This document shows, one piece after another, positions 1 through 64,000 of a stretch of DNA of 64,000 nucleotides (its first letter is position 1; every line of letters begins with the position of its first letter). The DNA is from a virus, in IMG/VR virus record IMGVR_UViG_3300030106_006480, positions 1 to 64,000 of that record; one strand, given 5' to 3'. The notes beneath the pieces were generated by a model. It saw nothing but the letters and a program-made list of their open reading frames with translations, was not told the DNA's origin and did not search any database. The position numbers were made by a program, and so were the translations under genes.

Positions 1-1
1 A

Positions 2-1921
2 TCTAATTTAGATCGTTTTCCTGTCTTCAGTACAGTTACAGCTGGTGTTTCTCTTCCATATGTTGATGGAGACTTTAAATATAATCCTAGTCAAAATAGA
101 CTAACAATCGCTAATCTTGTAGCAACTCAAAGTGGTAACTTTGGCGGCAATGGTATTGTTTCTAGCGGCAATATTATTTGCGGACCGCAAACAGGTAGCG
201 TAGCTTTAACTCTTAATGATGGTTATGGAAATGCCAATATAGCATTTAACCATACAGCAGGAAAGCCTGATCAAGTTGGTAACGCACTAAGAATTAAAAC
301 CAATGTGGATGGAACTTCAAATCCCACAATGGAATTTCAAGGAGCAGTAGCAAGTTCAGCAGGATCAGCTACTAGTTTAAGTAATTTATTTAGATTAAGA
401 GAAACCGAAGGAGCAGACTTCCCTGGGCACGTAACAGCTAATGCAGGTAACTTTATTATTGGAAGTGATGGTTTTGGAATAACTTGGGATGATAGTGGCG
501 ATGATGCAGCAAGAGTTTATGCTGATCGCTCTTCTACTACATTTAATATTGATTTAAATTCAGTAGGGAGTATGGATATAAATACATTTAAAATCAGAGA
601 GAATAACGGTATGGGTGTCTTTAATGACCTATTAAGTCTCGACGACAATGCTTTAACAGTTACCAAAGTAATTGCACAAGAACTTGAACGTAGTGGAGGT
701 ATTACTATTGATGCTAATGGTGCTGGTGCAGATATAACTCTTAGTGCAGCCGATCATGTCATATTAAACAGTGGTTCAGAAGAAGATGGTGCTATTTACT
801 TTCGAGGAAAAAGCGGAGTAGACAGCTATCGATTTGCTAAATCAGGTCAAACTGCAATTGAAGGATTTTTAAGCTTTGAAAGTTTAAGTGCGGATAGAAC
901 ATTTACTTTTCCGAATACCACTGGAACTGTTGCTCTTACTTCAGATTTATCTAGTTACGCAGAAAAATCGGGGGCAACATTTACAGGCGAATTGCAGATA
1001 AATGCACGTTTAGATGTTGGTGATGGTAGTGATGGAAATCACGAAATTAGAATTTATAAAGGCGATAATAATGTCTCAGATCATATTCAGTTTTATAACG
1101 GAACAACCCGCATGGGTGAAATTGGTTGCGAAGATACTAATTGGCTAAGAATTAATCAGGAAACTGATATAAATATTTTTACCCCGCGTTATATCCGTGC
1201 AGATGGTGGACTCTTTGTAAACGGATTAACTAGAGGTATCAATGGTGATGGTGAATTTCTTGTTGGCCCTGGCTCTAGAACTGATCTAGGTCTTAAATTT
1301 GGAAATGATGAAGACACTGGAATGTATAGAGTCGGTAGTAATAGCCTTGCACTTGTGACAGGCGGAAATGTAAGAACAGTAATAGCAAGTAATGGTAATC
1401 AAAAACATTCTGCAATTGGTAACCCTACAAGAGCACATGAGTTTAAAACTAGTCGAGGTGGTAGTAATAGTTACTTTATTATTTCTGGTTACAATAGTGC
1501 TACCGTCAATGATGCTAGTGGTGGCACTGAAGTATTCCGAGTCCGTTCAAATGGAGGCGTACAAAATACTGCAAATGTTTATACTAGTTTGTCTGATGAA
1601 AGACTTAAAGAAAACATTGTTGATGCTCAGTCTCAATGGGATGATGTAAAAGCATTAAGGCTTGTTAATTTTAATTTTAGAGATGAAGTTGGTTATGGAT
1701 CAGAAAAATTACTTGGTTTTATTGCTCAAGAAGTTGAAGAAATTTGCCCTCAACTTGTCGATAGTGATGACTTAGATGATGAAGAATCGTTTGTCCCTGG
1801 TCAAAAATCAGTTAGGAATAGCATTATCATGACTAAAGCCTTTGGTGCTTTACAAGAAGCAATGACACGCATTGAACAACTAGAAGCACGTATTGCACAG
1901 TTAGAAGGATCCGAACCTTGA
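2..1921 (+). CDS. Tail fibre/tailspike, 5'-truncated, with C-terminal intramolecular chaperone (peptidase S74-like)
   Basis: Frame is open from the window edge; Gly/Ser/Thr/Asn-rich beta repeats; 'SDERLKENI...GFIAQEVEEICPQLV...ALQEAMTRIEQLE' S74 chaperone signature. Confidence 0.9.
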   Translation, partial: SNLDRFPVFSTVTAGVSLPYVDGDFKYNPSQNRLTIANLVATQSGNFGGNGIVSSGNIICGPQTGSVALTLNDGYGNANIAFNHTAGKPDQVGNALRIKTNVDGTSNPTMEFQGAVASSAGSATSLSNLFRLRETEGADFPGHVTANAGNFIIGSDGFGITWDDSGDDAARVYADRSSTTFNIDLNSVGSMDINTFKIRENNGMGVFNDLLSLDDNALTVTKVIAQELERSGGITIDANGAGADITLSAADHVILNSGSEEDGAIYFRGKSGVDSYRFAKSGQTAIEGFLSFESLSADRTFTFPNTTGTVALTSDLSSYAEKSGATFTGELQINARLDVGDGSDGNHEIRIYKGDNNVSDHIQFYNGTTRMGEIGCEDTNWLRINQETDINIFTPRYIRADGGLFVNGLTRGINGDGEFLVGPGSRTDLGLKFGNDEDTGMYRVGSNSLALVTGGNVRTVIASNGNQKHSAIGNPTRAHEFKTSRGGSNSYFIISGYNSATVNDASGGTEVFRVRSNGGVQNTANVYTSLSDERLKENIVDAQSQWDDVKALRLVNFNFRDEVGYGSEKLLGFIAQEVEEICPQLVDSDDLDDEESFVPGQKSVRNSIIMTKAFGALQEAMTRIEQLEARIAQLEGSEP

Positions 1922-1976
1922 TTTATTGCACTGATTAAAGTTTTATCCTATATTTAATAAGAATTATTTTTTAGAA

Positions 1977-2153
1977 ATGGCTGTTAAAAAATCTGAATTA
2001 CTTGCTGCAATTCAAACGGGAATTGATGCAAGTAAATCAAATAATAAATATTTAATTGAGTACGCAAGTCAAATTCTTGGAAACACGTTGAATAAAATTG
2101 ATTACGAACCAGAAGCAGAGGTTAAAGAAGAAATCAAAGAAGAGGCTAAGTGA
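1977..2153 (+). CDS. Small hypothetical protein (58 aa, MAVKKSELLAAIQ...), not in ORF track
   Basis: ATG at 1977, TGA at 2151-2153, directly followed by the lysin ATG. Confidence 0.7.
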   Translation: MAVKKSELLAAIQTGIDASKSNNKYLIEYASQILGNTLNKIDYEPEAEVKEEIKEEAK

Positions 2154-2154
2154 A

Positions 2155-2853
2155 ATGAAAAGCCAACCAATTAATCTTACAGATGCAGCTTTTTGGTACA
2201 AACAAGAATCGCATCAGGTAGCTGCTTTTAATTACTTACAATCTATATTAAGTGAGGAAGAGCTAGAAAATTTTGCAGAAATTTATAGAGCAGGACCTGT
2301 TATGCCACCAACAAATGGTCCTTTAACTCCTGATGTTTTTGCTGAATTAACAGGATATTCTGCTGATAAATTTACAGAACAAGAATGTCTTGATGCAAAT
2401 CGTCTTTTTCAAGAAACTGATTTTATTAGACATAAAGATGCAATGTGTATGTTACTTGGCAATATTTTGCACGAGACGGGTAACATGCGCTGGCTAAAAG
2501 AATTAGCTTCAGGAGAAGCTTATGAAAATCGCGCCGACCTGGGAAATACACAACCTGGAGATGGACCTAAATACAAAGGAGCCGGAGTTTTACAACTTAC
2601 AGGTAGGTATAACTACTCAATTCTAGCCAAAGATGTTAATGATACCAAGGTAATTGAATACGGTTGTGATTATGTAGCAACAACATATCCTTTCATGTCA
2701 GCCTATTCTTGGATTGAAAACAATAAACTATTACACGTTTGCCTGAAAGAAGGTTTTGATAAATGCTGTTATAGAATTAATGGAGGTTGGAACGGTTACG
2801 AAGACCGCAAAAAGAAATACGAAATCTGTAAAAGAGTATTCAATGTCAAATAA
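2155..2853 (+). CDS. GH19 chitinase-like endolysin
   Basis: 'ILHETG...ELASGEAYENRADLGNTQPGDGPKYKGAGVLQLTGRYNY...INGGWNGYEDR' GH19 motifs; start moved to ATG 2155. Confidence 0.88.
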   Translation: MKSQPINLTDAAFWYKQESHQVAAFNYLQSILSEEELENFAEIYRAGPVMPPTNGPLTPDVFAELTGYSADKFTEQECLDANRLFQETDFIRHKDAMCMLLGNILHETGNMRWLKELASGEAYENRADLGNTQPGDGPKYKGAGVLQLTGRYNYSILAKDVNDTKVIEYGCDYVATTYPFMSAYSWIENNKLLHVCLKEGFDKCCYRINGGWNGYEDRKKKYEICKRVFNVK

Positions 2854-3004
2854 AAATAATAATGCAAAACGAGTTAATGTTTGCTGGGAATTAAATGGAG
2901 AAAGATGCTGCAAGACTTTATCAAAAGATGAAGCCTATGCAATTAAAAATAAAATGAAAGAAGAGGATGGAACCATTTTTTGGTTCCAAGCTCTAGATGA
3001 TTAA
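2843..3004 (+). CDS. Small hypothetical protein
   Basis: ATG 2843 overlaps the lysin 3' end; 53 aa. Confidence 0.6.
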   Translation: MSNKNNNAKRVNVCWELNGERCCKTLSKDEAYAIKNKMKEEDGTIFWFQALDD

Positions 3005-3009
3005 TCCAT

Positions 3010-3156
3010 TTACTTTTTAGTTAATGGCTTGAGTTTTACAAGTGCTTTCAAAACAATCTGAATAATGCTGTTATCTTTTAATGGAGATAAAGCAATAATT
3101 TCAGAAGCAGCAGCAACGACAACCCAAGTAATAGGATTAGCTAAAAGATCATGCAT
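3010..3156 (-). CDS. Small hydrophobic protein (MHDLLANPITWVVVAAASEIIALSPLKDNS...), possibly holin-like; not in ORF track
   Basis: 48 aa ORF with a hydrophobic segment and basic C-terminus, close to the lysin. Confidence 0.6.
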   Translation of the reverse strand: MHDLLANPITWVVVAAASEIIALSPLKDNSIIQIVLKALVKLKPLTKK

Positions 3157-3184
3157 AATTTTTTTACCAAGCTACTTCTTTATT

Positions 3185-3970
3185 CTACCGATCAAAATCT
3201 TGTTGCTCTTCGCTTGGAGTAATTACATCATAAAAACCAGCACCTAAACTTTTTCTTTCATGTAAAGGAACTTCTTCTTTACAAGATGGAGCATAACTTT
3301 TTTGTTCTGTTTTAGTTTCCCAAAAATATTCTTCCGATTCTCCAAGGCGACCCCATTTAGCATTAGGATACTCAACATTAAAGTAACGAGAAGACACTAA
3401 GAAATCAGGAATTTTTAGTTGTTCTGGCGACAAACTAGGGTCAATAACGCGGCACCTGTTATTGGGGTACGCTGCAATTTGACCATTTGACAATGTAACA
3501 ATATTGAACGATTTGTGCTCGTCTGGGGTTTCGGAGAAAGAAAGATCAGCCCTAGAGCGGTCCCCATTAAAGCTGTCAATAGTAAACAAATATTCGCCAG
3601 AGAGAGTCCCGTGTAGTTTTGTTCTGACTTCCCATCCTGCTGTATATGTAAGATTTTTTTCAAGCGTTGTAATGTCATGACTAAAGCAATTCCAGAATTG
3701 TAGTTCTTCTAATGGCAAGTCTGGATCAGGAACATTTGGTGTTTGCGGTGAATCTGAGTCCCACGCAAGAAACGCCGAGATGGGAAGTTTGTCATAGAGT
3801 GCTCCGTAATCTGGTAAAAACGTTTCAAAGTAAAAACACCTACCAGGAAGAGACTTAGCACTGACCCAATAACCAAGTACATATTCCCCGTGCCCATCAC
3901 GTAAATCCCTTAGATACTCTTTGCGGACCCATACCTTTAATGGAGGAACATTGGTAATGAGTGTACTCAC
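3185..3970 (-). CDS. Conserved-looking phage hypothetical protein
   Basis: 261 aa ORF; 'YGALYDKLPISAF' and 'NGQIAAYPNNR' resemble a widespread marine phage family (recalled, not searched). Confidence 0.7.
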   Translation of the reverse strand: MSTLITNVPPLKVWVRKEYLRDLRDGHGEYVLGYWVSAKSLPGRCFYFETFLPDYGALYDKLPISAFLAWDSDSPQTPNVPDPDLPLEELQFWNCFSHDITTLEKNLTYTAGWEVRTKLHGTLSGEYLFTIDSFNGDRSRADLSFSETPDEHKSFNIVTLSNGQIAAYPNNRCRVIDPSLSPEQLKIPDFLVSSRYFNVEYPNAKWGRLGESEEYFWETKTEQKSYAPSCKEEVPLHERKSLGAGFYDVITPSEEQQDFDR

Positions 3971-4089
3971 AAGAAATTAATCTTCGTATATTCGGCATTC
4001 TAACGCCCATGGAAACTCTTCGCAGTATTTTTTAAACTCTTCTGTTGGATTAGGCTTCTTAGTACCAAACAAGATCTGAAGTAATTTTT

Positions 4090-4950
4090 TCATGGTCGAT
4101 TAGCGAGAGGAACAAATAATTCAGGAAATGGTACAGAATTTGTAAATTCTGCTACCCAAGCTTGTTTCCAAGCAGATAGAGACCTGTCTCGAACACTTTC
4201 AAAGTACAGATCAGGAGCATCTAATAAAATGAAAGATTGATCTGCTGGATCAGGAGTCTCATCAATTAGCCAGGTAATTCCTTTATTTAAAGAATCACTT
4301 ACTGTTACTGTAACACCAGAAACAATTTCAGCTAACTCAGATGAAAAAGCATTTTGAGTAGGTCCTATTGTTTGATCAGAAGAAATAGGACTAACAACAA
4401 TTAAAGAGTTTGTACTACCATCATCAATTGAGTTTTCTATAACAAATAATTCTCCTTCATTTTCTTCTGTTTGAATAAAACCAAATGTTTCCTTGGTCTC
4501 TACAATGACACCTATTTCATAATCTAAAGGCTCATTTCTAGTGTTAGAAACAATTAAATAATAAACTCCTGGTTTTAGTGCTAAATAAAGTTCATTATTT
4601 TTATCAATACGAAGAGGGTCAAATGTATTGTATGTATCAGATAAAGCATAAGAAATCTGATCATCAAAAGCCTTTGGATCAAGAGTATCAGATTGGAGAA
4701 TATAACGAGCTTCTATAGGAACAGTGTTTCCATCCAAAGGAGTAACAGAATAATATGTTAGATTTTTTCCTCCTTTTACTACTAATATCCAAGCAGATTC
4801 TTCAAGAACTAGTTTATAACAGTGGTTAGTATTACCTCCTCCATAACCGTTAGACTGAACCTCATGCAGCGCCTGTAAAGTACCTTGCAAAAGACGTAGA
4901 GATGTTTTATTAAATTTTCCTAAATCAAATGTCTTATTTAAAATTGACAT
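4090..4950 (-). CDS. Hypothetical beta-rich protein
   Basis: 286 aa ORF; 'LKPGVYYLIVS' PPC/Ig-like strand. Confidence 0.6.
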   Translation of the reverse strand: MSILNKTFDLGKFNKTSLRLLQGTLQALHEVQSNGYGGGNTNHCYKLVLEESAWILVVKGGKNLTYYSVTPLDGNTVPIEARYILQSDTLDPKAFDDQISYALSDTYNTFDPLRIDKNNELYLALKPGVYYLIVSNTRNEPLDYEIGVIVETKETFGFIQTEENEGELFVIENSIDDGSTNSLIVVSPISSDQTIGPTQNAFSSELAEIVSGVTVTVSDSLNKGITWLIDETPDPADQSFILLDAPDLYFESVRDRSLSAWKQAWVAEFTNSVPFPELFVPLANRP

Positions 4951-4962
4951 CTACAAATATCT

Positions 4963-5685
4963 TTATTCTTCATTGTACTTCTGGGCAATTTTAATTGCTG
5001 CGGTCATACTTGATGCGACAATACTGGGACTAGAAATAGTTTTTTTAAAGTTAGGCTCAACAAGAGTATGCAAAGGAATTCCTTGATGTCTTGTTTTTTC
5101 CATCAACATTAGCTTTTGCACGTCATATTTTAAATCAAAATAATGAAAATCCTTGGGAGGAGTATCGCGATTCCAGCTTGAGACTAAGTGTAGAGGGTTC
5201 ATACAATCTTTGTTCCCACAACTATGAGTAACAGAATGGGAACCGATATCTCCCCAAGCCATCATATAAATTGCTTTTTGATAAGTAACATTATCTACTC
5301 GCTTTTTAAAATGCATTCTATGAGAAGGCATTGAGATTCTTTTTTTTCTTAGACCAGGAACAAGCCAACAATCTTCTGGGTTTCCTACGGTTATGGATTG
5401 CCATAAGCGATAACAATAATCTTTATACTCTGAATCAATATAATTAATGTCTATGCCACATATATTTGTCTGTATTTTCTTTACACAGTGGTAACACCAA
5501 TGTTTTTCTTTGTCTCTAATACGATGACCATGAGGACATGGATGTCCAATATAATAACCATACTCATCAATGTCATTACAATCTTTAGGTATTTGCCTAA
5601 AGTTTAATGAAGTGTCTATCAACTTAAGACGAGAAGGTCTTGTTTTGGGACGGTAAGCCATGCAGAAATGTGCAGAAATGTACAA
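4963..5685 (-). CDS. Zn-binding HNH-like endonuclease
   Basis: 'CPHGH...CYHC' Zn ribbon; 'DCW...VTHSCGNKDCMNPLHL' HNH/His-Cys loop. Confidence 0.7.
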   Translation of the reverse strand: MYISAHFCMAYRPKTRPSRLKLIDTSLNFRQIPKDCNDIDEYGYYIGHPCPHGHRIRDKEKHWCYHCVKKIQTNICGIDINYIDSEYKDYCYRLWQSITVGNPEDCWLVPGLRKKRISMPSHRMHFKKRVDNVTYQKAIYMMAWGDIGSHSVTHSCGNKDCMNPLHLVSSWNRDTPPKDFHYFDLKYDVQKLMLMEKTRHQGIPLHTLVEPNFKKTISSPSIVASSMTAAIKIAQKYNEE

Positions 5686-5715
5686 ATGGGGGTCTATTTA
5701 TTTTTTTCTCTAAGC

Positions 5716-5828
5716 GTGCGACATGATGAACCGACATATTTTACCGACATATTTAGCATAGCACAAGGTTAGATAGTTTTCCACAGGTTTGCTCAACTTG
5801 TCGCACTGCTAATGCATAGGGTGGATAA
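5716..5828. repeat. Intergenic repeat cluster with DnaA-box-like sites
   Basis: ACCGACATATTT at 5730 and 5743; inverted repeat GTGCGACA (5716) / TGTCGCAC (5799); TTTTCCACA at 5777; GGTGGATAA at 5820. Confidence 0.55.
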
Positions 5829-5857
5829 GGGGGTATTTGTGCAGTTCTGCATGGTTG

Positions 5858-6118
5858 TCAGTCTTCTTCATTTTCTTGATCGAAAGTAATTCCTGCATCA
5901 AACATCAGATCTTCAATCTTTGTTCGATCGCGCAACCAAGGAGATCCACCTTCAACCCCCTTCTTTGGATTGATACATTTGATTAATTTTTCTTCATCTT
6001 TTACTCCATTACAAATAAAGAAAGCAAGATCAAGCTCGCTTCCTTTACTTCCCGTCCGCATATAAAACTGGCCGTCAAGCCAGATTGCTCCACAAATTGG
6101 ACAGTCTTTTCGTATCAT
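5858..6118 (-). CDS. Small Cys-containing hypothetical protein
   Basis: 'CPICGAIWLDGQ...ELDLAFFICN'; start overlaps the GT stop. Confidence 0.7.
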   Translation of the reverse strand: MIRKDCPICGAIWLDGQFYMRTGSKGSELDLAFFICNGVKDEEKLIKCINPKKGVEGGSPWLRDRTKIEDLMFDAGITFDQENEED

Positions 6119-7374
6119 GCAGCTACCTTATTTTTGTTTTTTTTGCGACGGCTTTTTCTAGGTAACACCTGGATTTCAGGGGGCTCAGGGGGCTTGTTAA
6201 GCACCTCCTGGAACTGTTCATTAAATTGCTCAGCAACAGTGGCCCACTGGTATTTGGTGTCTGTGGCGCGGTCGTAGCAGCGATCAGCAACGTCCTGGAG
6301 CAGCTTACGATCGTGGTAATAGGAATCAAGAATTTCAACCAAGTGCTCTGCGCTAGGACAAGGCATTTCTCGGTTGTAGTTCATGTCTACATCAATGAAA
6401 TCAGAACGAATCATTTCGCCTGTATCTTGGAAAATCTCTTTTAGAGAAGTGTGATCGGGAACAATTTGCGCTACTCGACATGAACCATGCTCATGATTAA
6501 CAAGACCATGACCTTCTCCTTTACAAGTATTAATACCTACATCAGCGCAGTTGTAGATAGTGTTAAGCAACTCAACAGGAACACTGGGAGGTGCAAGAGT
6601 ATCAGCAGTCATAATGATGCGGTTATTAGCATCGATACCCCGCTTAGCCATTTCACGACCAAACAGTTGCATTACATCCCAGCCTTGATCTTTTTTGCCC
6701 ATATGTAGATACAATTTTGTGTCAGGTTTATCTACAGCAAACCGAGCAAAGGCTTCGATAGTAATATCAATTCGCTTACGAGCCTGGTTTCGATTGCCAT
6801 TAAAGACAATAAAGTCATCAGGATTTAGATTTAGTTCTTTACGGCAAGCCACTTTATCCTTTGGATAGAATTGACCGTTCGTAATGCCGTGAGGGATAAC
6901 TGCAACAGGTTTTTGTAATCCTGCTTTAAGGAATTCCTTAGCACCAAATTCAGTATAAGAAATGACAAGATCCCAAAGGTTAGAAAAATCACCAACACAG
7001 CCAGTCCAGCCATAGCTGTCCATTGGCATGTAAGCAATGAATTTAAATTGTTCTTGTTGATGAAGATCTTTAATTTGATCGTAGATTTGATTTACAATCC
7101 AACAATCATTATTAACAAAGACCAAATCAGGTTTTACTAATTCTGTAATTTCACGAATACGTTGTACACCAAAAGGTTCTGTTTGAAAACGATTAGAGCT
7201 GGGGTGCATCTCAAATTCTTTTTGATAGTCATTAGGATCTCCCCACCAGTTATTACCTAAAATTACAATTTCATATCGATCTTTCAAACGTGTAATTAAA
7301 TTTTCAGTAACTCGTGCAAAACCAGTTCGGGCAACAATATCGCCAGACCACAAAATCTTAGGTTTTTTAGACAT
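6115..7374 (-). CDS. GT-B fold (GT4-like) glycosyltransferase
   Basis: 'TGFARVT', 'GNRNQARKRID', 'IYNCADVGINTCKGEGHGLVNHE' (EX7E motif). Confidence 0.9.
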   Translation of the reverse strand: MSKKPKILWSGDIVARTGFARVTENLITRLKDRYEIVILGNNWWGDPNDYQKEFEMHPSSNRFQTEPFGVQRIREITELVKPDLVFVNNDCWIVNQIYDQIKDLHQQEQFKFIAYMPMDSYGWTGCVGDFSNLWDLVISYTEFGAKEFLKAGLQKPVAVIPHGITNGQFYPKDKVACRKELNLNPDDFIVFNGNRNQARKRIDITIEAFARFAVDKPDTKLYLHMGKKDQGWDVMQLFGREMAKRGIDANNRIIMTADTLAPPSVPVELLNTIYNCADVGINTCKGEGHGLVNHEHGSCRVAQIVPDHTSLKEIFQDTGEMIRSDFIDVDMNYNREMPCPSAEHLVEILDSYYHDRKLLQDVADRCYDRATDTKYQWATVAEQFNEQFQEVLNKPPEPPEIQVLPRKSRRKKNKNKVAA

Positions 7375-7398
7375 AACTACAGTGATACTGCAAATATA

Positions 7399-10005
7399 TT
7401 AACGCTTTATTTGAATATTTCCATAAAAATCATAATATTTTTCTGGTGTCTTACTAACAGCTACCAATGAAGGATAGGCAGTGTAGTCTTTACCGTCAGG
7501 ATTAGTACGGGTACAAACATTAAAGAAACGCTCTGTACGTGTATCTTTTTGTGTGTAGATGTTGAGCTTTAACTCATGATAAAAAAGTTGCTTTAACAAA
7601 TAGGTAAAGCGCGATCTAGAAATCTCTTTATAGTTTGATTGCAAACAAAACTCACAGTAGTTTGGATACAGATACTTTCGTGACTCGGCATAAATTTCTG
7701 AAGTCCCTGGTGGAGTTTTAACTCGTTTACCAATAAGAGACACAGTCCCTGGAGCATAAATTAAATTATTTTCCATCCAATCCAACATAGGATTTGAATT
7801 TAAAATTTGTTCTGAATTGAACTGTGCAAAGAAAGGAGCTTTCTTTTCAGTAGACATTAAGTATTCCCTCATCTCTTGTTCTGACATATCAAGCAACCAG
7901 TTCACAAGACCAGGCAACATGTCAGCAAAGATGCCTCCAGGTTCACCTTGACGATTGAATTTGATTAATTCTTTTTGTTCCGAAGGACCACCTTCAAAAG
8001 GACGATCAAAAGGAATAGTTAAACGACGACGAGATAAACCAGTGGTGTAATCAGTAGATTGAATCGCCTCGTTGGCAGTAATCATCACAAGTCCATGATA
8101 CTGAAAAGGAGGCATAGATTCTTTTTGATACTTGCGTTCAGAACGAATCCAGTCACCACCAGTAATAGCTTTTAATTTGGAGACAGAACCACCCCAGCGA
8201 TCAGCATCCTGGAAAAGAATTAGTTTCTTATCACGAAAAGCAGAAGCTTCAAAACGACTTTCTTCTAAGTTTTTGAAATCAGTTGAATAGGTATTGTCTT
8301 TACCAACAAGAGCAACAGCAAGATTGGCATAAGTAGATTTACCAGACTTACCTGGGCCAACAATCTCTACAAATTTTTGAATATCATATCGCCCCAAAAG
8401 TGTGGCTCTTAACCAAGCACGTAGAACTTGAACACGATCATCATCATTACGTTGAATATGTTTGAACCAATTTATAATTTCATAACACTTAGCATTAGCC
8501 TCATAGTTGTAGGGTAATTGCTGAGTCATGTAATAGTCTCGGCTAAAAGGAAGAAGCTCTTTAGTGTCCACTTTTAAGACACCGTTTTTAAACAACAACA
8601 TATCGTTGCTGTCATACCAATCAGTAGACGAGAGAGAAAGTTTTAGCTGACTAAAAATATCATTGAGCAAATTGATGCCATAACCCCGAGGCAACAAATC
8701 TTTTTTAATTATCTCAATCTTATTTTTAATATCAGCTTTAGCTTCTGTTTCTGTCAAGATACTCCACAAGCCTGGAGCCTTGTGAGCATACATAAAAAAC
8801 TGATCATGAGTAATAGAAAATCGAAGATCTCCTTTATACATTTGAAGCAGCTGATCTGATACGACATCAGCAGAAGCATTTCTACCTTTCTTATCTTCAG
8901 TTTTTTGAGGTACTTGAAATAAAGAATTTACAGTTGCTTGCTGCGCTGCATTAGCCCCAGTAGGAGAAGTAAAAGATTCTACGCGTGCCCCTGCCAATGA
9001 AGTTTCGTTACATTCTTTTGACATTGTTTCTACAAGATCAATCATTTCCATATCAGGAGCATTATGTTTATGATCCTGAGAAGGAGTCCAACCATGTTCT
9101 TTTGCTCCATGAAATATAGTACCTATTCCACGTCCGCCTTCTTTTGAAAAAGAAAGCCAACGACGATGACAATCTCCATCTTTATATTTATCTGATTGTT
9201 GAGACCATTTATCCCATTCTTCTAAAAGAGACTCATCAACAGAATGAAGACATTGACCCATCATTAGCCAAGCTTCATAATTATCTGCAACTTCAGCGGG
9301 ATAAGACCACATTGCATCAATAGCTTCTTTAATTTCGCGATCTTTTGACATTAAAGAGTTGATAGCAAAAGTAGGCCCAACAATCCGGGTTGCATGTTCT
9401 TGTGGAACACCTTGCTTCATATTTTTTTTAGCAATCCCTTTCATTAACCATTCAGGGACATTAGGCAAAGAAGTTGAAAACTCATATCCCTCGTTTTCTT
9501 TTGTGTAATAACCGTTGGTTTCAGGATGAAGACCCATCAAAACGCCTTGATGCCGCTTCCAAAGAATCTCTAATTTGTCTCCTTCTGTTTCCGAATGCCA
9601 AACATATTTATTACGAGCAAAATGTTTCCATAACTCTTTAGGCACTTTGTAAAGTTTACGTTCACGCCCTGGTTTACCACTACAAATAGTTAAAGTTTTT
9701 GGAAGAGCTTTTTTAAAAGGTTTACTAGAAATTTCTTCGACGAGATTATAAACAGATTGTCCATCAATATCTACCCAAACAAAACCATAAGGGTTGTTAT
9801 AAGCAGGCCCTCCAATCAAACCAATGGCTTTACAACGACCATTTTCTAGTTCTTTTTTAATTTGATTTATATCAAAAGGTTTTTGTTGCCACCCCTGTAT
9901 ATATGGATTTTTATTTTCTCCTAATGGTGTGAGAGGCCAATCTTGACATAAATAATCAATCTTGATTTCTCCTGCAAGAAGAGATTGAGAATTCATTTCA
10001 GTCAT
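7399..10005 (-). CDS. Bifunctional primase-polymerase + PriCT-2 + D5/P4-type SF3 helicase
   Basis: N-terminal 'KNPYIQGWQ...WVDIDG'; PriCT-2 'YEAWLMMGQCL...WDKWSQQSDKY'; Walker A 'GPGKSGKST'; 'KAITGGD', 'TANE', 'RRR'. Confidence 0.92.
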   Translation of the reverse strand: MTEMNSQSLLAGEIKIDYLCQDWPLTPLGENKNPYIQGWQQKPFDINQIKKELENGRCKAIGLIGGPAYNNPYGFVWVDIDGQSVYNLVEEISSKPFKKALPKTLTICSGKPGRERKLYKVPKELWKHFARNKYVWHSETEGDKLEILWKRHQGVLMGLHPETNGYYTKENEGYEFSTSLPNVPEWLMKGIAKKNMKQGVPQEHATRIVGPTFAINSLMSKDREIKEAIDAMWSYPAEVADNYEAWLMMGQCLHSVDESLLEEWDKWSQQSDKYKDGDCHRRWLSFSKEGGRGIGTIFHGAKEHGWTPSQDHKHNAPDMEMIDLVETMSKECNETSLAGARVESFTSPTGANAAQQATVNSLFQVPQKTEDKKGRNASADVVSDQLLQMYKGDLRFSITHDQFFMYAHKAPGLWSILTETEAKADIKNKIEIIKKDLLPRGYGINLLNDIFSQLKLSLSSTDWYDSNDMLLFKNGVLKVDTKELLPFSRDYYMTQQLPYNYEANAKCYEIINWFKHIQRNDDDRVQVLRAWLRATLLGRYDIQKFVEIVGPGKSGKSTYANLAVALVGKDNTYSTDFKNLEESRFEASAFRDKKLILFQDADRWGGSVSKLKAITGGDWIRSERKYQKESMPPFQYHGLVMITANEAIQSTDYTTGLSRRRLTIPFDRPFEGGPSEQKELIKFNRQGEPGGIFADMLPGLVNWLLDMSEQEMREYLMSTEKKAPFFAQFNSEQILNSNPMLDWMENNLIYAPGTVSLIGKRVKTPPGTSEIYAESRKYLYPNYCEFCLQSNYKEISRSRFTYLLKQLFYHELKLNIYTQKDTRTERFFNVCTRTNPDGKDYTAYPSLVAVSKTPEKYYDFYGNIQIKR

Positions 10006-10183
10006 GACAATCGATTTCTAGTTTAACGGTAAAGTTTCTTTCAGGAAAAGAAGTTTGTTTTAAAATTTGGAAAGCATGCATGTGCATCAAACTGGGCAGC
10101 AAGAAGGTAGTTTCGTCTGGGGCTTGTGCCATCAGACCTGACATGCCAAACATCCACTGCCCTAAGGAAACTTTAATTTCCAT
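9998..10183 (-). CDS. Small hypothetical protein
   Basis: 61 aa ORF overlapping the primase start. Confidence 0.6.
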   Translation of the reverse strand: MEIKVSLGQWMFGMSGLMAQAPDETTFLLPSLMHMHAFQILKQTSFPERNFTVKLEIDCHD

Positions 10184-10240
10184 AGGGGGCGTTTAGAGGT
10201 TTCTATATCCTAGGAGGACTTAACCAAATAGTTAGTGAGT

Positions 10241-11092
10241 TTAAACACCTGAAATATTATCTACTATTTCTTCAGGAGTCATTTGGTTATAGTACTCTTT
10301 TACTACTTTCAACCACTTTTCTTGACAGATATTCAAGTGATTTCTAGTGATTTTAAATAGCTGTGTTTTCTCAGGAGTAGACACAAGAATTGCAGCTTGA
10401 GCACATTTAATTCCTAGAGTTTGCTCTATACCCAGTGCATATGCACCAAGTTGTAAGCAGCATTTATTAAACTTCATGTAGCCTGCTAGGTTTTCACGCC
10501 ACTCAGGTGAACCTTTTTCTAAATTTTTAGGCCACCAACGATAGTAAGGTTTCACACTAGTCTTCAAGTCAGCTAAAGTGACTTTGCCTCTAGCAATCCC
10601 AATAATATCTGGAGACCCTACCCATGAACGTTCTTCGTCGTCTTGGCCCCAAACCCGACCGATACCATCTTGAGACAGGGCAAACTGGTGGTCATCACGC
10701 ATCGGGGTTTCAGCCCACAACACCTCCTGAAATTGATTTAAAATCTCAGGCATACCCTCCCAATAAGATGAGTATTCTTGAGGAACATCAAAATCTTCTT
10801 TTTTAAGATAGTGTTCCATGCAGCTATGAATACTGGTACCACGTTCAGCAGCAGCTTCTTTAACACCAGGGTTTGCCTTTGACCACATCTCAAGTTTCTT
10901 TTTATTTGCTTCTGATGCTGTTTCAGAAATGATAGTAGTTACAGAAGGAGCTGGCCCACTCCAGAAAGGAGTTTCATAGTGACGTTTACCATTGATTGTA
11001 ATTCTTGCAGGCTTTTTATTTAGCTCTTCAAATACAGAGGGATTTTCTTTAAAAATATCTTTAACAGTTTTCGATTTCTTTTCTACAACCAT
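10241..11092 (-). CDS. PD-(D/E)XK exonuclease
   Basis: 'PSVTTI', 'ERGTSIH', 'GSPD...DLKTS', 'QLGAYA'. Confidence 0.88.
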   Translation of the reverse strand: MVVEKKSKTVKDIFKENPSVFEELNKKPARITINGKRHYETPFWSGPAPSVTTIISETASEANKKKLEMWSKANPGVKEAAAERGTSIHSCMEHYLKKEDFDVPQEYSSYWEGMPEILNQFQEVLWAETPMRDDHQFALSQDGIGRVWGQDDEERSWVGSPDIIGIARGKVTLADLKTSVKPYYRWWPKNLEKGSPEWRENLAGYMKFNKCCLQLGAYALGIEQTLGIKCAQAAILVSTPEKTQLFKITRNHLNICQEKWLKVVKEYYNQMTPEEIVDNISGV

Positions 11093-11134
11093 TACGAGTT
11101 GTGTATATTGTAATTATTGTACAGGAATTTAAAA

Positions 11135-11995
11135 ATGACGCAAAAGCGTTTGGCAATTTTGACTCTTTGGAGAGACAGCGAAGATTATATCGAACGTTCT
11201 TTAAAACAGTTTGAAGCTCTTGAAAAAGCTTTTGAAGAAGAAACAGATCCCATTATCCCTATCTATGGCTTTTTTGAAAATGATTCACAAGACAATACGG
11301 CTCAAATCCTAGAGGAATGGTTAAAAAATCGTGTAGGTTTTGTAGTAGCTGAAACTATTAATGCTCCAAAATGGGGAAGCGTTTCCTCTCTGGATAGAGT
11401 TAGGTATCAAGCACGCTATCGCAATTCTGCTCTGGCATTGTTAAATCGGTATCAATATGACTACCTTTTAGTAGCAGATAGTGATGTGCATTGGGAGCCT
11501 GATTGTGTTTTAGCTCTAATGGATTTTCTAGAAGAAGACGGAGTAGGAGGAGATGCAGGCATGGTATCTCCAAATACAGTTCAAAACGTACGCGATCACG
11601 TACAAGATACAGATGAAGAAACTTACTTTGACAGCTGGTCTCTAGTAGACATTGCAGGAAATCAGTGCCTTACTTTTGCAGCTAATCCATTTTTAGATCC
11701 AGATGATCGACTTGATTGGGAAAGTGGTGTGCCAGTTGCATGCAATAGTGCGTTTGGTTCAATTGCAATGGTTAAACAAGAAGCAATGTCAGGTGTTGAA
11801 TGGGATGTTATTGACGGAGTAGAGCACTGGGAATTCTGTAAAAAAATCAGGGAGAATGGCTACAGAGTTTTTGCTGATCCTTTAATTCATGCTCGCATTG
11901 TTCATAAAGATAAAATTAAACCAGTACCTGCAGTAGTTGAATATCAAAGGCAAAAGCTCAAGAAGTTTGAGCTTCAAGAATTATTTAAATCATAA
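11135..11995 (+). CDS. GT-A fold glycosyltransferase
   Basis: 'ENDSQDNT', 'ARYRN', 'DSDV' DxD motif, 'SAFGS', 'EHWEFC'. Confidence 0.8.
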   Translation: MTQKRLAILTLWRDSEDYIERSLKQFEALEKAFEEETDPIIPIYGFFENDSQDNTAQILEEWLKNRVGFVVAETINAPKWGSVSSLDRVRYQARYRNSALALLNRYQYDYLLVADSDVHWEPDCVLALMDFLEEDGVGGDAGMVSPNTVQNVRDHVQDTDEETYFDSWSLVDIAGNQCLTFAANPFLDPDDRLDWESGVPVACNSAFGSIAMVKQEAMSGVEWDVIDGVEHWEFCKKIRENGYRVFADPLIHARIVHKDKIKPVPAVVEYQRQKLKKFELQELFKS

Positions 11996-12990
11996 TCAAT
12001 CATCTCATCAACTAAGTCATCAAGGGTATGCTTTGGTAACCAATTGAGAATTTTTTGAGCTTTACTAGAATTTCCCAATAAAGTATCTACTTCTGCTGGC
12101 CGGTAAAACTGCTCATTAATTTTAATGACTGGTTTCTTAAGAGTATTACTCCAACCGATTTCATCCAGACCTTCGCCTTTCCAAACAAGATCTAAATTTA
12201 ATTTGTTTGCTGCTATCTCACAGAAGTGACGAACACTTGTTTGTTTACCTGTGGAAACTACATAATCATCTGGTTCATTTTCTTGAAGCATTAAGTACAT
12301 AGCTTCAACATAGTCGGCAGCATGTCCCCAATCCCGCCAAGAATCTAGATTACCAAGCTGAAGAATATGTTGTCTACCTTCTTTTACATCAACAAGTCCC
12401 TTGGTAATTTTTTTAGTAACAAAATTTTCACCACGAATAGGAGATTCGTGATTAAACAGAATGCCATTACAACCAAATAAACCATAGCTTTCCCTATAAT
12501 TTACAGTTAACCAATAGCCAAAAAGCTTGGCAACCCCATAAGGACTACGGGGATAGAAATTAGTTTCTTCATGTTGGGGAACTTCTTGAACTTTTCCAAA
12601 CATTTCCGAGGTAGATGCCTGATAAAATTTTGCACCTACATTTCTACAAGCTTCAAGAATATTTAATACTCCTAAAGCATTTACATGGGCAGTGCTTGCT
12701 GGAGACTTAAAGCTAACTCCAACATGGCTTTGTGCAGCAAGGTTATAAATTTCATCTGGTTTTGAATCCTGAACTAAGCGATTAACAGAGGCAGCATCAG
12801 TTATGTCTGAATACTCCAGACGTAGACACTCTGGTAATTGACCATTAAAAATCCATTTGAGTCGATCCAGCTGGTGAGGATTTGCATTATTTCTAATTAA
12901 GCCTACGATTTCATATTTTTTCTTTGCTAGTAAATGCGCAAGATATGCTCCATCTTGTCCAGTAATACCAGTAATAAGGGCTTTCTTCAT
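11974..12990 (-). CDS. gmd: GDP-mannose 4,6-dehydratase
   Basis: 'ALITGITGQDGAYLA', 'YNLAAQSHV', 'FYQASTSEMFG', 'PRSPYGVAK', 'RDWGHA'. Confidence 0.97.
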   Translation of the reverse strand: MKKALITGITGQDGAYLAHLLAKKKYEIVGLIRNNANPHQLDRLKWIFNGQLPECLRLEYSDITDAASVNRLVQDSKPDEIYNLAAQSHVGVSFKSPASTAHVNALGVLNILEACRNVGAKFYQASTSEMFGKVQEVPQHEETNFYPRSPYGVAKLFGYWLTVNYRESYGLFGCNGILFNHESPIRGENFVTKKITKGLVDVKEGRQHILQLGNLDSWRDWGHAADYVEAMYLMLQENEPDDYVVSTGKQTSVRHFCEIAANKLNLDLVWKGEGLDEIGWSNTLKKPVIKINEQFYRPAEVDTLLGNSSKAQKILNWLPKHTLDDLVDEMIDYDLNNS

Positions 12991-13035
12991 TTCAAAAATT
13001 GTATATACTGATTAATATAAACAAAACACAGAAGA

Positions 13036-14208
13036 ATGGCTAGTTATTCTTGGCCCTTACAAAAAAATTCTATTGGATTACAGGAAAAATTAGCACTGAC
13101 TAAATTCTTATGGACAAGTGATCGTTTTACAAATGGTCCTGAAGTACAAAAATTTGAAAAAGCCTGGAGCAAATGGCAAGGGAAAAAATATTCTCTATAT
13201 GTTTCTAATGGGTCTTGTGCGAATTTTTTACTCCTAGATGCAGTCAAAGAACTTTATTTTCCAAATAGAAGATCATTAAAAATTTTTGCACCAGCGATTA
13301 ACTGGTCAACCAATTTAGCTACATTTATTCAACAGAAACATGATATCTATCTTTACGATATTGATAGAAAAACTTATAGCCCTACCTGGGATTCGGTTTC
13401 ACAATTATCTAATGTGCAGCCTGATATTGTTTATTTGACACATGTCTTAGGTATTTCTAACGACATGGAAAAAGTTAAAGAGATGTGGCCTAATGCCATA
13501 ATTCTTGAAGACTGCTGTGAATCTCATGGAGCTAAAGATTTTAAAACAGGAAAAAAAGTAGGGACAACAGGAGAAGGAGCAACCTTTTCTTTTTATTTTG
13601 GTCATCATATGACAACCATTGAAGGCGGAATGATTTGTACTGATAATAAAAATCTATACAATTTATTAAAAGCAAAACGTTCTCATGGCCTGTCAAGAGA
13701 AATGCTACCTATACCTAAACAAAAAGTTGAATTAGATAATCTAAACATTGATCCTTCTTTTTTATTTCCTACAGCAGGATATAACTTTAGAAATGTAGAA
13801 TTTGGCGCTGTCCTTGGACAAGTCCAGCTTAAAAAATTAGATCATTGGAATAAAATTAGAAATAAAAATTATCAGGAATTTTATTCATGTATAGAAGAAA
13901 TTCCTGAATATTTTTATAGACCAGCTACACCAGAAGGAAACAGCGCAATGGTTCTTCCTTTTCATTGTAAGGATGAAGTGCTTGCATTAGATCTAAAAAG
14001 ATTTTTAAACGAAATAGGAGTTGAAACTCGTCCTTTTTTAGTAGGTAATGTAACCAATCAACCTTTTATGAAACGAGAAAACTGGGTTGCCAGTACGTTG
14101 CCTAACGCTAGTCAAATGGATTGTTGTTCTTTTTATATTGGCAATAATCAATTTGTAAATCCTGCTAAGATTCAAGAACTGATTTGGCAAATTTTATGCG
14201 AGTTTTAA
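13036..14208 (+). CDS. DegT/DnrJ-fold PLP enzyme of the His type (ColD/E1-like NDP-4-keto-6-deoxyhexose 3-dehydratase)
   Basis: 'SNGSCAN', 'EDCCESHGA', 'FSFYFGHHMTTIEGG' with His where aminotransferases have the Schiff-base Lys. Confidence 0.85.
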   Translation: MASYSWPLQKNSIGLQEKLALTKFLWTSDRFTNGPEVQKFEKAWSKWQGKKYSLYVSNGSCANFLLLDAVKELYFPNRRSLKIFAPAINWSTNLATFIQQKHDIYLYDIDRKTYSPTWDSVSQLSNVQPDIVYLTHVLGISNDMEKVKEMWPNAIILEDCCESHGAKDFKTGKKVGTTGEGATFSFYFGHHMTTIEGGMICTDNKNLYNLLKAKRSHGLSREMLPIPKQKVELDNLNIDPSFLFPTAGYNFRNVEFGAVLGQVQLKKLDHWNKIRNKNYQEFYSCIEEIPEYFYRPATPEGNSAMVLPFHCKDEVLALDLKRFLNEIGVETRPFLVGNVTNQPFMKRENWVASTLPNASQMDCCSFYIGNNQFVNPAKIQELIWQILCEF

Positions 14209-14909
14209 TCTGTTCGATAATCCGGAATCGAAAAGAATTTTTATTTAATTGGAAAGATTTAATACTTTGTTTAGCAGATGAGAATCCTGAGATTACTTTT
14301 GATCTTTCTGTATATGAAAATGATTCTATAGACGGAACACAAGAATATTTAAAACAACTTTTACCAGAGTTAAGAAAAGAATTGAATGAAGTTGTAATAA
14401 CAATGGGCAATGAGGAGACCCCTTATTTCCCATCTGTTAAAGATGAACAACGATGTCATCAACTTGCTACAGCAAGAAATCAATGTTTAGAGCAAGTTTT
14501 AATTGAAGAATATGACAAAGTAATTTTCTTTGAACCTGATGTTGATTTTGAACCAGAAGATTTTAGTGTTCTTTTAAATACAGATGATGATATTTGTTCA
14601 CCTTATAGCTTGTTGCCTAGCCGTGACTGGATCTATGATTGCTGGGCTACAAGAATTAGCTTTAAAGATCAAGAATTTACAGGACCAATTTATGATGACA
14701 TGCCTAATCGTTTAGATGTTGTGTCTACTTTTAATTGTTTTTGTGTTTATAATGCAAAACCTTTTATTGAAGGGGCAAGATTTTCTGGTATTAACCCCAT
14801 AACAAAGTCATGGGATTGTGATACTACTGCTATCTGTGCAGAATTTAATCGAAGGGGCTACACCAAAGTAGGTTTGTATAAAATTCCTTTGACACATTTT
14901 AGAGTTTAA
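14196..14909 (+). CDS. GT-A-like glycosyltransferase
   Basis: 'YENDSIDGT', 'LATARN', 'EPDV', 'YDCWATR', 'STFNCFCVY'; paralogous style to 11135-11995. Confidence 0.75.
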   Translation: MRVLICSIIRNRKEFLFNWKDLILCLADENPEITFDLSVYENDSIDGTQEYLKQLLPELRKELNEVVITMGNEETPYFPSVKDEQRCHQLATARNQCLEQVLIEEYDKVIFFEPDVDFEPEDFSVLLNTDDDICSPYSLLPSRDWIYDCWATRISFKDQEFTGPIYDDMPNRLDVVSTFNCFCVYNAKPFIEGARFSGINPITKSWDCDTTAICAEFNRRGYTKVGLYKIPLTHFRV

Positions 14910-14941
14910 TTTGTTATTATTTTTAGAGAAGAAATAATCCT

Positions 14942-15199
14942 GTGGGTAAACCTAGGAAGTATATTGAACGCAATCGAAAAAATTTTCTAGAGCTAAAAAA
15001 GAAATTGAAGTGCAACCACTGTGGATATAGTGATTATCGAGCAATTGATTTTCACCATACACAAGGTGAAAAAGAAGCAAACATTTCTACCATGGTTAGA
15101 TATGGTTATGCTTGGTCACGAATTGAAGACGAACTAAATAAATGTATTCCTCTTTGTTGCAACTGTCATAGAATTGAGCATGAGCTATATGTTAAATAG
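14942..15199 (+). CDS. Small HNH endonuclease-like protein
   Basis: 'CNHCG...DFHH...KCIPLCCNCHRIEH'. Confidence 0.8.
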   Translation: MGKPRKYIERNRKNFLELKKKLKCNHCGYSDYRAIDFHHTQGEKEANISTMVRYGYAWSRIEDELNKCIPLCCNCHRIEHELYVK

Positions 15200-15253
15200 T
15201 GTCTGAGACTTATGTGATTCTATTGAGTTGCTGGGGATTTTTATCTATGTTGC

Positions 15254-15805
15254 TTATTCTCTCAAAGTTGCTTTAATGTACCAAGAACTTTTAAAGGAGT
15301 CTTCAATCAGTTGTGCCATGTAGTTATCAATATCAGGAGCATCTTCTTTTTCTGCTAACTTACGGACTTTTTTTGCCATCATGGCAAATTCCTCTAGATT
15401 TTTATAGTAAGTAATTAACATTTGTTTTGCATCATAAGATTCACAGTGATTAAACTTTTTATAAGCAGCCAATAAACCTTTCATACACATGGGAAGAAGG
15501 TAATCCATTGAACGAATTAACTCACCAACTTTATCAAACTGATCTTGGTGAAGTTCATATTGTTTTTTTAAAAACTTATGAATACCAATGAAATTACTAG
15601 ACTCATAATTGAAATGAATTAAATGAGACTGCACACGAAGCTGTTCAAGAAAACTAGCCAATTGGGTCATCTCTTGGATAAGTCGCCCTGGACCTTCACT
15701 CTTTGGCTTGGGCTGAGCATTATTTTTTACTGGTTCTTGTTCCCGTTGAGGTGTTTGGCTAATAGTAGAATCGGATTGTTCTACAAAAGGAATGCCGCTA
15801 TACAT
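15254..15805 (-). CDS. dps: Dps/ferritin-like DNA protection protein
   Basis: 'SHLIHFN...FIGIHKFL...QY...DKVGELIR' ferroxidase pattern; C-terminal 'KSSWYIKATL'. Confidence 0.8.
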   Translation of the reverse strand: MYSGIPFVEQSDSTISQTPQREQEPVKNNAQPKPKSEGPGRLIQEMTQLASFLEQLRVQSHLIHFNYESSNFIGIHKFLKKQYELHQDQFDKVGELIRSMDYLLPMCMKGLLAAYKKFNHCESYDAKQMLITYYKNLEEFAMMAKKVRKLAEKEDAPDIDNYMAQLIEDSFKSSWYIKATLRE

Positions 15806-15859
15806 GAGCTGTTTTTACTGATACTTTATTTTAAAATATAAAAGTTAATTTTATTCCTT

Positions 15860-16198
15860 ATGGCTAAGGTTATTCGCCCCTGGGGTTGGTATGAAAACCT
15901 TTCTAGTGGTGCAGGTTATTTAATAAAAAAATTATATGTAATTGCAGGTGAACGTTTAAGTTTGCAATTACATAAACATCGATCTGAACATTGGATAATT
16001 ATTCGTGGCACAGGAATTATTGAACTAGATGGCGAAAGCAAACCAATAAAAGCTCATGACCATATTATTATTCCTGTTGGCACGTCACATAGAGTGACAG
16101 CAACAGAACAAGATTTAGTTATCCTTGAACTTCAAGAGGGAGAAATGTTAGCAGAAGAAGATATAATTAGATTAGAGGATGATTATGGAAGGAAATGA
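15860..16198 (+). CDS. Cupin, mannose-6-phosphate isomerase type II (ManC C-terminal)-like
   Basis: 'RPWGWY', 'LSLQLHKHRSEHW', 'EEDIIRLEDDYGR'. Confidence 0.9.
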   Translation: MAKVIRPWGWYENLSSGAGYLIKKLYVIAGERLSLQLHKHRSEHWIIIRGTGIIELDGESKPIKAHDHIIIPVGTSHRVTATEQDLVILELQEGEMLAEEDIIRLEDDYGRK

Positions 16199-16347
16199 AT
16201 CCATTAAAACAACAAAGAAAATTACAACAGCTTAATGTAAGAGCTGAGCAATGTTTAACAAGAGAGGAGGCACAGGAGGTTCTAAAAAAAGCAAACAAAG
16301 CTCAATGTAAAATCGATTTTGCTTCTTACTATGGACAAAGACACTAA
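16195..16347 (+). CDS. Micro-ORF (50 aa, '...RAEQCLTREEAQEVLKKA'); not in ORF track
   Basis: ATGA overlap with the cupin stop; resembles small picocyanobacterial proteins (recalled). Confidence 0.65.
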   Translation: MNPLKQQRKLQQLNVRAEQCLTREEAQEVLKKANKAQCKIDFASYYGQRH

Positions 16348-16480
16348 AGACAACTGGCAAAAGATTAAAAATTATTTTGAAGATTTGCCGGAAGAAAAAC
16401 GGGACAACATGTTTTACAAAAGAGCTGTAGCTATTTGCGCAGACAAAGACGATCCCCTATTAGACGTTCCCTCTTTTTAA
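16331..16480 (+). CDS. Micro-ORF (49 aa, 'MDKDTKDNWQKIK...NMFYKRAVAIC...DPL'); not in ORF track
   Basis: Overlaps the previous ORF; followed by a hairpin. Confidence 0.65.
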   Translation: MDKDTKDNWQKIKNYFEDLPEEKRDNMFYKRAVAICADKDDPLLDVPSF

Positions 16481-16490
16481 TTTGTAATTT

Positions 16491-16511
16491 AGAGGAGGTT
16501 AGTCCTCCTCT
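16491..16511 (+). terminator. Hairpin, probable terminator
   Basis: AGAGGAGG-TTAGT-CCTCCTCT. Confidence 0.5.
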
Positions 16512-16682
16512 TATAGAATAGAAGATCGCATATTTTTTATTATGTTTAAATCTTTTATTCAATCACTTAGGTTACAACGCTGGCCCATAATGAGCACAGA
16601 GGAAAAGTTTAAAGAAAAACAGAAAAAACTTTTAGCCAAATTAAAAGGGACAGATCAAAACAAAACTAAAATGTGACTACAA

Positions 16683-16976
16683 TTAGTCATGAAATCCAGC
16701 AACAAAGGTTTCTTTTTTTGTAGGTAAGTCTATATCTTGTTGTTGTTTTAATAGTTCTTTATGTTCTTCTTGTTGAATAATATATTGCTTAACAGCTTCA
16801 ATACGCTCAAACCATAAGTCCCTTTGAGCTTTACCAGCTTCATTTAAGCAAAAGTCTTGCCAAAGCCCAGTAAAAAGATTATTATCACGACCAGAGCATT
16901 GATACATGTGTTCCATGAATTCAGCACGTCGCTGTTGCTCCTTGACATCCCAGTCTTTTAGATACGAAGTGTCCAT
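16683..16976 (-). CDS. Hypothetical protein
   Basis: 'RAEFMEHMYQCSGRDNNLFTGLWQ'. Confidence 0.7.
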   Translation of the reverse strand: MDTSYLKDWDVKEQQRRAEFMEHMYQCSGRDNNLFTGLWQDFCLNEAGKAQRDLWFERIEAVKQYIIQQEEHKELLKQQQDIDLPTKKETFVAGFHD

Positions 16977-17171
16977 TTACTCTCCAATGACCTGTATAGA
17001 TTTTACATCTGTCAACAAACTATGCACGGTGCCGTTACGCATTTCCCATAAAGAATCAATTAAATCATCGTGAACAATCTCAGAAAATTGTTCTGGTGTA
17101 CGTCCATCAAATGGGTCGTATTCAATTTCAACATCAACTACAAAACTAATCTGAGCAATGGGTTTGGTCAC
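16977..17171 (-). CDS. Hypothetical protein
   Basis: 64 aa ORF abutting the next gene. Confidence 0.6.
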   Translation of the reverse strand: MTKPIAQISFVVDVEIEYDPFDGRTPEQFSEIVHDDLIDSLWEMRNGTVHSLLTDVKSIQVIGE

Positions 17172-17207
17172 TGATTGAGAATAAAAGAAGTGGTCTTTAA
17201 GATTATA

Positions 17208-17483
17208 TTACTTATCTAATAATTGTTCTAGGCTGTTGACCTTTGCATTTTCATAATGACCAAGACGTTGTTGAATAATATTTACATAGTTAATAGCTGC
17301 ATCAACTAAAGTTTCAGCCTCCATAGCACTAGCAACATTTTCATTGGCAAGCAGGCCAGCTACTAAAGTAGTGACCTGCCATTCCATTTTGTTACCAATA
17401 AGAGCAGGAAGAGGTGTCCCGCTTTTAGTAAAGTTATCTAAAACATAGAACAGAAGTTCTTCATAGTTTTTAGAATTAGCCAT
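17208..17483 (-). CDS. Hypothetical protein
   Basis: 91 aa ORF. Confidence 0.65.
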   Translation of the reverse strand: MANSKNYEELLFYVLDNFTKSGTPLPALIGNKMEWQVTTLVAGLLANENVASAMEAETLVDAAINYVNIIQQRLGHYENAKVNSLEQLLDK

Positions 17484-17508
17484 AAAGATCTCTCACGATC
17501 TTTCTATT

Positions 17509-17808
17509 CTACCCTTGTTCTGCAAAATACCAGTAGGCTTTTGCACCGTTGGAGTGATGACGTTTAGCATTAATGAGTTTAATCTTTTTCTCATTTAGCT
17601 TTTCAAACTGTTCCCTATTGTAAGGAACATTGTCATTCTCATGGATATCAAGCTCAGTTTCAATTAGCTGAAGCTGAAGATCAATATCTTCTACAGCATG
17701 CTCATGACATTTTTGTTTAAGCAAAGCTTCTTTAATGTTTTTGGGAGCATCAAAGTATTGATAGTAATAACTAGGAATTGTTGGATGTTTCTTTGTCCAG
17801 TTTTGCAT
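17509..17808 (-). CDS. Hypothetical coiled-coil protein
   Basis: Start moved to ATG 17808. Confidence 0.6.
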   Translation of the reverse strand: MQNWTKKHPTIPSYYYQYFDAPKNIKEALLKQKCHEHAVEDIDLQLQLIETELDIHENDNVPYNREQFEKLNEKKIKLINAKRHHSNGAKAYWYFAEQG

Positions 17809-18433
17809 TGAGTAATCGTTTTGTTGTGATCCGATAGTTGGATTGGAAACGTACCCCTTCTGGGAGTACTTCTTTGTTTTCGTTTGCAGATTGTAAGGCA
17901 TCGACATTGGGAATAGTTTCGGTTTTTGTTTTAGTAGAAGAAGTAATAGGAGTACCTTCTAAGTCAAGACATTGTGTAGTAGTAGTTGTCGTTTTTACCA
18001 TAGCGTATTTTATACGCTCGGCGTCAGACCAATCATCTACGATTGTCTCTATTTCTAAAATGTCTTTGATAGGAGATACTGTGAACTCATAATCTTTACC
18101 AATAATTTTATTTTCTGGAGCATGACCACGACGATGCAGCTCTTTAAGAAGAGAACGCATTTGATTAATTTGTGATTGACAGTGTTTTACTGCATCATCA
18201 AGTTTTTTCTTTTCTTGCTTGCCGACTTCAAGCATGGATTCATATTTAGTTATTTGATAGTGAATTGCATCAATCTTTCTAGATTTGAGCCTGGAACAAG
18301 TTTCCAGCTCAGCAAGTGCAATTTCCCTGGTGTCAGGAGTAAGGAAAGACAGACTGCTCGATAAGGCAGCATAGTGCGAATACAAGTCAAGTGTATTCAT
18401 GCTATCGAGGTTGAGATGTGTGGCTTGATTCAT
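17771..18433 (-). CDS. Siphovirus Gp157-like coiled-coil protein
   Basis: 'KIDAIHY...EKKKL...INQMRSLL', C-terminal 'LPEGVRF'. Confidence 0.65.
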   Translation of the reverse strand: MNQATHLNLDSMNTLDLYSHYAALSSSLSFLTPDTREIALAELETCSRLKSRKIDAIHYQITKYESMLEVGKQEKKKLDDAVKHCQSQINQMRSLLKELHRRGHAPENKIIGKDYEFTVSPIKDILEIETIVDDWSDAERIKYAMVKTTTTTTQCLDLEGTPITSSTKTKTETIPNVDALQSANENKEVLPEGVRFQSNYRITTKRLLNAKLDKETSNNS

Positions 18434-18543
18434 GAGAAGAAAGAAGAGCAGTAGTTAATTGCAAAAGCACAGACAGCACCAAGGGCAGCCATAGCTACTT
18501 CACGAACAAGATCTGTAGCAATTGAAGCAAAGAATGAGAACAT
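18430..18543 (-). CDS. 37 aa hydrophobic micro-ORF; not in ORF track
   Basis: MFSFFASIATDLVREVAMAALGAVCAFAINYCSSFFS; ATGA overlap with the Gp157-like start. Confidence 0.55.
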   Translation of the reverse strand: MFSFFASIATDLVREVAMAALGAVCAFAINYCSSFFS

Positions 18544-18577
18544 GAGAAAAAGAAATGATGTGATGTGACTTGAACGA

Positions 18578-19507
18578 TCAGCGTCGGAACTGATCGAACA
18601 AGTGATTTAGATGTGGCATAGCTGTTACAGGATAGGGTACATAGCCATTGTCAAGCATACGTTCAAATAGACCCCATACGTCATCTTCCGTAAACTTTTC
18701 AGTTGGTTGATAAAGCCGCCACTTATCAGCGGTAGCCATGTGTCCTTTGTCTGTATAGATGACAAGAAACCTTCCTTTATCTTGTAATGTTTTTGGAGGT
18801 GAATAAATCCAAGCAGTTGCTTTAGTAATTAAACTACCGCGAGAAGAAGAGATTAGCTCTGATCTCCGAGACAAAAGAGTACGATAACGTTTGACCCAAG
18901 CCTGGTGCTTGCAAGTTGGTTGATAATCACCTAGCTCAGCAGAAAACTGATCAAGATGTTTGAGTTGTCCTTGGAAAGAACCACAACTGCAATAAGGTTT
19001 AGCTGGTTCGTTATCAATTATTTGTTCAGTCTCACTAAAGATATTGAACTTAGGCTTTTCAGGAATCAAACCATCTGGAGAAATTAAATAACCAATATCA
19101 TAATCTTTAAGAAATTGTTCTATTTGTTCTTGAGTTTGAATGAAAGAAAGTCTATCAACAAATTTATTCTGCATTTGAGCAGCACTAGTGTTCTTCGAAC
19201 CACGATAAGCATAGTTGTGTCCTTTGAATATCACATAAGCATTGTTTTTCCATAAAGACAATCCACGATTATCAGGACCCATGTAAGCAAAGAAGTTTGG
19301 AAACCTGCCTGTAAAATCTTTGTACTGTTGTTTGACGGGAGCAATAGGATAGTTTTGTTTGGTCCCATCGTTTCTGACAATAATTAGTTCAGATTCTTTA
19401 GCATAAATACCAGCAATGTCTCCATCATCAAAGTCAGAGAAAGTTCTTTTAATGTTTGATCTTGAATAGATTAATTGCTGAGCAAAGTTGAAATCATTGT
19501 TAGACAT
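18578..19507 (-). CDS. SWIM zinc-finger protein
   Basis: 'YCSCGSF...PTCKH' CxCx(n)CxH. Confidence 0.7.
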   Translation of the reverse strand: MSNNDFNFAQQLIYSRSNIKRTFSDFDDGDIAGIYAKESELIIVRNDGTKQNYPIAPVKQQYKDFTGRFPNFFAYMGPDNRGLSLWKNNAYVIFKGHNYAYRGSKNTSAAQMQNKFVDRLSFIQTQEQIEQFLKDYDIGYLISPDGLIPEKPKFNIFSETEQIIDNEPAKPYCSCGSFQGQLKHLDQFSAELGDYQPTCKHQAWVKRYRTLLSRRSELISSSRGSLITKATAWIYSPPKTLQDKGRFLVIYTDKGHMATADKWRLYQPTEKFTEDDVWGLFERMLDNGYVPYPVTAMPHLNHLFDQFRR

Positions 19508-19555
19508 GATTGAAATGAAGTGAAGTGATTAGAATGAAACAAATGCATCAAATGT

Positions 19556-19792
19556 ATGGAACCTTTAAAACTTGAACCATCCACAGAAGATTTGTTTTGG
19601 GAAGCAAAGATGAAGACTTACATAGAAAAGTGTGATAAAGATGAATTGAAAGAGGTTGCTACCCTCTTGATAAGGATAGCAACCCAAAGACAGGGAGTAA
19701 TTAGAGGTTTAATAAAAGACAACATGAACCTTCATTCAAAGATTATTGAGTCTTTTCACCTACTCCCTTCTGGTGAATACTCAGAGAGCTGA
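19556..19792 (+). CDS. NblA-like phycobilisome degradation adaptor (tentative)
   Basis: 78 aa two-helix pattern 'L.LEPSTEDLFW...IEKC..DELKEV...L.R....RQGVIRGLI' similar to NblA; lone plus-strand gene preceded by TAGAAT at 19530. Confidence 0.45.
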   Translation: MEPLKLEPSTEDLFWEAKMKTYIEKCDKDELKEVATLLIRIATQRQGVIRGLIKDNMNLHSKIIESFHLLPSGEYSES

Positions 19793-20911
19793 ATCTTCAC
19801 CAGTCTTTTGATCTCGTGTAGAAAGCACAGGTGCAAGCATCTTGTCCGAAATAGAAGCTTCTAATAGTTTGTTAGAAGTTTCTTTCAACATGGGAGGCAT
19901 GACACCTAAAGGTGTGATTTGTACACCATCAGCAATGTTAATAAAACCATTGCCATCTGTGTAACGGCTCATCATTCCAATTGCATATTCATCATGACGT
20001 TCCTCTTGAGTACGCTTCATAAGGTTGTCAGGAATGATATGACTGTTTAGAGAAAGTTGAGCGGCTTCTTGTCCTTGTTCATAAACAGGACGTTCATAAT
20101 CAAAAGCAGTAACAGCTGTTGACTGATTACTACCTTGACCAACATCTTTCAATTCAAGATAAGGCTGGAAAATATATTGTGCAAAAGCATCGTAATTAGC
20201 AGGACGCTTTGGTGTTTTGGTAGCAGTTGCAAGAGCAGATGCCATATTATCTCGAAACTCTTTAAGTTGATCCCGGAAAGAAGCACCAACAGCACCTTTG
20301 ATGCTAAGAATTAAAGGCATATCATGGCAACGTTGCCCATAACCACTCATGAAATAAACGTAATACCAAGTACGAATTGTATGATCTTTCTTGTTTTCAC
20401 TATATAAATCCCAAAGCATATTTATTTTTCCAGGGTCATCTAAATTGTCTGCTGGATTAAATGAACCGATAATAACTGATTTATTTGCCCCTGTCTTTTC
20501 ATCAACAACATTCTTTTCAAGTAAACCAGCAGTTTCAAAAACAATTTGAAAACGTGGTTTGTTAAAAAGGATGCCAGGAGTTGGTTCATTATTGCCACCA
20601 AACTTTTGATTGTAAGGTTGAGCAAATGAATCTGGTTCAAGATCAGAGGCAGAAGCTTTCCAACCACACTTGATCAGATCTTCTTGCTTGATAAACAAAC
20701 CACCCATATCACGGGAATGATTGCGATCATTTGGTTTATTAATCGCAACAATTTGTCCTGGTGCAGGAGCTGCTCCTATAAATTCTGGTTGTGTGAGATG
20801 TAGAAAGGAATCAAGTGAACGTTGTTCTGGAGCTTTTTGAATAGCAAGAGAAGATGTTTCAGGAAACAGACTAAGCGTGTTGGACTTGTCTGTTGCTTTT
20901 GCAAGTTTCAT
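19781..20911 (-). CDS. Hypothetical replication/recombination protein (possibly DUF5895-like)
   Basis: 376 aa; 'GLFIK...KCGW', 'GILFNKPR', 'PLILSIKGAVGASF'; located next to the SSB-like gene. Confidence 0.55.
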   Translation of the reverse strand: MKLAKATDKSNTLSLFPETSSLAIQKAPEQRSLDSFLHLTQPEFIGAAPAPGQIVAINKPNDRNHSRDMGGLFIKQEDLIKCGWKASASDLEPDSFAQPYNQKFGGNNEPTPGILFNKPRFQIVFETAGLLEKNVVDEKTGANKSVIIGSFNPADNLDDPGKINMLWDLYSENKKDHTIRTWYYVYFMSGYGQRCHDMPLILSIKGAVGASFRDQLKEFRDNMASALATATKTPKRPANYDAFAQYIFQPYLELKDVGQGSNQSTAVTAFDYERPVYEQGQEAAQLSLNSHIIPDNLMKRTQEERHDEYAIGMMSRYTDGNGFINIADGVQITPLGVMPPMLKETSNKLLEASISDKMLAPVLSTRDQKTGEDSAL

Positions 20912-20935
20912 GGTGTCCGTCGGACTAGGGTTGAA

Positions 20936-20963
20936 TAGGCAGTTTTACGTCATACCCAGGACG
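20936..20963 (-). ncRNA. Family A H-type pseudoknot, copy 1
   Basis: RNA CGUC-CUGGGUAU-GACG-UAAAAC-UGCCUA. Confidence 0.75.
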
Positions 20964-20993
20964 ATCCCGTCAGAAGAGATAAATGCAGTCTAC

Positions 20994-21815
20994 TTAGAAG
21001 GGAGCTGGAGCACCATCTTCCATAACAGATCCTGATGGATCAGGTAGATCAGGAAGACCAGTTAAGTTAGAACCATAAGGTTCTGCTTGTGGTTTAGATT
21101 CTTGTTCCATATCAGCCCATAGCGAGCCTGGCTTCATTCCTTCAGACATAACTGTCTTTGTTTCAGGAGCTTTGTTTTGCCCATCTCTATCTGCTGGGGG
21201 CAAAGTCATCTTATCAACTTGAATTTTGACACGACTTTGCCAGTTACCTTGTTTATCTTTCCAACTGTCACATACCAGTTTGCCACTAATAGTAATTCCT
21301 TTCCCCTTCTTTGTTAGCTTGCACATCCAGTCTGCAAGTTTATATCGATCATCTGGATTACTAATTGCATAGACATTAAATAAATCACTTTGTCCTTTAC
21401 CTGTTGTAACTGCAATAGTTTGATTACAAATTATCAAACCAGTCGAGGTAATTTTAAATTGACGTTCATCAGAATCATCAACTGTTTTAATTGTGGTTCC
21501 AGAAAGAATAACTTGATTGTATGGCCTGAAAGCTTGTTTCAGAATAGTAGGAAATCCTCCATGAATAGAATGTAGTTTTGATTGAAGATCATGGCGGAGG
21601 TTAGCTCCTTGAATATGAATTGGATCATTAACTTGAACAGTGTCATGCAACTCTTTACCAGTTGCTCCATAGCACCAGTATTCCAAATCAAGATCTGATT
21701 TAGAAGGACCGGACTTTGGAATCAAAATAGGAAAGACATAAGCCTTGGATGTGTTGCTTGTATAAACCTCACGAGGTTTTTCAAGCACTTGGGCACAAAC
21801 GGTAAGTACGTTCAT
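20994..21815 (-). CDS. ssb: Tandem OB-fold single-stranded DNA-binding protein
   Basis: 'NQVILSG...KKGKGITISGKLVCDSWKDKQG...SRVKIQV'; acidic tail ending '...APF'. Confidence 0.75.
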   Translation of the reverse strand: MNVLTVCAQVLEKPREVYTSNTSKAYVFPILIPKSGPSKSDLDLEYWCYGATGKELHDTVQVNDPIHIQGANLRHDLQSKLHSIHGGFPTILKQAFRPYNQVILSGTTIKTVDDSDERQFKITSTGLIICNQTIAVTTGKGQSDLFNVYAISNPDDRYKLADWMCKLTKKGKGITISGKLVCDSWKDKQGNWQSRVKIQVDKMTLPPADRDGQNKAPETKTVMSEGMKPGSLWADMEQESKPQAEPYGSNLTGLPDLPDPSGSVMEDGAPAPF

Positions 21816-21836
21816 GATAGTTAGGTGTGTTGTGAT

Positions 21837-21866
21837 TGAAGCAGTTTAAGGTCATACTTCAGGACC
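21837..21866 (-). ncRNA. Family A H-type pseudoknot, copy 2
   Basis: RNA GGUC-CUGAAGUAU-GACC-UUAAAC-UGCUUCA. Confidence 0.8.
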
Positions 21867-21871
21867 GTCAA

Positions 21872-23683
21872 TCAATGAACATCAAACCAAGTTTTACCAA
21901 CTTTGGCATCACCTTCAATTGGACAAAGGAAGTTAAAATGTTCACCTGATTGAATAAAAGCTTTAAGAATATTTTCTTTTACAATTTCAATGTTTTGTTT
22001 AGGACAAGAAAGTTCTATTTCATCATGGATCATTGCATGTTGATGATAATCAATACCGTAAACAAGACCAGCTTCTATTAAATTGTTATGAGTATTGATA
22101 ACAACTTGCTTCATTAAAACAGCACCAGCAGCTTGGAGTAATACGTTTAGTGCTTTGAAATCAGAACGACAAAACAATGGACGTTTATCTAAACCAATTA
22201 AAAAGCCACGAGCCTGTAATGTTTTGGCAAGTGTATCTTTCAATGCTTTAATAGCAGGAATACCAGTCATAAAAGAATCAATTGCATTTTTACCAAGTTG
22301 TTTTAACTTGTTTATATCTTTCTCATTTGGATCAACAATAGTACCTGCCTTAGCTGATCCACAACCATAAAGAACTGCATAAAGCAAACGCTTACTAATA
22401 TCTCTAGTTTTTACACCAAACTTTTCTTGGTTATAAATATGAATGTCAGTGTCATCATCAATAACTAACTTGCTGTATTCACCTTCATCCCAATACGCAA
22501 GATACCCAGCCAAACATCTAAGTTCGAGAGCTTTTGCATCGCTGCCAATAAGGAACCAGTCGTCAGGAGCATGGAAAAGAGAACGACATTCTTTCCCATA
22601 AGGACTATAAGCTGCCGGAGTTTGGGCAGTGTTCGGATTACGATGTGAGCAACGGCCAGTAATACAACCATTAGTAATAACGTCCCCATGTATATAACCA
22701 TCAGGAGAGACAAGCTTGAGCCAAGCGTTGGTACCACTTTGAATTTGGCCTAAACGTTTTTTAATTAACATGTATTCTGCCAAAGGCTGAGCTTCTGGAT
22801 ATGGAAGATTTTCTAAAACATCGTCATTCAAGATTGGATTACCTTTCTCAGTTAGTTTCTCAGGAGTCCAATTATATTTATCTTTAAATCTTTGAATAAT
22901 ATGAGCACGAGAGTTTGGATTAAAAACTGTAACAGAATCTTTTAAACGTTTACCTGTACGTTCTGACCAACGTTCTTCAACAATTGGAGGAAAGATTTCT
23001 TTTAATTTATCTTCGATTTGCTTGCTGCGTACTGATAATTTATCCACAAGAGACAAAGCTGCATCAGTATCAAAAGGAAAACCTGATCGAATTTGTCTCT
23101 CAATACATGTAGCAAATTCATGTTCAAGCGCAAGCGATTCCGAGTGGATAGATTGTTGTTGAATAAGTTGTAATAATTTTGTCGTAACGTTGACATCTTG
23201 AATGCAATAGGCAAGCATTTCTTCTGAAAATTCAGAGAAATCTTGGAAGTCAATCTTCTTATCTGAGAGTCTATAGCCCCATGCTTTGAGGCTAGCTGAA
23301 CCTCTAAGTTTATTTGGGAGACGGTAGTATATCTCACTGTCCAGTTCTTCAAGTTTTTCTTTGGGCCAAATGAGTCTGGTGCAGATGAGTGTGTCAATGA
23401 TTTGTAAAGCAGGGGAATTAAATAATTCAAAGCCAGGCCAAAGTTTCTTTAGCACTGGAATGTCATAAAACAAAATGTTATGTCCAATCAAACAATCAGC
23501 GGCAGCCAAATGATCAAGAGCATCAGTAATGCGATCAGGCCCATAGCTAAAAGTTTGTTTTCTATTGAAGTCATATATGACGATACAGAAAATTTCTGTA
23601 ACTTCATCATATAATCCATTTGATTCAATATCAAATACGAACCAGTTTTCATGTTTGGTACCGGGCTTCAGGTTGAACATCAA
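21872..23683 (-). CDS. polA: Family A DNA polymerase (T7-like, 3'-5' exo + pol)
   Basis: 'FDIESNG', 'GHNILFYD', 'TGRCSHRNPN', 'DAKALELR', 'KRLLYAVLYG' (Tyr at the 762-equivalent position), 'IHDE'. Confidence 0.95.
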   Translation of the reverse strand: MMFNLKPGTKHENWFVFDIESNGLYDEVTEIFCIVIYDFNRKQTFSYGPDRITDALDHLAAADCLIGHNILFYDIPVLKKLWPGFELFNSPALQIIDTLICTRLIWPKEKLEELDSEIYYRLPNKLRGSASLKAWGYRLSDKKIDFQDFSEFSEEMLAYCIQDVNVTTKLLQLIQQQSIHSESLALEHEFATCIERQIRSGFPFDTDAALSLVDKLSVRSKQIEDKLKEIFPPIVEERWSERTGKRLKDSVTVFNPNSRAHIIQRFKDKYNWTPEKLTEKGNPILNDDVLENLPYPEAQPLAEYMLIKKRLGQIQSGTNAWLKLVSPDGYIHGDVITNGCITGRCSHRNPNTAQTPAAYSPYGKECRSLFHAPDDWFLIGSDAKALELRCLAGYLAYWDEGEYSKLVIDDDTDIHIYNQEKFGVKTRDISKRLLYAVLYGCGSAKAGTIVDPNEKDINKLKQLGKNAIDSFMTGIPAIKALKDTLAKTLQARGFLIGLDKRPLFCRSDFKALNVLLQAAGAVLMKQVVINTHNNLIEAGLVYGIDYHQHAMIHDEIELSCPKQNIEIVKENILKAFIQSGEHFNFLCPIEGDAKVGKTWFDVH

Positions 23684-23879
23684 GATTAGTTCCAGGGAAA
23701 ATGTTATTTTTATTGATCCAGTTTAGAACTTCCATTGCCTCTGTTTTTGTAGGAAAACAAAGAGCATGTTTAAGATCTGCGCGAGACTTGATATCAAAAA
23801 GAAGAAAACAATTTTCTTTTTTGTTAGCGCCAATACACTTAATCTTGTCCGGGTCTTGGAAAGAAATTACATAAGACAT
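23649..23879 (-). CDS. Hypothetical protein
   Basis: 76 aa ORF overlapping the polA start. Confidence 0.6.
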   Translation of the reverse strand: MSYVISFQDPDKIKCIGANKKENCFLLFDIKSRADLKHALCFPTKTEAMEVLNWINKNNIFPGTNLDVQPEARYQT

Positions 23880-23892
23880 TTGAAATAATTAA

Positions 23893-23918
23893 GGGACGAA
23901 ATAAGATTATCTCGTCCC
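23893..23918. terminator. Intergenic hairpin
   Basis: GGGACGA...TCGTCCC inverted repeat. Confidence 0.45.
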
Positions 23919-23927
23919 AGAAAAAAG

Positions 23928-24689
23928 TCAAGCTTTTTGTCTATGCATTTTGTTGTATCCATTGATTCCATTTTTCTTGAGGACAGAAACAGCTTTGCTT
24001 GCTGAACTGCCTGCACGCTGAACACCATGAATCAATAAAGCAAAGGGTTTATCACCAAAACAATGGGAATCATCATGATCTATTTCTAGACCAAGTTGAT
24101 CTGCTTCTTCTTGTGAATAAACTACTTGAGCAGTGCGCTTGAAAACATCTGGATTTTCTGTAACCAAATGATCTAACTCACCACCAAGAGAAGCAGTAAG
24201 ATAAAGATTAGAAGGCAAGTGATCCTTATAATGAAGCCAATAATTAAGCGACTTTGTATAGGCATAGAATTTAATTTCGGGAAAGACACCAGCAGTTAGA
24301 ATCCATGAACGAAAGTAAGCATCGCTAAACATATCACCTGCTTCATGGATCCGAAACAATTCGTAATTACGATGAGACTGTCTGATTGAATCCATGACAA
24401 GCATAGAAATTAGCAGAGCATCTTCACCGCATTGTTTTGTAATAGCTTCGTAGTTATGCCAACGCAATTGACGGCATTGTGGAGACCGAGCTTCAGACAT
24501 TGCAGCAAAACAACGGTAATCAATTTGATCACCTTTTGGTTTGTCTAAAATCTTACCTGTCTCACGATTAGCAAAAGTGCGACAGACACCAGCTCTTGGA
24601 CAAGAATAGCCAGCTGGAATGGAAAAGATGAAACGATCATCTAGCTTTCCGTTGGAATAGGAAAACTTGAGAAGCTTTGTGAATTGCAT
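23928..24689 (-). CDS. GP88-like protein
   Basis: 'FSIPAGYSCP', 'CFAA', 'FRIHEAGD', 'FYAYTK'. Confidence 0.7.
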   Translation of the reverse strand: MQFTKLLKFSYSNGKLDDRFIFSIPAGYSCPRAGVCRTFANRETGKILDKPKGDQIDYRCFAAMSEARSPQCRQLRWHNYEAITKQCGEDALLISMLVMDSIRQSHRNYELFRIHEAGDMFSDAYFRSWILTAGVFPEIKFYAYTKSLNYWLHYKDHLPSNLYLTASLGGELDHLVTENPDVFKRTAQVVYSQEEADQLGLEIDHDDSHCFGDKPFALLIHGVQRAGSSASKAVSVLKKNGINGYNKMHRQKA

Positions 24690-24713
24690 AGTGAAATGTA
24701 ATAAAGTGAAATA

Positions 24714-24740
24714 CTGGGGCTTACACCAAAGGATGCCCAG
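24714..24740 (-). ncRNA. Family B bulged stem-loop, copy 1
   Basis: RNA CUGGG-CAUC-CUUU-GGUG-UAAGC-CCCAG. Confidence 0.7.
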
Positions 24741-24745
24741 GAATT

Positions 24746-25144
24746 TTAAAGCTGGTGCTTTTCAAATTCAATATGGTTCAAGACTTGTTTTGCTTTCCAG
24801 ACAGCAGCCTCACCAATAAAGAATTCAACGTTACAACCAAGAGCTTTAGATGCTGTTTTAATATCTTTCATTTGTTCGCCAGAAAACTTAAGTGTTTTTT
24901 GATGATTAAAAGTTGCTGATCTATCTGTAATAAAAGATCTATTTTCTTCAATCCATTTATCTACTTCTTGTTTGTTATAGAAATGTTCTCTACGTGAACT
25001 AATTTCTAAATCAGGAGTTGGAAACGTATTATTTTTTACTTTCTTATATAGAGTGTAACGAGACATAAGAGTCTTACTTAAGACTTCTTTTGCTGAATAG
25101 CATTTGCTACGGCGTTCACGAAAAAGCTGAGCTTTAGATGGCAT
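24746..25144 (-). CDS. AlpA-like HTH DNA-binding protein
   Basis: 'SAKEVLSKTLMSRYTLYKKVKNNTFPTP...YNKQEVDKWI'; start moved to ATG 25144. Confidence 0.7.
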   Translation of the reverse strand: MPSKAQLFRERRSKCYSAKEVLSKTLMSRYTLYKKVKNNTFPTPDLEISSRREHFYNKQEVDKWIEENRSFITDRSATFNHQKTLKFSGEQMKDIKTASKALGCNVEFFIGEAAVWKAKQVLNHIEFEKHQL

Positions 25145-25146
25145 AG

Positions 25147-25175
25147 TTGATGAAAAGGAGAATGACTTGTAGAAT
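25147..25175 (+). promoter_or_regulatory. Sigma70-type promoter driving the riboswitch
   Basis: TTGATG (25147) - 17 nt - TAGAAT (25170); predicted start site ~25181-25182, at the aptamer 5' end. Confidence 0.7.
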
Positions 25176-25182
25176 AAAGGAA

Positions 25183-25234
25183 CGTTCACCTCAATGCGAG
25201 GCGCAATTCATCCGGCCAGGGAACGGGGACCGGA
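25183..25234 (+). ncRNA. Downstream-peptide (glutamine-II) riboswitch
   Basis: CGUUCA-CCUC..GAGG-CGCAAUUCA-UCCGG-CCAGG-GAACG-GGGA-CCGGA: P1 CGUUC/GAACG, P2 CCUC/GAGG, pseudoknot UCCGG/CCGGA; followed by a YRG peptide. Confidence 0.9.
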
Positions 25235-25252
25235 GTATTAGCGGAGGACACC

Positions 25253-25402
25253 ATGTCTAACGAGACACTCACTTATCGTGGCGTTAAGTATAAGCGCGGC
25301 GATATCATGACAACTTGGATGATGAACGAAAAACTGAAGCGTCAGCGTGAAGAGTTTGAAGCAAAGCTCGATCGTTTACGCCAAAAAGGAGAGATTGTTT
25401 AA
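25253..25402 (+). CDS. DUF4278-type downstream peptide (49 aa); not in ORF track
   Basis: MSNETLTYRGVKYKRGDIM...; 'LTYRGVKY' motif; GGAGG SD upstream. Confidence 0.85.
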   Translation: MSNETLTYRGVKYKRGDIMTTWMMNEKLKRQREEFEAKLDRLRQKGEIV

Positions 25403-25626
25403 GCCCAAGGCCAACCTAGTTCAACGTCTGCTTGCCAGATATCTGGATCAATAGGACGCTGCTTTACATACAAATTAAATAGGCGTTGCATTTCTTCTAA
25501 TGTGACGCCTACTTTTTTTGCTATAACAGCTATGTTGGTCTGGCCTTTGTAGACAAGATCAAGAGCATCTTCAAGCGATATGTTTCCATGTTTTCCGTTT
25601 GACAATGTCATGAATACAGCCTTCAC
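25399..25626 (-). CDS. Small HTH-like hypothetical protein
   Basis: 'NIAVIAKKVGVTLEEM'. Confidence 0.55.
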   Translation of the reverse strand: MKAVFMTLSNGKHGNISLEDALDLVYKGQTNIAVIAKKVGVTLEEMQRLFNLYVKQRPIDPDIWQADVELGWPWA

Positions 25627-25933
25627 TTACACCATATATTTTACTCAATTCTCTTTGAGCTTTTCCCTCTGCCCATTCACGTCTTATTTGAATTACATTT
25701 GAATCAAACAAGATTGCATTAGGATGCTTTTCACCTGTATTAAAACCTCCATGTTTTCGTTTAGGCGGAGGATTCCAGTGAACACCAGCATCATCTAATA
25801 CTTCAGTGCTTCGCCAATGATGATTACATTTTAGACAACGATAGTAACGTCTAGTCACATAGTCTCCTTGATGAGTGGACATAACTTTTGTCCCTGTTTT
25901 TGATTGTGCATAACATTTAGGACAATTCATCAA
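25571..25933 (-). CDS. NrdR-like Zn ribbon + C-terminal HTH
   Basis: 'MNCPKC...TKVMST...RRYYRCLKCNHHWRSTE'; 'QRELSKIYGVSEGCIHDIV'. Confidence 0.65.
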   Translation of the reverse strand: MMNCPKCYAQSKTGTKVMSTHQGDYVTRRYYRCLKCNHHWRSTEVLDDAGVHWNPPPKRKHGGFNTGEKHPNAILFDSNVIQIRREWAEGKAQRELSKIYGVSEGCIHDIVKRKTWKHIA

Positions 25934-26595
25934 TCTTTACTCCACATAGTTTCAGAAATAATTGGAAACTGTTCTTTAAAAATTGTTTTACATTGTTCTG
26001 CAATTTCTTTATGCTCTAGTTGCGTACCATTTCCTGTACGCAAGTCAATGTAATGCATCCAAGATTTTAAAGGGCCTGTCATATACATACGAGTAGGACA
26101 AGCAAGAGGCAGGATAGACCTGGCACATTCTTTGGCAACACCATCGCTAACCATCTCTTGATAGAGATGTTCAGCATCTTCAAACAAAATACTAATGCGT
26201 CTGTAGTAATCAGTAAGTTTGCCTTTACCCAATCGACTTGGCAAATCATCAATTGAATTCTGACGATTTTTAAGATCTTGTCCTCTCAAGTGAGGAATAA
26301 TTGGCTTACCCATCTCACCAGTATTTGCATAGCGTTGAGAGAATTCTTGGAACGAGAATGTCCAGTGCCTTAGTATCTGAGGGCTGATGGCCCTGGTGGT
26401 ATTGATCTCAAGGCACATAGATGCCATTTCAAAAGGAGACCAATGCTTTTGTTTAATTAAATAACGGAGAAGCTTTGGAGCAGTCTCCATGTTGTCTTGA
26501 TTCTTGGGAGCAGAAACGCGTGCCATATGGACAATCATTTCTTCAGCATTTGGAGTAGTCCAAATGAGTTTGACAGAAGGATTTTGAAAAGGCAT
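25930..26595 (-). CDS. thyX: Flavin-dependent thymidylate synthase
   Basis: 'HWSPFEM', 'QILRHWTFSFQEFSQRY', 'AKECARSILP', 'TQLEH'; start moved to ATG 26595. Confidence 0.93.
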   Translation of the reverse strand: MPFQNPSVKLIWTTPNAEEMIVHMARVSAPKNQDNMETAPKLLRYLIKQKHWSPFEMASMCLEINTTRAISPQILRHWTFSFQEFSQRYANTGEMGKPIIPHLRGQDLKNRQNSIDDLPSRLGKGKLTDYYRRISILFEDAEHLYQEMVSDGVAKECARSILPLACPTRMYMTGPLKSWMHYIDLRTGNGTQLEHKEIAEQCKTIFKEQFPIISETMWSKD

Positions 26596-26602
26596 TGATT
26601 GT

Positions 26603-26830
26603 TTATTTAGTTTGGATTGGGGCAAGCCGATGACCAAGATAATCTTCTGTGCGTGAGGTGTAGTCCCATTGAACTACATAATGACAAAAGACTGCACCAG
26701 CACGGTTCTTTTTTTCTATAATGTTTTTAACCGTACCAACACGGTCAAGTATTTTGTCTTTACCGTGATACACATTTCGATGTGTGACACGATCACCAAT
26801 GGAAAATGCTTGAGATTTGCGTAGAGACAT
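26603..26830 (-). CDS. Small SH3/KOW-like hypothetical protein
   Basis: 'FSIGDRV...VGTV...YVVQWD'; start moved to ATG 26830. Confidence 0.6.
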   Translation of the reverse strand: MSLRKSQAFSIGDRVTHRNVYHGKDKILDRVGTVKNIIEKKNRAGAVFCHYVVQWDYTSRTEDYLGHRLAPIQTK

Positions 26831-26837
26831 GATGAAT

Positions 26838-26873
26838 AAAAAAATCCTCAGCCAGCGCAAACCAACTGAGGAT
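26838..26873 (-). terminator. Intrinsic terminator
   Basis: AUCCUCAGUUGG-UUUGCG-CUGGCUGAGGAU followed by a U run. Confidence 0.65.
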
Positions 26874-26896
26874 GAATCGTCCAAGTAGATATTAGA

Positions 26897-27250
26897 TCAA
26901 GAAGCTGCGATGTCAATTGCAGAGAGATCAACTCCTGCTTTTTCCATCTTGCTTAACATTTCAACCATGATGTTTGCATTCTCCTGGGTCTTAGCCATGA
27001 AAGCTTTAGAACGTTCAGCACTCATTGTGTGAACAGTCCCATTGGCTTCCTTGTATGCCCAGGAGCCATCAGGTTGCATCTCCCCTTGGGTAATAGCCAT
27101 ACGCTCGCTGTTGCGGGTATAGCGAACCTGTAGGTTACGAACATCTGTTAAACCATCTTGATCAACCCAGGTAAGACCAAGGTTGTAAAGATTGTTGTCA
27201 TCCATATAGCCATGAGGCTGAGGGATGAGGTGCTTGATTGCTCCAAACAT
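26897..27250 (-). CDS. Hypothetical protein
   Basis: Start moved to ATG 27250 because the longer ORF runs into the tRNA. Confidence 0.7.
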   Translation of the reverse strand: MFGAIKHLIPQPHGYMDDNNLYNLGLTWVDQDGLTDVRNLQVRYTRNSERMAITQGEMQPDGSWAYKEANGTVHTMSAERSKAFMAKTQENANIMVEMLSKMEKAGVDLSAIDIAAS

Positions 27251-27274
27251 GATGAAATGAAATGTGATTAGGTT

Positions 27275-27363
27275 TGGTGAGAGTGGTGGGACTTGAACCC
27301 ACATAGCCATTACTGACCGACAGATTTTAAGTCTGTTGCGTCTACCAATTCCGCCACACTCTC
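27275..27363 (-). tRNA. tRNA-Leu(UAA) with encoded CCA
   Basis: GAGAGTG acceptor / CACTCTC-ACCA; D-loop GGAATTGGTAGAC; anticodon arm ACAGA-CTTAAAA-TCTGT; long variable arm; GGTTCAAGTCC T-loop. Confidence 0.96.
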
Positions 27364-27367
27364 GTTG

Positions 27368-27404
27368 CTAGGACTTACACCGTGTCAAGGGACCGGATGC
27401 CTAG
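27368..27404 (-). ncRNA. Family B bulged stem-loop, copy 2 (4 nt upstream of the tRNA 5' end)
   Basis: RNA CUAGG-CAUCCG-GUCCCUUGAC-A-CGGUG-UAAGU-CCUAG. Confidence 0.75.
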
Positions 27405-27410
27405 TCGTAT

Positions 27411-29210
27411 TTAGGTTAGTTGTTCTTCTCTTTTTATCAACGCAACTTTGAATGCGTCTTCAACATTGGAACGTTCGAGATCACTGAGTCTTTTGTTGCC
27501 AATATCACCGATTTGATTAACAGTCATGACACCATTATTAACAAAGAGTTGAATGGTGTAACGAGGCTGCCCATCAATCATGGTCAGAATGATGAGTTGT
27601 CTCATCTTCTTGATATCATCTGCATAACCATGACCAGCACCAACACAGTTGCGGACGGCTCGACCCCAAGCTGCTAGCTGGTGTGTGTCATAAGGCTGTA
27701 AGAAGCTATACTTAACATCTTCACCGTCATTGCATTGCTCAACTTTGATGGGTTGAGGAAATAGCTTCTGAGGCAAGTTAACGTTAGCGTTGCTGATCTT
27801 CCATGTCTCTGCCATGAGATGATCGTGCCATTCCATTAAACGCCAGCGCTTGGGCTTGATGTTGTCAGTACGATCAGTAGTAATGCATTGGCAAAGCATG
27901 TCATAAGTATCACGCCAATCTGTCATGTAGACATGGCGCTGTCCTGTAGCAGCGTCAGCACTTAGAAGGTAACCTCCGCATTCACTTCTTTGTTGGTCAA
28001 GTTCTGACTGTTGCTTGTACTTTTGATAGAGCATGTTGAGAAATGATTCAACAGGCAAGTTTTCTTGCATCCACTGAAAACCAGTTCTGTTGTGAGAGTT
28101 AATTAGTACTATTTTAGAGAGCCAATCAAACCTGGAATGAAGTAGATTGTGATCAATGTCACGATAAACTTCTTTGATTTCATTGACAGATGATAAGAAC
28201 TGATAAAGAATTCCATAGGGTGGTTTAAGTGCTTCACGATCATACATATTTTGTGCAATATTATTTTCATGAATGACTTTGGTGTCATTCATTGCATTTA
28301 AAACTAAAGATCTAAACCACTTGGCAGATAGTACATCTTGCATGTATTCACAACAGAAATGTTTACGCAATATATGGATAATATTGTCTACATCATGGAC
28401 GTACATGGTCTCACTACCCATCCATCTAGGCCTGGACCAGTACTTTGACATAATATTTTCAAACTTGTTGTTCTCAGGATCAAGCCGAGTAAAGATATCA
28501 TCGCTTGATCCTCCTTTGAATTGAGGAATATCTTTGGCAAGTTGGTTTTCCCATTTTTGAACAGTGCGATAAACAGTCCAGGTCTTACCATAAGACTTGA
28601 GGTGATGCTCACTACGGTTGGGATCTTTCCAGTAGTTACCGGTATAGCCATCCATGATGTCATCTTTAGTCATCAGGATTGTTTTGCGATACCAATAACT
28701 GCGGCCATCTTTGATACGTGGAAGCATCATTGATTCATCATTTTGATTAAACATGCACTTACCAAGTGTGCGACGACTTGGGATGTATACATCAGTACAT
28801 TGTTTACGAGCTGCTGCTGTATCTCGATACGCAATTGTCAAGCCATAGATGTATGAATCATCTTTTGACTGTAAAAGCTTGCTGCCATTCGGAGGCAGCC
28901 ATGCAGCTACCCACAATTGGCGATGATAGTAGACAACAGCAAATGGTTCAGGTTCCTGTCCAAAGACAGGCTTCGTAAATAAGTGAACTTTGTCTGGTGC
29001 TTTCTCTTTGTTGAGCTGTTCTACTGTTTGTTCCCACAAGTTGTCTTTAACGACGTGCTTGGGGAACATGTTTGAAGGACGACCACTGGGAAATGTTTTC
29101 CGCTTGTTCTTGTTACGATTTTCTGTAGCTATAGGGGCTGCAAGTTTCTTACGCGTTTGGTCATAGCCTGCAACTTCAAGTGCAAGCTGGTTAGGAAGAT
29201 TGAAATGCAT
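27411..29210 (-). CDS. Large protein with C-terminal PcfJ-like domain
   Basis: 'WHDHL...QLAAWGRAVRNCVG...YTIQL...NQI'. Confidence 0.65.
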   Translation of the reverse strand: MHFNLPNQLALEVAGYDQTRKKLAAPIATENRNKNKRKTFPSGRPSNMFPKHVVKDNLWEQTVEQLNKEKAPDKVHLFTKPVFGQEPEPFAVVYYHRQLWVAAWLPPNGSKLLQSKDDSYIYGLTIAYRDTAAARKQCTDVYIPSRRTLGKCMFNQNDESMMLPRIKDGRSYWYRKTILMTKDDIMDGYTGNYWKDPNRSEHHLKSYGKTWTVYRTVQKWENQLAKDIPQFKGGSSDDIFTRLDPENNKFENIMSKYWSRPRWMGSETMYVHDVDNIIHILRKHFCCEYMQDVLSAKWFRSLVLNAMNDTKVIHENNIAQNMYDREALKPPYGILYQFLSSVNEIKEVYRDIDHNLLHSRFDWLSKIVLINSHNRTGFQWMQENLPVESFLNMLYQKYKQQSELDQQRSECGGYLLSADAATGQRHVYMTDWRDTYDMLCQCITTDRTDNIKPKRWRLMEWHDHLMAETWKISNANVNLPQKLFPQPIKVEQCNDGEDVKYSFLQPYDTHQLAAWGRAVRNCVGAGHGYADDIKKMRQLIILTMIDGQPRYTIQLFVNNGVMTVNQIGDIGNKRLSDLERSNVEDAFKVALIKREEQLT

Positions 29211-29240
29211 GATTTAGTGTAGTGTGATGTGTTGTAAAAG

Positions 29241-29280
29241 ATTGGGACTTACATGCAGTCGGGGAAATGCAATGCCCAAT
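29241..29280 (-). ncRNA. Family B bulged stem-loop, copy 3
   Basis: RNA AUUGGG-CAU-UGCA-UUUCCCCGAC-UGCA-UG-UAAGU-CCCAAU. Confidence 0.75.
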
Positions 29281-29283
29281 AGA

Positions 29284-29583
29284 TTAGAACTCGATGCAGT
29301 CTGGATCGTCTGCAACCCAATCAAGATCTAGTTGATCTAAGAATTGAATTTGTTCTGGTTGAGAACCGTCGATAGGAGGTGGTAACTCTCCTTCTTCTAG
29401 TTCAAAACACGCACTACAGACTGCTGGACCATATTCAGCAGGATGGGCAAAATCTGCTGGATGGTAAGTTGCAGGAATTGTTTGAACCATGTCAGCAATC
29501 TCGGCAACAGAGATCCAAGAAGATGTTCCATGTTCATCGACAAGATCAAGTTCAATAGAGCGGACATAAAGAATTTCAGTCAT
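29284..29583 (-). CDS. Acidic hypothetical protein
   Basis: Start moved to ATG 29583; 'PAEYGPAVC'. Confidence 0.65.
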   Translation of the reverse strand: MTEILYVRSIELDLVDEHGTSSWISVAEIADMVQTIPATYHPADFAHPAEYGPAVCSACFELEEGELPPPIDGSQPEQIQFLDQLDLDWVADDPDCIEF

Positions 29584-29752
29584 TAGAGTTGATGTTAAGG
29601 ATTTGGACCGCCGCATTTGATAATGCTTCGGCTTGGTCAAAATACTTGTTCCACTCATTAGAACCGATTGGGTACTGTTGTGCCTCAGTTCTTTTGGTAT
29701 CTGCTATACCTGATACAGTTTGATAAGCAACCATCAAAGTTTGGTGATCCAT
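29576..29752 (-). CDS. 58 aa hypothetical protein (MDHQTLMVAY...); not in ORF track
   Basis: Preceded by a family A element and an AC-rich leader. Confidence 0.65.
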   Translation of the reverse strand: MDHQTLMVAYQTVSGIADTKRTEAQQYPIGSNEWNKYFDQAEALSNAAVQILNINSND

Positions 29753-29777
29753 AGTGAAGTGTAGTGTGATGTGGACA

Positions 29778-29805
29778 TAGACAGTTTAAGGTCTTATCTA
29801 GGACC
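29778..29805 (-). ncRNA. Family A H-type pseudoknot, copy 3
   Basis: RNA GGUC-CUAGAUAA-GACC-UUAAAC-UGUCUA. Confidence 0.75.
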
Positions 29806-29844
29806 ATGTAAGGGTATTAATTATAAGTATTATTGATTAGTAGA

Positions 29845-29888
29845 TGTCCCCCCTTGGTAGCCCCCTGGGGGGTGCAGGGGGGGTACCC
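29845..29888. other. C-run/G-run inverted repeat next to an AT-rich tract
   Basis: GTCCCCCCTTGGTAGCCCCCTGGGGGGTGCAGGGGGGGTACCC. Confidence 0.5.
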
Positions 29889-29905
29889 ATTGAGATATTC
29901 CATAT

Positions 29906-30274
29906 TTAGATGTGTTCTGGTTTTAGATTAAACTTTTGAATTGCATCATCCGTTGCTTCTTGATCGCCATCGAGGACGACCAGTCCGCGTATACGATTGG
30001 ATGCTGCATGCCAAATATAACTAGTGCAGTCATATCGCTCAGTATCTTTCCCATCAACTACAACAGTGATGGGATACTGTCCAGTCTCGATCTTAGGAGG
30101 GATTGTCTTGTCATTAGTAATGATACTGATTAGATCAAACCCTGCCTTGTCATGGATCTCTCCATGTAGATAGATACCGTCCAGGCCGTAGAAAAGCTCT
30201 CCGTCTTTTAAGTGTTTACGATTGAGGGTACCAAAACCTTCTGCATACCAAGTGGGTTTCATTAGTCTGACCAC
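29906..30274 (-). CDS. Hypothetical protein
   Basis: ORF on the arm's coding strand. Confidence 0.6.
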   Translation of the reverse strand: MVRLMKPTWYAEGFGTLNRKHLKDGELFYGLDGIYLHGEIHDKAGFDLISIITNDKTIPPKIETGQYPITVVVDGKDTERYDCTSYIWHAASNRIRGLVVLDGDQEATDDAIQKFNLKPEHI

Positions 30275-30552
30275 ATGTCAGGTTTCTTATTGTATTCAGG
30301 AAGATCTGGTGTTTCTTCTGGTTTCAAGTCAGGAGGACTGAGCTTTGGAAGATCACAGATTTTAATGTTGCGTTTGCTGAGGCCGGTTCCGGGGATCCCC
30401 ACAGATCCACGGATGCCGGACTCTCTTGCATTTAGAGTGAGCTGGAACGGACCAAGTTTGAATGACTTGGAGAATGATTGTGGGCCACGTTCTGTGAAGT
30501 TGATGCCTGCAATCGTCTTGTCAAAGTTGATTGCGCTGCGTTTGCGTGTCAT
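30262..30552 (-). CDS. DUF4236-like protein
   Basis: 'KSFKLGPFQLTL...GSVGIPGTGLS'. Confidence 0.65.
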   Translation of the reverse strand: MTRKRSAINFDKTIAGINFTERGPQSFSKSFKLGPFQLTLNARESGIRGSVGIPGTGLSKRNIKICDLPKLSPPDLKPEETPDLPEYNKKPDMWSD

Positions 30553-30570
30553 GATTTTGAATTGAAATGA

Positions 30571-32058
30571 TTAGTAAGTGATCCTGTAGTGTGTATATCC
30601 TGCAGGACGTTTCCGAAGTTTCTCGAATAAAGCTTCAGCTTCTTTACGAGTATCAAATGAACCATGGTATTTGTAGTGACTATCTATCCAACACTTTTGA
30701 ATACCGTTAGCTCTTGCTACATAGGATTCTTTAATCAAATACTCTTCAACTTTGAAATGTTTGAGGTCTGTCATGATTCAAGATCCTCTTTGAAGATAAA
30801 TCCTTTAGCTCTAGCTTTATCTTTAATCTTCTTATCTTGTATATCTTTACCGTGCATATAGCTTTCGACTGATTGTCCAGGTTTTGGGCCTCTTGTTGGA
30901 AGTTTAGTAACTTTGTATTCAGTTGCAGGAACCCAGCTTTGTTTAGATCGTTTGCGTGTCATGATGAAGCGTTTGGATAGAGTTGATTGTAGATTGAAAC
31001 TGTATTGCGATGGAGTGAGTTAACTCGCATAAAGTTAGCTTCAAGCCATTCGTGTAATGCAATTTCAATAACTCGGGATTCTTCAACCCCGAGTATGTCT
31101 GACAACAGTTCAATCATTTGCTGATCGATCTGTGTGATTGGGGTTACCTTGTAGTTTGATGGGTCAGTCATCAAGAATTTGCTCTGCTAGTTGTTGCATT
31201 TTTGTCTCTGCATCTTTCCACTTGTTCAAGTAATACTGCTCTTCCTCTGGTGTATCAGAGTTGAGCATCATTGCATGGTAAGTGGTGCATTGACGAAATT
31301 GTTTTGTGAAGGGATCTTCACCCCACGGCTCTGGTTGCTCCAGAAGAATTGAAGATGACACGATTCTTTTGAGTGTAGATACGAATGTGTTTTAGGACAG
31401 TAGAGTCACTGATGCCATACTTCATTGCTATTTCTTTAGCTGATAAGCCTACGAAATAGTATTGATAAGCAGCTTCAGCGATCTCTTCAGGCAGCATGGA
31501 GTAACCTCCTTTGATGTACTTTCTGGGCATTGAGTCTTAGCTGTCGTGTGAAGGAAGTTCAGGGAAGTTAGGATCATCAGGATCCATATTGGTTTTGTAA
31601 TGGACTGAACCATCTGGTGAGACAAAGCCAGCCATGTACTTACCACCTGCATTCTCAGCTATTTCAGCAAATTTTGCGGTGAGCCTCATGAACTGAAGTT
31701 TTTGAGAATCAGGAACATTCTCTGGAGTGATGTCTTTAGACATGATGAATTAATAAGCAATGATAAGTTTTACTAATGTGTTAATGAGTTAAGACCAGTA
31801 GTCTTTTCTGCATCTGAATTGAAGCATCTCGTAAGTCCAGCTGCTTCCTTCAAAGTCAACAATGGTTTTCATTGCTGCTTGAACTGCAGACCAGTCTTCT
31901 GGACGTGAGGGGCATACAGACATGTACTGCACACAAGCAGCGTCAAGTTTGTTCCATGCTTCTTTCCAAGCATCATCATCAAACTCGGGTTCTGTTGGCA
32001 TCTCACGGCCCTTCTCTTCAAAGTAAGGACCAAAGATGTCTTTGATTGTTTCAAGCAT
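30571..32058 (-). CDS. Run of small early hypothetical ORFs (30571-30774, 30771-30962, 30959-31174, 31164-31361, 31318-31530 HTH-like, 31537-31743, 31789-32058)
   Basis: Tightly packed, same strand, several ATGA-type overlaps; 31318-31530 has 'LSAKEIAMKYGISDSTVLKHI'. Confidence 0.6.
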
Positions 32059-32083
32059 AGATTTTGGTGTAGTAAAGGAAAAG

Positions 32084-32114
32084 TACTAGGACTTACGCTG
32101 TAAGCTGCCTAGTA
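32084..32114 (-). ncRNA. Family B bulged stem-loop, copy 4
   Basis: RNA UACUAGG-CA-GCU-UAC-AGC-G-UAAGU-CCUAGUA. Confidence 0.75.
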
Positions 32115-32128
32115 GTTGTGTTACTTAA

Positions 32129-32780
32129 TCAACAGTAATAAACAGGTTCAGTGGGATAATGCCTGGCATAGTCATCACCAAACGTGATATCAATAGCAGT
32201 TAATCCTCTGCTGTCGCTAATCAAAGGTTGGTCTTGGTAGTCGTATCCAATTGAGAGACGGATTGCTTCTTTGATTGCTTGCTTCTTACTGAAGACAAAG
32301 ATCGTGTTAAGCGGTTCGCCTTCTTCGTACCACCATCCACCTTCTTCTGGCCCACCATATTTTTGCCAAGTGTTGTGGACTTGGATGGTGATTGGATCTT
32401 GGTTGTCGAACTCTTTGTACCAGTTGTAGATGTTGATCCAGTACCTTGCGTATCCTGTTTTGGGATACTGTTTGGTGTAGGTTTTGAGTGAATTAGACAT
32501 CTGAAGTTGTTGTAAAGAACTGTACAGATAACAGTAATGATTACAATGATGTGCAAGATGACATCATCGTTATTGTTGTCATGCATTAGTTAGTTCCTCC
32601 ATATTCTTTGTGATAGTCATCTTCGCCTGATACCGCTTCAGACATAAGTTCTTGCATAAGTTGTTCTTGCTCATTAGCTATGTCGTTAAGGACAAATAAC
32701 TGATCAGCAGTGTATTCAGACTTCTCCTGGTCATCGAAGTTGTCTTGTTGCTCATGGAGCCAAGTTTTGATAAGTGACAT
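32129..32780 (-). CDS. Small early hypothetical ORFs (32129-32500 'YGGPEEGGWWY'; 32586-32780)
   Basis: Minus-strand ORFs with AC-rich leaders. Confidence 0.6.
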
Positions 32781-32805
32781 GATGCGTAGTGAAATAAGGT
32801 TTGCA

Positions 32806-32833
32806 TGAGCAGTTTAAGGACATGCTCAGGTCC
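32806..32833 (-). ncRNA. Family A H-type pseudoknot, copy 4
   Basis: RNA GGAC-CUGAGCAU-GUCC-UUAAAC-UGCUCA. Confidence 0.8.
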
Positions 32834-32838
32834 AAGTA

Positions 32839-33781
32839 CTAAATTTCGTCCATGCAGTCAGGCATGAAAGCAACGCATTCCTTGATTAGGTCTGAGTTGT
32901 TAAGGCATTTGAGAGACTCTTCAGTGTGAAAGTCATCGCTCATATCTTCCTGACATTCAAGATAGCTATCGATCAGGATTTTGCGTTGAGCTTTGGTGAT
33001 GTAGGTACTAGGCATAATTTAGTTGTTGTGTGAAGTGTAGGGTTGAACTTCAATAGATTGAGCTTGAGTCTTCATTGTGTAGCTAACAGCGTAAACACCG
33101 GCCACAACAAGAAGGACACAAGAGATACAACCAACAATCCAGGTAGGAACATCTGATTTGTAGTAAGAGTCAAGACAGACGTATCTGTTTGAACCAAGCT
33201 TGATGATTTGTTTCATGATTTGGTGAGCCAGTGATCCTGGACTTGTTGTGTGAGTTTAAAGTTGTTGAGTTTGACTTTAATCTGCACGTCATCCCATACG
33301 TTGGTTGGTACACAAACTGTCTTGGTTTCAGATTGACCATCAACGATGATCATTTCTCTGTACCAGTTTGTTTCCCTATTTCTGGGATAAGCAATGACGA
33401 TGGCTCTATAGTCATCGCCTGCAGATAATACCATCCATTCCTTGTCACGAGCAGCAAGGATAGCTTGTTCCTGGAGCTGTTTAGTAGATGGATGGGTCGG
33501 GAGAGATGAATCGTGCAAGACTTCGTCGTGCATTGTTGAATCCATGTTTGATGTTGTCTTTGGTTGGGACTTTGGCATCACCGATGAGGTCACCGATGTC
33601 ATGAAGAAGACTCTTTGTCTTCTTCCTTAGTTTGAATTGAGTCATTGTCAGAGAATGCATAGAGTGTAACCATGAATGCTCCTGTGGCAATACCAATAGG
33701 AGACATTCCAAGAAGTGCGGCACCACCTAGCAAAGCTGCTGTGATGCCTACTGATTGTCGCTTAGTCTTGTCCATTGTCAA
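32839..33781 (-). CDS. Small early hypothetical ORFs (32839-33015, not in track; 33019-33216 TM; 33213-33602; 33599-33781 TM)
   Basis: Packed minus-strand ORFs. Confidence 0.55.
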
Positions 33782-33811
33782 GATAAGAAACGTTTGAGCA
33801 GGATATAGAGT

Positions 33812-33847
33812 CCTGCAGAGAAGGCCCGTAGGCCCTCAGTGCAAGAG
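33812..33847 (-). ncRNA. Long intergenic hairpin with UACG tetraloop (element D)
   Basis: RNA UCUUGCA-CU-GAGGGCC-UACG-GGCCUUC-UC-UGCAGGA. Confidence 0.6.
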
Positions 33848-34051
33848 TCAGTTAGCTAAGTAACGGATATGCATGCAGTGTTTAGCATCACCTACCCATG
33901 AACGCATAGTAACCAAACGATGATAGTCAGGTTGCTTCAGGCATTCCTGGGTAGCAATCTTATTCAGATGTTTCTGCCCTGCTACGCAAAGCAAAGCACC
34001 GATACCAACACCTGCAATGATGGCAGTGATAGGAGTGAGAGGAGAACGCAT
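33848..34051 (-). CDS. Small membrane protein
   Basis: MRSPLTPITAIIAGVGIGALLCVAG...; start moved to the ATG after element C1. Confidence 0.6.
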   Translation of the reverse strand: MRSPLTPITAIIAGVGIGALLCVAGQKHLNKIATQECLKQPDYHRLVTMRSWVGDAKHCMHIRYLAN

Positions 34052-34069
34052 GATGTGTGATGTAATAGA

Positions 34070-34137
34070 GATGCCACGGGATTGTGGCAATAACTGCCGG
34101 AGGGTTTGCACCTCCGGACCCGCTTTAACGGATCAGT
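34070..34137 (-). ncRNA. Family C tRNA-like element, copy 1
   Basis: RNA ACUG-AUCCG UUAAAG CGGGU-CCGGAGG UGCAAAC CCUCCGG-CAGU-UAU-UGCCAC AAUCCC GUGGCA. Confidence 0.7.
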
Positions 34138-34345
34138 CTTTATCAGAGAAATAACCGACTGCTATGCCAATGGCACCGCAAATCACAAATGTAATGGGAT
34201 GAGTGGTCATAAACTCCCACTGCCAGTGATAGAACATACGCACAGGAGGTAGCGTAAGATACATTGCAAAAGCTAGTAAACAACCAAGGACTGCACCAAC
34301 TAAAGTTGCACCCAAGGTAGACAGCTTTTCAAATGAAGTGAACAT
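34133..34345 (-). CDS. Small two-TM membrane protein
   Basis: Two hydrophobic segments in 70 aa. Confidence 0.6.
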   Translation of the reverse strand: MFTSFEKLSTLGATLVGAVLGCLLAFAMYLTLPPVRMFYHWQWEFMTTHPITFVICGAIGIAVGYFSDKD

Positions 34346-34366
34346 AGTTTAGTGTTTGAAACAATA

Positions 34367-34432
34367 GATGCCACTTGATTGTGGCAATAGTTGAGTAGGG
34401 GATTCGATCCCCCGGCATCACGCCTGGTCAGA
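34367..34432 (-). ncRNA. Family C tRNA-like element, copy 2
   Basis: RNA ...GGCG UGA UGCC-GGGGG AUCGAAU CCCCU-ACUCAAC-UAU-UGCCAC AAUCAA GUGGCA. Confidence 0.65.
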
Positions 34433-34986
34433 TGACCATCTCAACTGGAGATTCCATCATCTCCACAAAGGAGAGAACAGATATCTCTGAGTAGCCACAC
34501 TCTTCTGGGTGACCTTCGTAGTTATGTTCGACCGAAAGATCGAACGCAACCGAGTCGGCCTCCTCCTTAGAGAAGTGTGCGCTGTGTTGTTGACCGTTGA
34601 GGATGACGAAGAACACGTCAGTCGCTCCGAGTGTGCGGTACCTATCTCCGCTGTAGGTAATAACTGGTGGGGGCATTGCACCCCCACTGGCCGCTTGAAC
34701 GGACTCAGTTGACTTGAGCAACAATAGTTACTGCTCTACCACCAAACTCTGGGCTATTGAACATCTTCATGCCTAACTTTGCGTCAGCCATGAATTCAAT
34801 CAATGCCTTGTAAAGAGCACGGCAGTATTTCATCTGCTCTCGTTGTTGATCAGAATCATTAGCCAATAGCCAAGTCATCTGTCCTTCAGCAACAAGATAA
34901 TCAACTGTTTGCAAGATATCTTCTTGGTCAACCGCTGCGTTAGCGTTGGCTTTCCAATCAAATTTCCAGCTGGTTTGAGTTTGCAT
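34428..34986 (-). CDS. First two early ORFs (34428-34724, 34705-34986)
   Basis: Minus-strand ORFs at the start of the early arm. Confidence 0.6.
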
Positions 34987-35008
34987 GATGAAGTGAAGTG
35001 AGTGGACT

Positions 35009-35037
35009 GCTACGGTTTAACGTCCATCAGCTAGACG
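35009..35037 (-). ncRNA. Family A pseudoknot, divergent copy 5
   Basis: RNA CGUC-UAGCUGAUG-GACG-UUAAAC-CGUAGC. Confidence 0.55.
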
Positions 35038-35039
35038 AA

Positions 35040-35585
35040 CTACACAATCTTTCCTGGCCTTCGGGGCGGCGGAGCGCTAGATAACACAGGAAACTTGTGG
35101 AAATCTCAGGGATTTATGGCAGATTCCACAGGGATTTGTGGATAACGCAGGTTTCGTACTGCACAGCGGCAGCCTTGGTACCCTTCGCTCAGGTATCGTT
35201 GGCTTAACTAACCTTCGCTTAGGGATTCAGGCTTCGTTCGCTGTTCACCCCAGTTTTGACCCACCCCACCCTTTATTTTTTTTCTATACGGCACCTGCGA
35301 CCCACAAGGTGTGTGAGACGTCTCAGGTAATTATTAACCTAAATGAGGTAAAAAATGGGTTGTTTGTCGCAAAGATAGTGTAATATCACCAGGAATTTGG
35401 TAAATATCCTGGGGCAATAAAGCCAATAATATTTAATATTTAGTAAAGAGTCCTAGATATTTTTATATATCCACAAATGCTGACAAAAAATATTTAATAA
35501 AATAAATATTAAGATTTAAATAATATTTTGCAGCACAAAACGTCGCTAAAACTGACGATTACCCCAAATATTTACCCCAAACCGC
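35040..35585. other. Non-coding divergence region, candidate origin and/or genome-end region
   Basis: Gene direction diverges here; perfect DnaA box TGTGGATAA at 35137, variants at 35096 and 35122; CTTCG(C/T)T repeats at ~35183-35240; AT-rich tract at ~35420-35530. Confidence 0.55.
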
Positions 35586-35587
35586 CT

Positions 35588-35815
35588 TTATTTAAGACCG
35601 TGTTTCCTGAATTTGTGCGCAGCTTCTGCTGATTTGCCATATTTAACTTTATCTGGAGCCATTTCTGCAATCTCAAACCTACGTTCGCGTAATCGCTCCC
35701 TGATTTCACCATCAGTTGCACCAGCCCTGGCTAAATCTTTAGCTTCTTCGATGGTATTACCAAAAGCTGTTACTCTAAGAGCTTTATTTTTTACTAATTC
35801 CCTGTTATCTTCCAT
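35588..35815 (-). CDS. Hypothetical protein
   Basis: 75 aa ORF. Confidence 0.55.
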   Translation of the reverse strand: MEDNRELVKNKALRVTAFGNTIEEAKDLARAGATDGEIRERLRERRFEIAEMAPDKVKYGKSAEAAHKFRKHGLK

Positions 35816-35909
35816 TTATCGGGGGATAATCTTTTATTCAGTGGTTATATTCTAACGTATGTTAGATTTTGCACGATAAAATATTGTTATCAGAAATAAT
35901 AGTAGTTAA

Positions 35910-38528
35910 ATGGCTTTGCAGGTAGGAGATCTAAACAGAGATCCGAAAGAAGGTGGGATAGATCCTCTATCGGTTGGAGTAGGAGTAGGATTAGCCTTAG
36001 GCGGTGGGGCATTAGGACTTAAATATAGAAAACAATTGGGTTTAGATCGCAATATACCAAAAGCAAAGAAAGAATCTAAAGGAATTCAATTAGATAACTT
36101 AAATACAGTTAGAAATGTAGGTAGAAAGCAAGAAGTTCCTGAATCAAAGGTAGTTGTTCCTGCACCTGAAACTCCTCAAAGAGTAAGTTCTTTTCCAGGT
36201 AAGGCTACTCCTGGTAGCGGGTTTAAAAACTTTAGTCAACAAGCAGATCGTTTACGTTTGGATGTCGGACGAATTGATAGCCTTCTCAAATCATTAGAAC
36301 CTGATGTAGCCAGAGAATATTCTCAAATGATGGCGACTGAAGCTAGTCGTCAGGCAGCATCTGTTAGACGCCAAAAAGGACAGATAGTAGATGACCTTAT
36401 TAAAGAGATTCGCGCAGAACCTCAATCATTTTTAAAAGATAAAGTACAAGAAGTTGGGATTACTTCTCAAGAGGCATCTCCTGCTCCTGAACGTATTTCA
36501 CTAAATACATTAACAAATCAATATGAAGCTCAAGGTGAACCTCGCGCTGCAATGCAAGCTGCTGATGCAGTACAAAGTGCATCTGATCAATTAGATTCTC
36601 GCGCTGAAGCTGTTGTTCAGCGTGACACAGATTCTGTTCGCTTAGGTAAACAACCGGTATTTACTGAAAAGCAACAACGTATATTCCGAGAAACAGCACC
36701 ACGCACTAAGTTAGATTCTCCTGAAGCAAAATTAAAAAGAGCTGCTTATCAGTTTGAACAGATGGATATGTCAGGTGGTTTGCCTGACGATCAAATTACA
36801 GCAGTTGGTCAAGCCATGGCCGAGGCGCGTTATGATCCAACACCTAGTGCCTATGACTTAACAGGAAAAATAGAAGATCTCCCAGGTGTACGTGAGATGT
36901 CGGCTAAACGCCGCAAAGAAGTGTTTGGTTCGAAACGTTTACCCCCAAGGGGAGCTTTTTCTGACAGTGATTTAAGTGGTATTAATCAAGAAGAGGCAGC
37001 AGAACGTATCATGGCGGCAGCTTCCCAAAAAGCAGGATCTTTAGATGAACAATTACTTTTAGATCCATCTACTCCCTATCAACAACTCAGACAAAGAGGT
37101 TTGTTAGGAAGTGTACCTAAGTTTGATCCTTCTACAGGTTATGTAGAAACTAATCCCACCATGGAGATTAGGCCAGGTGCTTCTGCTTCGATGAGTGATC
37201 GTCCAGGTAAAGCCCGTATTGGAATTGATACAGAATTTGAAACTAATTTGGGCACCGAAGGCTCAGCTTATCTAAAAGAAACTCTTGCAAATAAAGAAAG
37301 GACTAATAAAGCTTCAACATTACTTGCTGGACGTGTTGCAGAACTACAAGGACGTGCCTCTGGATCAGGACGTCAAGAACGTGTCGTAGATGGGTTAGTA
37401 CCTATCAGGACTTTTGAAGGCGAAGAAACTGCAGGAGTTTTTACAGATCCTTCAGGAAAAGTACGTTTGGTTGGAGAAGGACAGCGTCAGAGAGGAAAAA
37501 TAGAATCAACAGATATGAGTGCTACAGGTACACGCCAGCCAGGTGGCTTTGAAGAACCTAGTAGAAAAGAAATCTCTCCTTTAATTACTACTGCACCAAT
37601 GGCAAGAAAAGCCACTAACGAAGACCGTCTAATTACAGATAAGTTTGGTAGACAATTTGTTATTCAGAGTAAGTCAGTTGTTGAAGGAGCCCAGCCTTTG
37701 ATGGGGGTTAAAGGCGTAATTAAAACCCCAAGAGTCGGTGGTAAACCTGGTACAGGTGTTATGTCCTTTAAGTCTGATGCCAAGTCAGAACCTTTAAGTA
37801 TTAATCGTCAAATGGCTGAAGGTCTTGCTCAAGACGCAGCAGATACTTATGTAAATAATCCTTCTGCAAAACTAAAATTCTTGCAAGAAAGAAATCCAAA
37901 TGCTTTAAAAGGTGTTGAATTTCTTGAAGATGCAGGTAATGCTTTAGATTATAAAGATTTTATTATTGAATCTGTTGATAAAGGATTAAAACAGAAAGGG
38001 ATCCAATTAGATGTTCTTCAACCTGAAAAAACTAGTTCAGGTTCTTTTAATACTGCAGCAGCACATGCTTTTGTAGATGATCTTCTTAAAGTCTCTAAAG
38101 ATGTTCCAGTATATGCAAGTCCTTTAAAAGTTGATCCAGATACAGGTAATCCTGTATTGGACTTTAAAGGGCGCGTTCAAGGAGAGGGAGAGGCTAAACT
38201 TATGCCAGGACTTTCTAAAGGCGTTAGAGGTACTGGTGGCGTCGATCCAATGCAGATTGGAGATGACTATGAAGGCAATGTTGCTTATAACACTATTCGT
38301 GTTGAAGGTGGACGTACCCTTACTCCTGAAGAGGCCAGGCCACAGCCTTCTCCTGGAACTCCAGAAACAGCAGCTCTTTCAAGTATTCGTGAGCAAATGG
38401 CGAATGTTCAACCACGTACTGAACGTTTCTCGGTTCAACCTCGCGATACAGTAGAAGTTAATGATGATGCTATTCAAAACTTCTTAGCTAAACAAGCACG
38501 TCGTTACGGTTCATCCAGGAGGTCTTAA
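35910..38528 (+). CDS. Large putative internal virion protein
   Basis: 872 aa; N-terminal Gly-rich hydrophobic segment; first gene of the late arm. Confidence 0.6.
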   Translation: MALQVGDLNRDPKEGGIDPLSVGVGVGLALGGGALGLKYRKQLGLDRNIPKAKKESKGIQLDNLNTVRNVGRKQEVPESKVVVPAPETPQRVSSFPGKATPGSGFKNFSQQADRLRLDVGRIDSLLKSLEPDVAREYSQMMATEASRQAASVRRQKGQIVDDLIKEIRAEPQSFLKDKVQEVGITSQEASPAPERISLNTLTNQYEAQGEPRAAMQAADAVQSASDQLDSRAEAVVQRDTDSVRLGKQPVFTEKQQRIFRETAPRTKLDSPEAKLKRAAYQFEQMDMSGGLPDDQITAVGQAMAEARYDPTPSAYDLTGKIEDLPGVREMSAKRRKEVFGSKRLPPRGAFSDSDLSGINQEEAAERIMAAASQKAGSLDEQLLLDPSTPYQQLRQRGLLGSVPKFDPSTGYVETNPTMEIRPGASASMSDRPGKARIGIDTEFETNLGTEGSAYLKETLANKERTNKASTLLAGRVAELQGRASGSGRQERVVDGLVPIRTFEGEETAGVFTDPSGKVRLVGEGQRQRGKIESTDMSATGTRQPGGFEEPSRKEISPLITTAPMARKATNEDRLITDKFGRQFVIQSKSVVEGAQPLMGVKGVIKTPRVGGKPGTGVMSFKSDAKSEPLSINRQMAEGLAQDAADTYVNNPSAKLKFLQERNPNALKGVEFLEDAGNALDYKDFIIESVDKGLKQKGIQLDVLQPEKTSSGSFNTAAAHAFVDDLLKVSKDVPVYASPLKVDPDTGNPVLDFKGRVQGEGEAKLMPGLSKGVRGTGGVDPMQIGDDYEGNVAYNTIRVEGGRTLTPEEARPQPSPGTPETAALSSIREQMANVQPRTERFSVQPRDTVEVNDDAIQNFLAKQARRYGSSRRS

Positions 38529-38530
38529 TC

Positions 38531-38770
38531 GTGGCTAAAAAGAAAGAGCAACCCAAAAAAGAAAAGAAGAAAAAGTTTATCAAAGAGGCTATCAAACGTC
38601 CTGGTACCTTTACAGCTAAAGCTCACAAGAAGGGTATTACTTCTGCTCAGCTGCAACGTAATGTCTTAGATAATCCTGATGATTATGATGAAAAGACTGT
38701 TAAGCAGGCTAATTTAAGAAAAACCTTAGTAGGATTAAATAATAAAAGAAAAACTAAAAAGGATAGCTAA
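38531..38770 (+). CDS. Small Lys-rich protein
   Basis: 'FIKEAIKRPGTFTAKA...KQANLRKTL'. Confidence 0.7.
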   Translation: MAKKKEQPKKEKKKKFIKEAIKRPGTFTAKAHKKGITSAQLQRNVLDNPDDYDEKTVKQANLRKTLVGLNNKRKTKKDS

Positions 38771-39300
38771 TGGGATTTGATATACGTTTGAGTCGTCCAG
38801 AAGATTACATGGACGATGTGTCTAAATTCTTCCGTAGCCCACGGAGGCATAAAGTTGATTACAAATCTGCTTTTGCTAATAAGGCTTCGGAAGGCGAAGC
38901 ACCTTTTAATACCGGACGTTTGGGTTTTGAAGAATTAACTAAAAAAATGACAAGCCGTAAGTTAACTGAAAACCCTCGGCTTGAGTTTATAGATGAGATG
39001 GGAAATAATAAAGTGTTTGCGGGAATTGGGCGCTTTGATAAAGAAACGGATTATAACTTTGAAATAGGAAAACCTAATACTATTTTAAACTTTACTCAGT
39101 CACCTATATATAATCCTATGTGGGCAGAGACATATAAGATCAGTCCTACTGTTGAGACTAAAGTTGACAATCCAATGCCAAGTGTTCTTAATCCAGATCC
39201 CAATGGTGTTCTTCAAGCTTCTGCGGATACTCGATTGGAAAACGAATTAGAAGGTAACCTTTCAGTTGCTCAAATTCTGAGAGAGGGTAAGGAAGGTTAA
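38770..39300 (+). CDS. Hypothetical late protein
   Basis: 176 aa, TAATG coupling. Confidence 0.7.
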   Translation: MGFDIRLSRPEDYMDDVSKFFRSPRRHKVDYKSAFANKASEGEAPFNTGRLGFEELTKKMTSRKLTENPRLEFIDEMGNNKVFAGIGRFDKETDYNFEIGKPNTILNFTQSPIYNPMWAETYKISPTVETKVDNPMPSVLNPDPNGVLQASADTRLENELEGNLSVAQILREGKEG

Positions 39301-39325
39301 AATTAAATATAAATAGATAGATAAG

Positions 39326-42300
39326 ATGCTGGGAACATTAAGACCATTAGCTGGACGCCTTCTCAAATTTGCAGGGGGTGAACAGGCTCGCGGAGTTCTT
39401 CCAGCGGCTGCAATGAGTGGCGGGTTAAACGCTCTTATCACAACCGCTGCAACAGGAGATCCAGTTCGGGGTCTTACCTATGGTGTTGCTGACTTTTTAG
39501 GATCTTATCCAGCAACTCTTGCAGTCCGTGGGTTACGGCCTAAAGGAATGAGACGTGTAGAGGTTATGGATAAAGGTCAAGGTACTGGTAAGTTTACGAA
39601 TGAACCAGTGATTTCTCGTTTAGAACTTCCTGCGAACGTAGCAGCTTCTATTTTTGCTACTGAACTTGTTGCTGCTAATGATCCTACTCTTCATCAGGAT
39701 GCAACGGTTGCACAACAAAATGCACAACGAGCAGCTATTAATTCTGACTTAGCTTTATCCAATGTCTATGCCCCTGGTACGATGTATCAACAGCTAGCAG
39801 GTCAGGGAGTTCTTTACTGATGAACATCTTAAAAGGATTAGGAAAGGCTTATAAGGAAGGTTTTTCTAAATCAGTAGAAAACATGGGTCTTGCAGAAGGA
39901 ATTTCTTCTTCTGGTTATACCCCCCATAGTGCAGTACCAATTGTAGCTAAAGGTGCTTATGGGCAACTTGCACAACAAGGAATTGGTTTTAATACTCCTG
40001 TAAAACTTGTTGGTGCAACCACTGCAAGAGTTATGGCTGACCTTGGGCAAGATGCTACTCGTCATTTATATTGGCGTTATAACCATCCCATGGCAATTTC
40101 AGACAAGGTAGCTGAAAGTGCTTTTGGGGATCAGATGAAAAGATTTAATGCAGCACAGCGTGGGGCGATTAGTTTGGCTACGGTTGGCTTGCCGGTCGGT
40201 GCTTCTTTAGGAACATTTGATATTACCAATGTTGGTGAATTAGGCCGACCCAAAGGTTACGCTCAATCCTATGCAGAAAAGGGTTCGGAAGACCGCAGAG
40301 AAACTTCTCAAGTTGCTCCAGAACTTTTAGAACGATTTGTCCTTGGTCGCCAAGGGCGACCTCTGAAGTTTGAAACAGCTAAAGAAGATATTCCTGATTT
40401 GACAAAAGAAAGGTATTCAAATTATATGAATTACCTTTATAACGATAAAGGATTAGTAGGTGCAGGTCTAATTAAAGGGACAACTGAAAACCTTTATGGA
40501 GAGCCTGAACTGCGTATTGTTGGATTCCCAGTTGGTCTTCAGGCAGCTGGTGCATTGGCTGGTGGGACCCTAGCAGGTCGAGCTGCGCTCAAGACTTTAC
40601 CTAAAAATGTAGTAGAGACTAAAGGTAAGAGTCAGCAAGTAACAAGGCGTGTACCGTTGCCTGCAGGTAGTACGAGAAAGGTAGCAGCGATAGGAGGAGC
40701 TGGAGCACTGGCAGGGGCTGCAGTAGGTAAGTTAATTAACCGCGCTATTGCTACACAGGGTCAATCAGATTTACCTTCAACGCAAGAATATGGAATTACA
40801 TCGAATGAAATCACATCGATGCGTAGTGGAATCACACCAGAACGTACTTTAAATGGTAGTCCAGAAGGTGAACTTGTTATGGCTTCATTGCGTGGGTATG
40901 GGCCTTATCCTCAATTAGAAAAACTTGGTTTAAACACACCTGAAAAATTAGAGCGACGTAGGCAAGAATTAATTGCTTTGTATGATTGAAAGAGTTAGTT
41001 ATAATAGAATTTAAGTACTAAAGAATTTATTTTGTAGGATATGTACCCTTATCAAGTACCGACAAGTTTGGGGGGTGCCAATGTAGGTCTCGCTTCACCG
41101 CTTACTCAGCCTTTAGATCCTTTACTTGGTAGAGGGCAAATGAATTTTCAAAGTGGAGTTAATTTAGCAGGACCGACAGCTGAAGCTGGTGAAGATTTTC
41201 TTCAAAGGATTCTTAAAGCAAATCCAGGTGCAGACCCTAAAAAAATCCAAGAAGCATTAAAAGGTGCAGGTTCTAAGGCAAAAGGAGCACTTAAGGGCGC
41301 AGTAAAACCTATGCCTTTTGCCCAAGCACGTAGCTTTGGTGCTGGTCGTCTTGGTGTTGCAGGCGGTCTTCTTGCAGGTGGTTTAACGGCAGTTGATGCT
41401 CTTCAACAGGGTCGTCCTTTAGAAGCAGCAGTTGGTGGTACTGGTGCAGCCTTAGGAACGATTGGTGGTACCGTTTTAGGAGGAATGGCTGGCGGTCCTG
41501 TCGGAGCTTTTGTTGGCGGCTCTTTAGGAAGTATGCTTGGTGGCCAAGCAGGTACTGCAGCTGAATATATTAAGCGTGATATTACAGGAGATCCTATTCG
41601 TGGAAAGGATGATCTGAAGAATGAAATCGCTAGACAGCAAAAAATTGATGAATTGGAATCTAGCCGTTATCGGAACAATTTAGGGGTTTACACAAGTGCT
41701 GTACAAGACTTACAGCAGTTTAGTAATAACCAAGAATATTTACAGGCTCAACGGATGTTACCGTTGGTTAATAAAATGAAGAACCAAGAATTGGTTCGTC
41801 AACAGGCTCTTCTTGCAAGTCAAACACAATCTGCAGCAATGTTAGGAACACTAGCTACTGCAGGGGCCTTGGCTCAGGGACAGCAAAGGGAAACAGGTGC
41901 GATGATTCGTACCGCAATGACTTCCAACCCTTACGCTGGAGCTGTGCTTCAGGCACCTCAAATTAAGTTTGGTTGATCTTATGGAAATTAATCTTGCTGG
42001 TAATTATGGGGAACTCCTGAAAGATTTTAATCCATTAGGAGAAACTTTTAAGTCTCTTTCAACAGGTGTAGAAGCAGCGGATAATCAAAATTTGACTGAT
42101 CTATATTTTGCTTCAGAAGAAACAAAAACAAAACCTAATCCATTAGATCCTGCAGATAAGCCTAGACCAAACCTAGCAGGCACTGGATCTCTGGCAGATA
42201 TGGTTAGAGTTCTTGGCGAACTAGAAGAAAGAAAAACTAACAGGATGTTTGACCGGCTTCCTGAGTTGCTTGACTACAAAATGAAATTAGCCAGGTATAT

Positions 42301-43756
42301 GCAACAAATTGGCAAGGAATCTGTAGAGGTTGCTTATCAAAACCGTTTTGCATATGACAGAGCACCTCAAATGGTTGTTGATGCTTTGGCAAAACGTAAT
42401 ACATTTTTGCCTGAGATTGTTGCGTCACCTTTCCAATACACTGGTGGGGCTAGAGCATTAACAGCAGGCATGAGTGCCCGCGCTGGTCGTTCCGCTTATC
42501 CAACGAGGTTAACATAATGGAATTTACATCCCCGCTCACAGGAATAGATTATTCTTATTCACAGTTTCCTGCTGATTTTGATCCTGGGTTTGATATTGAT
42601 ATTAAAACAGGCCCTCTTGGTGGAGATGGAATAGATTTTGGTGCTTTGTTTAAACCAGCACAAACACAACCAAGACAACAAAATACATATAATTTAATCA
42701 GTCCCCAAGCGGCCTTAGGATTAGCAACTAATCTTGGAGCCCTGGGTGCTCGTAATCAACAAATGAGTGCAATGGATGCTAGGCGAGTAGCTCTTGCTGA
42801 TACGGCTTCTCAACAAGGCGCTTCTCTTGCCGGTGCTGCATTTATGAATGCATTAGATCGACAAGCACTTAATGATGTAACTGCCATGGATCTTGGTCCC
42901 CGTGGGCGTCAGTTATTCGCAAGAAAAGTACGCTCCAATACCCCTGGATCCGCGTACCAAAAGTTAGTGGCAGGTAGATTTGCATGATACATACCACTGT
43001 TAAAATAAAAAATAACGAGGGGTAAAAATGGGTTTTTTTGATGGTATAGGAGACTTTCTTGGTGATATAGGGAAAAAAGCACTTCCCGCAGTAGCTGGTG
43101 CAGCAGCTAGTGCTATTCCTGGTGTTGGTCCATTCGTTGCTCCGCTTGCTGCAGGTGCAACAAATGCATTGCTTGGCGGTGGAAGCAGCGGAGGCGGAGG
43201 CGGCGGTCAGGTAGCAGGTCGTTACATGCAGACAATGCAACCTAGTTTTCAAGATTATCCAAGAACTAGTTATAAAGATTTCATGACAGGAGATCTTGAT
43301 AAAGACGATTATAAAGACTTTAAAGACGATTTATCAGCAGGCGTTAGATCGGGTCAATTCAGTCCTTTTGAAGCTTACAGTATGGCTGTTGAAGCTAGAG
43401 GTAGGCCCTCTTCATTCTCTTCAAGCTTCTTAGATTACACGCCTTCTGATCAAGTGGGTTACGGTGCAGTAAAAGAAGCAGCAAAAATGTATGGTCAAAA
43501 CTTAAGCGATAAACAACAAGATAAACTATTTGAACGTGCTCTTGCTTCTGGAGCACGAGACTTTGGATCGATTATGGACTTCGCTCAAAGTTCTATTGGA
43601 TTAGATCCTAAATATCGTAATTATGGTCCTTTGATGAGAGAGCAAGAATTAGCCCAGGTGTATTATGGAAATATGATTCAGAATCCTACTGATCCGGGAC
43701 TTAAAACTAATAAATACAGTTATAGAACTCCCACTGGTTTTCTTGCTTCTTCTTAA
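39326..43756 (+). CDS. Cluster of Gly/Ala-rich putative ejection/internal virion proteins (39326-39820, 39820-40989, 41041-41976, 41981-42517, 42517-42987, 43028-43756)
   Basis: Glycine-zipper-like hydrophobic segments, Gln-rich coiled coils, coupled starts and stops. Confidence 0.6.
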
Positions 43757-43758
43757 AA

Positions 43759-44247
43759 ATGTCTATTCCTAATTATGATGATTTTATAGAATCAAGAGTG
43801 CGGATGGCCAAGCCATCTGCACGTAACGCTTATACATATCAAAAAGCTACTCAAGAATTTTTAAGTAAATACTTTGATGGTAAAGACTCTTCTGATAGCA
43901 AGAAGAGAGATGATGACAGGGATATAGATAGAGATAGAGATAGGGATAGGGATAGGAATAGGGATAGGGATAGGGACCGAAATCGGAATAACAATGATAA
44001 TGATAGAGATCAGGAAAAAATAGACAGACGGAGAGAGAAACGTGAACGAGAGCAAAAAGAGCAATTTGAAAATGAAATGTCAGAAGGGAAAACTCTCACT
44101 GAAATACAACATGAACATGAGTTCAATTTATTAACTCATAGGGCAGGGATTGCCAAAGAGATTTTGGCACTTGAAAATCATTACCAAAGAGAAAAAAATG
44201 AATTGAACACAATAGTTGGACTATTGGGAGGGATTTGGAACTCATAA
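43759..44247 (+). CDS. Charged protein with (RD)n tract
   Basis: DRDIDRDRDRDRDRNRDRDRDRNR. Confidence 0.7.
   Translation: MSIPNYDDFIESRVRMAKPSARNAYTYQKATQEFLSKYFDGKDSSDSKKRDDDRDIDRDRDRDRDRNRDRDRDRNRNNNDNDRDQEKIDRRREKREREQKEQFENEMSEGKTLTEIQHEHEFNLLTHRAGIAKEILALENHYQREKNELNTIVGLLGGIWNS
43921..43986 (+). repeat. Hexamer tandem repeat (GATAG[A/G])n
   Basis: GATAGA GATAGA GATAGG GATAGG GATAGG AATAGG GATAGG GATAGG. Confidence 0.85.
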
Positions 44248-44296
44248 GTATTGTATAGTTTAAAATATGTAAAGAAGATTCCATTAATCATTCATC

Positions 44297-45832
44297 ATGA
44301 CTCCAAAAGAGTATAGAGAGCGACTTAAGGCGATTAATAAAGATAAGTCCCTTAGTAAAGAACAGAAGCAGAGGCTGAAGGAAGAGTTAGCACAAGCTTT
44401 CTACGGTCCCAAAGCTGACTTGGGCCAATTCAATGAACTTCTTGGCAAGCTTGAAGGTTCTAAAATGAAGCAACAGCGTCAAAGATCTGTTGAAGGTCGC
44501 CGTGACATCTTTGCAGGTGGCTTAGCTTCCATGATGACTAACTTCTGATCAACTGAAGTAAATCAAAAATACTGCTGGATTTTAAATTTTTCTTGTCATG
44601 CTTGATCCTACTGATAAAGATAAAAAGAAAGATCAAGATGGAGATACGTTTAGTATCACCTCTGTAGATAAAGACAAGGATAAATTTACCACTCAATCTA
44701 ATCCAGCAGAAGATGATGATTACTTTGATATTGATAAGTACAGGGCTGCTGCTCAAGTAGCTTATGATTTCGGTAAACTACGTGAACAAGATCGTGGGGA
44801 TGAAGTCAGAAAAACAGCAGCCCAACAAGATGCTTTCAGAAAGCAAGACGAAGCCAGGGACGCCAAGCAAGCAGCTAAAGCGTACAAGTTCTGATATTGA
44901 TATCCAGGTCTTTGAGCATTGGCTTGAAAGCCTGGATGAACCAACTAGAGAATCTTTTCTTTCTTTTGCTAAAGAAACTTTTTCTGCTATTCAGGCATAT
45001 CTTTATTGCCGCTTCTTGGGATATGCAGGAAGTATTATTTGCGTAGAAAAATGGATAAAAGAAAACTATACGAAGCCTGATCATCTTAAAATTTTATTAG
45101 ATGAAATTGAGGAAATGAAAGAAGACATTAGGAAGCTTAGAGAAGATATTGAAAACTTTGCGGTAAAACGTGATGTGGGGGTATCTAGAATTGCAGCAAT
45201 GCAAAAGGAATTAAGAAGTACAATTGGTCAAGTGGATAGTTTCATGTCTTCTAAAGATAGAAAAGGATTACTAATGGCAGGAGCAGATCGTGCAATTAGA
45301 GAAATTACAAATATCTTTAAAGATGATCCAATTGAAGGACCTTTACAAGAAGCAGGAATGTCTGTATGGGCTAGAATGCAGTTTGAAGATTAATTATCAT
45401 GAATTTAGATCCTTACCAGATGACATCGATGCTTGGACAATTAGGAGATAATAGGGAGTTTGATTTGCAATCTCTAAGCCAAGTGGCTAATCCAGATGCA
45501 GATCCAGCCATGTTTCAAGAACTGTTGAATCGTACATCACCTGATGTTGCCCCCATGGTTGAAGAAGAAATTGATGAGGATATGGAGTAATGGCTAAGAA
45601 GAAAAAGATGCCGCCCGAAATGGTAGAGTATTTTAAAAATAAAAATAAAAAGAAAGAAGATGGTTCAGAAATGAACGATAAAGAAAAGCGTAAAGATGCA
45701 ATTAAGAATACAGATAAAAAAGTAGCTCCTGAAAAAGATATTAAAAAGCAAAGTAAAGAAGATAAGCTAGCTCTTCTTGAAAAAGCACGTAAAGCCAAGA
45801 AAGCTGCAAAAACTTATAAAAATAAAAAATGA
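44297..45832 (+). CDS. Small late ORFs upstream of terL (44297-44548, 44598-44894, 44764-45393, 45399-45590, 45590-45832)
   Basis: Packed plus-strand ORFs; 44764-45393 is helical and positioned like a small terminase (unconfirmed). Confidence 0.6.
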
Positions 45833-45871
45833 GGATATCGAGTACTATCTATTTAGTATTAGAAGTATAAA

Positions 45872-47398
45872 GTGCCTTCACATCTTCATTTAGCTTATAG
45901 ACGCAACGCTCAAGCCGCTGCAAAAAAACATCGGCTTAGAAAAAGCGGTAAAGAAGAGTTATTTGAAAGGGCAAGAGAAGATTTTGGGTTTTTCTGTGAA
46001 TATGTTGCAGGCAAACCTCCTGCAGAACATCATAAGGAATGGCATCGTCAATTAGTAACAAATGAAGCTAGTTCGTGCTTATTGAAAATTGCTGGACCTA
46101 ATGTTGATTTACTTGGTCCTAGGGGATCAGCCAAATCAACTGTGCTAGGTCTTTTTACTGCTTGGGCCATTGGTATTCATACTGCAGCCAAGAAGCCCTT
46201 ACAGATTCTTTACTTGTCTTATACGGTTGATATTGCACGTTCAAAATCAGCAACAATTAAACGTATTATTGAATCAAAAAAATATCAACAAGTTTTTCCT
46301 ACAGTAAAGCTACTTAAAAATGTAACGAGTAACGAGTACTGGTCTATTGACCATAAGTTTGCTGGTATTGATACAACAGGTGAAGAACAATTCACATTGT
46401 GTGCTGCTGGCTTAAAAGGTTCGGTTACTTCAAAGCGTTCTCAACTCGTTATTATTGATGACCCTATTAAGTCAGCTACAGATATCGCGAATCCAGATAT
46501 TCGCAAAATGATGGAAGAAAATTGGAATGCAGTGATCGCTCCAACTATGTTTGAAGGGGGTAGAGCAATTTGTTTAGGCACTCGCTTTAGGCATGATGAT
46601 ATACATACGACAACGTTTTGTCCAAATAATAATTGGAATCAGATTGTTTTATCTGCAATAAAGAATAATGAAGAAACGGGAGAAGAAGAATCATACTGGC
46701 CTTCCATGTGGTCACTTGATTACTTAAAAGAAAAGAAACGACAGGCCCCTGTGGCGTTTAGTTTTCAATATATGAATCAAGTTTTAAGACAGAGTGAATT
46801 GTCTTTAGCTCCAGAGTTATTAGTCAAAGCTGAAATTGCAACTGAATTTGACACCCTTGGTATAGGTGTTGACTTATCTGCAGGAACAAAAGAAAAAAAT
46901 GACTATACCGTAATGGTTTTAGGTGGCCGTATAGGAGACAAAATTCATATCATTGATTACAGGCGACTACGTGTAATGGGTAATTTAGAGAAGTTAGATG
47001 CAATGAAAGAATTAATGAATGATTGGTCAATCATAGGAAGACAACAGGATGGTACTTATTTCCCAACGTATTCAACATGTGATGTTTGGTCTGAAGCTGT
47101 ACAATATCAAGCTTCTTTAGAAGCAGACTTTAAACGAATATGTTTAAATCAAGAAGGGCTTTATAATTTAATTTGGCATCCTGTAAAAGGATTCCGTGCT
47201 GATAAGCTTGCACGCTTCAGAGGTATTATGGGAATGTTTGAAGACCGTAAAATAGTATTTAACAGGTACAGAAATTTCACTGCAATGTTTGAAGAGCTAA
47301 CTAATTTTGGAGTTAGTAGCCATGATGACTGCGTAGATGCTTTAGTTTGGCTTGTTAATGGTCTTAGTCGCAAAGGCAAACTTCAAGTTGATTACTAA
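45872..47398 (+). CDS. terL: Terminase large subunit
   Basis: 'PRGSAKST' Walker A, 'IIDDP' Walker B, 'GTRF', 'GVDLS', 'HDDCVDA' nuclease motif. Confidence 0.95.
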   Translation: MPSHLHLAYRRNAQAAAKKHRLRKSGKEELFERAREDFGFFCEYVAGKPPAEHHKEWHRQLVTNEASSCLLKIAGPNVDLLGPRGSAKSTVLGLFTAWAIGIHTAAKKPLQILYLSYTVDIARSKSATIKRIIESKKYQQVFPTVKLLKNVTSNEYWSIDHKFAGIDTTGEEQFTLCAAGLKGSVTSKRSQLVIIDDPIKSATDIANPDIRKMMEENWNAVIAPTMFEGGRAICLGTRFRHDDIHTTTFCPNNNWNQIVLSAIKNNEETGEEESYWPSMWSLDYLKEKKRQAPVAFSFQYMNQVLRQSELSLAPELLVKAEIATEFDTLGIGVDLSAGTKEKNDYTVMVLGGRIGDKIHIIDYRRLRVMGNLEKLDAMKELMNDWSIIGRQQDGTYFPTYSTCDVWSEAVQYQASLEADFKRICLNQEGLYNLIWHPVKGFRADKLARFRGIMGMFEDRKIVFNRYRNFTAMFEELTNFGVSSHDDCVDALVWLVNGLSRKGKLQVDY

Positions 47399-47622
47399 TG
47401 GAACATCTTTTAGGTGCAACAATTGCAGCAATTTCTGGCGGTGGCTGGTTTATCAGTAAAGTATTTGGGAGGATGCGAGTTTTGGAAGATCGTATTGATC
47501 GTATGCCTCTTGAGTATGTTTTAAAACAAGATTACATACGTGAAATGGAAAAGATGAATAGTGAATTTAGCGAAATCAATAATAAGCTTGATAAACTTGT
47601 GGAAAGATTACTTTCCAAATGA
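47398..47622 (+). CDS. Small TM + coiled-coil protein
   Basis: N-terminal hydrophobic segment; 'YVLKQDY...INNKLDKL'. Confidence 0.65.
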   Translation: MEHLLGATIAAISGGGWFISKVFGRMRVLEDRIDRMPLEYVLKQDYIREMEKMNSEFSEINNKLDKLVERLLSK

Positions 47623-47798
47623 GCTACTACATAGAAGTACAAGAAACTGAAAACGGAGATCTTTTTATTGAGCTTCCAGAAGAAATCATTGAAACCTTGG
47701 GATGGGAAGATGAAGACTTATTAACTTGGGACCTAAAGGGAAGTGGTTTTATTGTGAAGAAATTAAATGATGATTCAGGTTATGAGCAAGTAGAATAA
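47619..47798 (+). CDS. AbrB/MazE-like small DNA-binding protein; not in ORF track
   Basis: MSYYIEVQETENGDLFIELPEEIIETLGWEDEDLLTW. Confidence 0.7.
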   Translation: MSYYIEVQETENGDLFIELPEEIIETLGWEDEDLLTWDLKGSGFIVKKLNDDSGYEQVE

Positions 47799-47833
47799 TT
47801 AAAAAGTTTTAAATAAGTTAAATACAAGGTCTA

Positions 47834-48121
47834 ATGGCACAAGACGACTCAAAATATACAAAGCCAGGTCTACGCGAATCAATTAAAAAGCGTATTACAG
47901 CTGGTAGTAAAGGTGGCAAACCTGGTCAGTGGTCTGCGCGTAAAGCACAGATGGTCGCTGCTGAATACAAAAAGAAAGGCGGTGGCTATAAAGGTGGCGA
48001 AGGCAAGAAACAAAAAGATCTTAAGAAGTGGGGTAAAGAAGATTGGCAAACTAAAGATCAATATGAAAAAGGCAAGAAAGCAGCTAGTGCTGCTAAAAAA
48101 CACAAGGAGAAAAAATCATGA
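47834..48121 (+). CDS. Basic protein (DUF5872-like N-terminal half)
   Basis: 'YTKPGLRE...GGKPGQWSARKAQ...YKKKGGGY...KKWGKEDWQTK'. Confidence 0.7.
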   Translation: MAQDDSKYTKPGLRESIKKRITAGSKGGKPGQWSARKAQMVAAEYKKKGGGYKGGEGKKQKDLKKWGKEDWQTKDQYEKGKKAASAAKKHKEKKS

Positions 48122-48419
48122 AACACGCAAAAAAAGATTTAAAAAAGATTTCAAAACAACTAAAAGGCAGCGCAAAAACACACGCTGGGCAAGCTAAAAA
48201 ACTTGACAAGCTTGCTGGTAAGTATATGGAGAAAAAGTAATGGGATATACAGCTATTATTCTTGCTTGGATGATGTCTTGTTCTCAGTATCATGCAGCAG
48301 TAAATCGTTTATATTCTGATCCTTATTTTCAGAAACCTCAATACCATCAAGAACGCAAACAAATTCATGAGTTTTTCAAGACAAAAACTTGGCCTGAGTG
48401 CTTAGAGATGGAGACTTAA
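48118..48419 (+). CDS. Two micro-ORFs (48118-48240 basic; 48240-48419); not in ORF track
   Basis: ATGA and TAATG couplings. Confidence 0.55.
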
Positions 48420-48420
48420 T

Positions 48421-49146
48421 ATGCCTTTATTTAATATTGCTGGTAAATATGCAGATGCTCTTGGAAGCGGTATTCAATCCGCAGTAGCAGAAGGCTTTAA
48501 TATGTTGCCAGACAGAATAAATTTATTTGGGCGTTATCTTACAGGAGTCGGTAATAAAAACTTAAAGTTAGATCCATCAACTGAAAGAGCTTTACTTCAG
48601 GCAACCGAAAAACCTCCGACGGCCATGAGAATGGTGCCTACATTTCCTGATGAAAAAACTGCTTTTATGGGAGACTTTTCAAAAATGACAATGGCACCTA
48701 AACCTTTTCCTGCAGCTGGACCCGGTATTCCAACCTCAGGTCCAGTATATCCATATGCAGGAGGGGATCAGGTAGCTTCTCAAACCCTTGGCAGTTTTAA
48801 TGCTGAAGTTACACCTACTGCTGTACGAGTAAGAGACACTTATGACATGGAGAATAGATCAGAAGATCCTGATTTAGTTAGCGGTCGATTCCAACCAGGT
48901 AAAGCATATAAAACTTTAAGAGGAGCTTTTGACCCAACAAAAATTTATAATCCAAAAATTGATAAACTTTCAGACATTAGTCACAGGTTAACGCCAGAAC
49001 AAAAACAGTTTGATAACTATATAAATGTAGTAGGCAAAAGCACAACTTTTAGCCCTATGACAGATGTAGGTAGAGCTGTTATGTATGCATTGCCTATTAA
49101 GTTCAAACCTTATGAAATTGACTACACAATTCAACGGCCGCAATAA
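48421..49146 (+). CDS. Hypothetical late protein
   Basis: 241 aa ORF. Confidence 0.7.
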   Translation: MPLFNIAGKYADALGSGIQSAVAEGFNMLPDRINLFGRYLTGVGNKNLKLDPSTERALLQATEKPPTAMRMVPTFPDEKTAFMGDFSKMTMAPKPFPAAGPGIPTSGPVYPYAGGDQVASQTLGSFNAEVTPTAVRVRDTYDMENRSEDPDLVSGRFQPGKAYKTLRGAFDPTKIYNPKIDKLSDISHRLTPEQKQFDNYINVVGKSTTFSPMTDVGRAVMYALPIKFKPYEIDYTIQRPQ

Positions 49147-49148
49147 TC

Positions 49149-49358
49149 ATGACAGATAAAGCAATTCAATCTGACGGTACGACCAAGCGTTACCTTCCCA
49201 AAAAAGCCTGGGCCAAACTTTCTAAAAAAGAAAGGGAAGATACTGATCGCAAAAAACGAGAAGGTTCTCGTCAAGGAAAACAGTTTGTAGCTAACACAGA
49301 GAAAGCTAAGAAAGCAGGAAAGGCTGCTAGGATGTATAAACAAAAGGGTCGTAAATAG
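49149..49358 (+). CDS. Basic protein (DUF5872-like C-terminal half)
   Basis: 'RYLPKKAWAKLS...KKREGSRQGKQFVAN'. Confidence 0.65.
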   Translation: MTDKAIQSDGTTKRYLPKKAWAKLSKKEREDTDRKKREGSRQGKQFVANTEKAKKAGKAARMYKQKGRK

Positions 49359-49361
49359 TAA

Positions 49362-51686
49362 ATGTCCACCTCAAAGGCTAGGCTTAAAGAAATTATTGAC
49401 GCCTACATCGATCGCGATGGTGATGCCGGTATAGATACCGGTATTGTTGCTGGTCATTTATCACAAATGAAACTTTTTGGTATCCGCCAAGGGGTTGAAT
49501 TCTTTCCTGCACAAGATAACTTTGGTGCTCAACGCAAAGACTTTATCGATAAAGTTGTCAAATATAATCGTTTAGATACACGCCTTGATTCCATTTGGGA
49601 TTATTTTATTTGTGATGGAAAAGGCCTATATTATATTCGGCCCACAAAAACAAACTACCGTTTATATTTCTTTCGCGCTCATGAGTACCGGAGCTATTAC
49701 AACGTAGATGGTGAGCTTGAACAGGTTGTCATTATCTATAGTTACAAAGTTAAAGCACCTAGTCAGGGAATGTATCAAGGTGTCAATTTTAACGAAGTAG
49801 GTTTGAACCCCAATGAAAGTCAAGGGAAGAAAAAGTATATCCGACTTTCAATTAAAAAAGATGAGATTGAAGAGACACATTCAGATGCAGAAATGTCGTT
49901 CGATCTCCCCAAAGGACAATCTCCAGGGAAAACAACTAAGTTTGAAAATAGTATGGGATTTATTCCATGCGTAGAAATTATCAATAACGCAAAAGGTTTC
50001 TCCATGGACGGTAATGGAGATTTTGATGCATTAGCTGATCATATTGTCACCCATGACGATATGGTAAAAAATATTAGAAAAAACTTACAGTTCTTTGGTA
50101 ACCCTACTTTATTATCTTCTAGGCCAAAAACTGATTTATTAGATGTTGGCGGAGATGGCGGAGCACAACGCCCTTCTATTGCAGCTAACTCAGGCTTTGG
50201 CAGTCCAATGCCAATGAGTCGATCAACTTTCAAACAAGATCCGATTCAACGTGGAGTCGATGGTCAGCTCCGTGTACCAAGGGTTATTGCGAATTTAGAG
50301 CCAAACGATCGTGTTGGTTATATCGTTCCTGATGCTGTTAGTGGTGATCAAAACTCTATTGTCCGTCAATACCAAGAAGAAATCCGCCTTGCACTTGGTG
50401 GTGTAGATGATTCTTCTATTAGTGCTAGTGCAACTGCTACAGAGTACAAATCAATTTTTGGTCGAGTAGCAGCAACTTCGCAAAAAAAAGCTAATTCTAT
50501 TTACACTCATGGACTCTGCCGTTGTTTTGAACTAATTATATTTCAAGAAGAACAGATGTTTAAAGACTCTTTGGCAGCTGCTGCCAAGATAGAAAAACCT
50601 TTACCTTTAAAAACAGGTGCATCTGATGAAGAAATAATTTCTTATAAACAAGCAGAACAGGTCTATGAACAGCAGCTAAAACAGATTATGATGGCGTGTG
50701 TTAAAGCACAAATGATTCCCCCTGGTGTCAAAGGACTGATACCAGATGGAGACATTTCAATGCTTTGGCGCTGGATGGGGCCTGTCTATCAAGACACTAC
50801 TCAAGATATTTTGAACAACTCTATTGTTGTACGAAATCTTCAAGAGTTAGGAGTTGATAGCATAGAAGCACTGAAATATCTTTTTCCATCTAAAACTGAT
50901 GAGGAAAGAGCGGAAATGCTTTCGGGCTTCCCATTCAGGATGGTGAATGAGTTACAGGGAGCTTACTCTCAGTTTTCTCGTTTAATTGGGGGGATGATGC
51001 AGACTCCCCACCCTCAGTCACCGGATTTACCGATGGCTGCTGATCCCAGACTGGATTTAACTCCATATCTGTATCGAACTTTAGAAGCATTACAAAAGGA
51101 GATGAGTTATGCAGGACGCTACCGTCCAATCGACCCCACAGATGAGCCAAGCACCAGCGGTAGCTCCCAGCAGCTACGTGGCAGCTCCAGCTCAACAAGC
51201 ACCGGCTCAACAGAGTCCAGTGGGGACGTATTACCCTCAAGCAGTGCCGAACGTGGCACCACAGGGGACTACCAGTTACCAATCAAGCCCTACTCAGTCC
51301 GTCCCCCAATCCCAACCGGCGGGGGATCAGAACAGCCCATGGGAGTCGGCATTCAATCGAGTAGTGGGTCTTCTGGGCAGCCCGGTTCAATCCCCGTTCC
51401 AGGGTCAACCATCACAGGCCCCGGCGCAGACACCGGTTCAGTATTCCCCGGCCAATTACGGTCAGGCATCAAGCCAGACTATGCCCGCATCGGCTCCGCA
51501 GACCTCATATCCCAGCCAGGGTTACTCGGACAACTCTTCCCAAACTTACTCGGTCAGCTCGTTAGCGGACGTGGCGGACCTGGTGGGGTGGAGCCCGGAA
51601 AGCCGGATGGTGATCGAAAACTACGGGACAGAAGCTCCGGCGATTCTAAACCAGTACGCTCTAAACCTGGAAAGCGTCGTAGATAG
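49362..51686 (+). CDS. Portal protein with low-complexity C-terminal extension
   Basis: Located between terL and scaffold/MCP; helical; 'GFIPCVEI', 'NLQFFGNP'. Confidence 0.75.
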   Translation: MSTSKARLKEIIDAYIDRDGDAGIDTGIVAGHLSQMKLFGIRQGVEFFPAQDNFGAQRKDFIDKVVKYNRLDTRLDSIWDYFICDGKGLYYIRPTKTNYRLYFFRAHEYRSYYNVDGELEQVVIIYSYKVKAPSQGMYQGVNFNEVGLNPNESQGKKKYIRLSIKKDEIEETHSDAEMSFDLPKGQSPGKTTKFENSMGFIPCVEIINNAKGFSMDGNGDFDALADHIVTHDDMVKNIRKNLQFFGNPTLLSSRPKTDLLDVGGDGGAQRPSIAANSGFGSPMPMSRSTFKQDPIQRGVDGQLRVPRVIANLEPNDRVGYIVPDAVSGDQNSIVRQYQEEIRLALGGVDDSSISASATATEYKSIFGRVAATSQKKANSIYTHGLCRCFELIIFQEEQMFKDSLAAAAKIEKPLPLKTGASDEEIISYKQAEQVYEQQLKQIMMACVKAQMIPPGVKGLIPDGDISMLWRWMGPVYQDTTQDILNNSIVVRNLQELGVDSIEALKYLFPSKTDEERAEMLSGFPFRMVNELQGAYSQFSRLIGGMMQTPHPQSPDLPMAADPRLDLTPYLYRTLEALQKEMSYAGRYRPIDPTDEPSTSGSSQQLRGSSSSTSTGSTESSGDVLPSSSAERGTTGDYQLPIKPYSVRPPIPTGGGSEQPMGVGIQSSSGSSGQPGSIPVPGSTITGPGADTGSVFPGQLRSGIKPDYARIGSADLISQPGLLGQLFPNLLGQLVSGRGGPGGVEPGKPDGDRKLRDRSSGDSKPVRSKPGKRRR

Positions 51687-52089
51687 TGCTGTTGCTTGGG
51701 CTGACAGTGCATTAGAGACTCTGCAAGGTTATGCAGAATTTGCTGTTAATGAGCACCAAGAGAATCTCACTTATAACGAGATGCTCACCAACCCCGACAT
51801 TCTGTCTGATTACACACTGGAATTCTTTGGTCCTAATGGTCCTTATCCTGTGTATGAAAATGAGCAGCAATTAGAAACAGTTGGACATCCGACTGCACCT
51901 GCTCAACAGACTGGCTATCAGAATATTCCTGGTATGCCTGCTCCTCCTGCAGCGGCTGCTCCTGAGCAACCTGCAGATTTCTGGGGTTCCTTTAAGGCAC
52001 AAATGGATCGTGATCCCAGCCAAGCTTGGCGTCTTGTGAACCAAGCCTCACCTCAAGCGATGGCTAATAAGCTCTTCGTTATGGAGTGA
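51109..52089 (+). CDS. Putative scaffolding protein
   Basis: Gln/Pro/Ser-rich N-terminus, acidic helical C-terminus, upstream of MCP. Confidence 0.6.
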   Translation: MQDATVQSTPQMSQAPAVAPSSYVAAPAQQAPAQQSPVGTYYPQAVPNVAPQGTTSYQSSPTQSVPQSQPAGDQNSPWESAFNRVVGLLGSPVQSPFQGQPSQAPAQTPVQYSPANYGQASSQTMPASAPQTSYPSQGYSDNSSQTYSVSSLADVADLVGWSPESRMVIENYGTEAPAILNQYALNLESVVDSAVAWADSALETLQGYAEFAVNEHQENLTYNEMLTNPDILSDYTLEFFGPNGPYPVYENEQQLETVGHPTAPAQQTGYQNIPGMPAPPAAAAPEQPADFWGSFKAQMDRDPSQAWRLVNQASPQAMANKLFVME

Positions 52090-52092
52090 TAA

Positions 52093-52635
52093 ATGAATGC
52101 ACAATTTCTTAGGTATGCAATACCGGCTGCTCTTGGCGCAGGAGCTGGTTTAACCAAAGGATACCAAGAAGGCGGTGTGGGTGGTGCCCTAGGTGGTGCC
52201 GCCCTTGGCGCTGGATTGGGTGCTGCAGGTATGGGTTTAGCTCGTGCAAGTTTTAGTCAATCAGGTCCTTTAGCTGGAAAGTTTGTGGGATTGATTGATG
52301 ATGCAGGTAGCATGGTAGGTAAAGGTGCAAGAAAAGCATCTGAAGCTTTGAATAAAGCTGGTGCAGGAAATGCAGCATCCTTAGCAGATGATTTAGCAAA
52401 TCTTGTAACACCACAATACGGATCTCGCACTGCAGGTGAAGCTTTGCAACGACAAAGGCAAATCACTAATGTTGGTTCAACAGCTCTTGGTTCCCTTGGA
52501 GCTTTAGGAGGTGCTGGACTAACTAAAGGAATTATTGGAGCAATGAATCCTGCGATTGATCCAGAAATACCTGGTTCAAGTAACACCCAAGGTGCTCGTA
52601 TGAGTATGCAAGCTTATCCCGGTATGTATGCCTAA
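52093..52635 (+). CDS. Gly/Ala-rich putative virion protein
   Basis: Glycine-zipper segments. Confidence 0.65.
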   Translation: MNAQFLRYAIPAALGAGAGLTKGYQEGGVGGALGGAALGAGLGAAGMGLARASFSQSGPLAGKFVGLIDDAGSMVGKGARKASEALNKAGAGNAASLADDLANLVTPQYGSRTAGEALQRQRQITNVGSTALGSLGALGGAGLTKGIIGAMNPAIDPEIPGSSNTQGARMSMQAYPGMYA

Positions 52636-52729
52636 ATTACAGACTGCTAAAATTTTTGATAGTAGGACAGTTTTTGTCTGAATCGTCACCTTTAAAAAAA
52701 CATCCCGAGACACTGGAGGATAACAACAA

Positions 52730-53893
52730 GTGTTTTTAGATACCGACTTTCCAAAAATTCTGGGTGCGGAACTGTATCGTCCCCACCCTGCTTATGTGTG
52801 CGAAATGGCCGTTGAGCCTGTAGTTGTTCACGACTTCACCTCTCAACCTGGCCAAACCGTACAGCTTGATCGTTATAAGTTCTGGGGAACCCCAGGTACT
52901 AAGGACAGCCGTGAGCGCGTGGCTGACCAAACGATTGGTACTGCTAATAGCCGTAACATCACCAAAGAGAAGGTGTTGGTTGTGCTTAAAGAGTACACCG
53001 GTCCTGCGGATCCGGGTGACCCTACTCAGCCTTCAACCTTTAAGATTGCCCGTGAAACTCTGATCACTGCTCAGCGTCTGCTTCTTGATACAGGCAACCT
53101 GAACATGTTCCACCAGAGCATTGGTTCTCTGACCCTGTTGGATGACTACCGCCGTTGGCGTGATCGCGTCTTCATTGACGAACTTTCTAAAGCTGAAGCA
53201 AATGGTGCTGCTTCAACTTCTCAAGGTGGTTATTTCTTTGCTGGCAGCAAAACCAAAGATGCTTCCGGTCGTATTTCTTATACCGCTGCTGAGTATGGTG
53301 ATCAAATTCAACAGTTCTCTGTTCGCACTGACCTGCTGAATGTTGTGAAGGACATGCGTAAGCGCAACGTCCCCACTTTTGCTGATGGTTTGTATCGCTG
53401 TATCTGCGATCCCACCTTCATGCTGCACCTGCGTCGTGACTCCGACTTCCGTGAGATTGCACGTTACAGCGGCAATCCTGGTCAGGGCATGTACATGGGT
53501 AACCCCATGATGCCTAACAACTCCAGCTTCTTCATGGGTCCCCAAGCTGGTCAGGGTTATTTCCTGGCTGGTGAGCCTGTGATGCCTACTGGTGTGCAAT
53601 TTGAAGGCGTTAAGTTCTTCGAGTCAACCAACTTCCCGAGCAAGAATATCACTACCTCTTTCGATGCTGGTTCAACCTATGCTTCTAAGGAAGTCGCTCA
53701 AGGCTTCTTCTTCGGTCCTCAGTCAATCGGTGTTGGCATCGGTGGCCCGAATGCTCAAGTCCTGATTAACAATAATGATGACTTCTCACGCTTCATTATT
53801 CTTATCTGGCAACTGTATGCTGGTTTTGAGATTCTGAATAAGGACTTCGTGACCACTGCCTTTAGCTACGTCCAAGACGACGGTAGTGTTTGA
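52730..53893 (+). CDS. Major capsid protein
   Basis: 387 aa; 'PGQTVQLDRY', 'GVQFEGVKFFEST'; GGAGG SD; codon usage shifted to C-ending codons typical of highly expressed genes. Confidence 0.85.
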   Translation: MFLDTDFPKILGAELYRPHPAYVCEMAVEPVVVHDFTSQPGQTVQLDRYKFWGTPGTKDSRERVADQTIGTANSRNITKEKVLVVLKEYTGPADPGDPTQPSTFKIARETLITAQRLLLDTGNLNMFHQSIGSLTLLDDYRRWRDRVFIDELSKAEANGAASTSQGGYFFAGSKTKDASGRISYTAAEYGDQIQQFSVRTDLLNVVKDMRKRNVPTFADGLYRCICDPTFMLHLRRDSDFREIARYSGNPGQGMYMGNPMMPNNSSFFMGPQAGQGYFLAGEPVMPTGVQFEGVKFFESTNFPSKNITTSFDAGSTYASKEVAQGFFFGPQSIGVGIGGPNAQVLINNNDDFSRFIILIWQLYAGFEILNKDFVTTAFSYVQDDGSV

Positions 53894-53932
53894 TAAGTAT
53901 CAATAGTAAACATTAACAAATTGGAGCTATAA

Positions 53933-54736
53933 ATGTCCTATCTTTCGACTAAGAAAATCTTTCCAGGTAACTGGAATGAGCCTCTGAATGGTTGGTACAA
54001 AAATATTGATACCAACGACAGCGGCACTAACGATGCTTCCAAGGCTGGCCCGACTTCTGTTCTGGCCGTCCCTGGTTATCGTTATTTCCAGCAGCGTGGT
54101 TATGCCAAAGTTACCGTCACTTCTGGTGATGGTGGTGCTGCTTCTCTTGATGTGATCGTTCCTTCTCCTTATCGGAATGATGACACTCGGACCGATATCA
54201 CCGGCATGGTGATTTCTGGTTCTGCAACTTTACCTGCTTACGGTTACCGTGCCACGGTTTCTGTTGCTTCCGGTTGGGGTGATGGTCGTGTTGCTTCTGG
54301 TGTGTATAACGCCACTGGTAATGTGATTTCATTCGGTCGTGACAATAGCGGCAGCCCTGTTTCCGCTGGCGGCGTAGGAGAAGGTGTGGTTCAAGCCAAC
54401 CTTGCTTCTACCGTTTCTGGTTCACAAGCTGGTGAAATCTACTATGCAGGTGGTTCTGCTGCTTACAGTACTGTGCCCTTCTTAACAGCCACTGGAGCTG
54501 CTGGTGTTACTGCTGCCAAGGTTTACAAAGAACTGACTGCTGCAACCACCTTTAAGGTGTACTCCAAGGCTTCTGGCAACGCTACTTCCACTGCTGGTGG
54601 TGTCTACATCTCTAGCGATGACAAGTCTGCCAACCGCTTTGGTTATATCGTTGTTGAAATCAGCTATGTCCAACCTGATGACGCTGCTGGTTATGAAGAC
54701 ATCGAGCAATACCTTGACAATCGTATTGTCAGCTGA
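53933..54736 (+). CDS. Capsid-associated/decoration structural protein
   Basis: Follows MCP with the same codon bias; beta-rich. Confidence 0.6.
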   Translation: MSYLSTKKIFPGNWNEPLNGWYKNIDTNDSGTNDASKAGPTSVLAVPGYRYFQQRGYAKVTVTSGDGGAASLDVIVPSPYRNDDTRTDITGMVISGSATLPAYGYRATVSVASGWGDGRVASGVYNATGNVISFGRDNSGSPVSAGGVGEGVVQANLASTVSGSQAGEIYYAGGSAAYSTVPFLTATGAAGVTAAKVYKELTAATTFKVYSKASGNATSTAGGVYISSDDKSANRFGYIVVEISYVQPDDAAGYEDIEQYLDNRIVS

Positions 54737-54753
54737 TAGGTATTAAGTTAAAC

Positions 54754-54778
54754 TAGGACCAGATTAATTCTGGTCCTA
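54754..54778 (+). terminator. Hairpin after the capsid operon, abutting the next ATG
   Basis: TAGGACCAGA-TTAAT-TCTGGTCCTA then ATG 54779. Confidence 0.6.
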
Positions 54779-55189
54779 ATGCTTTACCGTCATAAAAAAA
54801 CAGGCGCTCGTCTTAAAATTGTCAGCGAGTGGGATGAAGGTGAATGGTTCATGGTTGAAGACCAGGATGGGCGTCTGTTTACCACTCATAAATATGAAGT
54901 AGAGCCTGACGAAGCTGCTACTAAAAAAGTGAAAACTCTTCAGGTAAAAGATGTAGCGGCTAAAGAAGAACCGCGTACTTTTCCACCAGAGACTCGCTTA
55001 AATATCAATACAGCTACAGCACAAATGATTGCTGATCATATCAAAGGAATTGGTATGAAAACTGCACGCGATATTAAAGACTTACAAATGTCAATGTCAG
55101 GCGAAAGATTTGTTAATTTAGAACAGTTAAAACAAATTAAACGTGTGGACTGGGAGTCAGTTTTTGCAGCTGATTTAATCCGGGTTTAG
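54779..55189 (+). CDS. ComEA-like helix-hairpin-helix protein
   Basis: 'RLNINTAT...IKGIGMKTA...F.NLEQLKQI'. Confidence 0.75.
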   Translation: MLYRHKKTGARLKIVSEWDEGEWFMVEDQDGRLFTTHKYEVEPDEAATKKVKTLQVKDVAAKEEPRTFPPETRLNINTATAQMIADHIKGIGMKTARDIKDLQMSMSGERFVNLEQLKQIKRVDWESVFAADLIRV

Positions 55190-55223
55190 GAAGATTATAA
55201 TTAACAAATAATAGCTATGAAGT

Positions 55224-55685
55224 GTGAAACTATCAAACTTTGACAAAAGCCGTGTTAGGTATCACCTTGGCTATTATTTAGTTTCTGTTCCAGCAGGTGA
55301 CTATGCCCGCCTGGAAGAAGCTATGAATACTGTTCCTGATGATTATTTTTATCGCAAGATAGTTAATCAGATAGGACGTTGCGATACAGCAGAAGCTAAA
55401 ACAGAGGTTGCATCAGCTCCCTCAACACGGATTGAAAGCATTGCTGGTGATGTAGATCGAACCATTCGTTCTAGCAATACAAAAGATGCTTTAAAAACCT
55501 GGGATGATATTTATCTGTATGAGACTAATCGTCTTGCACAGATTCTTTATGTACCTAACTATAAAGATCCCTTCCAGGCCCGTTACCGTTATGAACGATC
55601 AGGTGCCGAATTCATTGAAGCGTTACCTGGCCCAGCTGATACAGCAGTTGGCTCTAATATTTATCTCCATTCAACTCTTCGATAG
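55224..55685 (+). CDS. Putative head-tail adaptor
   Basis: 'DKSRVRYHLGY' N-terminal pattern and position. Confidence 0.55.
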   Translation: MKLSNFDKSRVRYHLGYYLVSVPAGDYARLEEAMNTVPDDYFYRKIVNQIGRCDTAEAKTEVASAPSTRIESIAGDVDRTIRSSNTKDALKTWDDIYLYETNRLAQILYVPNYKDPFQARYRYERSGAEFIEALPGPADTAVGSNIYLHSTLR

Positions 55686-55687
55686 TC

Positions 55688-56599
55688 ATGCCTAAGCGTT
55701 CACGTTATTCTCAAAGAGTTCAAAGCCCTACTCCCTACCAAAAGAGTAGACAATTTGAAGTTGTCGAAGATCCTAGCGATCCCTATGGCTATCGACTGGT
55801 TCGTACAAAAGGAGAATATTATGGACCAGCTTATGCACCTGATGAAGCATTAGGTCTTTTAGGGGAAGGCAACATTTATGGTGGCTTACCTTATGATCTT
55901 GCAAAAACAGAAGCTCCTTACTATCGGAAAGAAACTCCTGTAACACCTACTGCACCCGTACCCGTAAAAGAAGATGTAGGTTTTGCACCTCAACTTGCAG
56001 ATTATGAGAAAGTTCGCAAAATTGCAGCAGAGACAGGAGATCCAGAAGCCATTAAACAAGCAGAAGAGCTTGGCATGGCAATCTTTAATGCTAAGTATTC
56101 AGAAGAAAATCCAGGGTTAATTGCAGGCGATAGAGGCGTCAGTTTTAATAATCGTCCAGTTCAAAACCCCTTGATGGCAAAATATTTTCCAGAGAGGCTA
56201 AAACAACCATCTCCTTATGGCGCAGATACCCTTGCACAACAAAATGAGTTTTACCAAGCAGATATCGGAGAAACTTTTGTTGATCCTCCAACAGTACTGA
56301 GGAGTAATATTTTTAAAGGTCAACCTGAGCCTTTTACAATCGAGAATCAACCCGATGGTACTCCTACCATGGATCCTCGTTATAGTAATCCAGTTTTTAC
56401 TGAAACGATGAAAAGTATGCTTGGAGTAGATCCTAGTGAGTTAATGAAAGCAACTTATAGTATGGGTTCTGGTCAATCTATAGAGACATTGCCTGCTAAC
56501 ACTTCGCCAGAAGCATATATGACACAACTAGATAATAAAAGTTTAGAAGTCCAAGAATTTATGGAAAAGTTTTTAGCAGATAAATTAGGAGCTAAATAA
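55688..56599 (+). CDS. Hypothetical late protein
   Basis: 303 aa ORF. Confidence 0.65.
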   Translation: MPKRSRYSQRVQSPTPYQKSRQFEVVEDPSDPYGYRLVRTKGEYYGPAYAPDEALGLLGEGNIYGGLPYDLAKTEAPYYRKETPVTPTAPVPVKEDVGFAPQLADYEKVRKIAAETGDPEAIKQAEELGMAIFNAKYSEENPGLIAGDRGVSFNNRPVQNPLMAKYFPERLKQPSPYGADTLAQQNEFYQADIGETFVDPPTVLRSNIFKGQPEPFTIENQPDGTPTMDPRYSNPVFTETMKSMLGVDPSELMKATYSMGSGQSIETLPANTSPEAYMTQLDNKSLEVQEFMEKFLADKLGAK

Positions 56600-56601
56600 A
56601 G

Positions 56602-57210
56602 ATGAAAGCAGATATGCGATATCTATCAAACCCTGATATTGCTTACTATGCAAGAAAAGCAGGTTTTTCAGGAGATTTAGTTCCTGTCATGGTTGCTATC
56701 GCAAACGCAGAATCAGGGAGAGATCGACTTGCTCTTAATCCTAATGCAGCAACAGGAGATGAATCTTATGGCCTAACCCAAATCAATATGCTTGGTAAAA
56801 TGGGTCCAGAACGTCGCAAATTATTTGGTATTAAATCCAATGAGGAGTTATATGATCCAGAAACTAATCTTAAAGCTGCTAAAAAGATTTATGATAGACA
56901 AGGCTTAAATGCTTGGAGTGTTTACAGATCAGGTGCATATAAACCTTTTTTAGACGGTTCAATACAAGCATCAAATCTAGACGGAGGAATTGATAAAACA
57001 CAACTAGAACTAGGTAAATATGAAATAGATACTGGAAAAGAGGTAGCGCTAGAGTCGCAAAATAAAAGAGAAGAGGCAATGAAAAGTGCTTTAATGTTTA
57101 AAATGATTCAAAACCAACTTCAACAACCAAGCATGATAGAGCAATTAATAGAAGAACCTTTATCAATGCCTAATATGGGAGGACTAATGCCTCCTGATAT
57201 GCCTGTGTAG
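56602..57210 (+). CDS. Lytic transglycosylase (SLT-like), probably virion-associated
   Basis: 'AIANAESG...SYGLTQIN...LYDPETNLKAAKKIY...GLNAWSVY'. Confidence 0.85.
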   Translation: MKADMRYLSNPDIAYYARKAGFSGDLVPVMVAIANAESGRDRLALNPNAATGDESYGLTQINMLGKMGPERRKLFGIKSNEELYDPETNLKAAKKIYDRQGLNAWSVYRSGAYKPFLDGSIQASNLDGGIDKTQLELGKYEIDTGKEVALESQNKREEAMKSALMFKMIQNQLQQPSMIEQLIEEPLSMPNMGGLMPPDMPV

Positions 57211-57238
57211 TATTATGGTTAAATAAAATATTGTAATT

Positions 57239-58033
57239 ATGTCTTCGTCCAATACAAATAAGCAGCCTGTATTTATTGATCGTCCACTGTTTAATTCAGT
57301 GCGAGTCACTACAAATACAGTTGGCTCTGCAGAAGATTTAAATGTGCAAGGTGGTCAAGCACCTGCACTGTTAGTAGATATGGATGCTGCTGAAACAGAT
57401 ACAAATAATAGTGGAGGTTTGATTGATTCCATTTTAATTACAAGAAATAATTTTTATCCTGATCCAGAATATACAATTGAATCAGGAACTTCAGGTAATG
57501 TTATCTCACTAACTAGTGGTCAAACAGTTTATGTTAAAGAAACAGGAGTTTTTGCAGCAAGTAATGTCCCTGAAAGCGGCGTTGGATATTATACTTACAC
57601 CGGAGGAACGCCAGCAGTTTTGGCCGGTCCTAATACATCAATTAGTTTTTCTGGCCTTGCCAGTGCTACTACTAGTGGTTTTAGTTATGCAGGATTAAAT
57701 AGCCGTAATACTGTACAAGCTACTTTCGTTGTTTATCAAACCCGTGGAACAACTTTACCTGTGCCAGCCTCTGGTGACTACAAAATTGTTTTTACAAAAA
57801 CATTGGGAGTAGATGTAGACCAGGCAGATTGCTCTGATCAAATGCCCGTATTGGCTACTCCTGTTCCTCAAGCAGGAAACACTACAGGACTTGGTGAAAG
57901 TGCTCCTCTTCGTAACAAGGGAATCTTTCTACAAAAAGGTGATCGTCTTTATGTAGGTATTTATGCCAATGGCGCAAACGTATCTGGTTATACAGGTGGT
58001 GCTCATGTAACAGCACAAGGCGGATATTTCTAA
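57239..58033 (+). CDS. Structural/tail protein
   Basis: Beta-rich, Thr/Gly-rich. Confidence 0.6.
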   Translation: MSSSNTNKQPVFIDRPLFNSVRVTTNTVGSAEDLNVQGGQAPALLVDMDAAETDTNNSGGLIDSILITRNNFYPDPEYTIESGTSGNVISLTSGQTVYVKETGVFAASNVPESGVGYYTYTGGTPAVLAGPNTSISFSGLASATTSGFSYAGLNSRNTVQATFVVYQTRGTTLPVPASGDYKIVFTKTLGVDVDQADCSDQMPVLATPVPQAGNTTGLGESAPLRNKGIFLQKGDRLYVGIYANGANVSGYTGGAHVTAQGGYF

Positions 58034-58037
58034 TTTC

Positions 58038-59633
58038 ATGGCTAAGAAAAATTCTTTTGGTTTTTCTTTTACCGGTTCTTCTGCTTCATTTGCAAATGTA
58101 AATGATTACAATGCAAATAAAATAAAACCAATAACAACGGAATTTTCCAAAGGCTCTATTCCAGATTCAATTTATACATCAAATAGAGAAGCTTCTTGGA
58201 GTCGTTGGAGAAGGGGATATGAGCTTGCTGTAGGCTTAACTGAAAGTAATGATTATATATACCCTTTTAAATATGAAGTGCCTGAATCTACTACTAGTGG
58301 TAATCCCACTCCTACTATTTCAGGGGCTTTTGTAGGCTTTCCTACTGTTAATAGAGACCTGGGAATGCAATGGGCAGTCTGGAGATATGCAGGAAGTTTT
58401 AGGACAGATTCAGCAATAGATCCAGATTCAGGTAGCTTTTTATCTGTTAAAACAGTTACAGAAGATGATAACTATTGGTTTGTAACTCTTGAAGGAAACT
58501 GGAGTTTGATTAATCCTTTACCATCGCCTTTCTTCATTCCAGTTTCTGGTCAACCCGATGGATTAGAGCCGGCAACAACTGAGATTTTTGAAGACAGAAT
58601 AGTTGAGTTAAGTGGAGAGTTAATTAACAAAGAGACAATAAATCCGGAAACACAAACACGTTATGGTTATATTCAAGCTGTTCTAATTGATTCCAATCCT
58701 TATACAGGTGTTCTTAAATTTAGAAAAGCAGGTTCTGTAGAAATAACTCCTGATGCAACTTATGTAACTCCTGCAACCCAAGGATTTAGAGTAGGAAGGT
58801 TTTTAAATACAGGTTCAAGATATTGTTGTACATGTCAAGACTTTACTCATAGAGATTATGCATTTATAAGCAATTTAAGTGAGAGTGATAAAAAGCGTTT
58901 TCCACGCTCTAATATTGCCAGTATTAAACCTGGCAGACATGAAAGCGTTACTTTAACTGGAGCAATAAATAATAGTGCAATGACATCTATAGATCTTGAT
59001 CGCTTTCTTGATGTCGTTTCACCTGAAAATTTTCAAGTAGGATACACAGTTCAATCTAGTGGTGAAACGGTTACAAATAATCCGCATAGAGATAATCCAG
59101 GAATTTTTAGAGAATTTGGATCTACTTATACAAGAAGTACAACAAATATTTCAGTTTCAGGTTCTAATGCAGAAGGTATTCCTAAGTACAATGATTACGA
59201 CTCACTGCAGCTTACTGTTGACTTTTCTGTTTTAAAGCAAGATATTCTTTTGACTTTGACAGATAACTGGACACCTTTATTAGATGAACTTAGATATTGC
59301 AAACATATTTATGCTCTTAAGTTTAAAGATCGTTTATTTCCACCAGAACCTTCAGACTTCCCTGTGGGCATGGGCAGCATGGTGGAATGGGAAGAAAAAT
59401 TAGTAGCTAAAACGCAAAGTGATAGAGAACGTGCGCAACAAAATTATGAAACTATAAGGGCTTTGGGAACAATGGATGTCCCTCCCTATAATGCTCAATC
59501 TCCTGTTCTATACCCAATGCTTCAAAAGCTTTTCAATATCACAATAGACAGAATTAGCTTGCGGAATTTTACAATGTTTGATAAAAACAATCAGCCCTAT
59601 ATACCGGCTAGCGGAGAAAAACCAGGTATTTAA
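58038..59633 (+). CDS. Protein with widely spaced SWIM-like Zn motif
   Basis: 'YCCTCQDF' ... 'YCKHIYAL'. Confidence 0.6.
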   Translation: MAKKNSFGFSFTGSSASFANVNDYNANKIKPITTEFSKGSIPDSIYTSNREASWSRWRRGYELAVGLTESNDYIYPFKYEVPESTTSGNPTPTISGAFVGFPTVNRDLGMQWAVWRYAGSFRTDSAIDPDSGSFLSVKTVTEDDNYWFVTLEGNWSLINPLPSPFFIPVSGQPDGLEPATTEIFEDRIVELSGELINKETINPETQTRYGYIQAVLIDSNPYTGVLKFRKAGSVEITPDATYVTPATQGFRVGRFLNTGSRYCCTCQDFTHRDYAFISNLSESDKKRFPRSNIASIKPGRHESVTLTGAINNSAMTSIDLDRFLDVVSPENFQVGYTVQSSGETVTNNPHRDNPGIFREFGSTYTRSTTNISVSGSNAEGIPKYNDYDSLQLTVDFSVLKQDILLTLTDNWTPLLDELRYCKHIYALKFKDRLFPPEPSDFPVGMGSMVEWEEKLVAKTQSDRERAQQNYETIRALGTMDVPPYNAQSPVLYPMLQKLFNITIDRISLRNFTMFDKNNQPYIPASGEKPGI

Positions 59634-59740
59634 CTATTTTATAATAAATTTAAGTCCTATTAAATAGGCTTATAGCGCTTTTATACTCTTCTTGATGATT
59701 CCAACGACTTTCTATAATTGGGCCACAACCCAATAGAGCC

Positions 59741-60166
59741 ATGCTTACTACACAACCCGTTTCAGATCAATGCATTGTTGACGAATACTTTCATCTTTCT
59801 TCACAAAAAAGTAATCGAAAACTAGGGTGGCTTTTAGGAATGATAGCTGTTTACGGAAAGTCTCCAAAAGAACTAGAAGGCTTTACCTGGAACGCTGATA
59901 ACACCATCAATATTAAGGGAAAGAAAAAACCATTATTTCCCCTGCATCCTCAATGGGTGTTTTTGTTTCAGTTAAAAGAAAAGCAGCCACGGAAAAGTGA
60001 CTGCTGGGTTAGCCTTTGCAACGAATTTGAACAAGGAGTAAAAGCAAATGAAATTAAGTTAACAACTTCAAAGCTTTTACTTTCTCACGGAATTCGGAAG
60101 CTAGTCTACCAATACGAAAACGTTAAGCAACCTCCTGTTCTTGAAGAGTCTTTTGTACATTCTTGA
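59741..60166 (+). CDS. Degenerate tyrosine-recombinase-like protein
   Basis: 'GWLLGMIAVYGKSPKEL', 'PLHPQWVFLFQL', 'LLSHGIR' resemble cyanobacterial integrase boxes with the catalytic Arg residues missing. Confidence 0.5.
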   Translation: MLTTQPVSDQCIVDEYFHLSSQKSNRKLGWLLGMIAVYGKSPKELEGFTWNADNTINIKGKKKPLFPLHPQWVFLFQLKEKQPRKSDCWVSLCNEFEQGVKANEIKLTTSKLLLSHGIRKLVYQYENVKQPPVLEESFVHS

Positions 60167-60326
60167 TGTTCCACCTATAGGTGTCACGAGAACGTGTTTC
60201 AGGGAAGGCCGCATAATGCGGTCCTAGCTTAAAAGTGCCATCATCACGCATTTTAAAAAGTTCTTTTCGGTTGATACCGAGGACTTCTTCTGCGATATGA
60301 GGGCGGACCCAGTTTTTGTCGGCCAT
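60123..60326 (-). CDS. Excisionase-like HTH protein
   Basis: 'WVRPHIAEEVLGINRKELFKMRDDGTFKLGPHY...YRWNI'. Confidence 0.6.
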   Translation of the reverse strand: MADKNWVRPHIAEEVLGINRKELFKMRDDGTFKLGPHYAAFPETRSRDTYRWNIKNVQKTLQEQEVA

Positions 60327-60476
60327 AGAAAAGAGGCGTACTTCTTTAAGTTACGCATTAAAAATATAAAGTCAAGTTCTTCTTGCACGATTTCAGCTTT
60401 ACGTTAGTTTTTTGTTTAGTAATGTAAAGTGTCTTTGGTTAGGGCATTTTAGAATATATCAACAGCAGAATAGCGT

Positions 60477-60833
60477 ATGTTTGCAAGCGCGGACGAACCA
60501 CTCGCCCTACTTGTTGAACTAAGACCAAAACACGCTAAAAGGAGGTTTAGAGATGAAATTTATAATGCCTGGGACTATAATTGCGCTTACTGCGGAAAAC
60601 CTGCGACAAGTTTAGATCACATCATTCCCAAATTTAAATCAGGATCTAGCAATAGGAACAATTTGATTCCTGCATGTAGAAGATGTAACGCGAATAAAGG
60701 ATCTATGGATTTAGAAGAATGGTATTGCATTCAAGATTTTTACACTGAAGAAAGATTAGATAGAATAAAAGAATGGATGGAATGTGAAATTATTATCTTT
60801 CCTGATCCAATGTTTTCGTATAACCCTGCATAA
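60477..60833 (+). CDS. HNH endonuclease
   Basis: 'CAYCG...SLDHIIPK..SG...NLIPACRRCNANKG'. Confidence 0.9.
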   Translation: MFASADEPLALLVELRPKHAKRRFRDEIYNAWDYNCAYCGKPATSLDHIIPKFKSGSSNRNNLIPACRRCNANKGSMDLEEWYCIQDFYTEERLDRIKEWMECEIIIFPDPMFSYNPA

Positions 60834-62875
60834 TGGCTGCTCTAACTAGTCTTAATTTTGGAAAACTTTCTGAAGAAGAAGCTCAGCAATTATTAAATCA
60901 ATTTATTCATGGAGGAGCGTTAACCAGCCTGGTCCAGGAACAAACTGACCCTGAGAAAGAAGAAGCTTTCAGAGTACTTGCTGCTAATGTCCTTAAGAGA
61001 ACAACAGAGAAACTAACACAAGAACAGAGGAAGCATCAAGGACTTCAGATGATGTTAGATATGCCTGGTTATTCTGACGTTGTTAATCAAAGTGCTGATA
61101 TTACCCAACAACTTTTAGGAGACACAGGGGTTGGAGGATACTTAAAAATGGCGGGAATGGGAGACCTGGAGAAAAAATTTAAATCAAGTATAGATAAAAG
61201 CTTAGGATTAGGAAACAATGTAATTGTAAATTGGCAAAACTGGTTTGAAGAAGAATTAGAAGATGAATATTTAAAAGACTTTGATAAATTTGAATCATTA
61301 GAAGAAAGAAAAGATTTAATTGGGATTATTAAACGTGCAAACGATAGAGGAGCATCTTTATGGAATCTTGATTTAGATAAACTAGGTGATCCAGACTATA
61401 AGCCTGAATTAACAGAAGCCTTTTTAAATGCAGCTGGTTTTGATAATCAAGAAGAGTTTATAGAATCTTTAGATAAAAATTTATTAAAAGGTGAACTTAC
61501 TGAAGAAGAAATAGAAAAATTAGATAAAACAGATATTAGAGATTTTAAAAGATTGATGGCAGATCAATTGTATTCAAAATATACAGCTGCTATTGAGAAA
61601 AGAAATCAAAACTTAGGTCCCGATGAAACTCCTGTGCAAGCTATGGCATTGCAAGAATTTCTCCAACAAAATTTTCCAACAGCTATAGGACAAAATGAAG
61701 ACGGAACGGATTATGTCATTGGCAGTCCTAATATAGATATAGAAGGATTACAAAATCAAATTAATGAAAAGATCACAAAGTTAGAAGAAGAGTTAGGCAG
61801 TGAAAGTTATCAGATTGAATACAATGGAAAAGAATACACATTTGATCCAGAGTTTACAAGAAATTTTATAGCTGATTATTTAAGGCCACGTTTTGATCAT
61901 TCAAAGTCAATGGCAGAATTTGTAGAATATTTAGGTAATGAAGATACAGGAGAAAATCTTTTAACTACTCAAACAGTATCTACAGCTTTAAAAGAGTACG
62001 GAGAAAAGATGGCGCAAACATATATTGATTATCTACAAACGGAGGGTTCAGAAGAAGGTGCTGCTTTTACACTAGAAGAATTGAAAAACCAAATTCAACA
62101 AGATTTACTCGACAGAGTTAAAGAAGATAAACAAGGTTTTTCGGGTAACGTCTTTATGAATTTTGTGGGACCAGATAAATATGTAGACCTTGTTTTAGAT
62201 AAACTAGGAGTTAAAGATCCAACAAGTGAAGAAGGACAAGAAGCTTTAAAAGAGATGGGGCTATCTGGTGAAGGAAGTTTAGATGACTTAAAAAATACTT
62301 TAAAAGAACAATTGACAGGTTTAGATGCATATGAAATAAGAGAAAAAATTAAAAAGCTTGTAAAAGAAGGTAAAGTGCCTGCTCAAATGGCTTTAGGTGT
62401 TGAATATATTCAAAGAGAAGGAGACAAAGATTTTGGCAAAGAAAAACAAGATGAAACTCAAAATGCTATTTATGAAATGTTTAAAGAATCAGGATATCAA
62501 GGAGACGCAGAAGACTTATTTAATGAAGAGTTTATGGAAGGATTTGATTCAAATTTTTTAAGTCAAGGTCTTTCAGGTGAGTTTAAATTAGACACATCAA
62601 GCCCAGGAGGAATGTTGGCTTCCACTCAAAATTTAATGGGAAGTTTGGGAAATGATGATGACCTTTATAATGTAAGTAAAGCAAATAAAACTCAAGACAT
62701 TGCCAATTATTACAAAACATTTGGCAAAGATAGAAACAAATCCAAAGCTAATGATTTCCTGGGAGGCGATGATTTAATGAATGAAATATCAGGATTAGCA
62801 GGATTTGCTGGAATAGATCTGAGTTCTGGAACAGGAACAGGGTTTGGTAACTTTGGTCAGGCAGGTTACTTCTAA
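60833..62875 (+). CDS. Large acidic helical protein, putative virion component
   Basis: 680 aa, Glu/Asp/Leu-rich, TAATG coupling. Confidence 0.6.
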   Translation: MAALTSLNFGKLSEEEAQQLLNQFIHGGALTSLVQEQTDPEKEEAFRVLAANVLKRTTEKLTQEQRKHQGLQMMLDMPGYSDVVNQSADITQQLLGDTGVGGYLKMAGMGDLEKKFKSSIDKSLGLGNNVIVNWQNWFEEELEDEYLKDFDKFESLEERKDLIGIIKRANDRGASLWNLDLDKLGDPDYKPELTEAFLNAAGFDNQEEFIESLDKNLLKGELTEEEIEKLDKTDIRDFKRLMADQLYSKYTAAIEKRNQNLGPDETPVQAMALQEFLQQNFPTAIGQNEDGTDYVIGSPNIDIEGLQNQINEKITKLEEELGSESYQIEYNGKEYTFDPEFTRNFIADYLRPRFDHSKSMAEFVEYLGNEDTGENLLTTQTVSTALKEYGEKMAQTYIDYLQTEGSEEGAAFTLEELKNQIQQDLLDRVKEDKQGFSGNVFMNFVGPDKYVDLVLDKLGVKDPTSEEGQEALKEMGLSGEGSLDDLKNTLKEQLTGLDAYEIREKIKKLVKEGKVPAQMALGVEYIQREGDKDFGKEKQDETQNAIYEMFKESGYQGDAEDLFNEEFMEGFDSNFLSQGLSGEFKLDTSSPGGMLASTQNLMGSLGNDDDLYNVSKANKTQDIANYYKTFGKDRNKSKANDFLGGDDLMNEISGLAGFAGIDLSSGTGTGFGNFGQAGYF

Positions 62876-63174
62876 TGGCAGACAAACGAAAGAAAGCAGC
62901 TAAAGCAGCTCGACTACATAAAGATAAAATGGCTTGTAATAAGCCTAAAAAGACTGCAAATCATCCAACTAAGTCACATGTTGTTAAAGCCTGTGCAAAC
63001 GGTAAAGAAAAAATTATTAGGTTTGGTCAACAAGGAGTTAAAGGAGCAGGAAAAAATCCTAAATCAGCTAAAGATAAAGCACGTAGGAAGTCATACTATG
63101 CGCGTCATAATGCACAAGATAGTAAGCCAAGTATAATGTCTGCTCGTTATTGGTCTCATAAGGTGAAGTGGTAA
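62875..63174 (+). CDS. Basic conserved-looking phage protein
   Basis: 'KSHVVKA...IIRFGQQG...RRKSYYARH...SARYWS'. Confidence 0.7.
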   Translation: MADKRKKAAKAARLHKDKMACNKPKKTANHPTKSHVVKACANGKEKIIRFGQQGVKGAGKNPKSAKDKARRKSYYARHNAQDSKPSIMSARYWSHKVKW

Positions 63175-63545
63175 TGTTACTTGCAGGACGTTTTGGAGAT
63201 TTAATTAAAGATGCCCCTGAAGTATATCAAGGGTATCAACTAGCAGGAGGTGATACTGCCTCAGAGTTACTTGCAAGAATAAAACCATTAGCACAGTCAA
63301 GAGGCTTCCTTGGTTCAAGTATCACACCAGGATTACAAATGATGGGTTTTAATATTGATGATGTAATGTATGATCGGTTCTCTCCATCAGTAATGTCTGC
63401 ACTCGTACCCAGCACATCCGATAGCGATAGAAGAGCTTTCCAAACATTCAGAGGAGCAGAACCACCAAAAAATCAAGCTAGAAAATATTTAGATCAAAAT
63501 GTTGCTAGATTTTTATCAAGATCTCCTTCAGCAGGAATGATTTAA
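63174..63545 (+). CDS. Hypothetical late protein
   Basis: ATG 63174 in a TAATG coupling. Confidence 0.6.
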   Translation: MLLAGRFGDLIKDAPEVYQGYQLAGGDTASELLARIKPLAQSRGFLGSSITPGLQMMGFNIDDVMYDRFSPSVMSALVPSTSDSDRRAFQTFRGAEPPKNQARKYLDQNVARFLSRSPSAGMI

Positions 63546-63546
63546 C

Positions 63547-63839
63547 ATGGAATCAATTGAGATTGAGTTGCAACCACAAGCAATACGCCTTCTTTATACT
63601 GCAGTTTGTGATGCAATTCAACACTGGCCTGGCTCTCCAGCAAGACCCGCACAAGAGCAAATAGATTTACACGCAATGAAATCTGTATTATTTGCTATGA
63701 TGCTAGAACTTCAATTTGAAGAGCAATGAAAAACATTGATGGCTATGTTCAAGGTCGTCCTAAAAAAACAAAACAAGGACAAGGTAAGCATTCAAAGCCC
63801 AACCATGGCAGGAAAAAATCTAGAGGCCAAGGAAAATAA
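63547..63839 (+). CDS. Two small ORFs (63547-63729; 63726-63839 Lys/Gly-rich, not in track)
   Basis: ATGA coupling. Confidence 0.55.
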
Positions 63840-63875
63840 GCAATAAGTATAATAAATATAAAAGTATTTTTAGAA

Positions 63876-64000
63876 ATGTTTAGTTCAACTGCATATTTTA
63901 GAGCTAATCCTGATGTTGAGTTATTTTATAAAGACTCTAGTAAAAAAGGAATTTTAGGAGCTGATAGTGCTTATGCCAGGAAGTATGGCAGAAGTACCAA
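63876..64000 (+). CDS. Start of an ORF running off the window (MFSSTAYFRANPDV...)
   Basis: TATAAT upstream; frame open to the end. Confidence 0.55.
   Translation, partial: MFSSTAYFRANPDVELFYKDSSKKGILGADSAYARKYGRST

Follow-up and report, generated by a model that had tools for sequence, protein, structure and literature searches.

Coremin (GUCCGAAGACGUUAAACUAC; PMC10520033), or xrRNA-C, is an exoribonuclease-resistant RNA found in the 3' UTR of beny-, cucumo- and other eukaryotic RNA viruses (PMC6546385, PMC10520033). It stalls Xrn1 as well as scanning ribosomes and stimulates -1 frameshifting, and variants of it were obtained in a frameshifting screen done in E. coli (PMC10520033, PMC10321173). 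It is modelled as a stem 1, loop base C5 and a short stem 2, with an A-rich strand occupying the groove of stem 1 (PMC10321173); its Xrn1 resistance requires a second hairpin (hp2). The related Watson-Crick coremin (xrRNA-WCC) also needs hp2 for Xrn1 stalling and stimulates frameshifting without it (PMC10321173). Bacterial RNase J1 is blocked by a flaviviral xrRNA, a general mechanical block (PMC5760640), and obstacles hinder the scanning of RNase E, protecting downstream sites (PMC9943677, PMC11194081).

Repeated structured elements at the borders of small early genes are also described for T4-type phages, where PeSL regulatory cassettes join an early promoter to a stem-loop and function in DNA shuffling. 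The T4 gene 32 operator is built as a pseudoknot followed by an unstructured leader; in this translational operator of T4 and T2 a 5' H-type pseudoknot lies about 40-70 nt upstream, the leader runs to the AUG of the single-strand DNA-binding protein (SSB) gene, and the knot is unique to its own gene. Finally, 5' mRNA stabilisers of Gram-positive bacteria and phage SP82, like the obstacles to RNase E scanning (PMC9943677), follow the logic that we propose below, a 5' barrier protecting what lies downstream; the stabilisers known so far consist of bound ribosomes, SD-like sequences or simple hairpins, and a conserved portable pseudoknot family is not among them.

Three families of folded RNA modules separate the early genes

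The window analysed here, 64 kb in length, is part of the 74-kb genome of an S-EIV1-like marine cyanophage. Its early genes are separated by small conserved folded RNA modules of three families (A, B and C):

35009..35037, minus strand: A copy 1, first element of the arm, before the gene at 34986-34705; weaker stem 2 of 4 bp; 33.6 bits, E 7e-6
34635..34710, minus strand: C copy 1, tRNA-like domain and a second small pseudoknot (ACCUA..GCGG AGAU AGGUA CCGC)
34366..34431, minus strand: C copy 2 (divergent), T-arm-like hairpin GGGGG-AUCGAAU-CCCC, then hairpin GCCAC-AAUCAA-GUGGC and AUCU
34069..34137, minus strand: C copy 3, canonical tRNA-like domain and GCCAC-AAUCCC-GUGGC hairpin
33776..33847, minus strand: singleton structured spacer, probably family D of the first-pass annotation; long interrupted hairpin, then a short one; RNAfold -24.2 kcal/mol
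32806..32833, minus strand: A copy 2, stem 1 GGAC/GUCC, stem 2 UGAGCA/UGCUCA; stop codon 5 nt upstream, leader 32805-32781 after it; 44.1 bits
32086..32112, minus strand: B copy 1, CAGC...GCG inner-stem subclass; 27 nt to the AUG at 32058; 44.2 bits
29778..29805, minus strand: A copy 3, followed by leader 29777-29753 and the AUG at 29752; 47.2 bits
29241..29279, minus strand: B copy 2, long hairpin with UCCCCGAC loop motif; 31 nt to the AUG of a 599-aa PcfJ-like gene; 53 bits
27368..27404, minus strand: B copy 3, 6 nt past a stop codon and 4 nt before tRNA-Leu; 52.5 bits
27275..27363, minus strand: tRNA-Leu (anticodon UAA), between B copy 3 and a 27-nt G-poor leader; AUG at 27250
24714..24740, minus strand: B copy 4, 24 nt to the AUG (24689) of a GP88-family gene; 43.9 bits
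21837..21866, minus strand: A copy 4, 5 nt past the PolA stop codon, 22 nt to the AUG (21815) of an SSB-like gene; 40.1 bits
21816..21836, minus strand: example of a G-poor, SD-free, unstructured leader, between A copy 4 and the AUG
20936..20963, minus strand: A copy 5, UAAAAC linker, before the gene at 20911-19781 (DUF5895); 44.7 bits

The first-pass annotation of this DNA had counted five copies of A, four of B and two of C; the first two numbers stand, and for C we find three copies. It had matched its families A-D to no RNA family, in agreement with our Rfam search, in which A, B and C match no Rfam family. Searching the whole 74-kb genome, we found A and B copies on the minus strand between 20.9 and 35.1 kb, and none outside this interval or on the plus strand; in four complete relatives, too, one strand of one arm holds the elements. 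The earlier view of a phage-wide system on the early arm, with none noticed in the late arm, is borne out. A glutamine-II riboswitch unit in the 254-nt spacer at 25145-25398 lies on the plus strand and was rejected as a minus-strand element.

Selection acts on the fold of the sense strand

Family A is an H-type pseudoknot of 28-31 nt (CGUC-C-UGRGYA-U-GACG-UUAAAC-UGCYYA) with stem 1 CGUC/GACG, a one-base loop C and a Watson-Crick stem 2 of 6 bp; its UUAAAC strand is modelled as laid along stem 1. In a 3-Mb search the five window copies reached covariance-model E-values of 8e-10 to 7e-6. Both helices covary among the 127 distinct copies that about 80 related phages provide: in the true register 97.1% of cells are paired versus 19-50% in slid registers, and the covariation score is 0.434 compared with 0.202 after shuffling, with 0 of 500 shuffles reaching 0.434. 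Pair 4-21, for example, is CG100/GC11/UA8/AU6 and pair 13-31 is GC63/AU61. Family B is a bulged hairpin, CURGG-CA[hairpin]UG-UAAGY-CCYAG, which is conserved in relatives; its outer helix is 99.7% paired (pair 8-87: GC73/AU34/UA4). In the helices of both families G-U pairs far outnumber A-C (80 versus 3 in A, 68 versus 23 in B), so that only the sense strand folds. This supports the proposal that structured RNA is under selection and that the copies do not reflect DNA duplication. In total we obtained 276 matches for A (E<=1) and 130 for B (E<=0.1), all on the coding strand except one marginal match.

Family A resembles coremin

In sequence and in topology, family A is a close relative of coremin, knotted and uncatalogued. 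The two share the CGUC/GACG stem, in which covariation is tolerated, a pyrimidine (C) as first loop base and the spacer (G)UUAAACU; both also tolerate a stem of 3-5 bp and U-to-A at the second spacer base, and the UAAAAC of A copy 5 matches published U14A variants. Some relatives carry a CGAAAU hexaloop, then UUAAACUAC, and this loop fits the published YGNNAD rule. This exact coremin hexaloop form, GUC-CGAAAU-GAC with UUAAAC-UAY after it, occupies the place of A before the SSB-like gene in relatives L030, L057 and L059/L060 (flanked as CGUC-CGAAAU-GACG in L030 and L059/L060). Unlike coremin, however, A occurs in dsDNA phages and bacteria, its loop of 8-9 nt (C-UGRGYA-U) breaks the YGAD/YGNNAD rule, and its stem 2 is a 6-bp Watson-Crick helix with the bases after UUAAAC. 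In addition, A lacks hp2, the leaders being unstructured, and lies 5' of cistrons; its nuclease resistance is putative. Compared with xrRNA-WCC, A has the same H-type knot of a hairpin loop with the spacer, the single-base loop 1 and the A-rich strand along stem 1, and the hp2-independent frameshift stimulation recalls the hp2-less A. The WCC stem 2, however, has 3 bp and uses spacer bases 18-20, whereas that of A, with 6-7 bp, begins one base further on; WCC has G as its first loop base, A has C.

Spacing to stop and start codons

A stop codon lies exactly 5 nt upstream of A stem 1 in 57 of 128 copies and closer in just 3; the AUG lies 19-22 nt past A stem 2 in 88 of 134 copies, and 21-32 nt past B. 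Spacing to the downstream AUG is more constant than spacing to the upstream stop. The leaders contain 4.9% G, have a median MFE of 0 and show no SD-like 4-mer in 130 cases. The SD-less leader noticed earlier is real, but it does not belong to the elements: SD-like motifs are rare across the whole genome, and normal SDs accompany the A-like copies of Firmicutes. The 5%-G leader without an SD is therefore a trait of the host or lineage and lies outside the motif. Likewise, A copies 3 and 5 do lack a nearby upstream stop codon, as had been stated, but so does copy 1, which stands before the first gene of the arm and has no cistron upstream (the nearest minus-strand upstream ORF ends at 35588).

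The fixed AUG distance would suit translational operators or enhancers. The modules might anchor a repressor that spreads over the leader, like T4 gp32 or RegA, or might dock the 30S subunit or protein S1 for SD-independent initiation; the arrangement of a pseudoknot and an unstructured SD-free leader matches the T4 gene 32 operator, 52 of 53 relatives have A or B in front of the SSB-like gene, and invariant loop bases are expected of a recognised surface. Nevertheless, in contrast to the gene 32 operator, A heads many unrelated genes of the phage and occurs in phages with an unrelated SSB, and B abuts a tRNA gene in three lineages; together with the distribution described below, this speaks against translational control, which we nevertheless regard as a serious rival.

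The stop-to-stem peak at 5 nt, on the other hand, is the spacer of frameshift and read-through knots, and could point to the ribosome itself as the target: the elements would stop post-termination sliding and so uncouple neighbouring cistrons, or would stall or slow terminating ribosomes. The action of coremin on scanning ribosomes and frameshifting, with variants selected in E. coli, is consistent with this, as are the inserted ORFs of relatives (see below) and the conserved tiny ORF of bacteria, whose end falls at or within the knot, always in the same frame. We regard such a ribosome-directed roadblock as rather improbable given A copies 1, 3 and 5, the steadier AUG distance and the Enterococcus prophages, in which a terminator hairpin and not a stop codon lies upstream of the knot.

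The module stays with the downstream gene

Of 53 relatives, 52 have an element of the A, coremin or B type 24-30 nt upstream of the SSB-like AUG, and the three types interchange at this site. The PolA/SSB junction is a hot spot for ORF insertion: in 19 of those 52 relatives PolA and the element are separated by 200-900 nt of additional ORFs. None of the inserted ORFs has its own element; they are coupled to the PolA stop codon and end 5-7 nt upstream of the element. Thus the A/B module belongs to the downstream cistron and stays with the SSB-like gene despite insertions upstream.

Near-identical 28-nt sequences at many gene borders, within and between genomes, as well as the interchange of types and the insertion hot spot, could also be expected of PeSL-like recombination handles serving mainly to shuffle gene cassettes, as the first-pass annotation had suggested. 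This idea is weakened by the 19 relatives whose insertions lack an element, and selection for sense-strand pairing (80:3) argues against it as well. Moreover, unlike PeSLs the window elements have no promoter; sigma-70-like promoters are depleted in the arm (23 versus 37.6 +/- 5.8 expected), so there is no promoter cassette. We consider a recombination role highly improbable.

Families B and C and their tRNA neighbours

In related phages B substitutes for A at equivalent sites. Its equivalence is one of position only, as B is unknotted and its 5-bp outer helix could simply be unzipped by an exonuclease. That a B copy precedes a tRNA, as noted before, holds for 27404-27368; the order B then tRNA-Leu recurs in relatives L004 (6357) and L052 (7214), tRNA genes directly adjoin B in the window, L004, L052 and L037, and in L068 A comes after a tRNA. 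Family C, used where the arm begins, is a tRNA-like domain of two hairpins, present in three copies; in copy 1 a closing helix ACUG/CAGU with a UGA stop inside encloses the hairpin CCG-UUCAAG-CGG and a GC hairpin with a UGCAAUG loop.

In mitochondria tRNA punctuation cuts transcripts. By analogy, the tRNA-like C with its T-arm-like hairpin, the tRNA neighbours and the location exactly at cistron borders may indicate signals for an endonuclease (RNase P, Z, III or E) that cuts the early transcript into unit mRNAs. However, helices of 4-7 bp are far too short for RNase III, a CCA-like 3' feature is absent, A and B bear no likeness to a known RNase P or RNase E determinant, and no Rfam ribozyme model matches the elements, making processing very unlikely.

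A-like knots occur in unrelated phages and bacteria

The system is not special to this phage: A-like knots are found in diverse bacteria and in unrelated phages whose hosts are Firmicutes, Actinobacteria and cyanobacteria, in contexts that include late-gene operons. Other phages use the knot before abundant proteins, e.g. the GP20 scaffold in Staphylococcus phage SA13 and Firmicutes prophages. These scaffold genes of Firmicutes phages have ordinary SDs at variable distances, contrary to what translational control would predict, and because bacteria from many phyla have the knot after a tiny ORF, its partner cannot be one particular phage protein. Convincing matches in named phages have Firmicutes, Actinobacteria, cyanobacteria or Paracoccus as hosts, all of which are known to have RNase J, and no match was found among 5,426 E. 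coli genomes. RNase J cannot be the universal target, as just 3 of 10 motif-bearing bacterial genomes tested (many of them incomplete MAGs) contain RNase J above the family cut-off.

Discussion

From the structure, conservation, strand specificity, positions, downstream-gene linkage and coremin kinship observed here we infer a roadblock activity and its targets. Our tentative reading, to which we assign a probability of roughly 45%, is that A and B are portable mechanical roadblocks protecting the downstream cistron from 5'-end-dependent decay. The 5' barrier against RNase J or E that the first-pass annotation had suggested gains real, though indirect, support from the closeness of A to coremin and from its tie to the gene downstream. 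The lack of hp2 in A counts against it, as the longer stem 2 would have to supply the resistance; the strictly conserved loop bases (UUAAAC, UAAGY) could likewise reflect recognition by a protein or the ribosome; and it is not obvious why B beside a tRNA would need a 5' shield.

In the proposed roadblock mechanism, the promoter-proximal 14 kb of the minus-strand arm (early and replication genes) would be read as a long polycistronic RNA punctuated by portable folded modules. Each A/B module would sit outside the footprint of the terminating ribosome (at least 5 nt past the stop) and of the initiating 30S subunit (about 20-30 nt before the AUG), and could thus stay folded all the time. It may then block RNase J acting as 5'-to-3' exonuclease, or RNase E scanning from a 5'-monophosphate end, so that the leader, start site and cistron beyond it would outlast any cut made upstream. 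Cistrons would in this way be insulated from one another, and the phage may obtain more of its high-demand products, e.g. the SSB-like protein.

Structured elements in the early arm

The source record (74,142 bp, estimated to be 98% complete, 64 kb of it covered by the window) encodes a family-A DNA polymerase with 61% identity to its counterpart in Synechococcus phage S-EIV1, and the gene order is common to both phages; a megablast comparison of the early arm with named phages yielded no match. Minus-strand genes begin at ~35.8 kb and extend leftwards to 3.4 kb; the late arm, on the plus strand, begins at 35.9 kb. The promoter-proximal part of the minus arm (20.9–35.1 kb) carries many small ORFs as well as PolA, SSB-like, ThyX, GP88-family and PcfJ-like genes. 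All minus-strand spacers were extracted and folded, followed by pattern scans. This bore out the structured spacer elements described in the first-pass annotation: we located five copies of family A (an H-type pseudoknot of stem 1 and stem 2) and four of family B (a bulged hairpin), as counted there, but three rather than two of the tRNA-like family C. One B copy does precede a tRNA and the A copies A3 and A5 do lack an adjacent upstream stop codon, as it had noted, but A1, missing from its list of exceptions, lacks one as well. None had been noticed in the late arm, and all copies, throughout this genome and in each of four complete relatives, indeed fall on a single strand and within a single arm of ~20 kb. 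Family A is missing from one relative, which carries six copies of B. In the window and in two relatives (L004, L052), a B copy precedes tRNA-Leu.

An Rfam scan, which had been proposed for these families, gave no match for A, B or C (gathering threshold and E ≤ 1). In the arm, only tRNA-Leu and a plus-strand glutamine-II riboswitch were matched at the gathering threshold or E ≤ 1, with preQ1-I, ribozymes and cyanophage motifs among the models searched. The riboswitch is part of a unit of promoter-like site, riboswitch and ORF (25147–25402, plus strand), an antisense insertion inside the minus-strand early arm. The following features were recorded in the arm:

25147–25402, plus strand: unit with a promoter-like site (TTGATG-17-TAGAAT) upstream of the glutamine-II riboswitch
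25180–25235, plus strand: glutamine-II riboswitch (54 bits; gathering score 33)
25253–25402, plus strand: 49-aa ORF downstream of the riboswitch
26844–26873, minus strand: strong intrinsic-terminator-like hairpin, 13 pairs followed by U7
23893–23918, minus strand: strong intrinsic-terminator-like hairpin

The terminator-like hairpins may divide the arm into transcription units or attenuate read-through. Among the public sequencing runs listed for 25400–35100, none is of RNA. Families A and B are not terminators; checked for this, none of their copies has a U run on its 3' side. Sigma-70-like promoters are depleted in the arm, and among the elements only A4, between the PolA stop and the SSB-like gene, overlaps one. 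Promoter readings (TAAACT as a -10 box, or a sigma-54 GG-N10-GC site) were rejected, as the spacing and family B do not fit them and the promoter scan showed depletion.

Conservation and covariation in relatives

For comparison, 80 S-EIV1-like loci were retrieved from IMG/VR by means of three aligned PolA proteins. Covariance models were derived from the window's own copies: the one based on five A copies gave 276 matches, of which a single marginal one is not on the coding strand, and the one based on four B copies gave 130, without exception on that strand. Both pseudoknot helices of A covary in the relatives, as the first-pass annotation had claimed for its stems. The search model left out stem 1, which thus provides an independent test: it is paired in 99.8% of cases, its outer pair occurring in four types and its third pair showing a UA/AU swap. 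For stem 2, pairing reaches 95.3%, with two-sided changes in five of its six pairs. The A consensus reads CGUC-C-UGRGYA-U-GACG-UUAAAC-UGCYYA; no variation is seen in its AAAC (150 of 150 copies), in the loop C or in the G-C pairs of stem 1, and the U following AAAC is found in 149 of the 150 copies. In B, pairing of the outer helix reaches 99.7%, one position showing three types of pair, and the inner helix has at its base a conserved C-G pair followed mostly by A-U. On the sense strand, A has 80 G-U pairs and only 3 A-C pairs, and B has 68 and 23. This excess of G-U indicates that the fold is selected on the sense strand, i.e. in RNA, in line with the selection on RNA structure postulated earlier.

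A BLAST search of B against named phages returned only S-EIV1 and chance partial matches inside genes. Reading B as a kink-turn, 11-nt receptor, UAA/GAN or loop-E motif is at odds with its paired G9/G10-C pairs, and a dianthovirus-type Xrn1-resistant RNA (xrRNA) finds no support in the dianthovirus xrRNA paper. Pieces of family C recur in the relatives. Across 34 distinct copies, free covariation is seen in a 7-bp hairpin whose loop reads UGCAAAC; the upstream UGA stop is included in the closing helix, ACUG/CAGU. Many C copies carry a second small pseudoknot on the 3' side with a covarying stem 2 (GCGG/CCGC, GCAG/CUGC, GUGG/CCAC, GCCG/CGGC), which in other copies is replaced by a plain hairpin. 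In the window (34635–34660, minus strand) and in relatives, this 3' module has the form of an H-type pseudoknot, GCCY..GNNG AGAU RGGC A CNNC. The closing helix, the two hairpins and the T-loop-like UGCAAAC loop of C recall a tRNA; however, C has no anticodon arm, and ARAGORN and the Rfam tRNA model recognised only tRNA-Leu. B and C match nothing catalogued. The 8-mer UAAGUCCC of B, which presumably also occurs in 16S rRNA, was given no weight.

Placement and link to the downstream gene

In family A, the gap from the upstream stop codon to stem 1 measures exactly 5 nt in 57 of 128 copies and is shorter in no more than 3, and the AUG follows stem 2 after 19–22 nt in 88 of 134 copies, a distance that is unchanged where the upstream stop is far away. 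Behind B, the AUG is mostly found 21–32 nt downstream. Leaders between element and AUG are poor in G (4.9% behind A, 4.8% behind B), with essentially no Shine-Dalgarno (SD)-like words and no structure; for 130 A leaders the median MFE is 0, and only one falls below -3 kcal/mol. The lack of an SD noted in the first-pass annotation therefore stands for A and B, but not as a property of the elements, since SD-like words are scarce throughout the phage and a normal SD follows the related knots of Firmicutes. The SD-less leader is a host or lineage trait. The gene at 19507–18578 (minus strand; region 18578–19560) has a G-poor leader of the same kind, ending in AUC AUG, and no A or B was detected upstream of it. 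Two leaders with different elements in front, 29211–29231 behind B copy 2 and 29753–29773 behind A copy 3 (both minus strand), share an identical 16-nt stretch, CACAUCACACUACACU, which hints at leader duplication or conversion.

Mapping the PolA stop and the start of the SSB-like gene by tblastn revealed an element 24–30 nt before the SSB-like AUG in 52 of 53 non-redundant relatives, of type A or of the type of coremin (an xrRNA of eukaryotic RNA viruses, see below) in 44 and of type B in 8. A and B are interchangeable at this one site. In 19 loci, 200–900 nt of extra ORFs (some HNH-like), which start on or adjoining the stop codon of PolA and are not themselves preceded by an element, separate PolA from the element. 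As the element is kept next to the SSB-like gene despite these insertions, it is tied to the downstream cistron; the same observation argues against a role as a cassette handle, since the element stays behind and the inserted ORFs carry none. The junction itself is an ORF insertion hot spot (L014, L074 and 17 other loci), some of the ORFs being HNH/AP2-like (..KEWFDYK..LYWKK..). In two relatives a tRNA gene lies between the PolA stop and the element (L037:11803-11875, before B; L068:11589-11660, before A). An autoregulatory operator like that of T4 gene 32 is a knot with an unstructured leader that is specific to the SSB mRNA. The present element, though found before the SSB-like gene in 52 of 53 relatives, lacks this specificity: it also heads at least eight other genes here and scaffold genes elsewhere.

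Related knots in other phages and bacteria

Scanning public collections with the A pattern GTCCTGNNNATGACNTTAAACTG gave more than 118 IMG/VR stretches among the matches listed and 82 stretches in bacterial genomes of many phyla, of which ~4 would be expected by chance in that collection by our estimate; 5,426 E. coli genomes contained none, and Rfam had no match at bacterial loci carrying the motif. Firmicutes prophages and Staphylococcus phage SA13 carry the knot behind a head-morphogenesis gene and ahead of the GP20 scaffold gene. The T4-like cyanophage S-H35 has a knot and a G-free 27-nt leader before an unannotated ORF, and further named carriers are phages of Nostoc, Microcystis, Bacillus, Mycobacterium, Arthrobacter, Lactobacillus, Streptococcus, Moorella and Paracoccus. 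At L397:601-626 (SA13), L210, L215, L275 and L285, the A-like knot has the swapped stem CGAC/GUCG; in S. aureus phietaviruses it separates the SPP1-type head morphogenesis gene from the GP20 scaffold gene, and in Clostridia prophages it follows a Cys-rich ORF. The context of the SA13/phietavirus and Clostridia prophage knots is a late operon, not an early one.

Bacterial knots (Omnitrophota, Planctomycetes, Thermodesulfobacteriota, Peptococcaceae and others; MAGs or isolates) are preceded by a conserved ORF of ~20 aa with a good SD and the pattern M..[RY]M[LI]RP[VI]AHC[KS][ED]GC.. (..RPVAHCKEGC..), found among others in loci L212, L213, L216, L231, L247, L253, L260, L265 and L281. It ends at or inside the knot, often with a UGA within GCAUGAC, and always in the same frame relative to it; searches of Pfam and NCBIfam returned no family. 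Genes downstream encode Rrf2 regulators, YHS proteins, a cation diffusion facilitator, hemerythrin-like proteins and thiol peroxidase. The tiny ORF and the knot may form a leader-peptide regulatory unit.

Family A and the coremin knot

Coremin has the sequence GUCCGAAGACGUUAAACUAC; a hairpin of 3–5 bp, whose loop follows the rule YGAD or YGNNAD, is joined by a conserved spacer of 10 nt to a second hairpin (PMC6546385, PMC10520033). In the published model it forms an H-type knot whose A-rich spacer occupies the groove of stem 1, and there is also a Watson-Crick variant, xrRNA-WCC (PMC10321173). Family A shares with it the stem, the first loop base and UUAAACU, and its stem 1 fits the first coremin hairpin, in which structure outweighs sequence. 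The A loop (C-U-G-R-G-Y-A-U) breaks the loop rule: it agrees at the first position and at the last two, but has U instead of G at the second. The spacer GUUAAACUAC of coremin reads (G)UUAAACUGC in A, with CUGC in place of CUAC and the UGC joining stem 2. With 8–9 nt the loop of A differs from that of coremin, as does its stem 2 of 6 bp, which corresponds to that of xrRNA-WCC but is longer and shifted by one base. The second coremin hairpin, required for Xrn1 resistance, is absent in A, where the 130 leaders are unstructured. Among the relatives, the loop rule is obeyed only by CGAAAU variants at the SSB-leader site, where other relatives have A or B; they read GUC-CGAAAU-GAC followed by UUAAAC-UAY. 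These coremin-type hairpins with a CGAAAU hexaloop are located before the SSB-like gene as follows:

L030:11398-11421: the coremin match extends to GACGUUAAACUAC
L057:4997
L059:11848
L060:11848

Our literature search found no paper naming both coremin and phage. The knot of family A is a new, prokaryotic form of coremin. Two other known motifs were considered and rejected. A preQ1-I-like riboswitch has a similar topology, but there is neither an Rfam match nor an expression platform, and up to seven copies per genome precede unrelated genes. GUUAAAC resembles the integron attC core GTTRRRY on inspection, but its G belongs to the stem and covaries there.

A possible roadblock function

The strongly conserved system of structured intercistronic RNAs is real; as to its function, we infer that each A or B element would be a permanent barrier guarding the downstream start region. 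The minimal gap after the stop codon, the minimal leader before the AUG and the linkage to the downstream gene fit such a barrier. Coremin stalls Xrn1 and scanning ribosomes and promotes frameshifting (PMC6546385, PMC10520033, PMC10321173), an xrRNA blocks RNase J1 purely mechanically (PMC5760640), and obstacles hinder RNase E scanning from a 5'-monophosphate, protecting downstream sites (PMC9943677, PMC11194081). A clear RNase J above the family cut-off was found in only 3 of 10 motif-bearing bacterial genomes, many of them MAGs. The host groups of knot-bearing phages have RNase J, a distribution that also fits a barrier; given the 3 of 10 genomes, though, the target cannot be RNase J alone, so that the elements may instead have ribosome-directed or factor-binding roles. 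Since B is not knotted, its equivalence to A is positional only.

The elements may belong to a portable kit of ~30-nt RNA 'punctuation marks' common to phages of many phyla and some bacteria, with a prokaryotic counterpart of coremin, a universal mechanical roadblock, at its core and with B and C as further undescribed members; we put the probability of this reading at about 0.4. If it is true, a cistron with such a roadblock could withstand decay, and the traffic of ribosomes, whatever happens to the cistrons around it, and the knots would be the first natural class of exoribonuclease- or scanning-resistant RNA among prokaryotes. For synthetic biology, a 28-nt insulator or stabiliser of this kind could be of use both in Gram-positive bacteria and in cyanobacteria. 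No three-dimensional structure of coremin has yet been solved, and the hundreds of natural covarying variants collected here offer a test system for its fold; B and C add two families without any catalogue entry. How long phage operon transcripts give rise to unequal protein yields is poorly understood, especially in hosts without strong Shine-Dalgarno use. A conserved, portable roadblock knot would provide a simple answer, segmental mRNA stability, and would mean that exonuclease-resistant RNAs exist in phages and bacteria as well as in the RNA viruses of eukaryotes.
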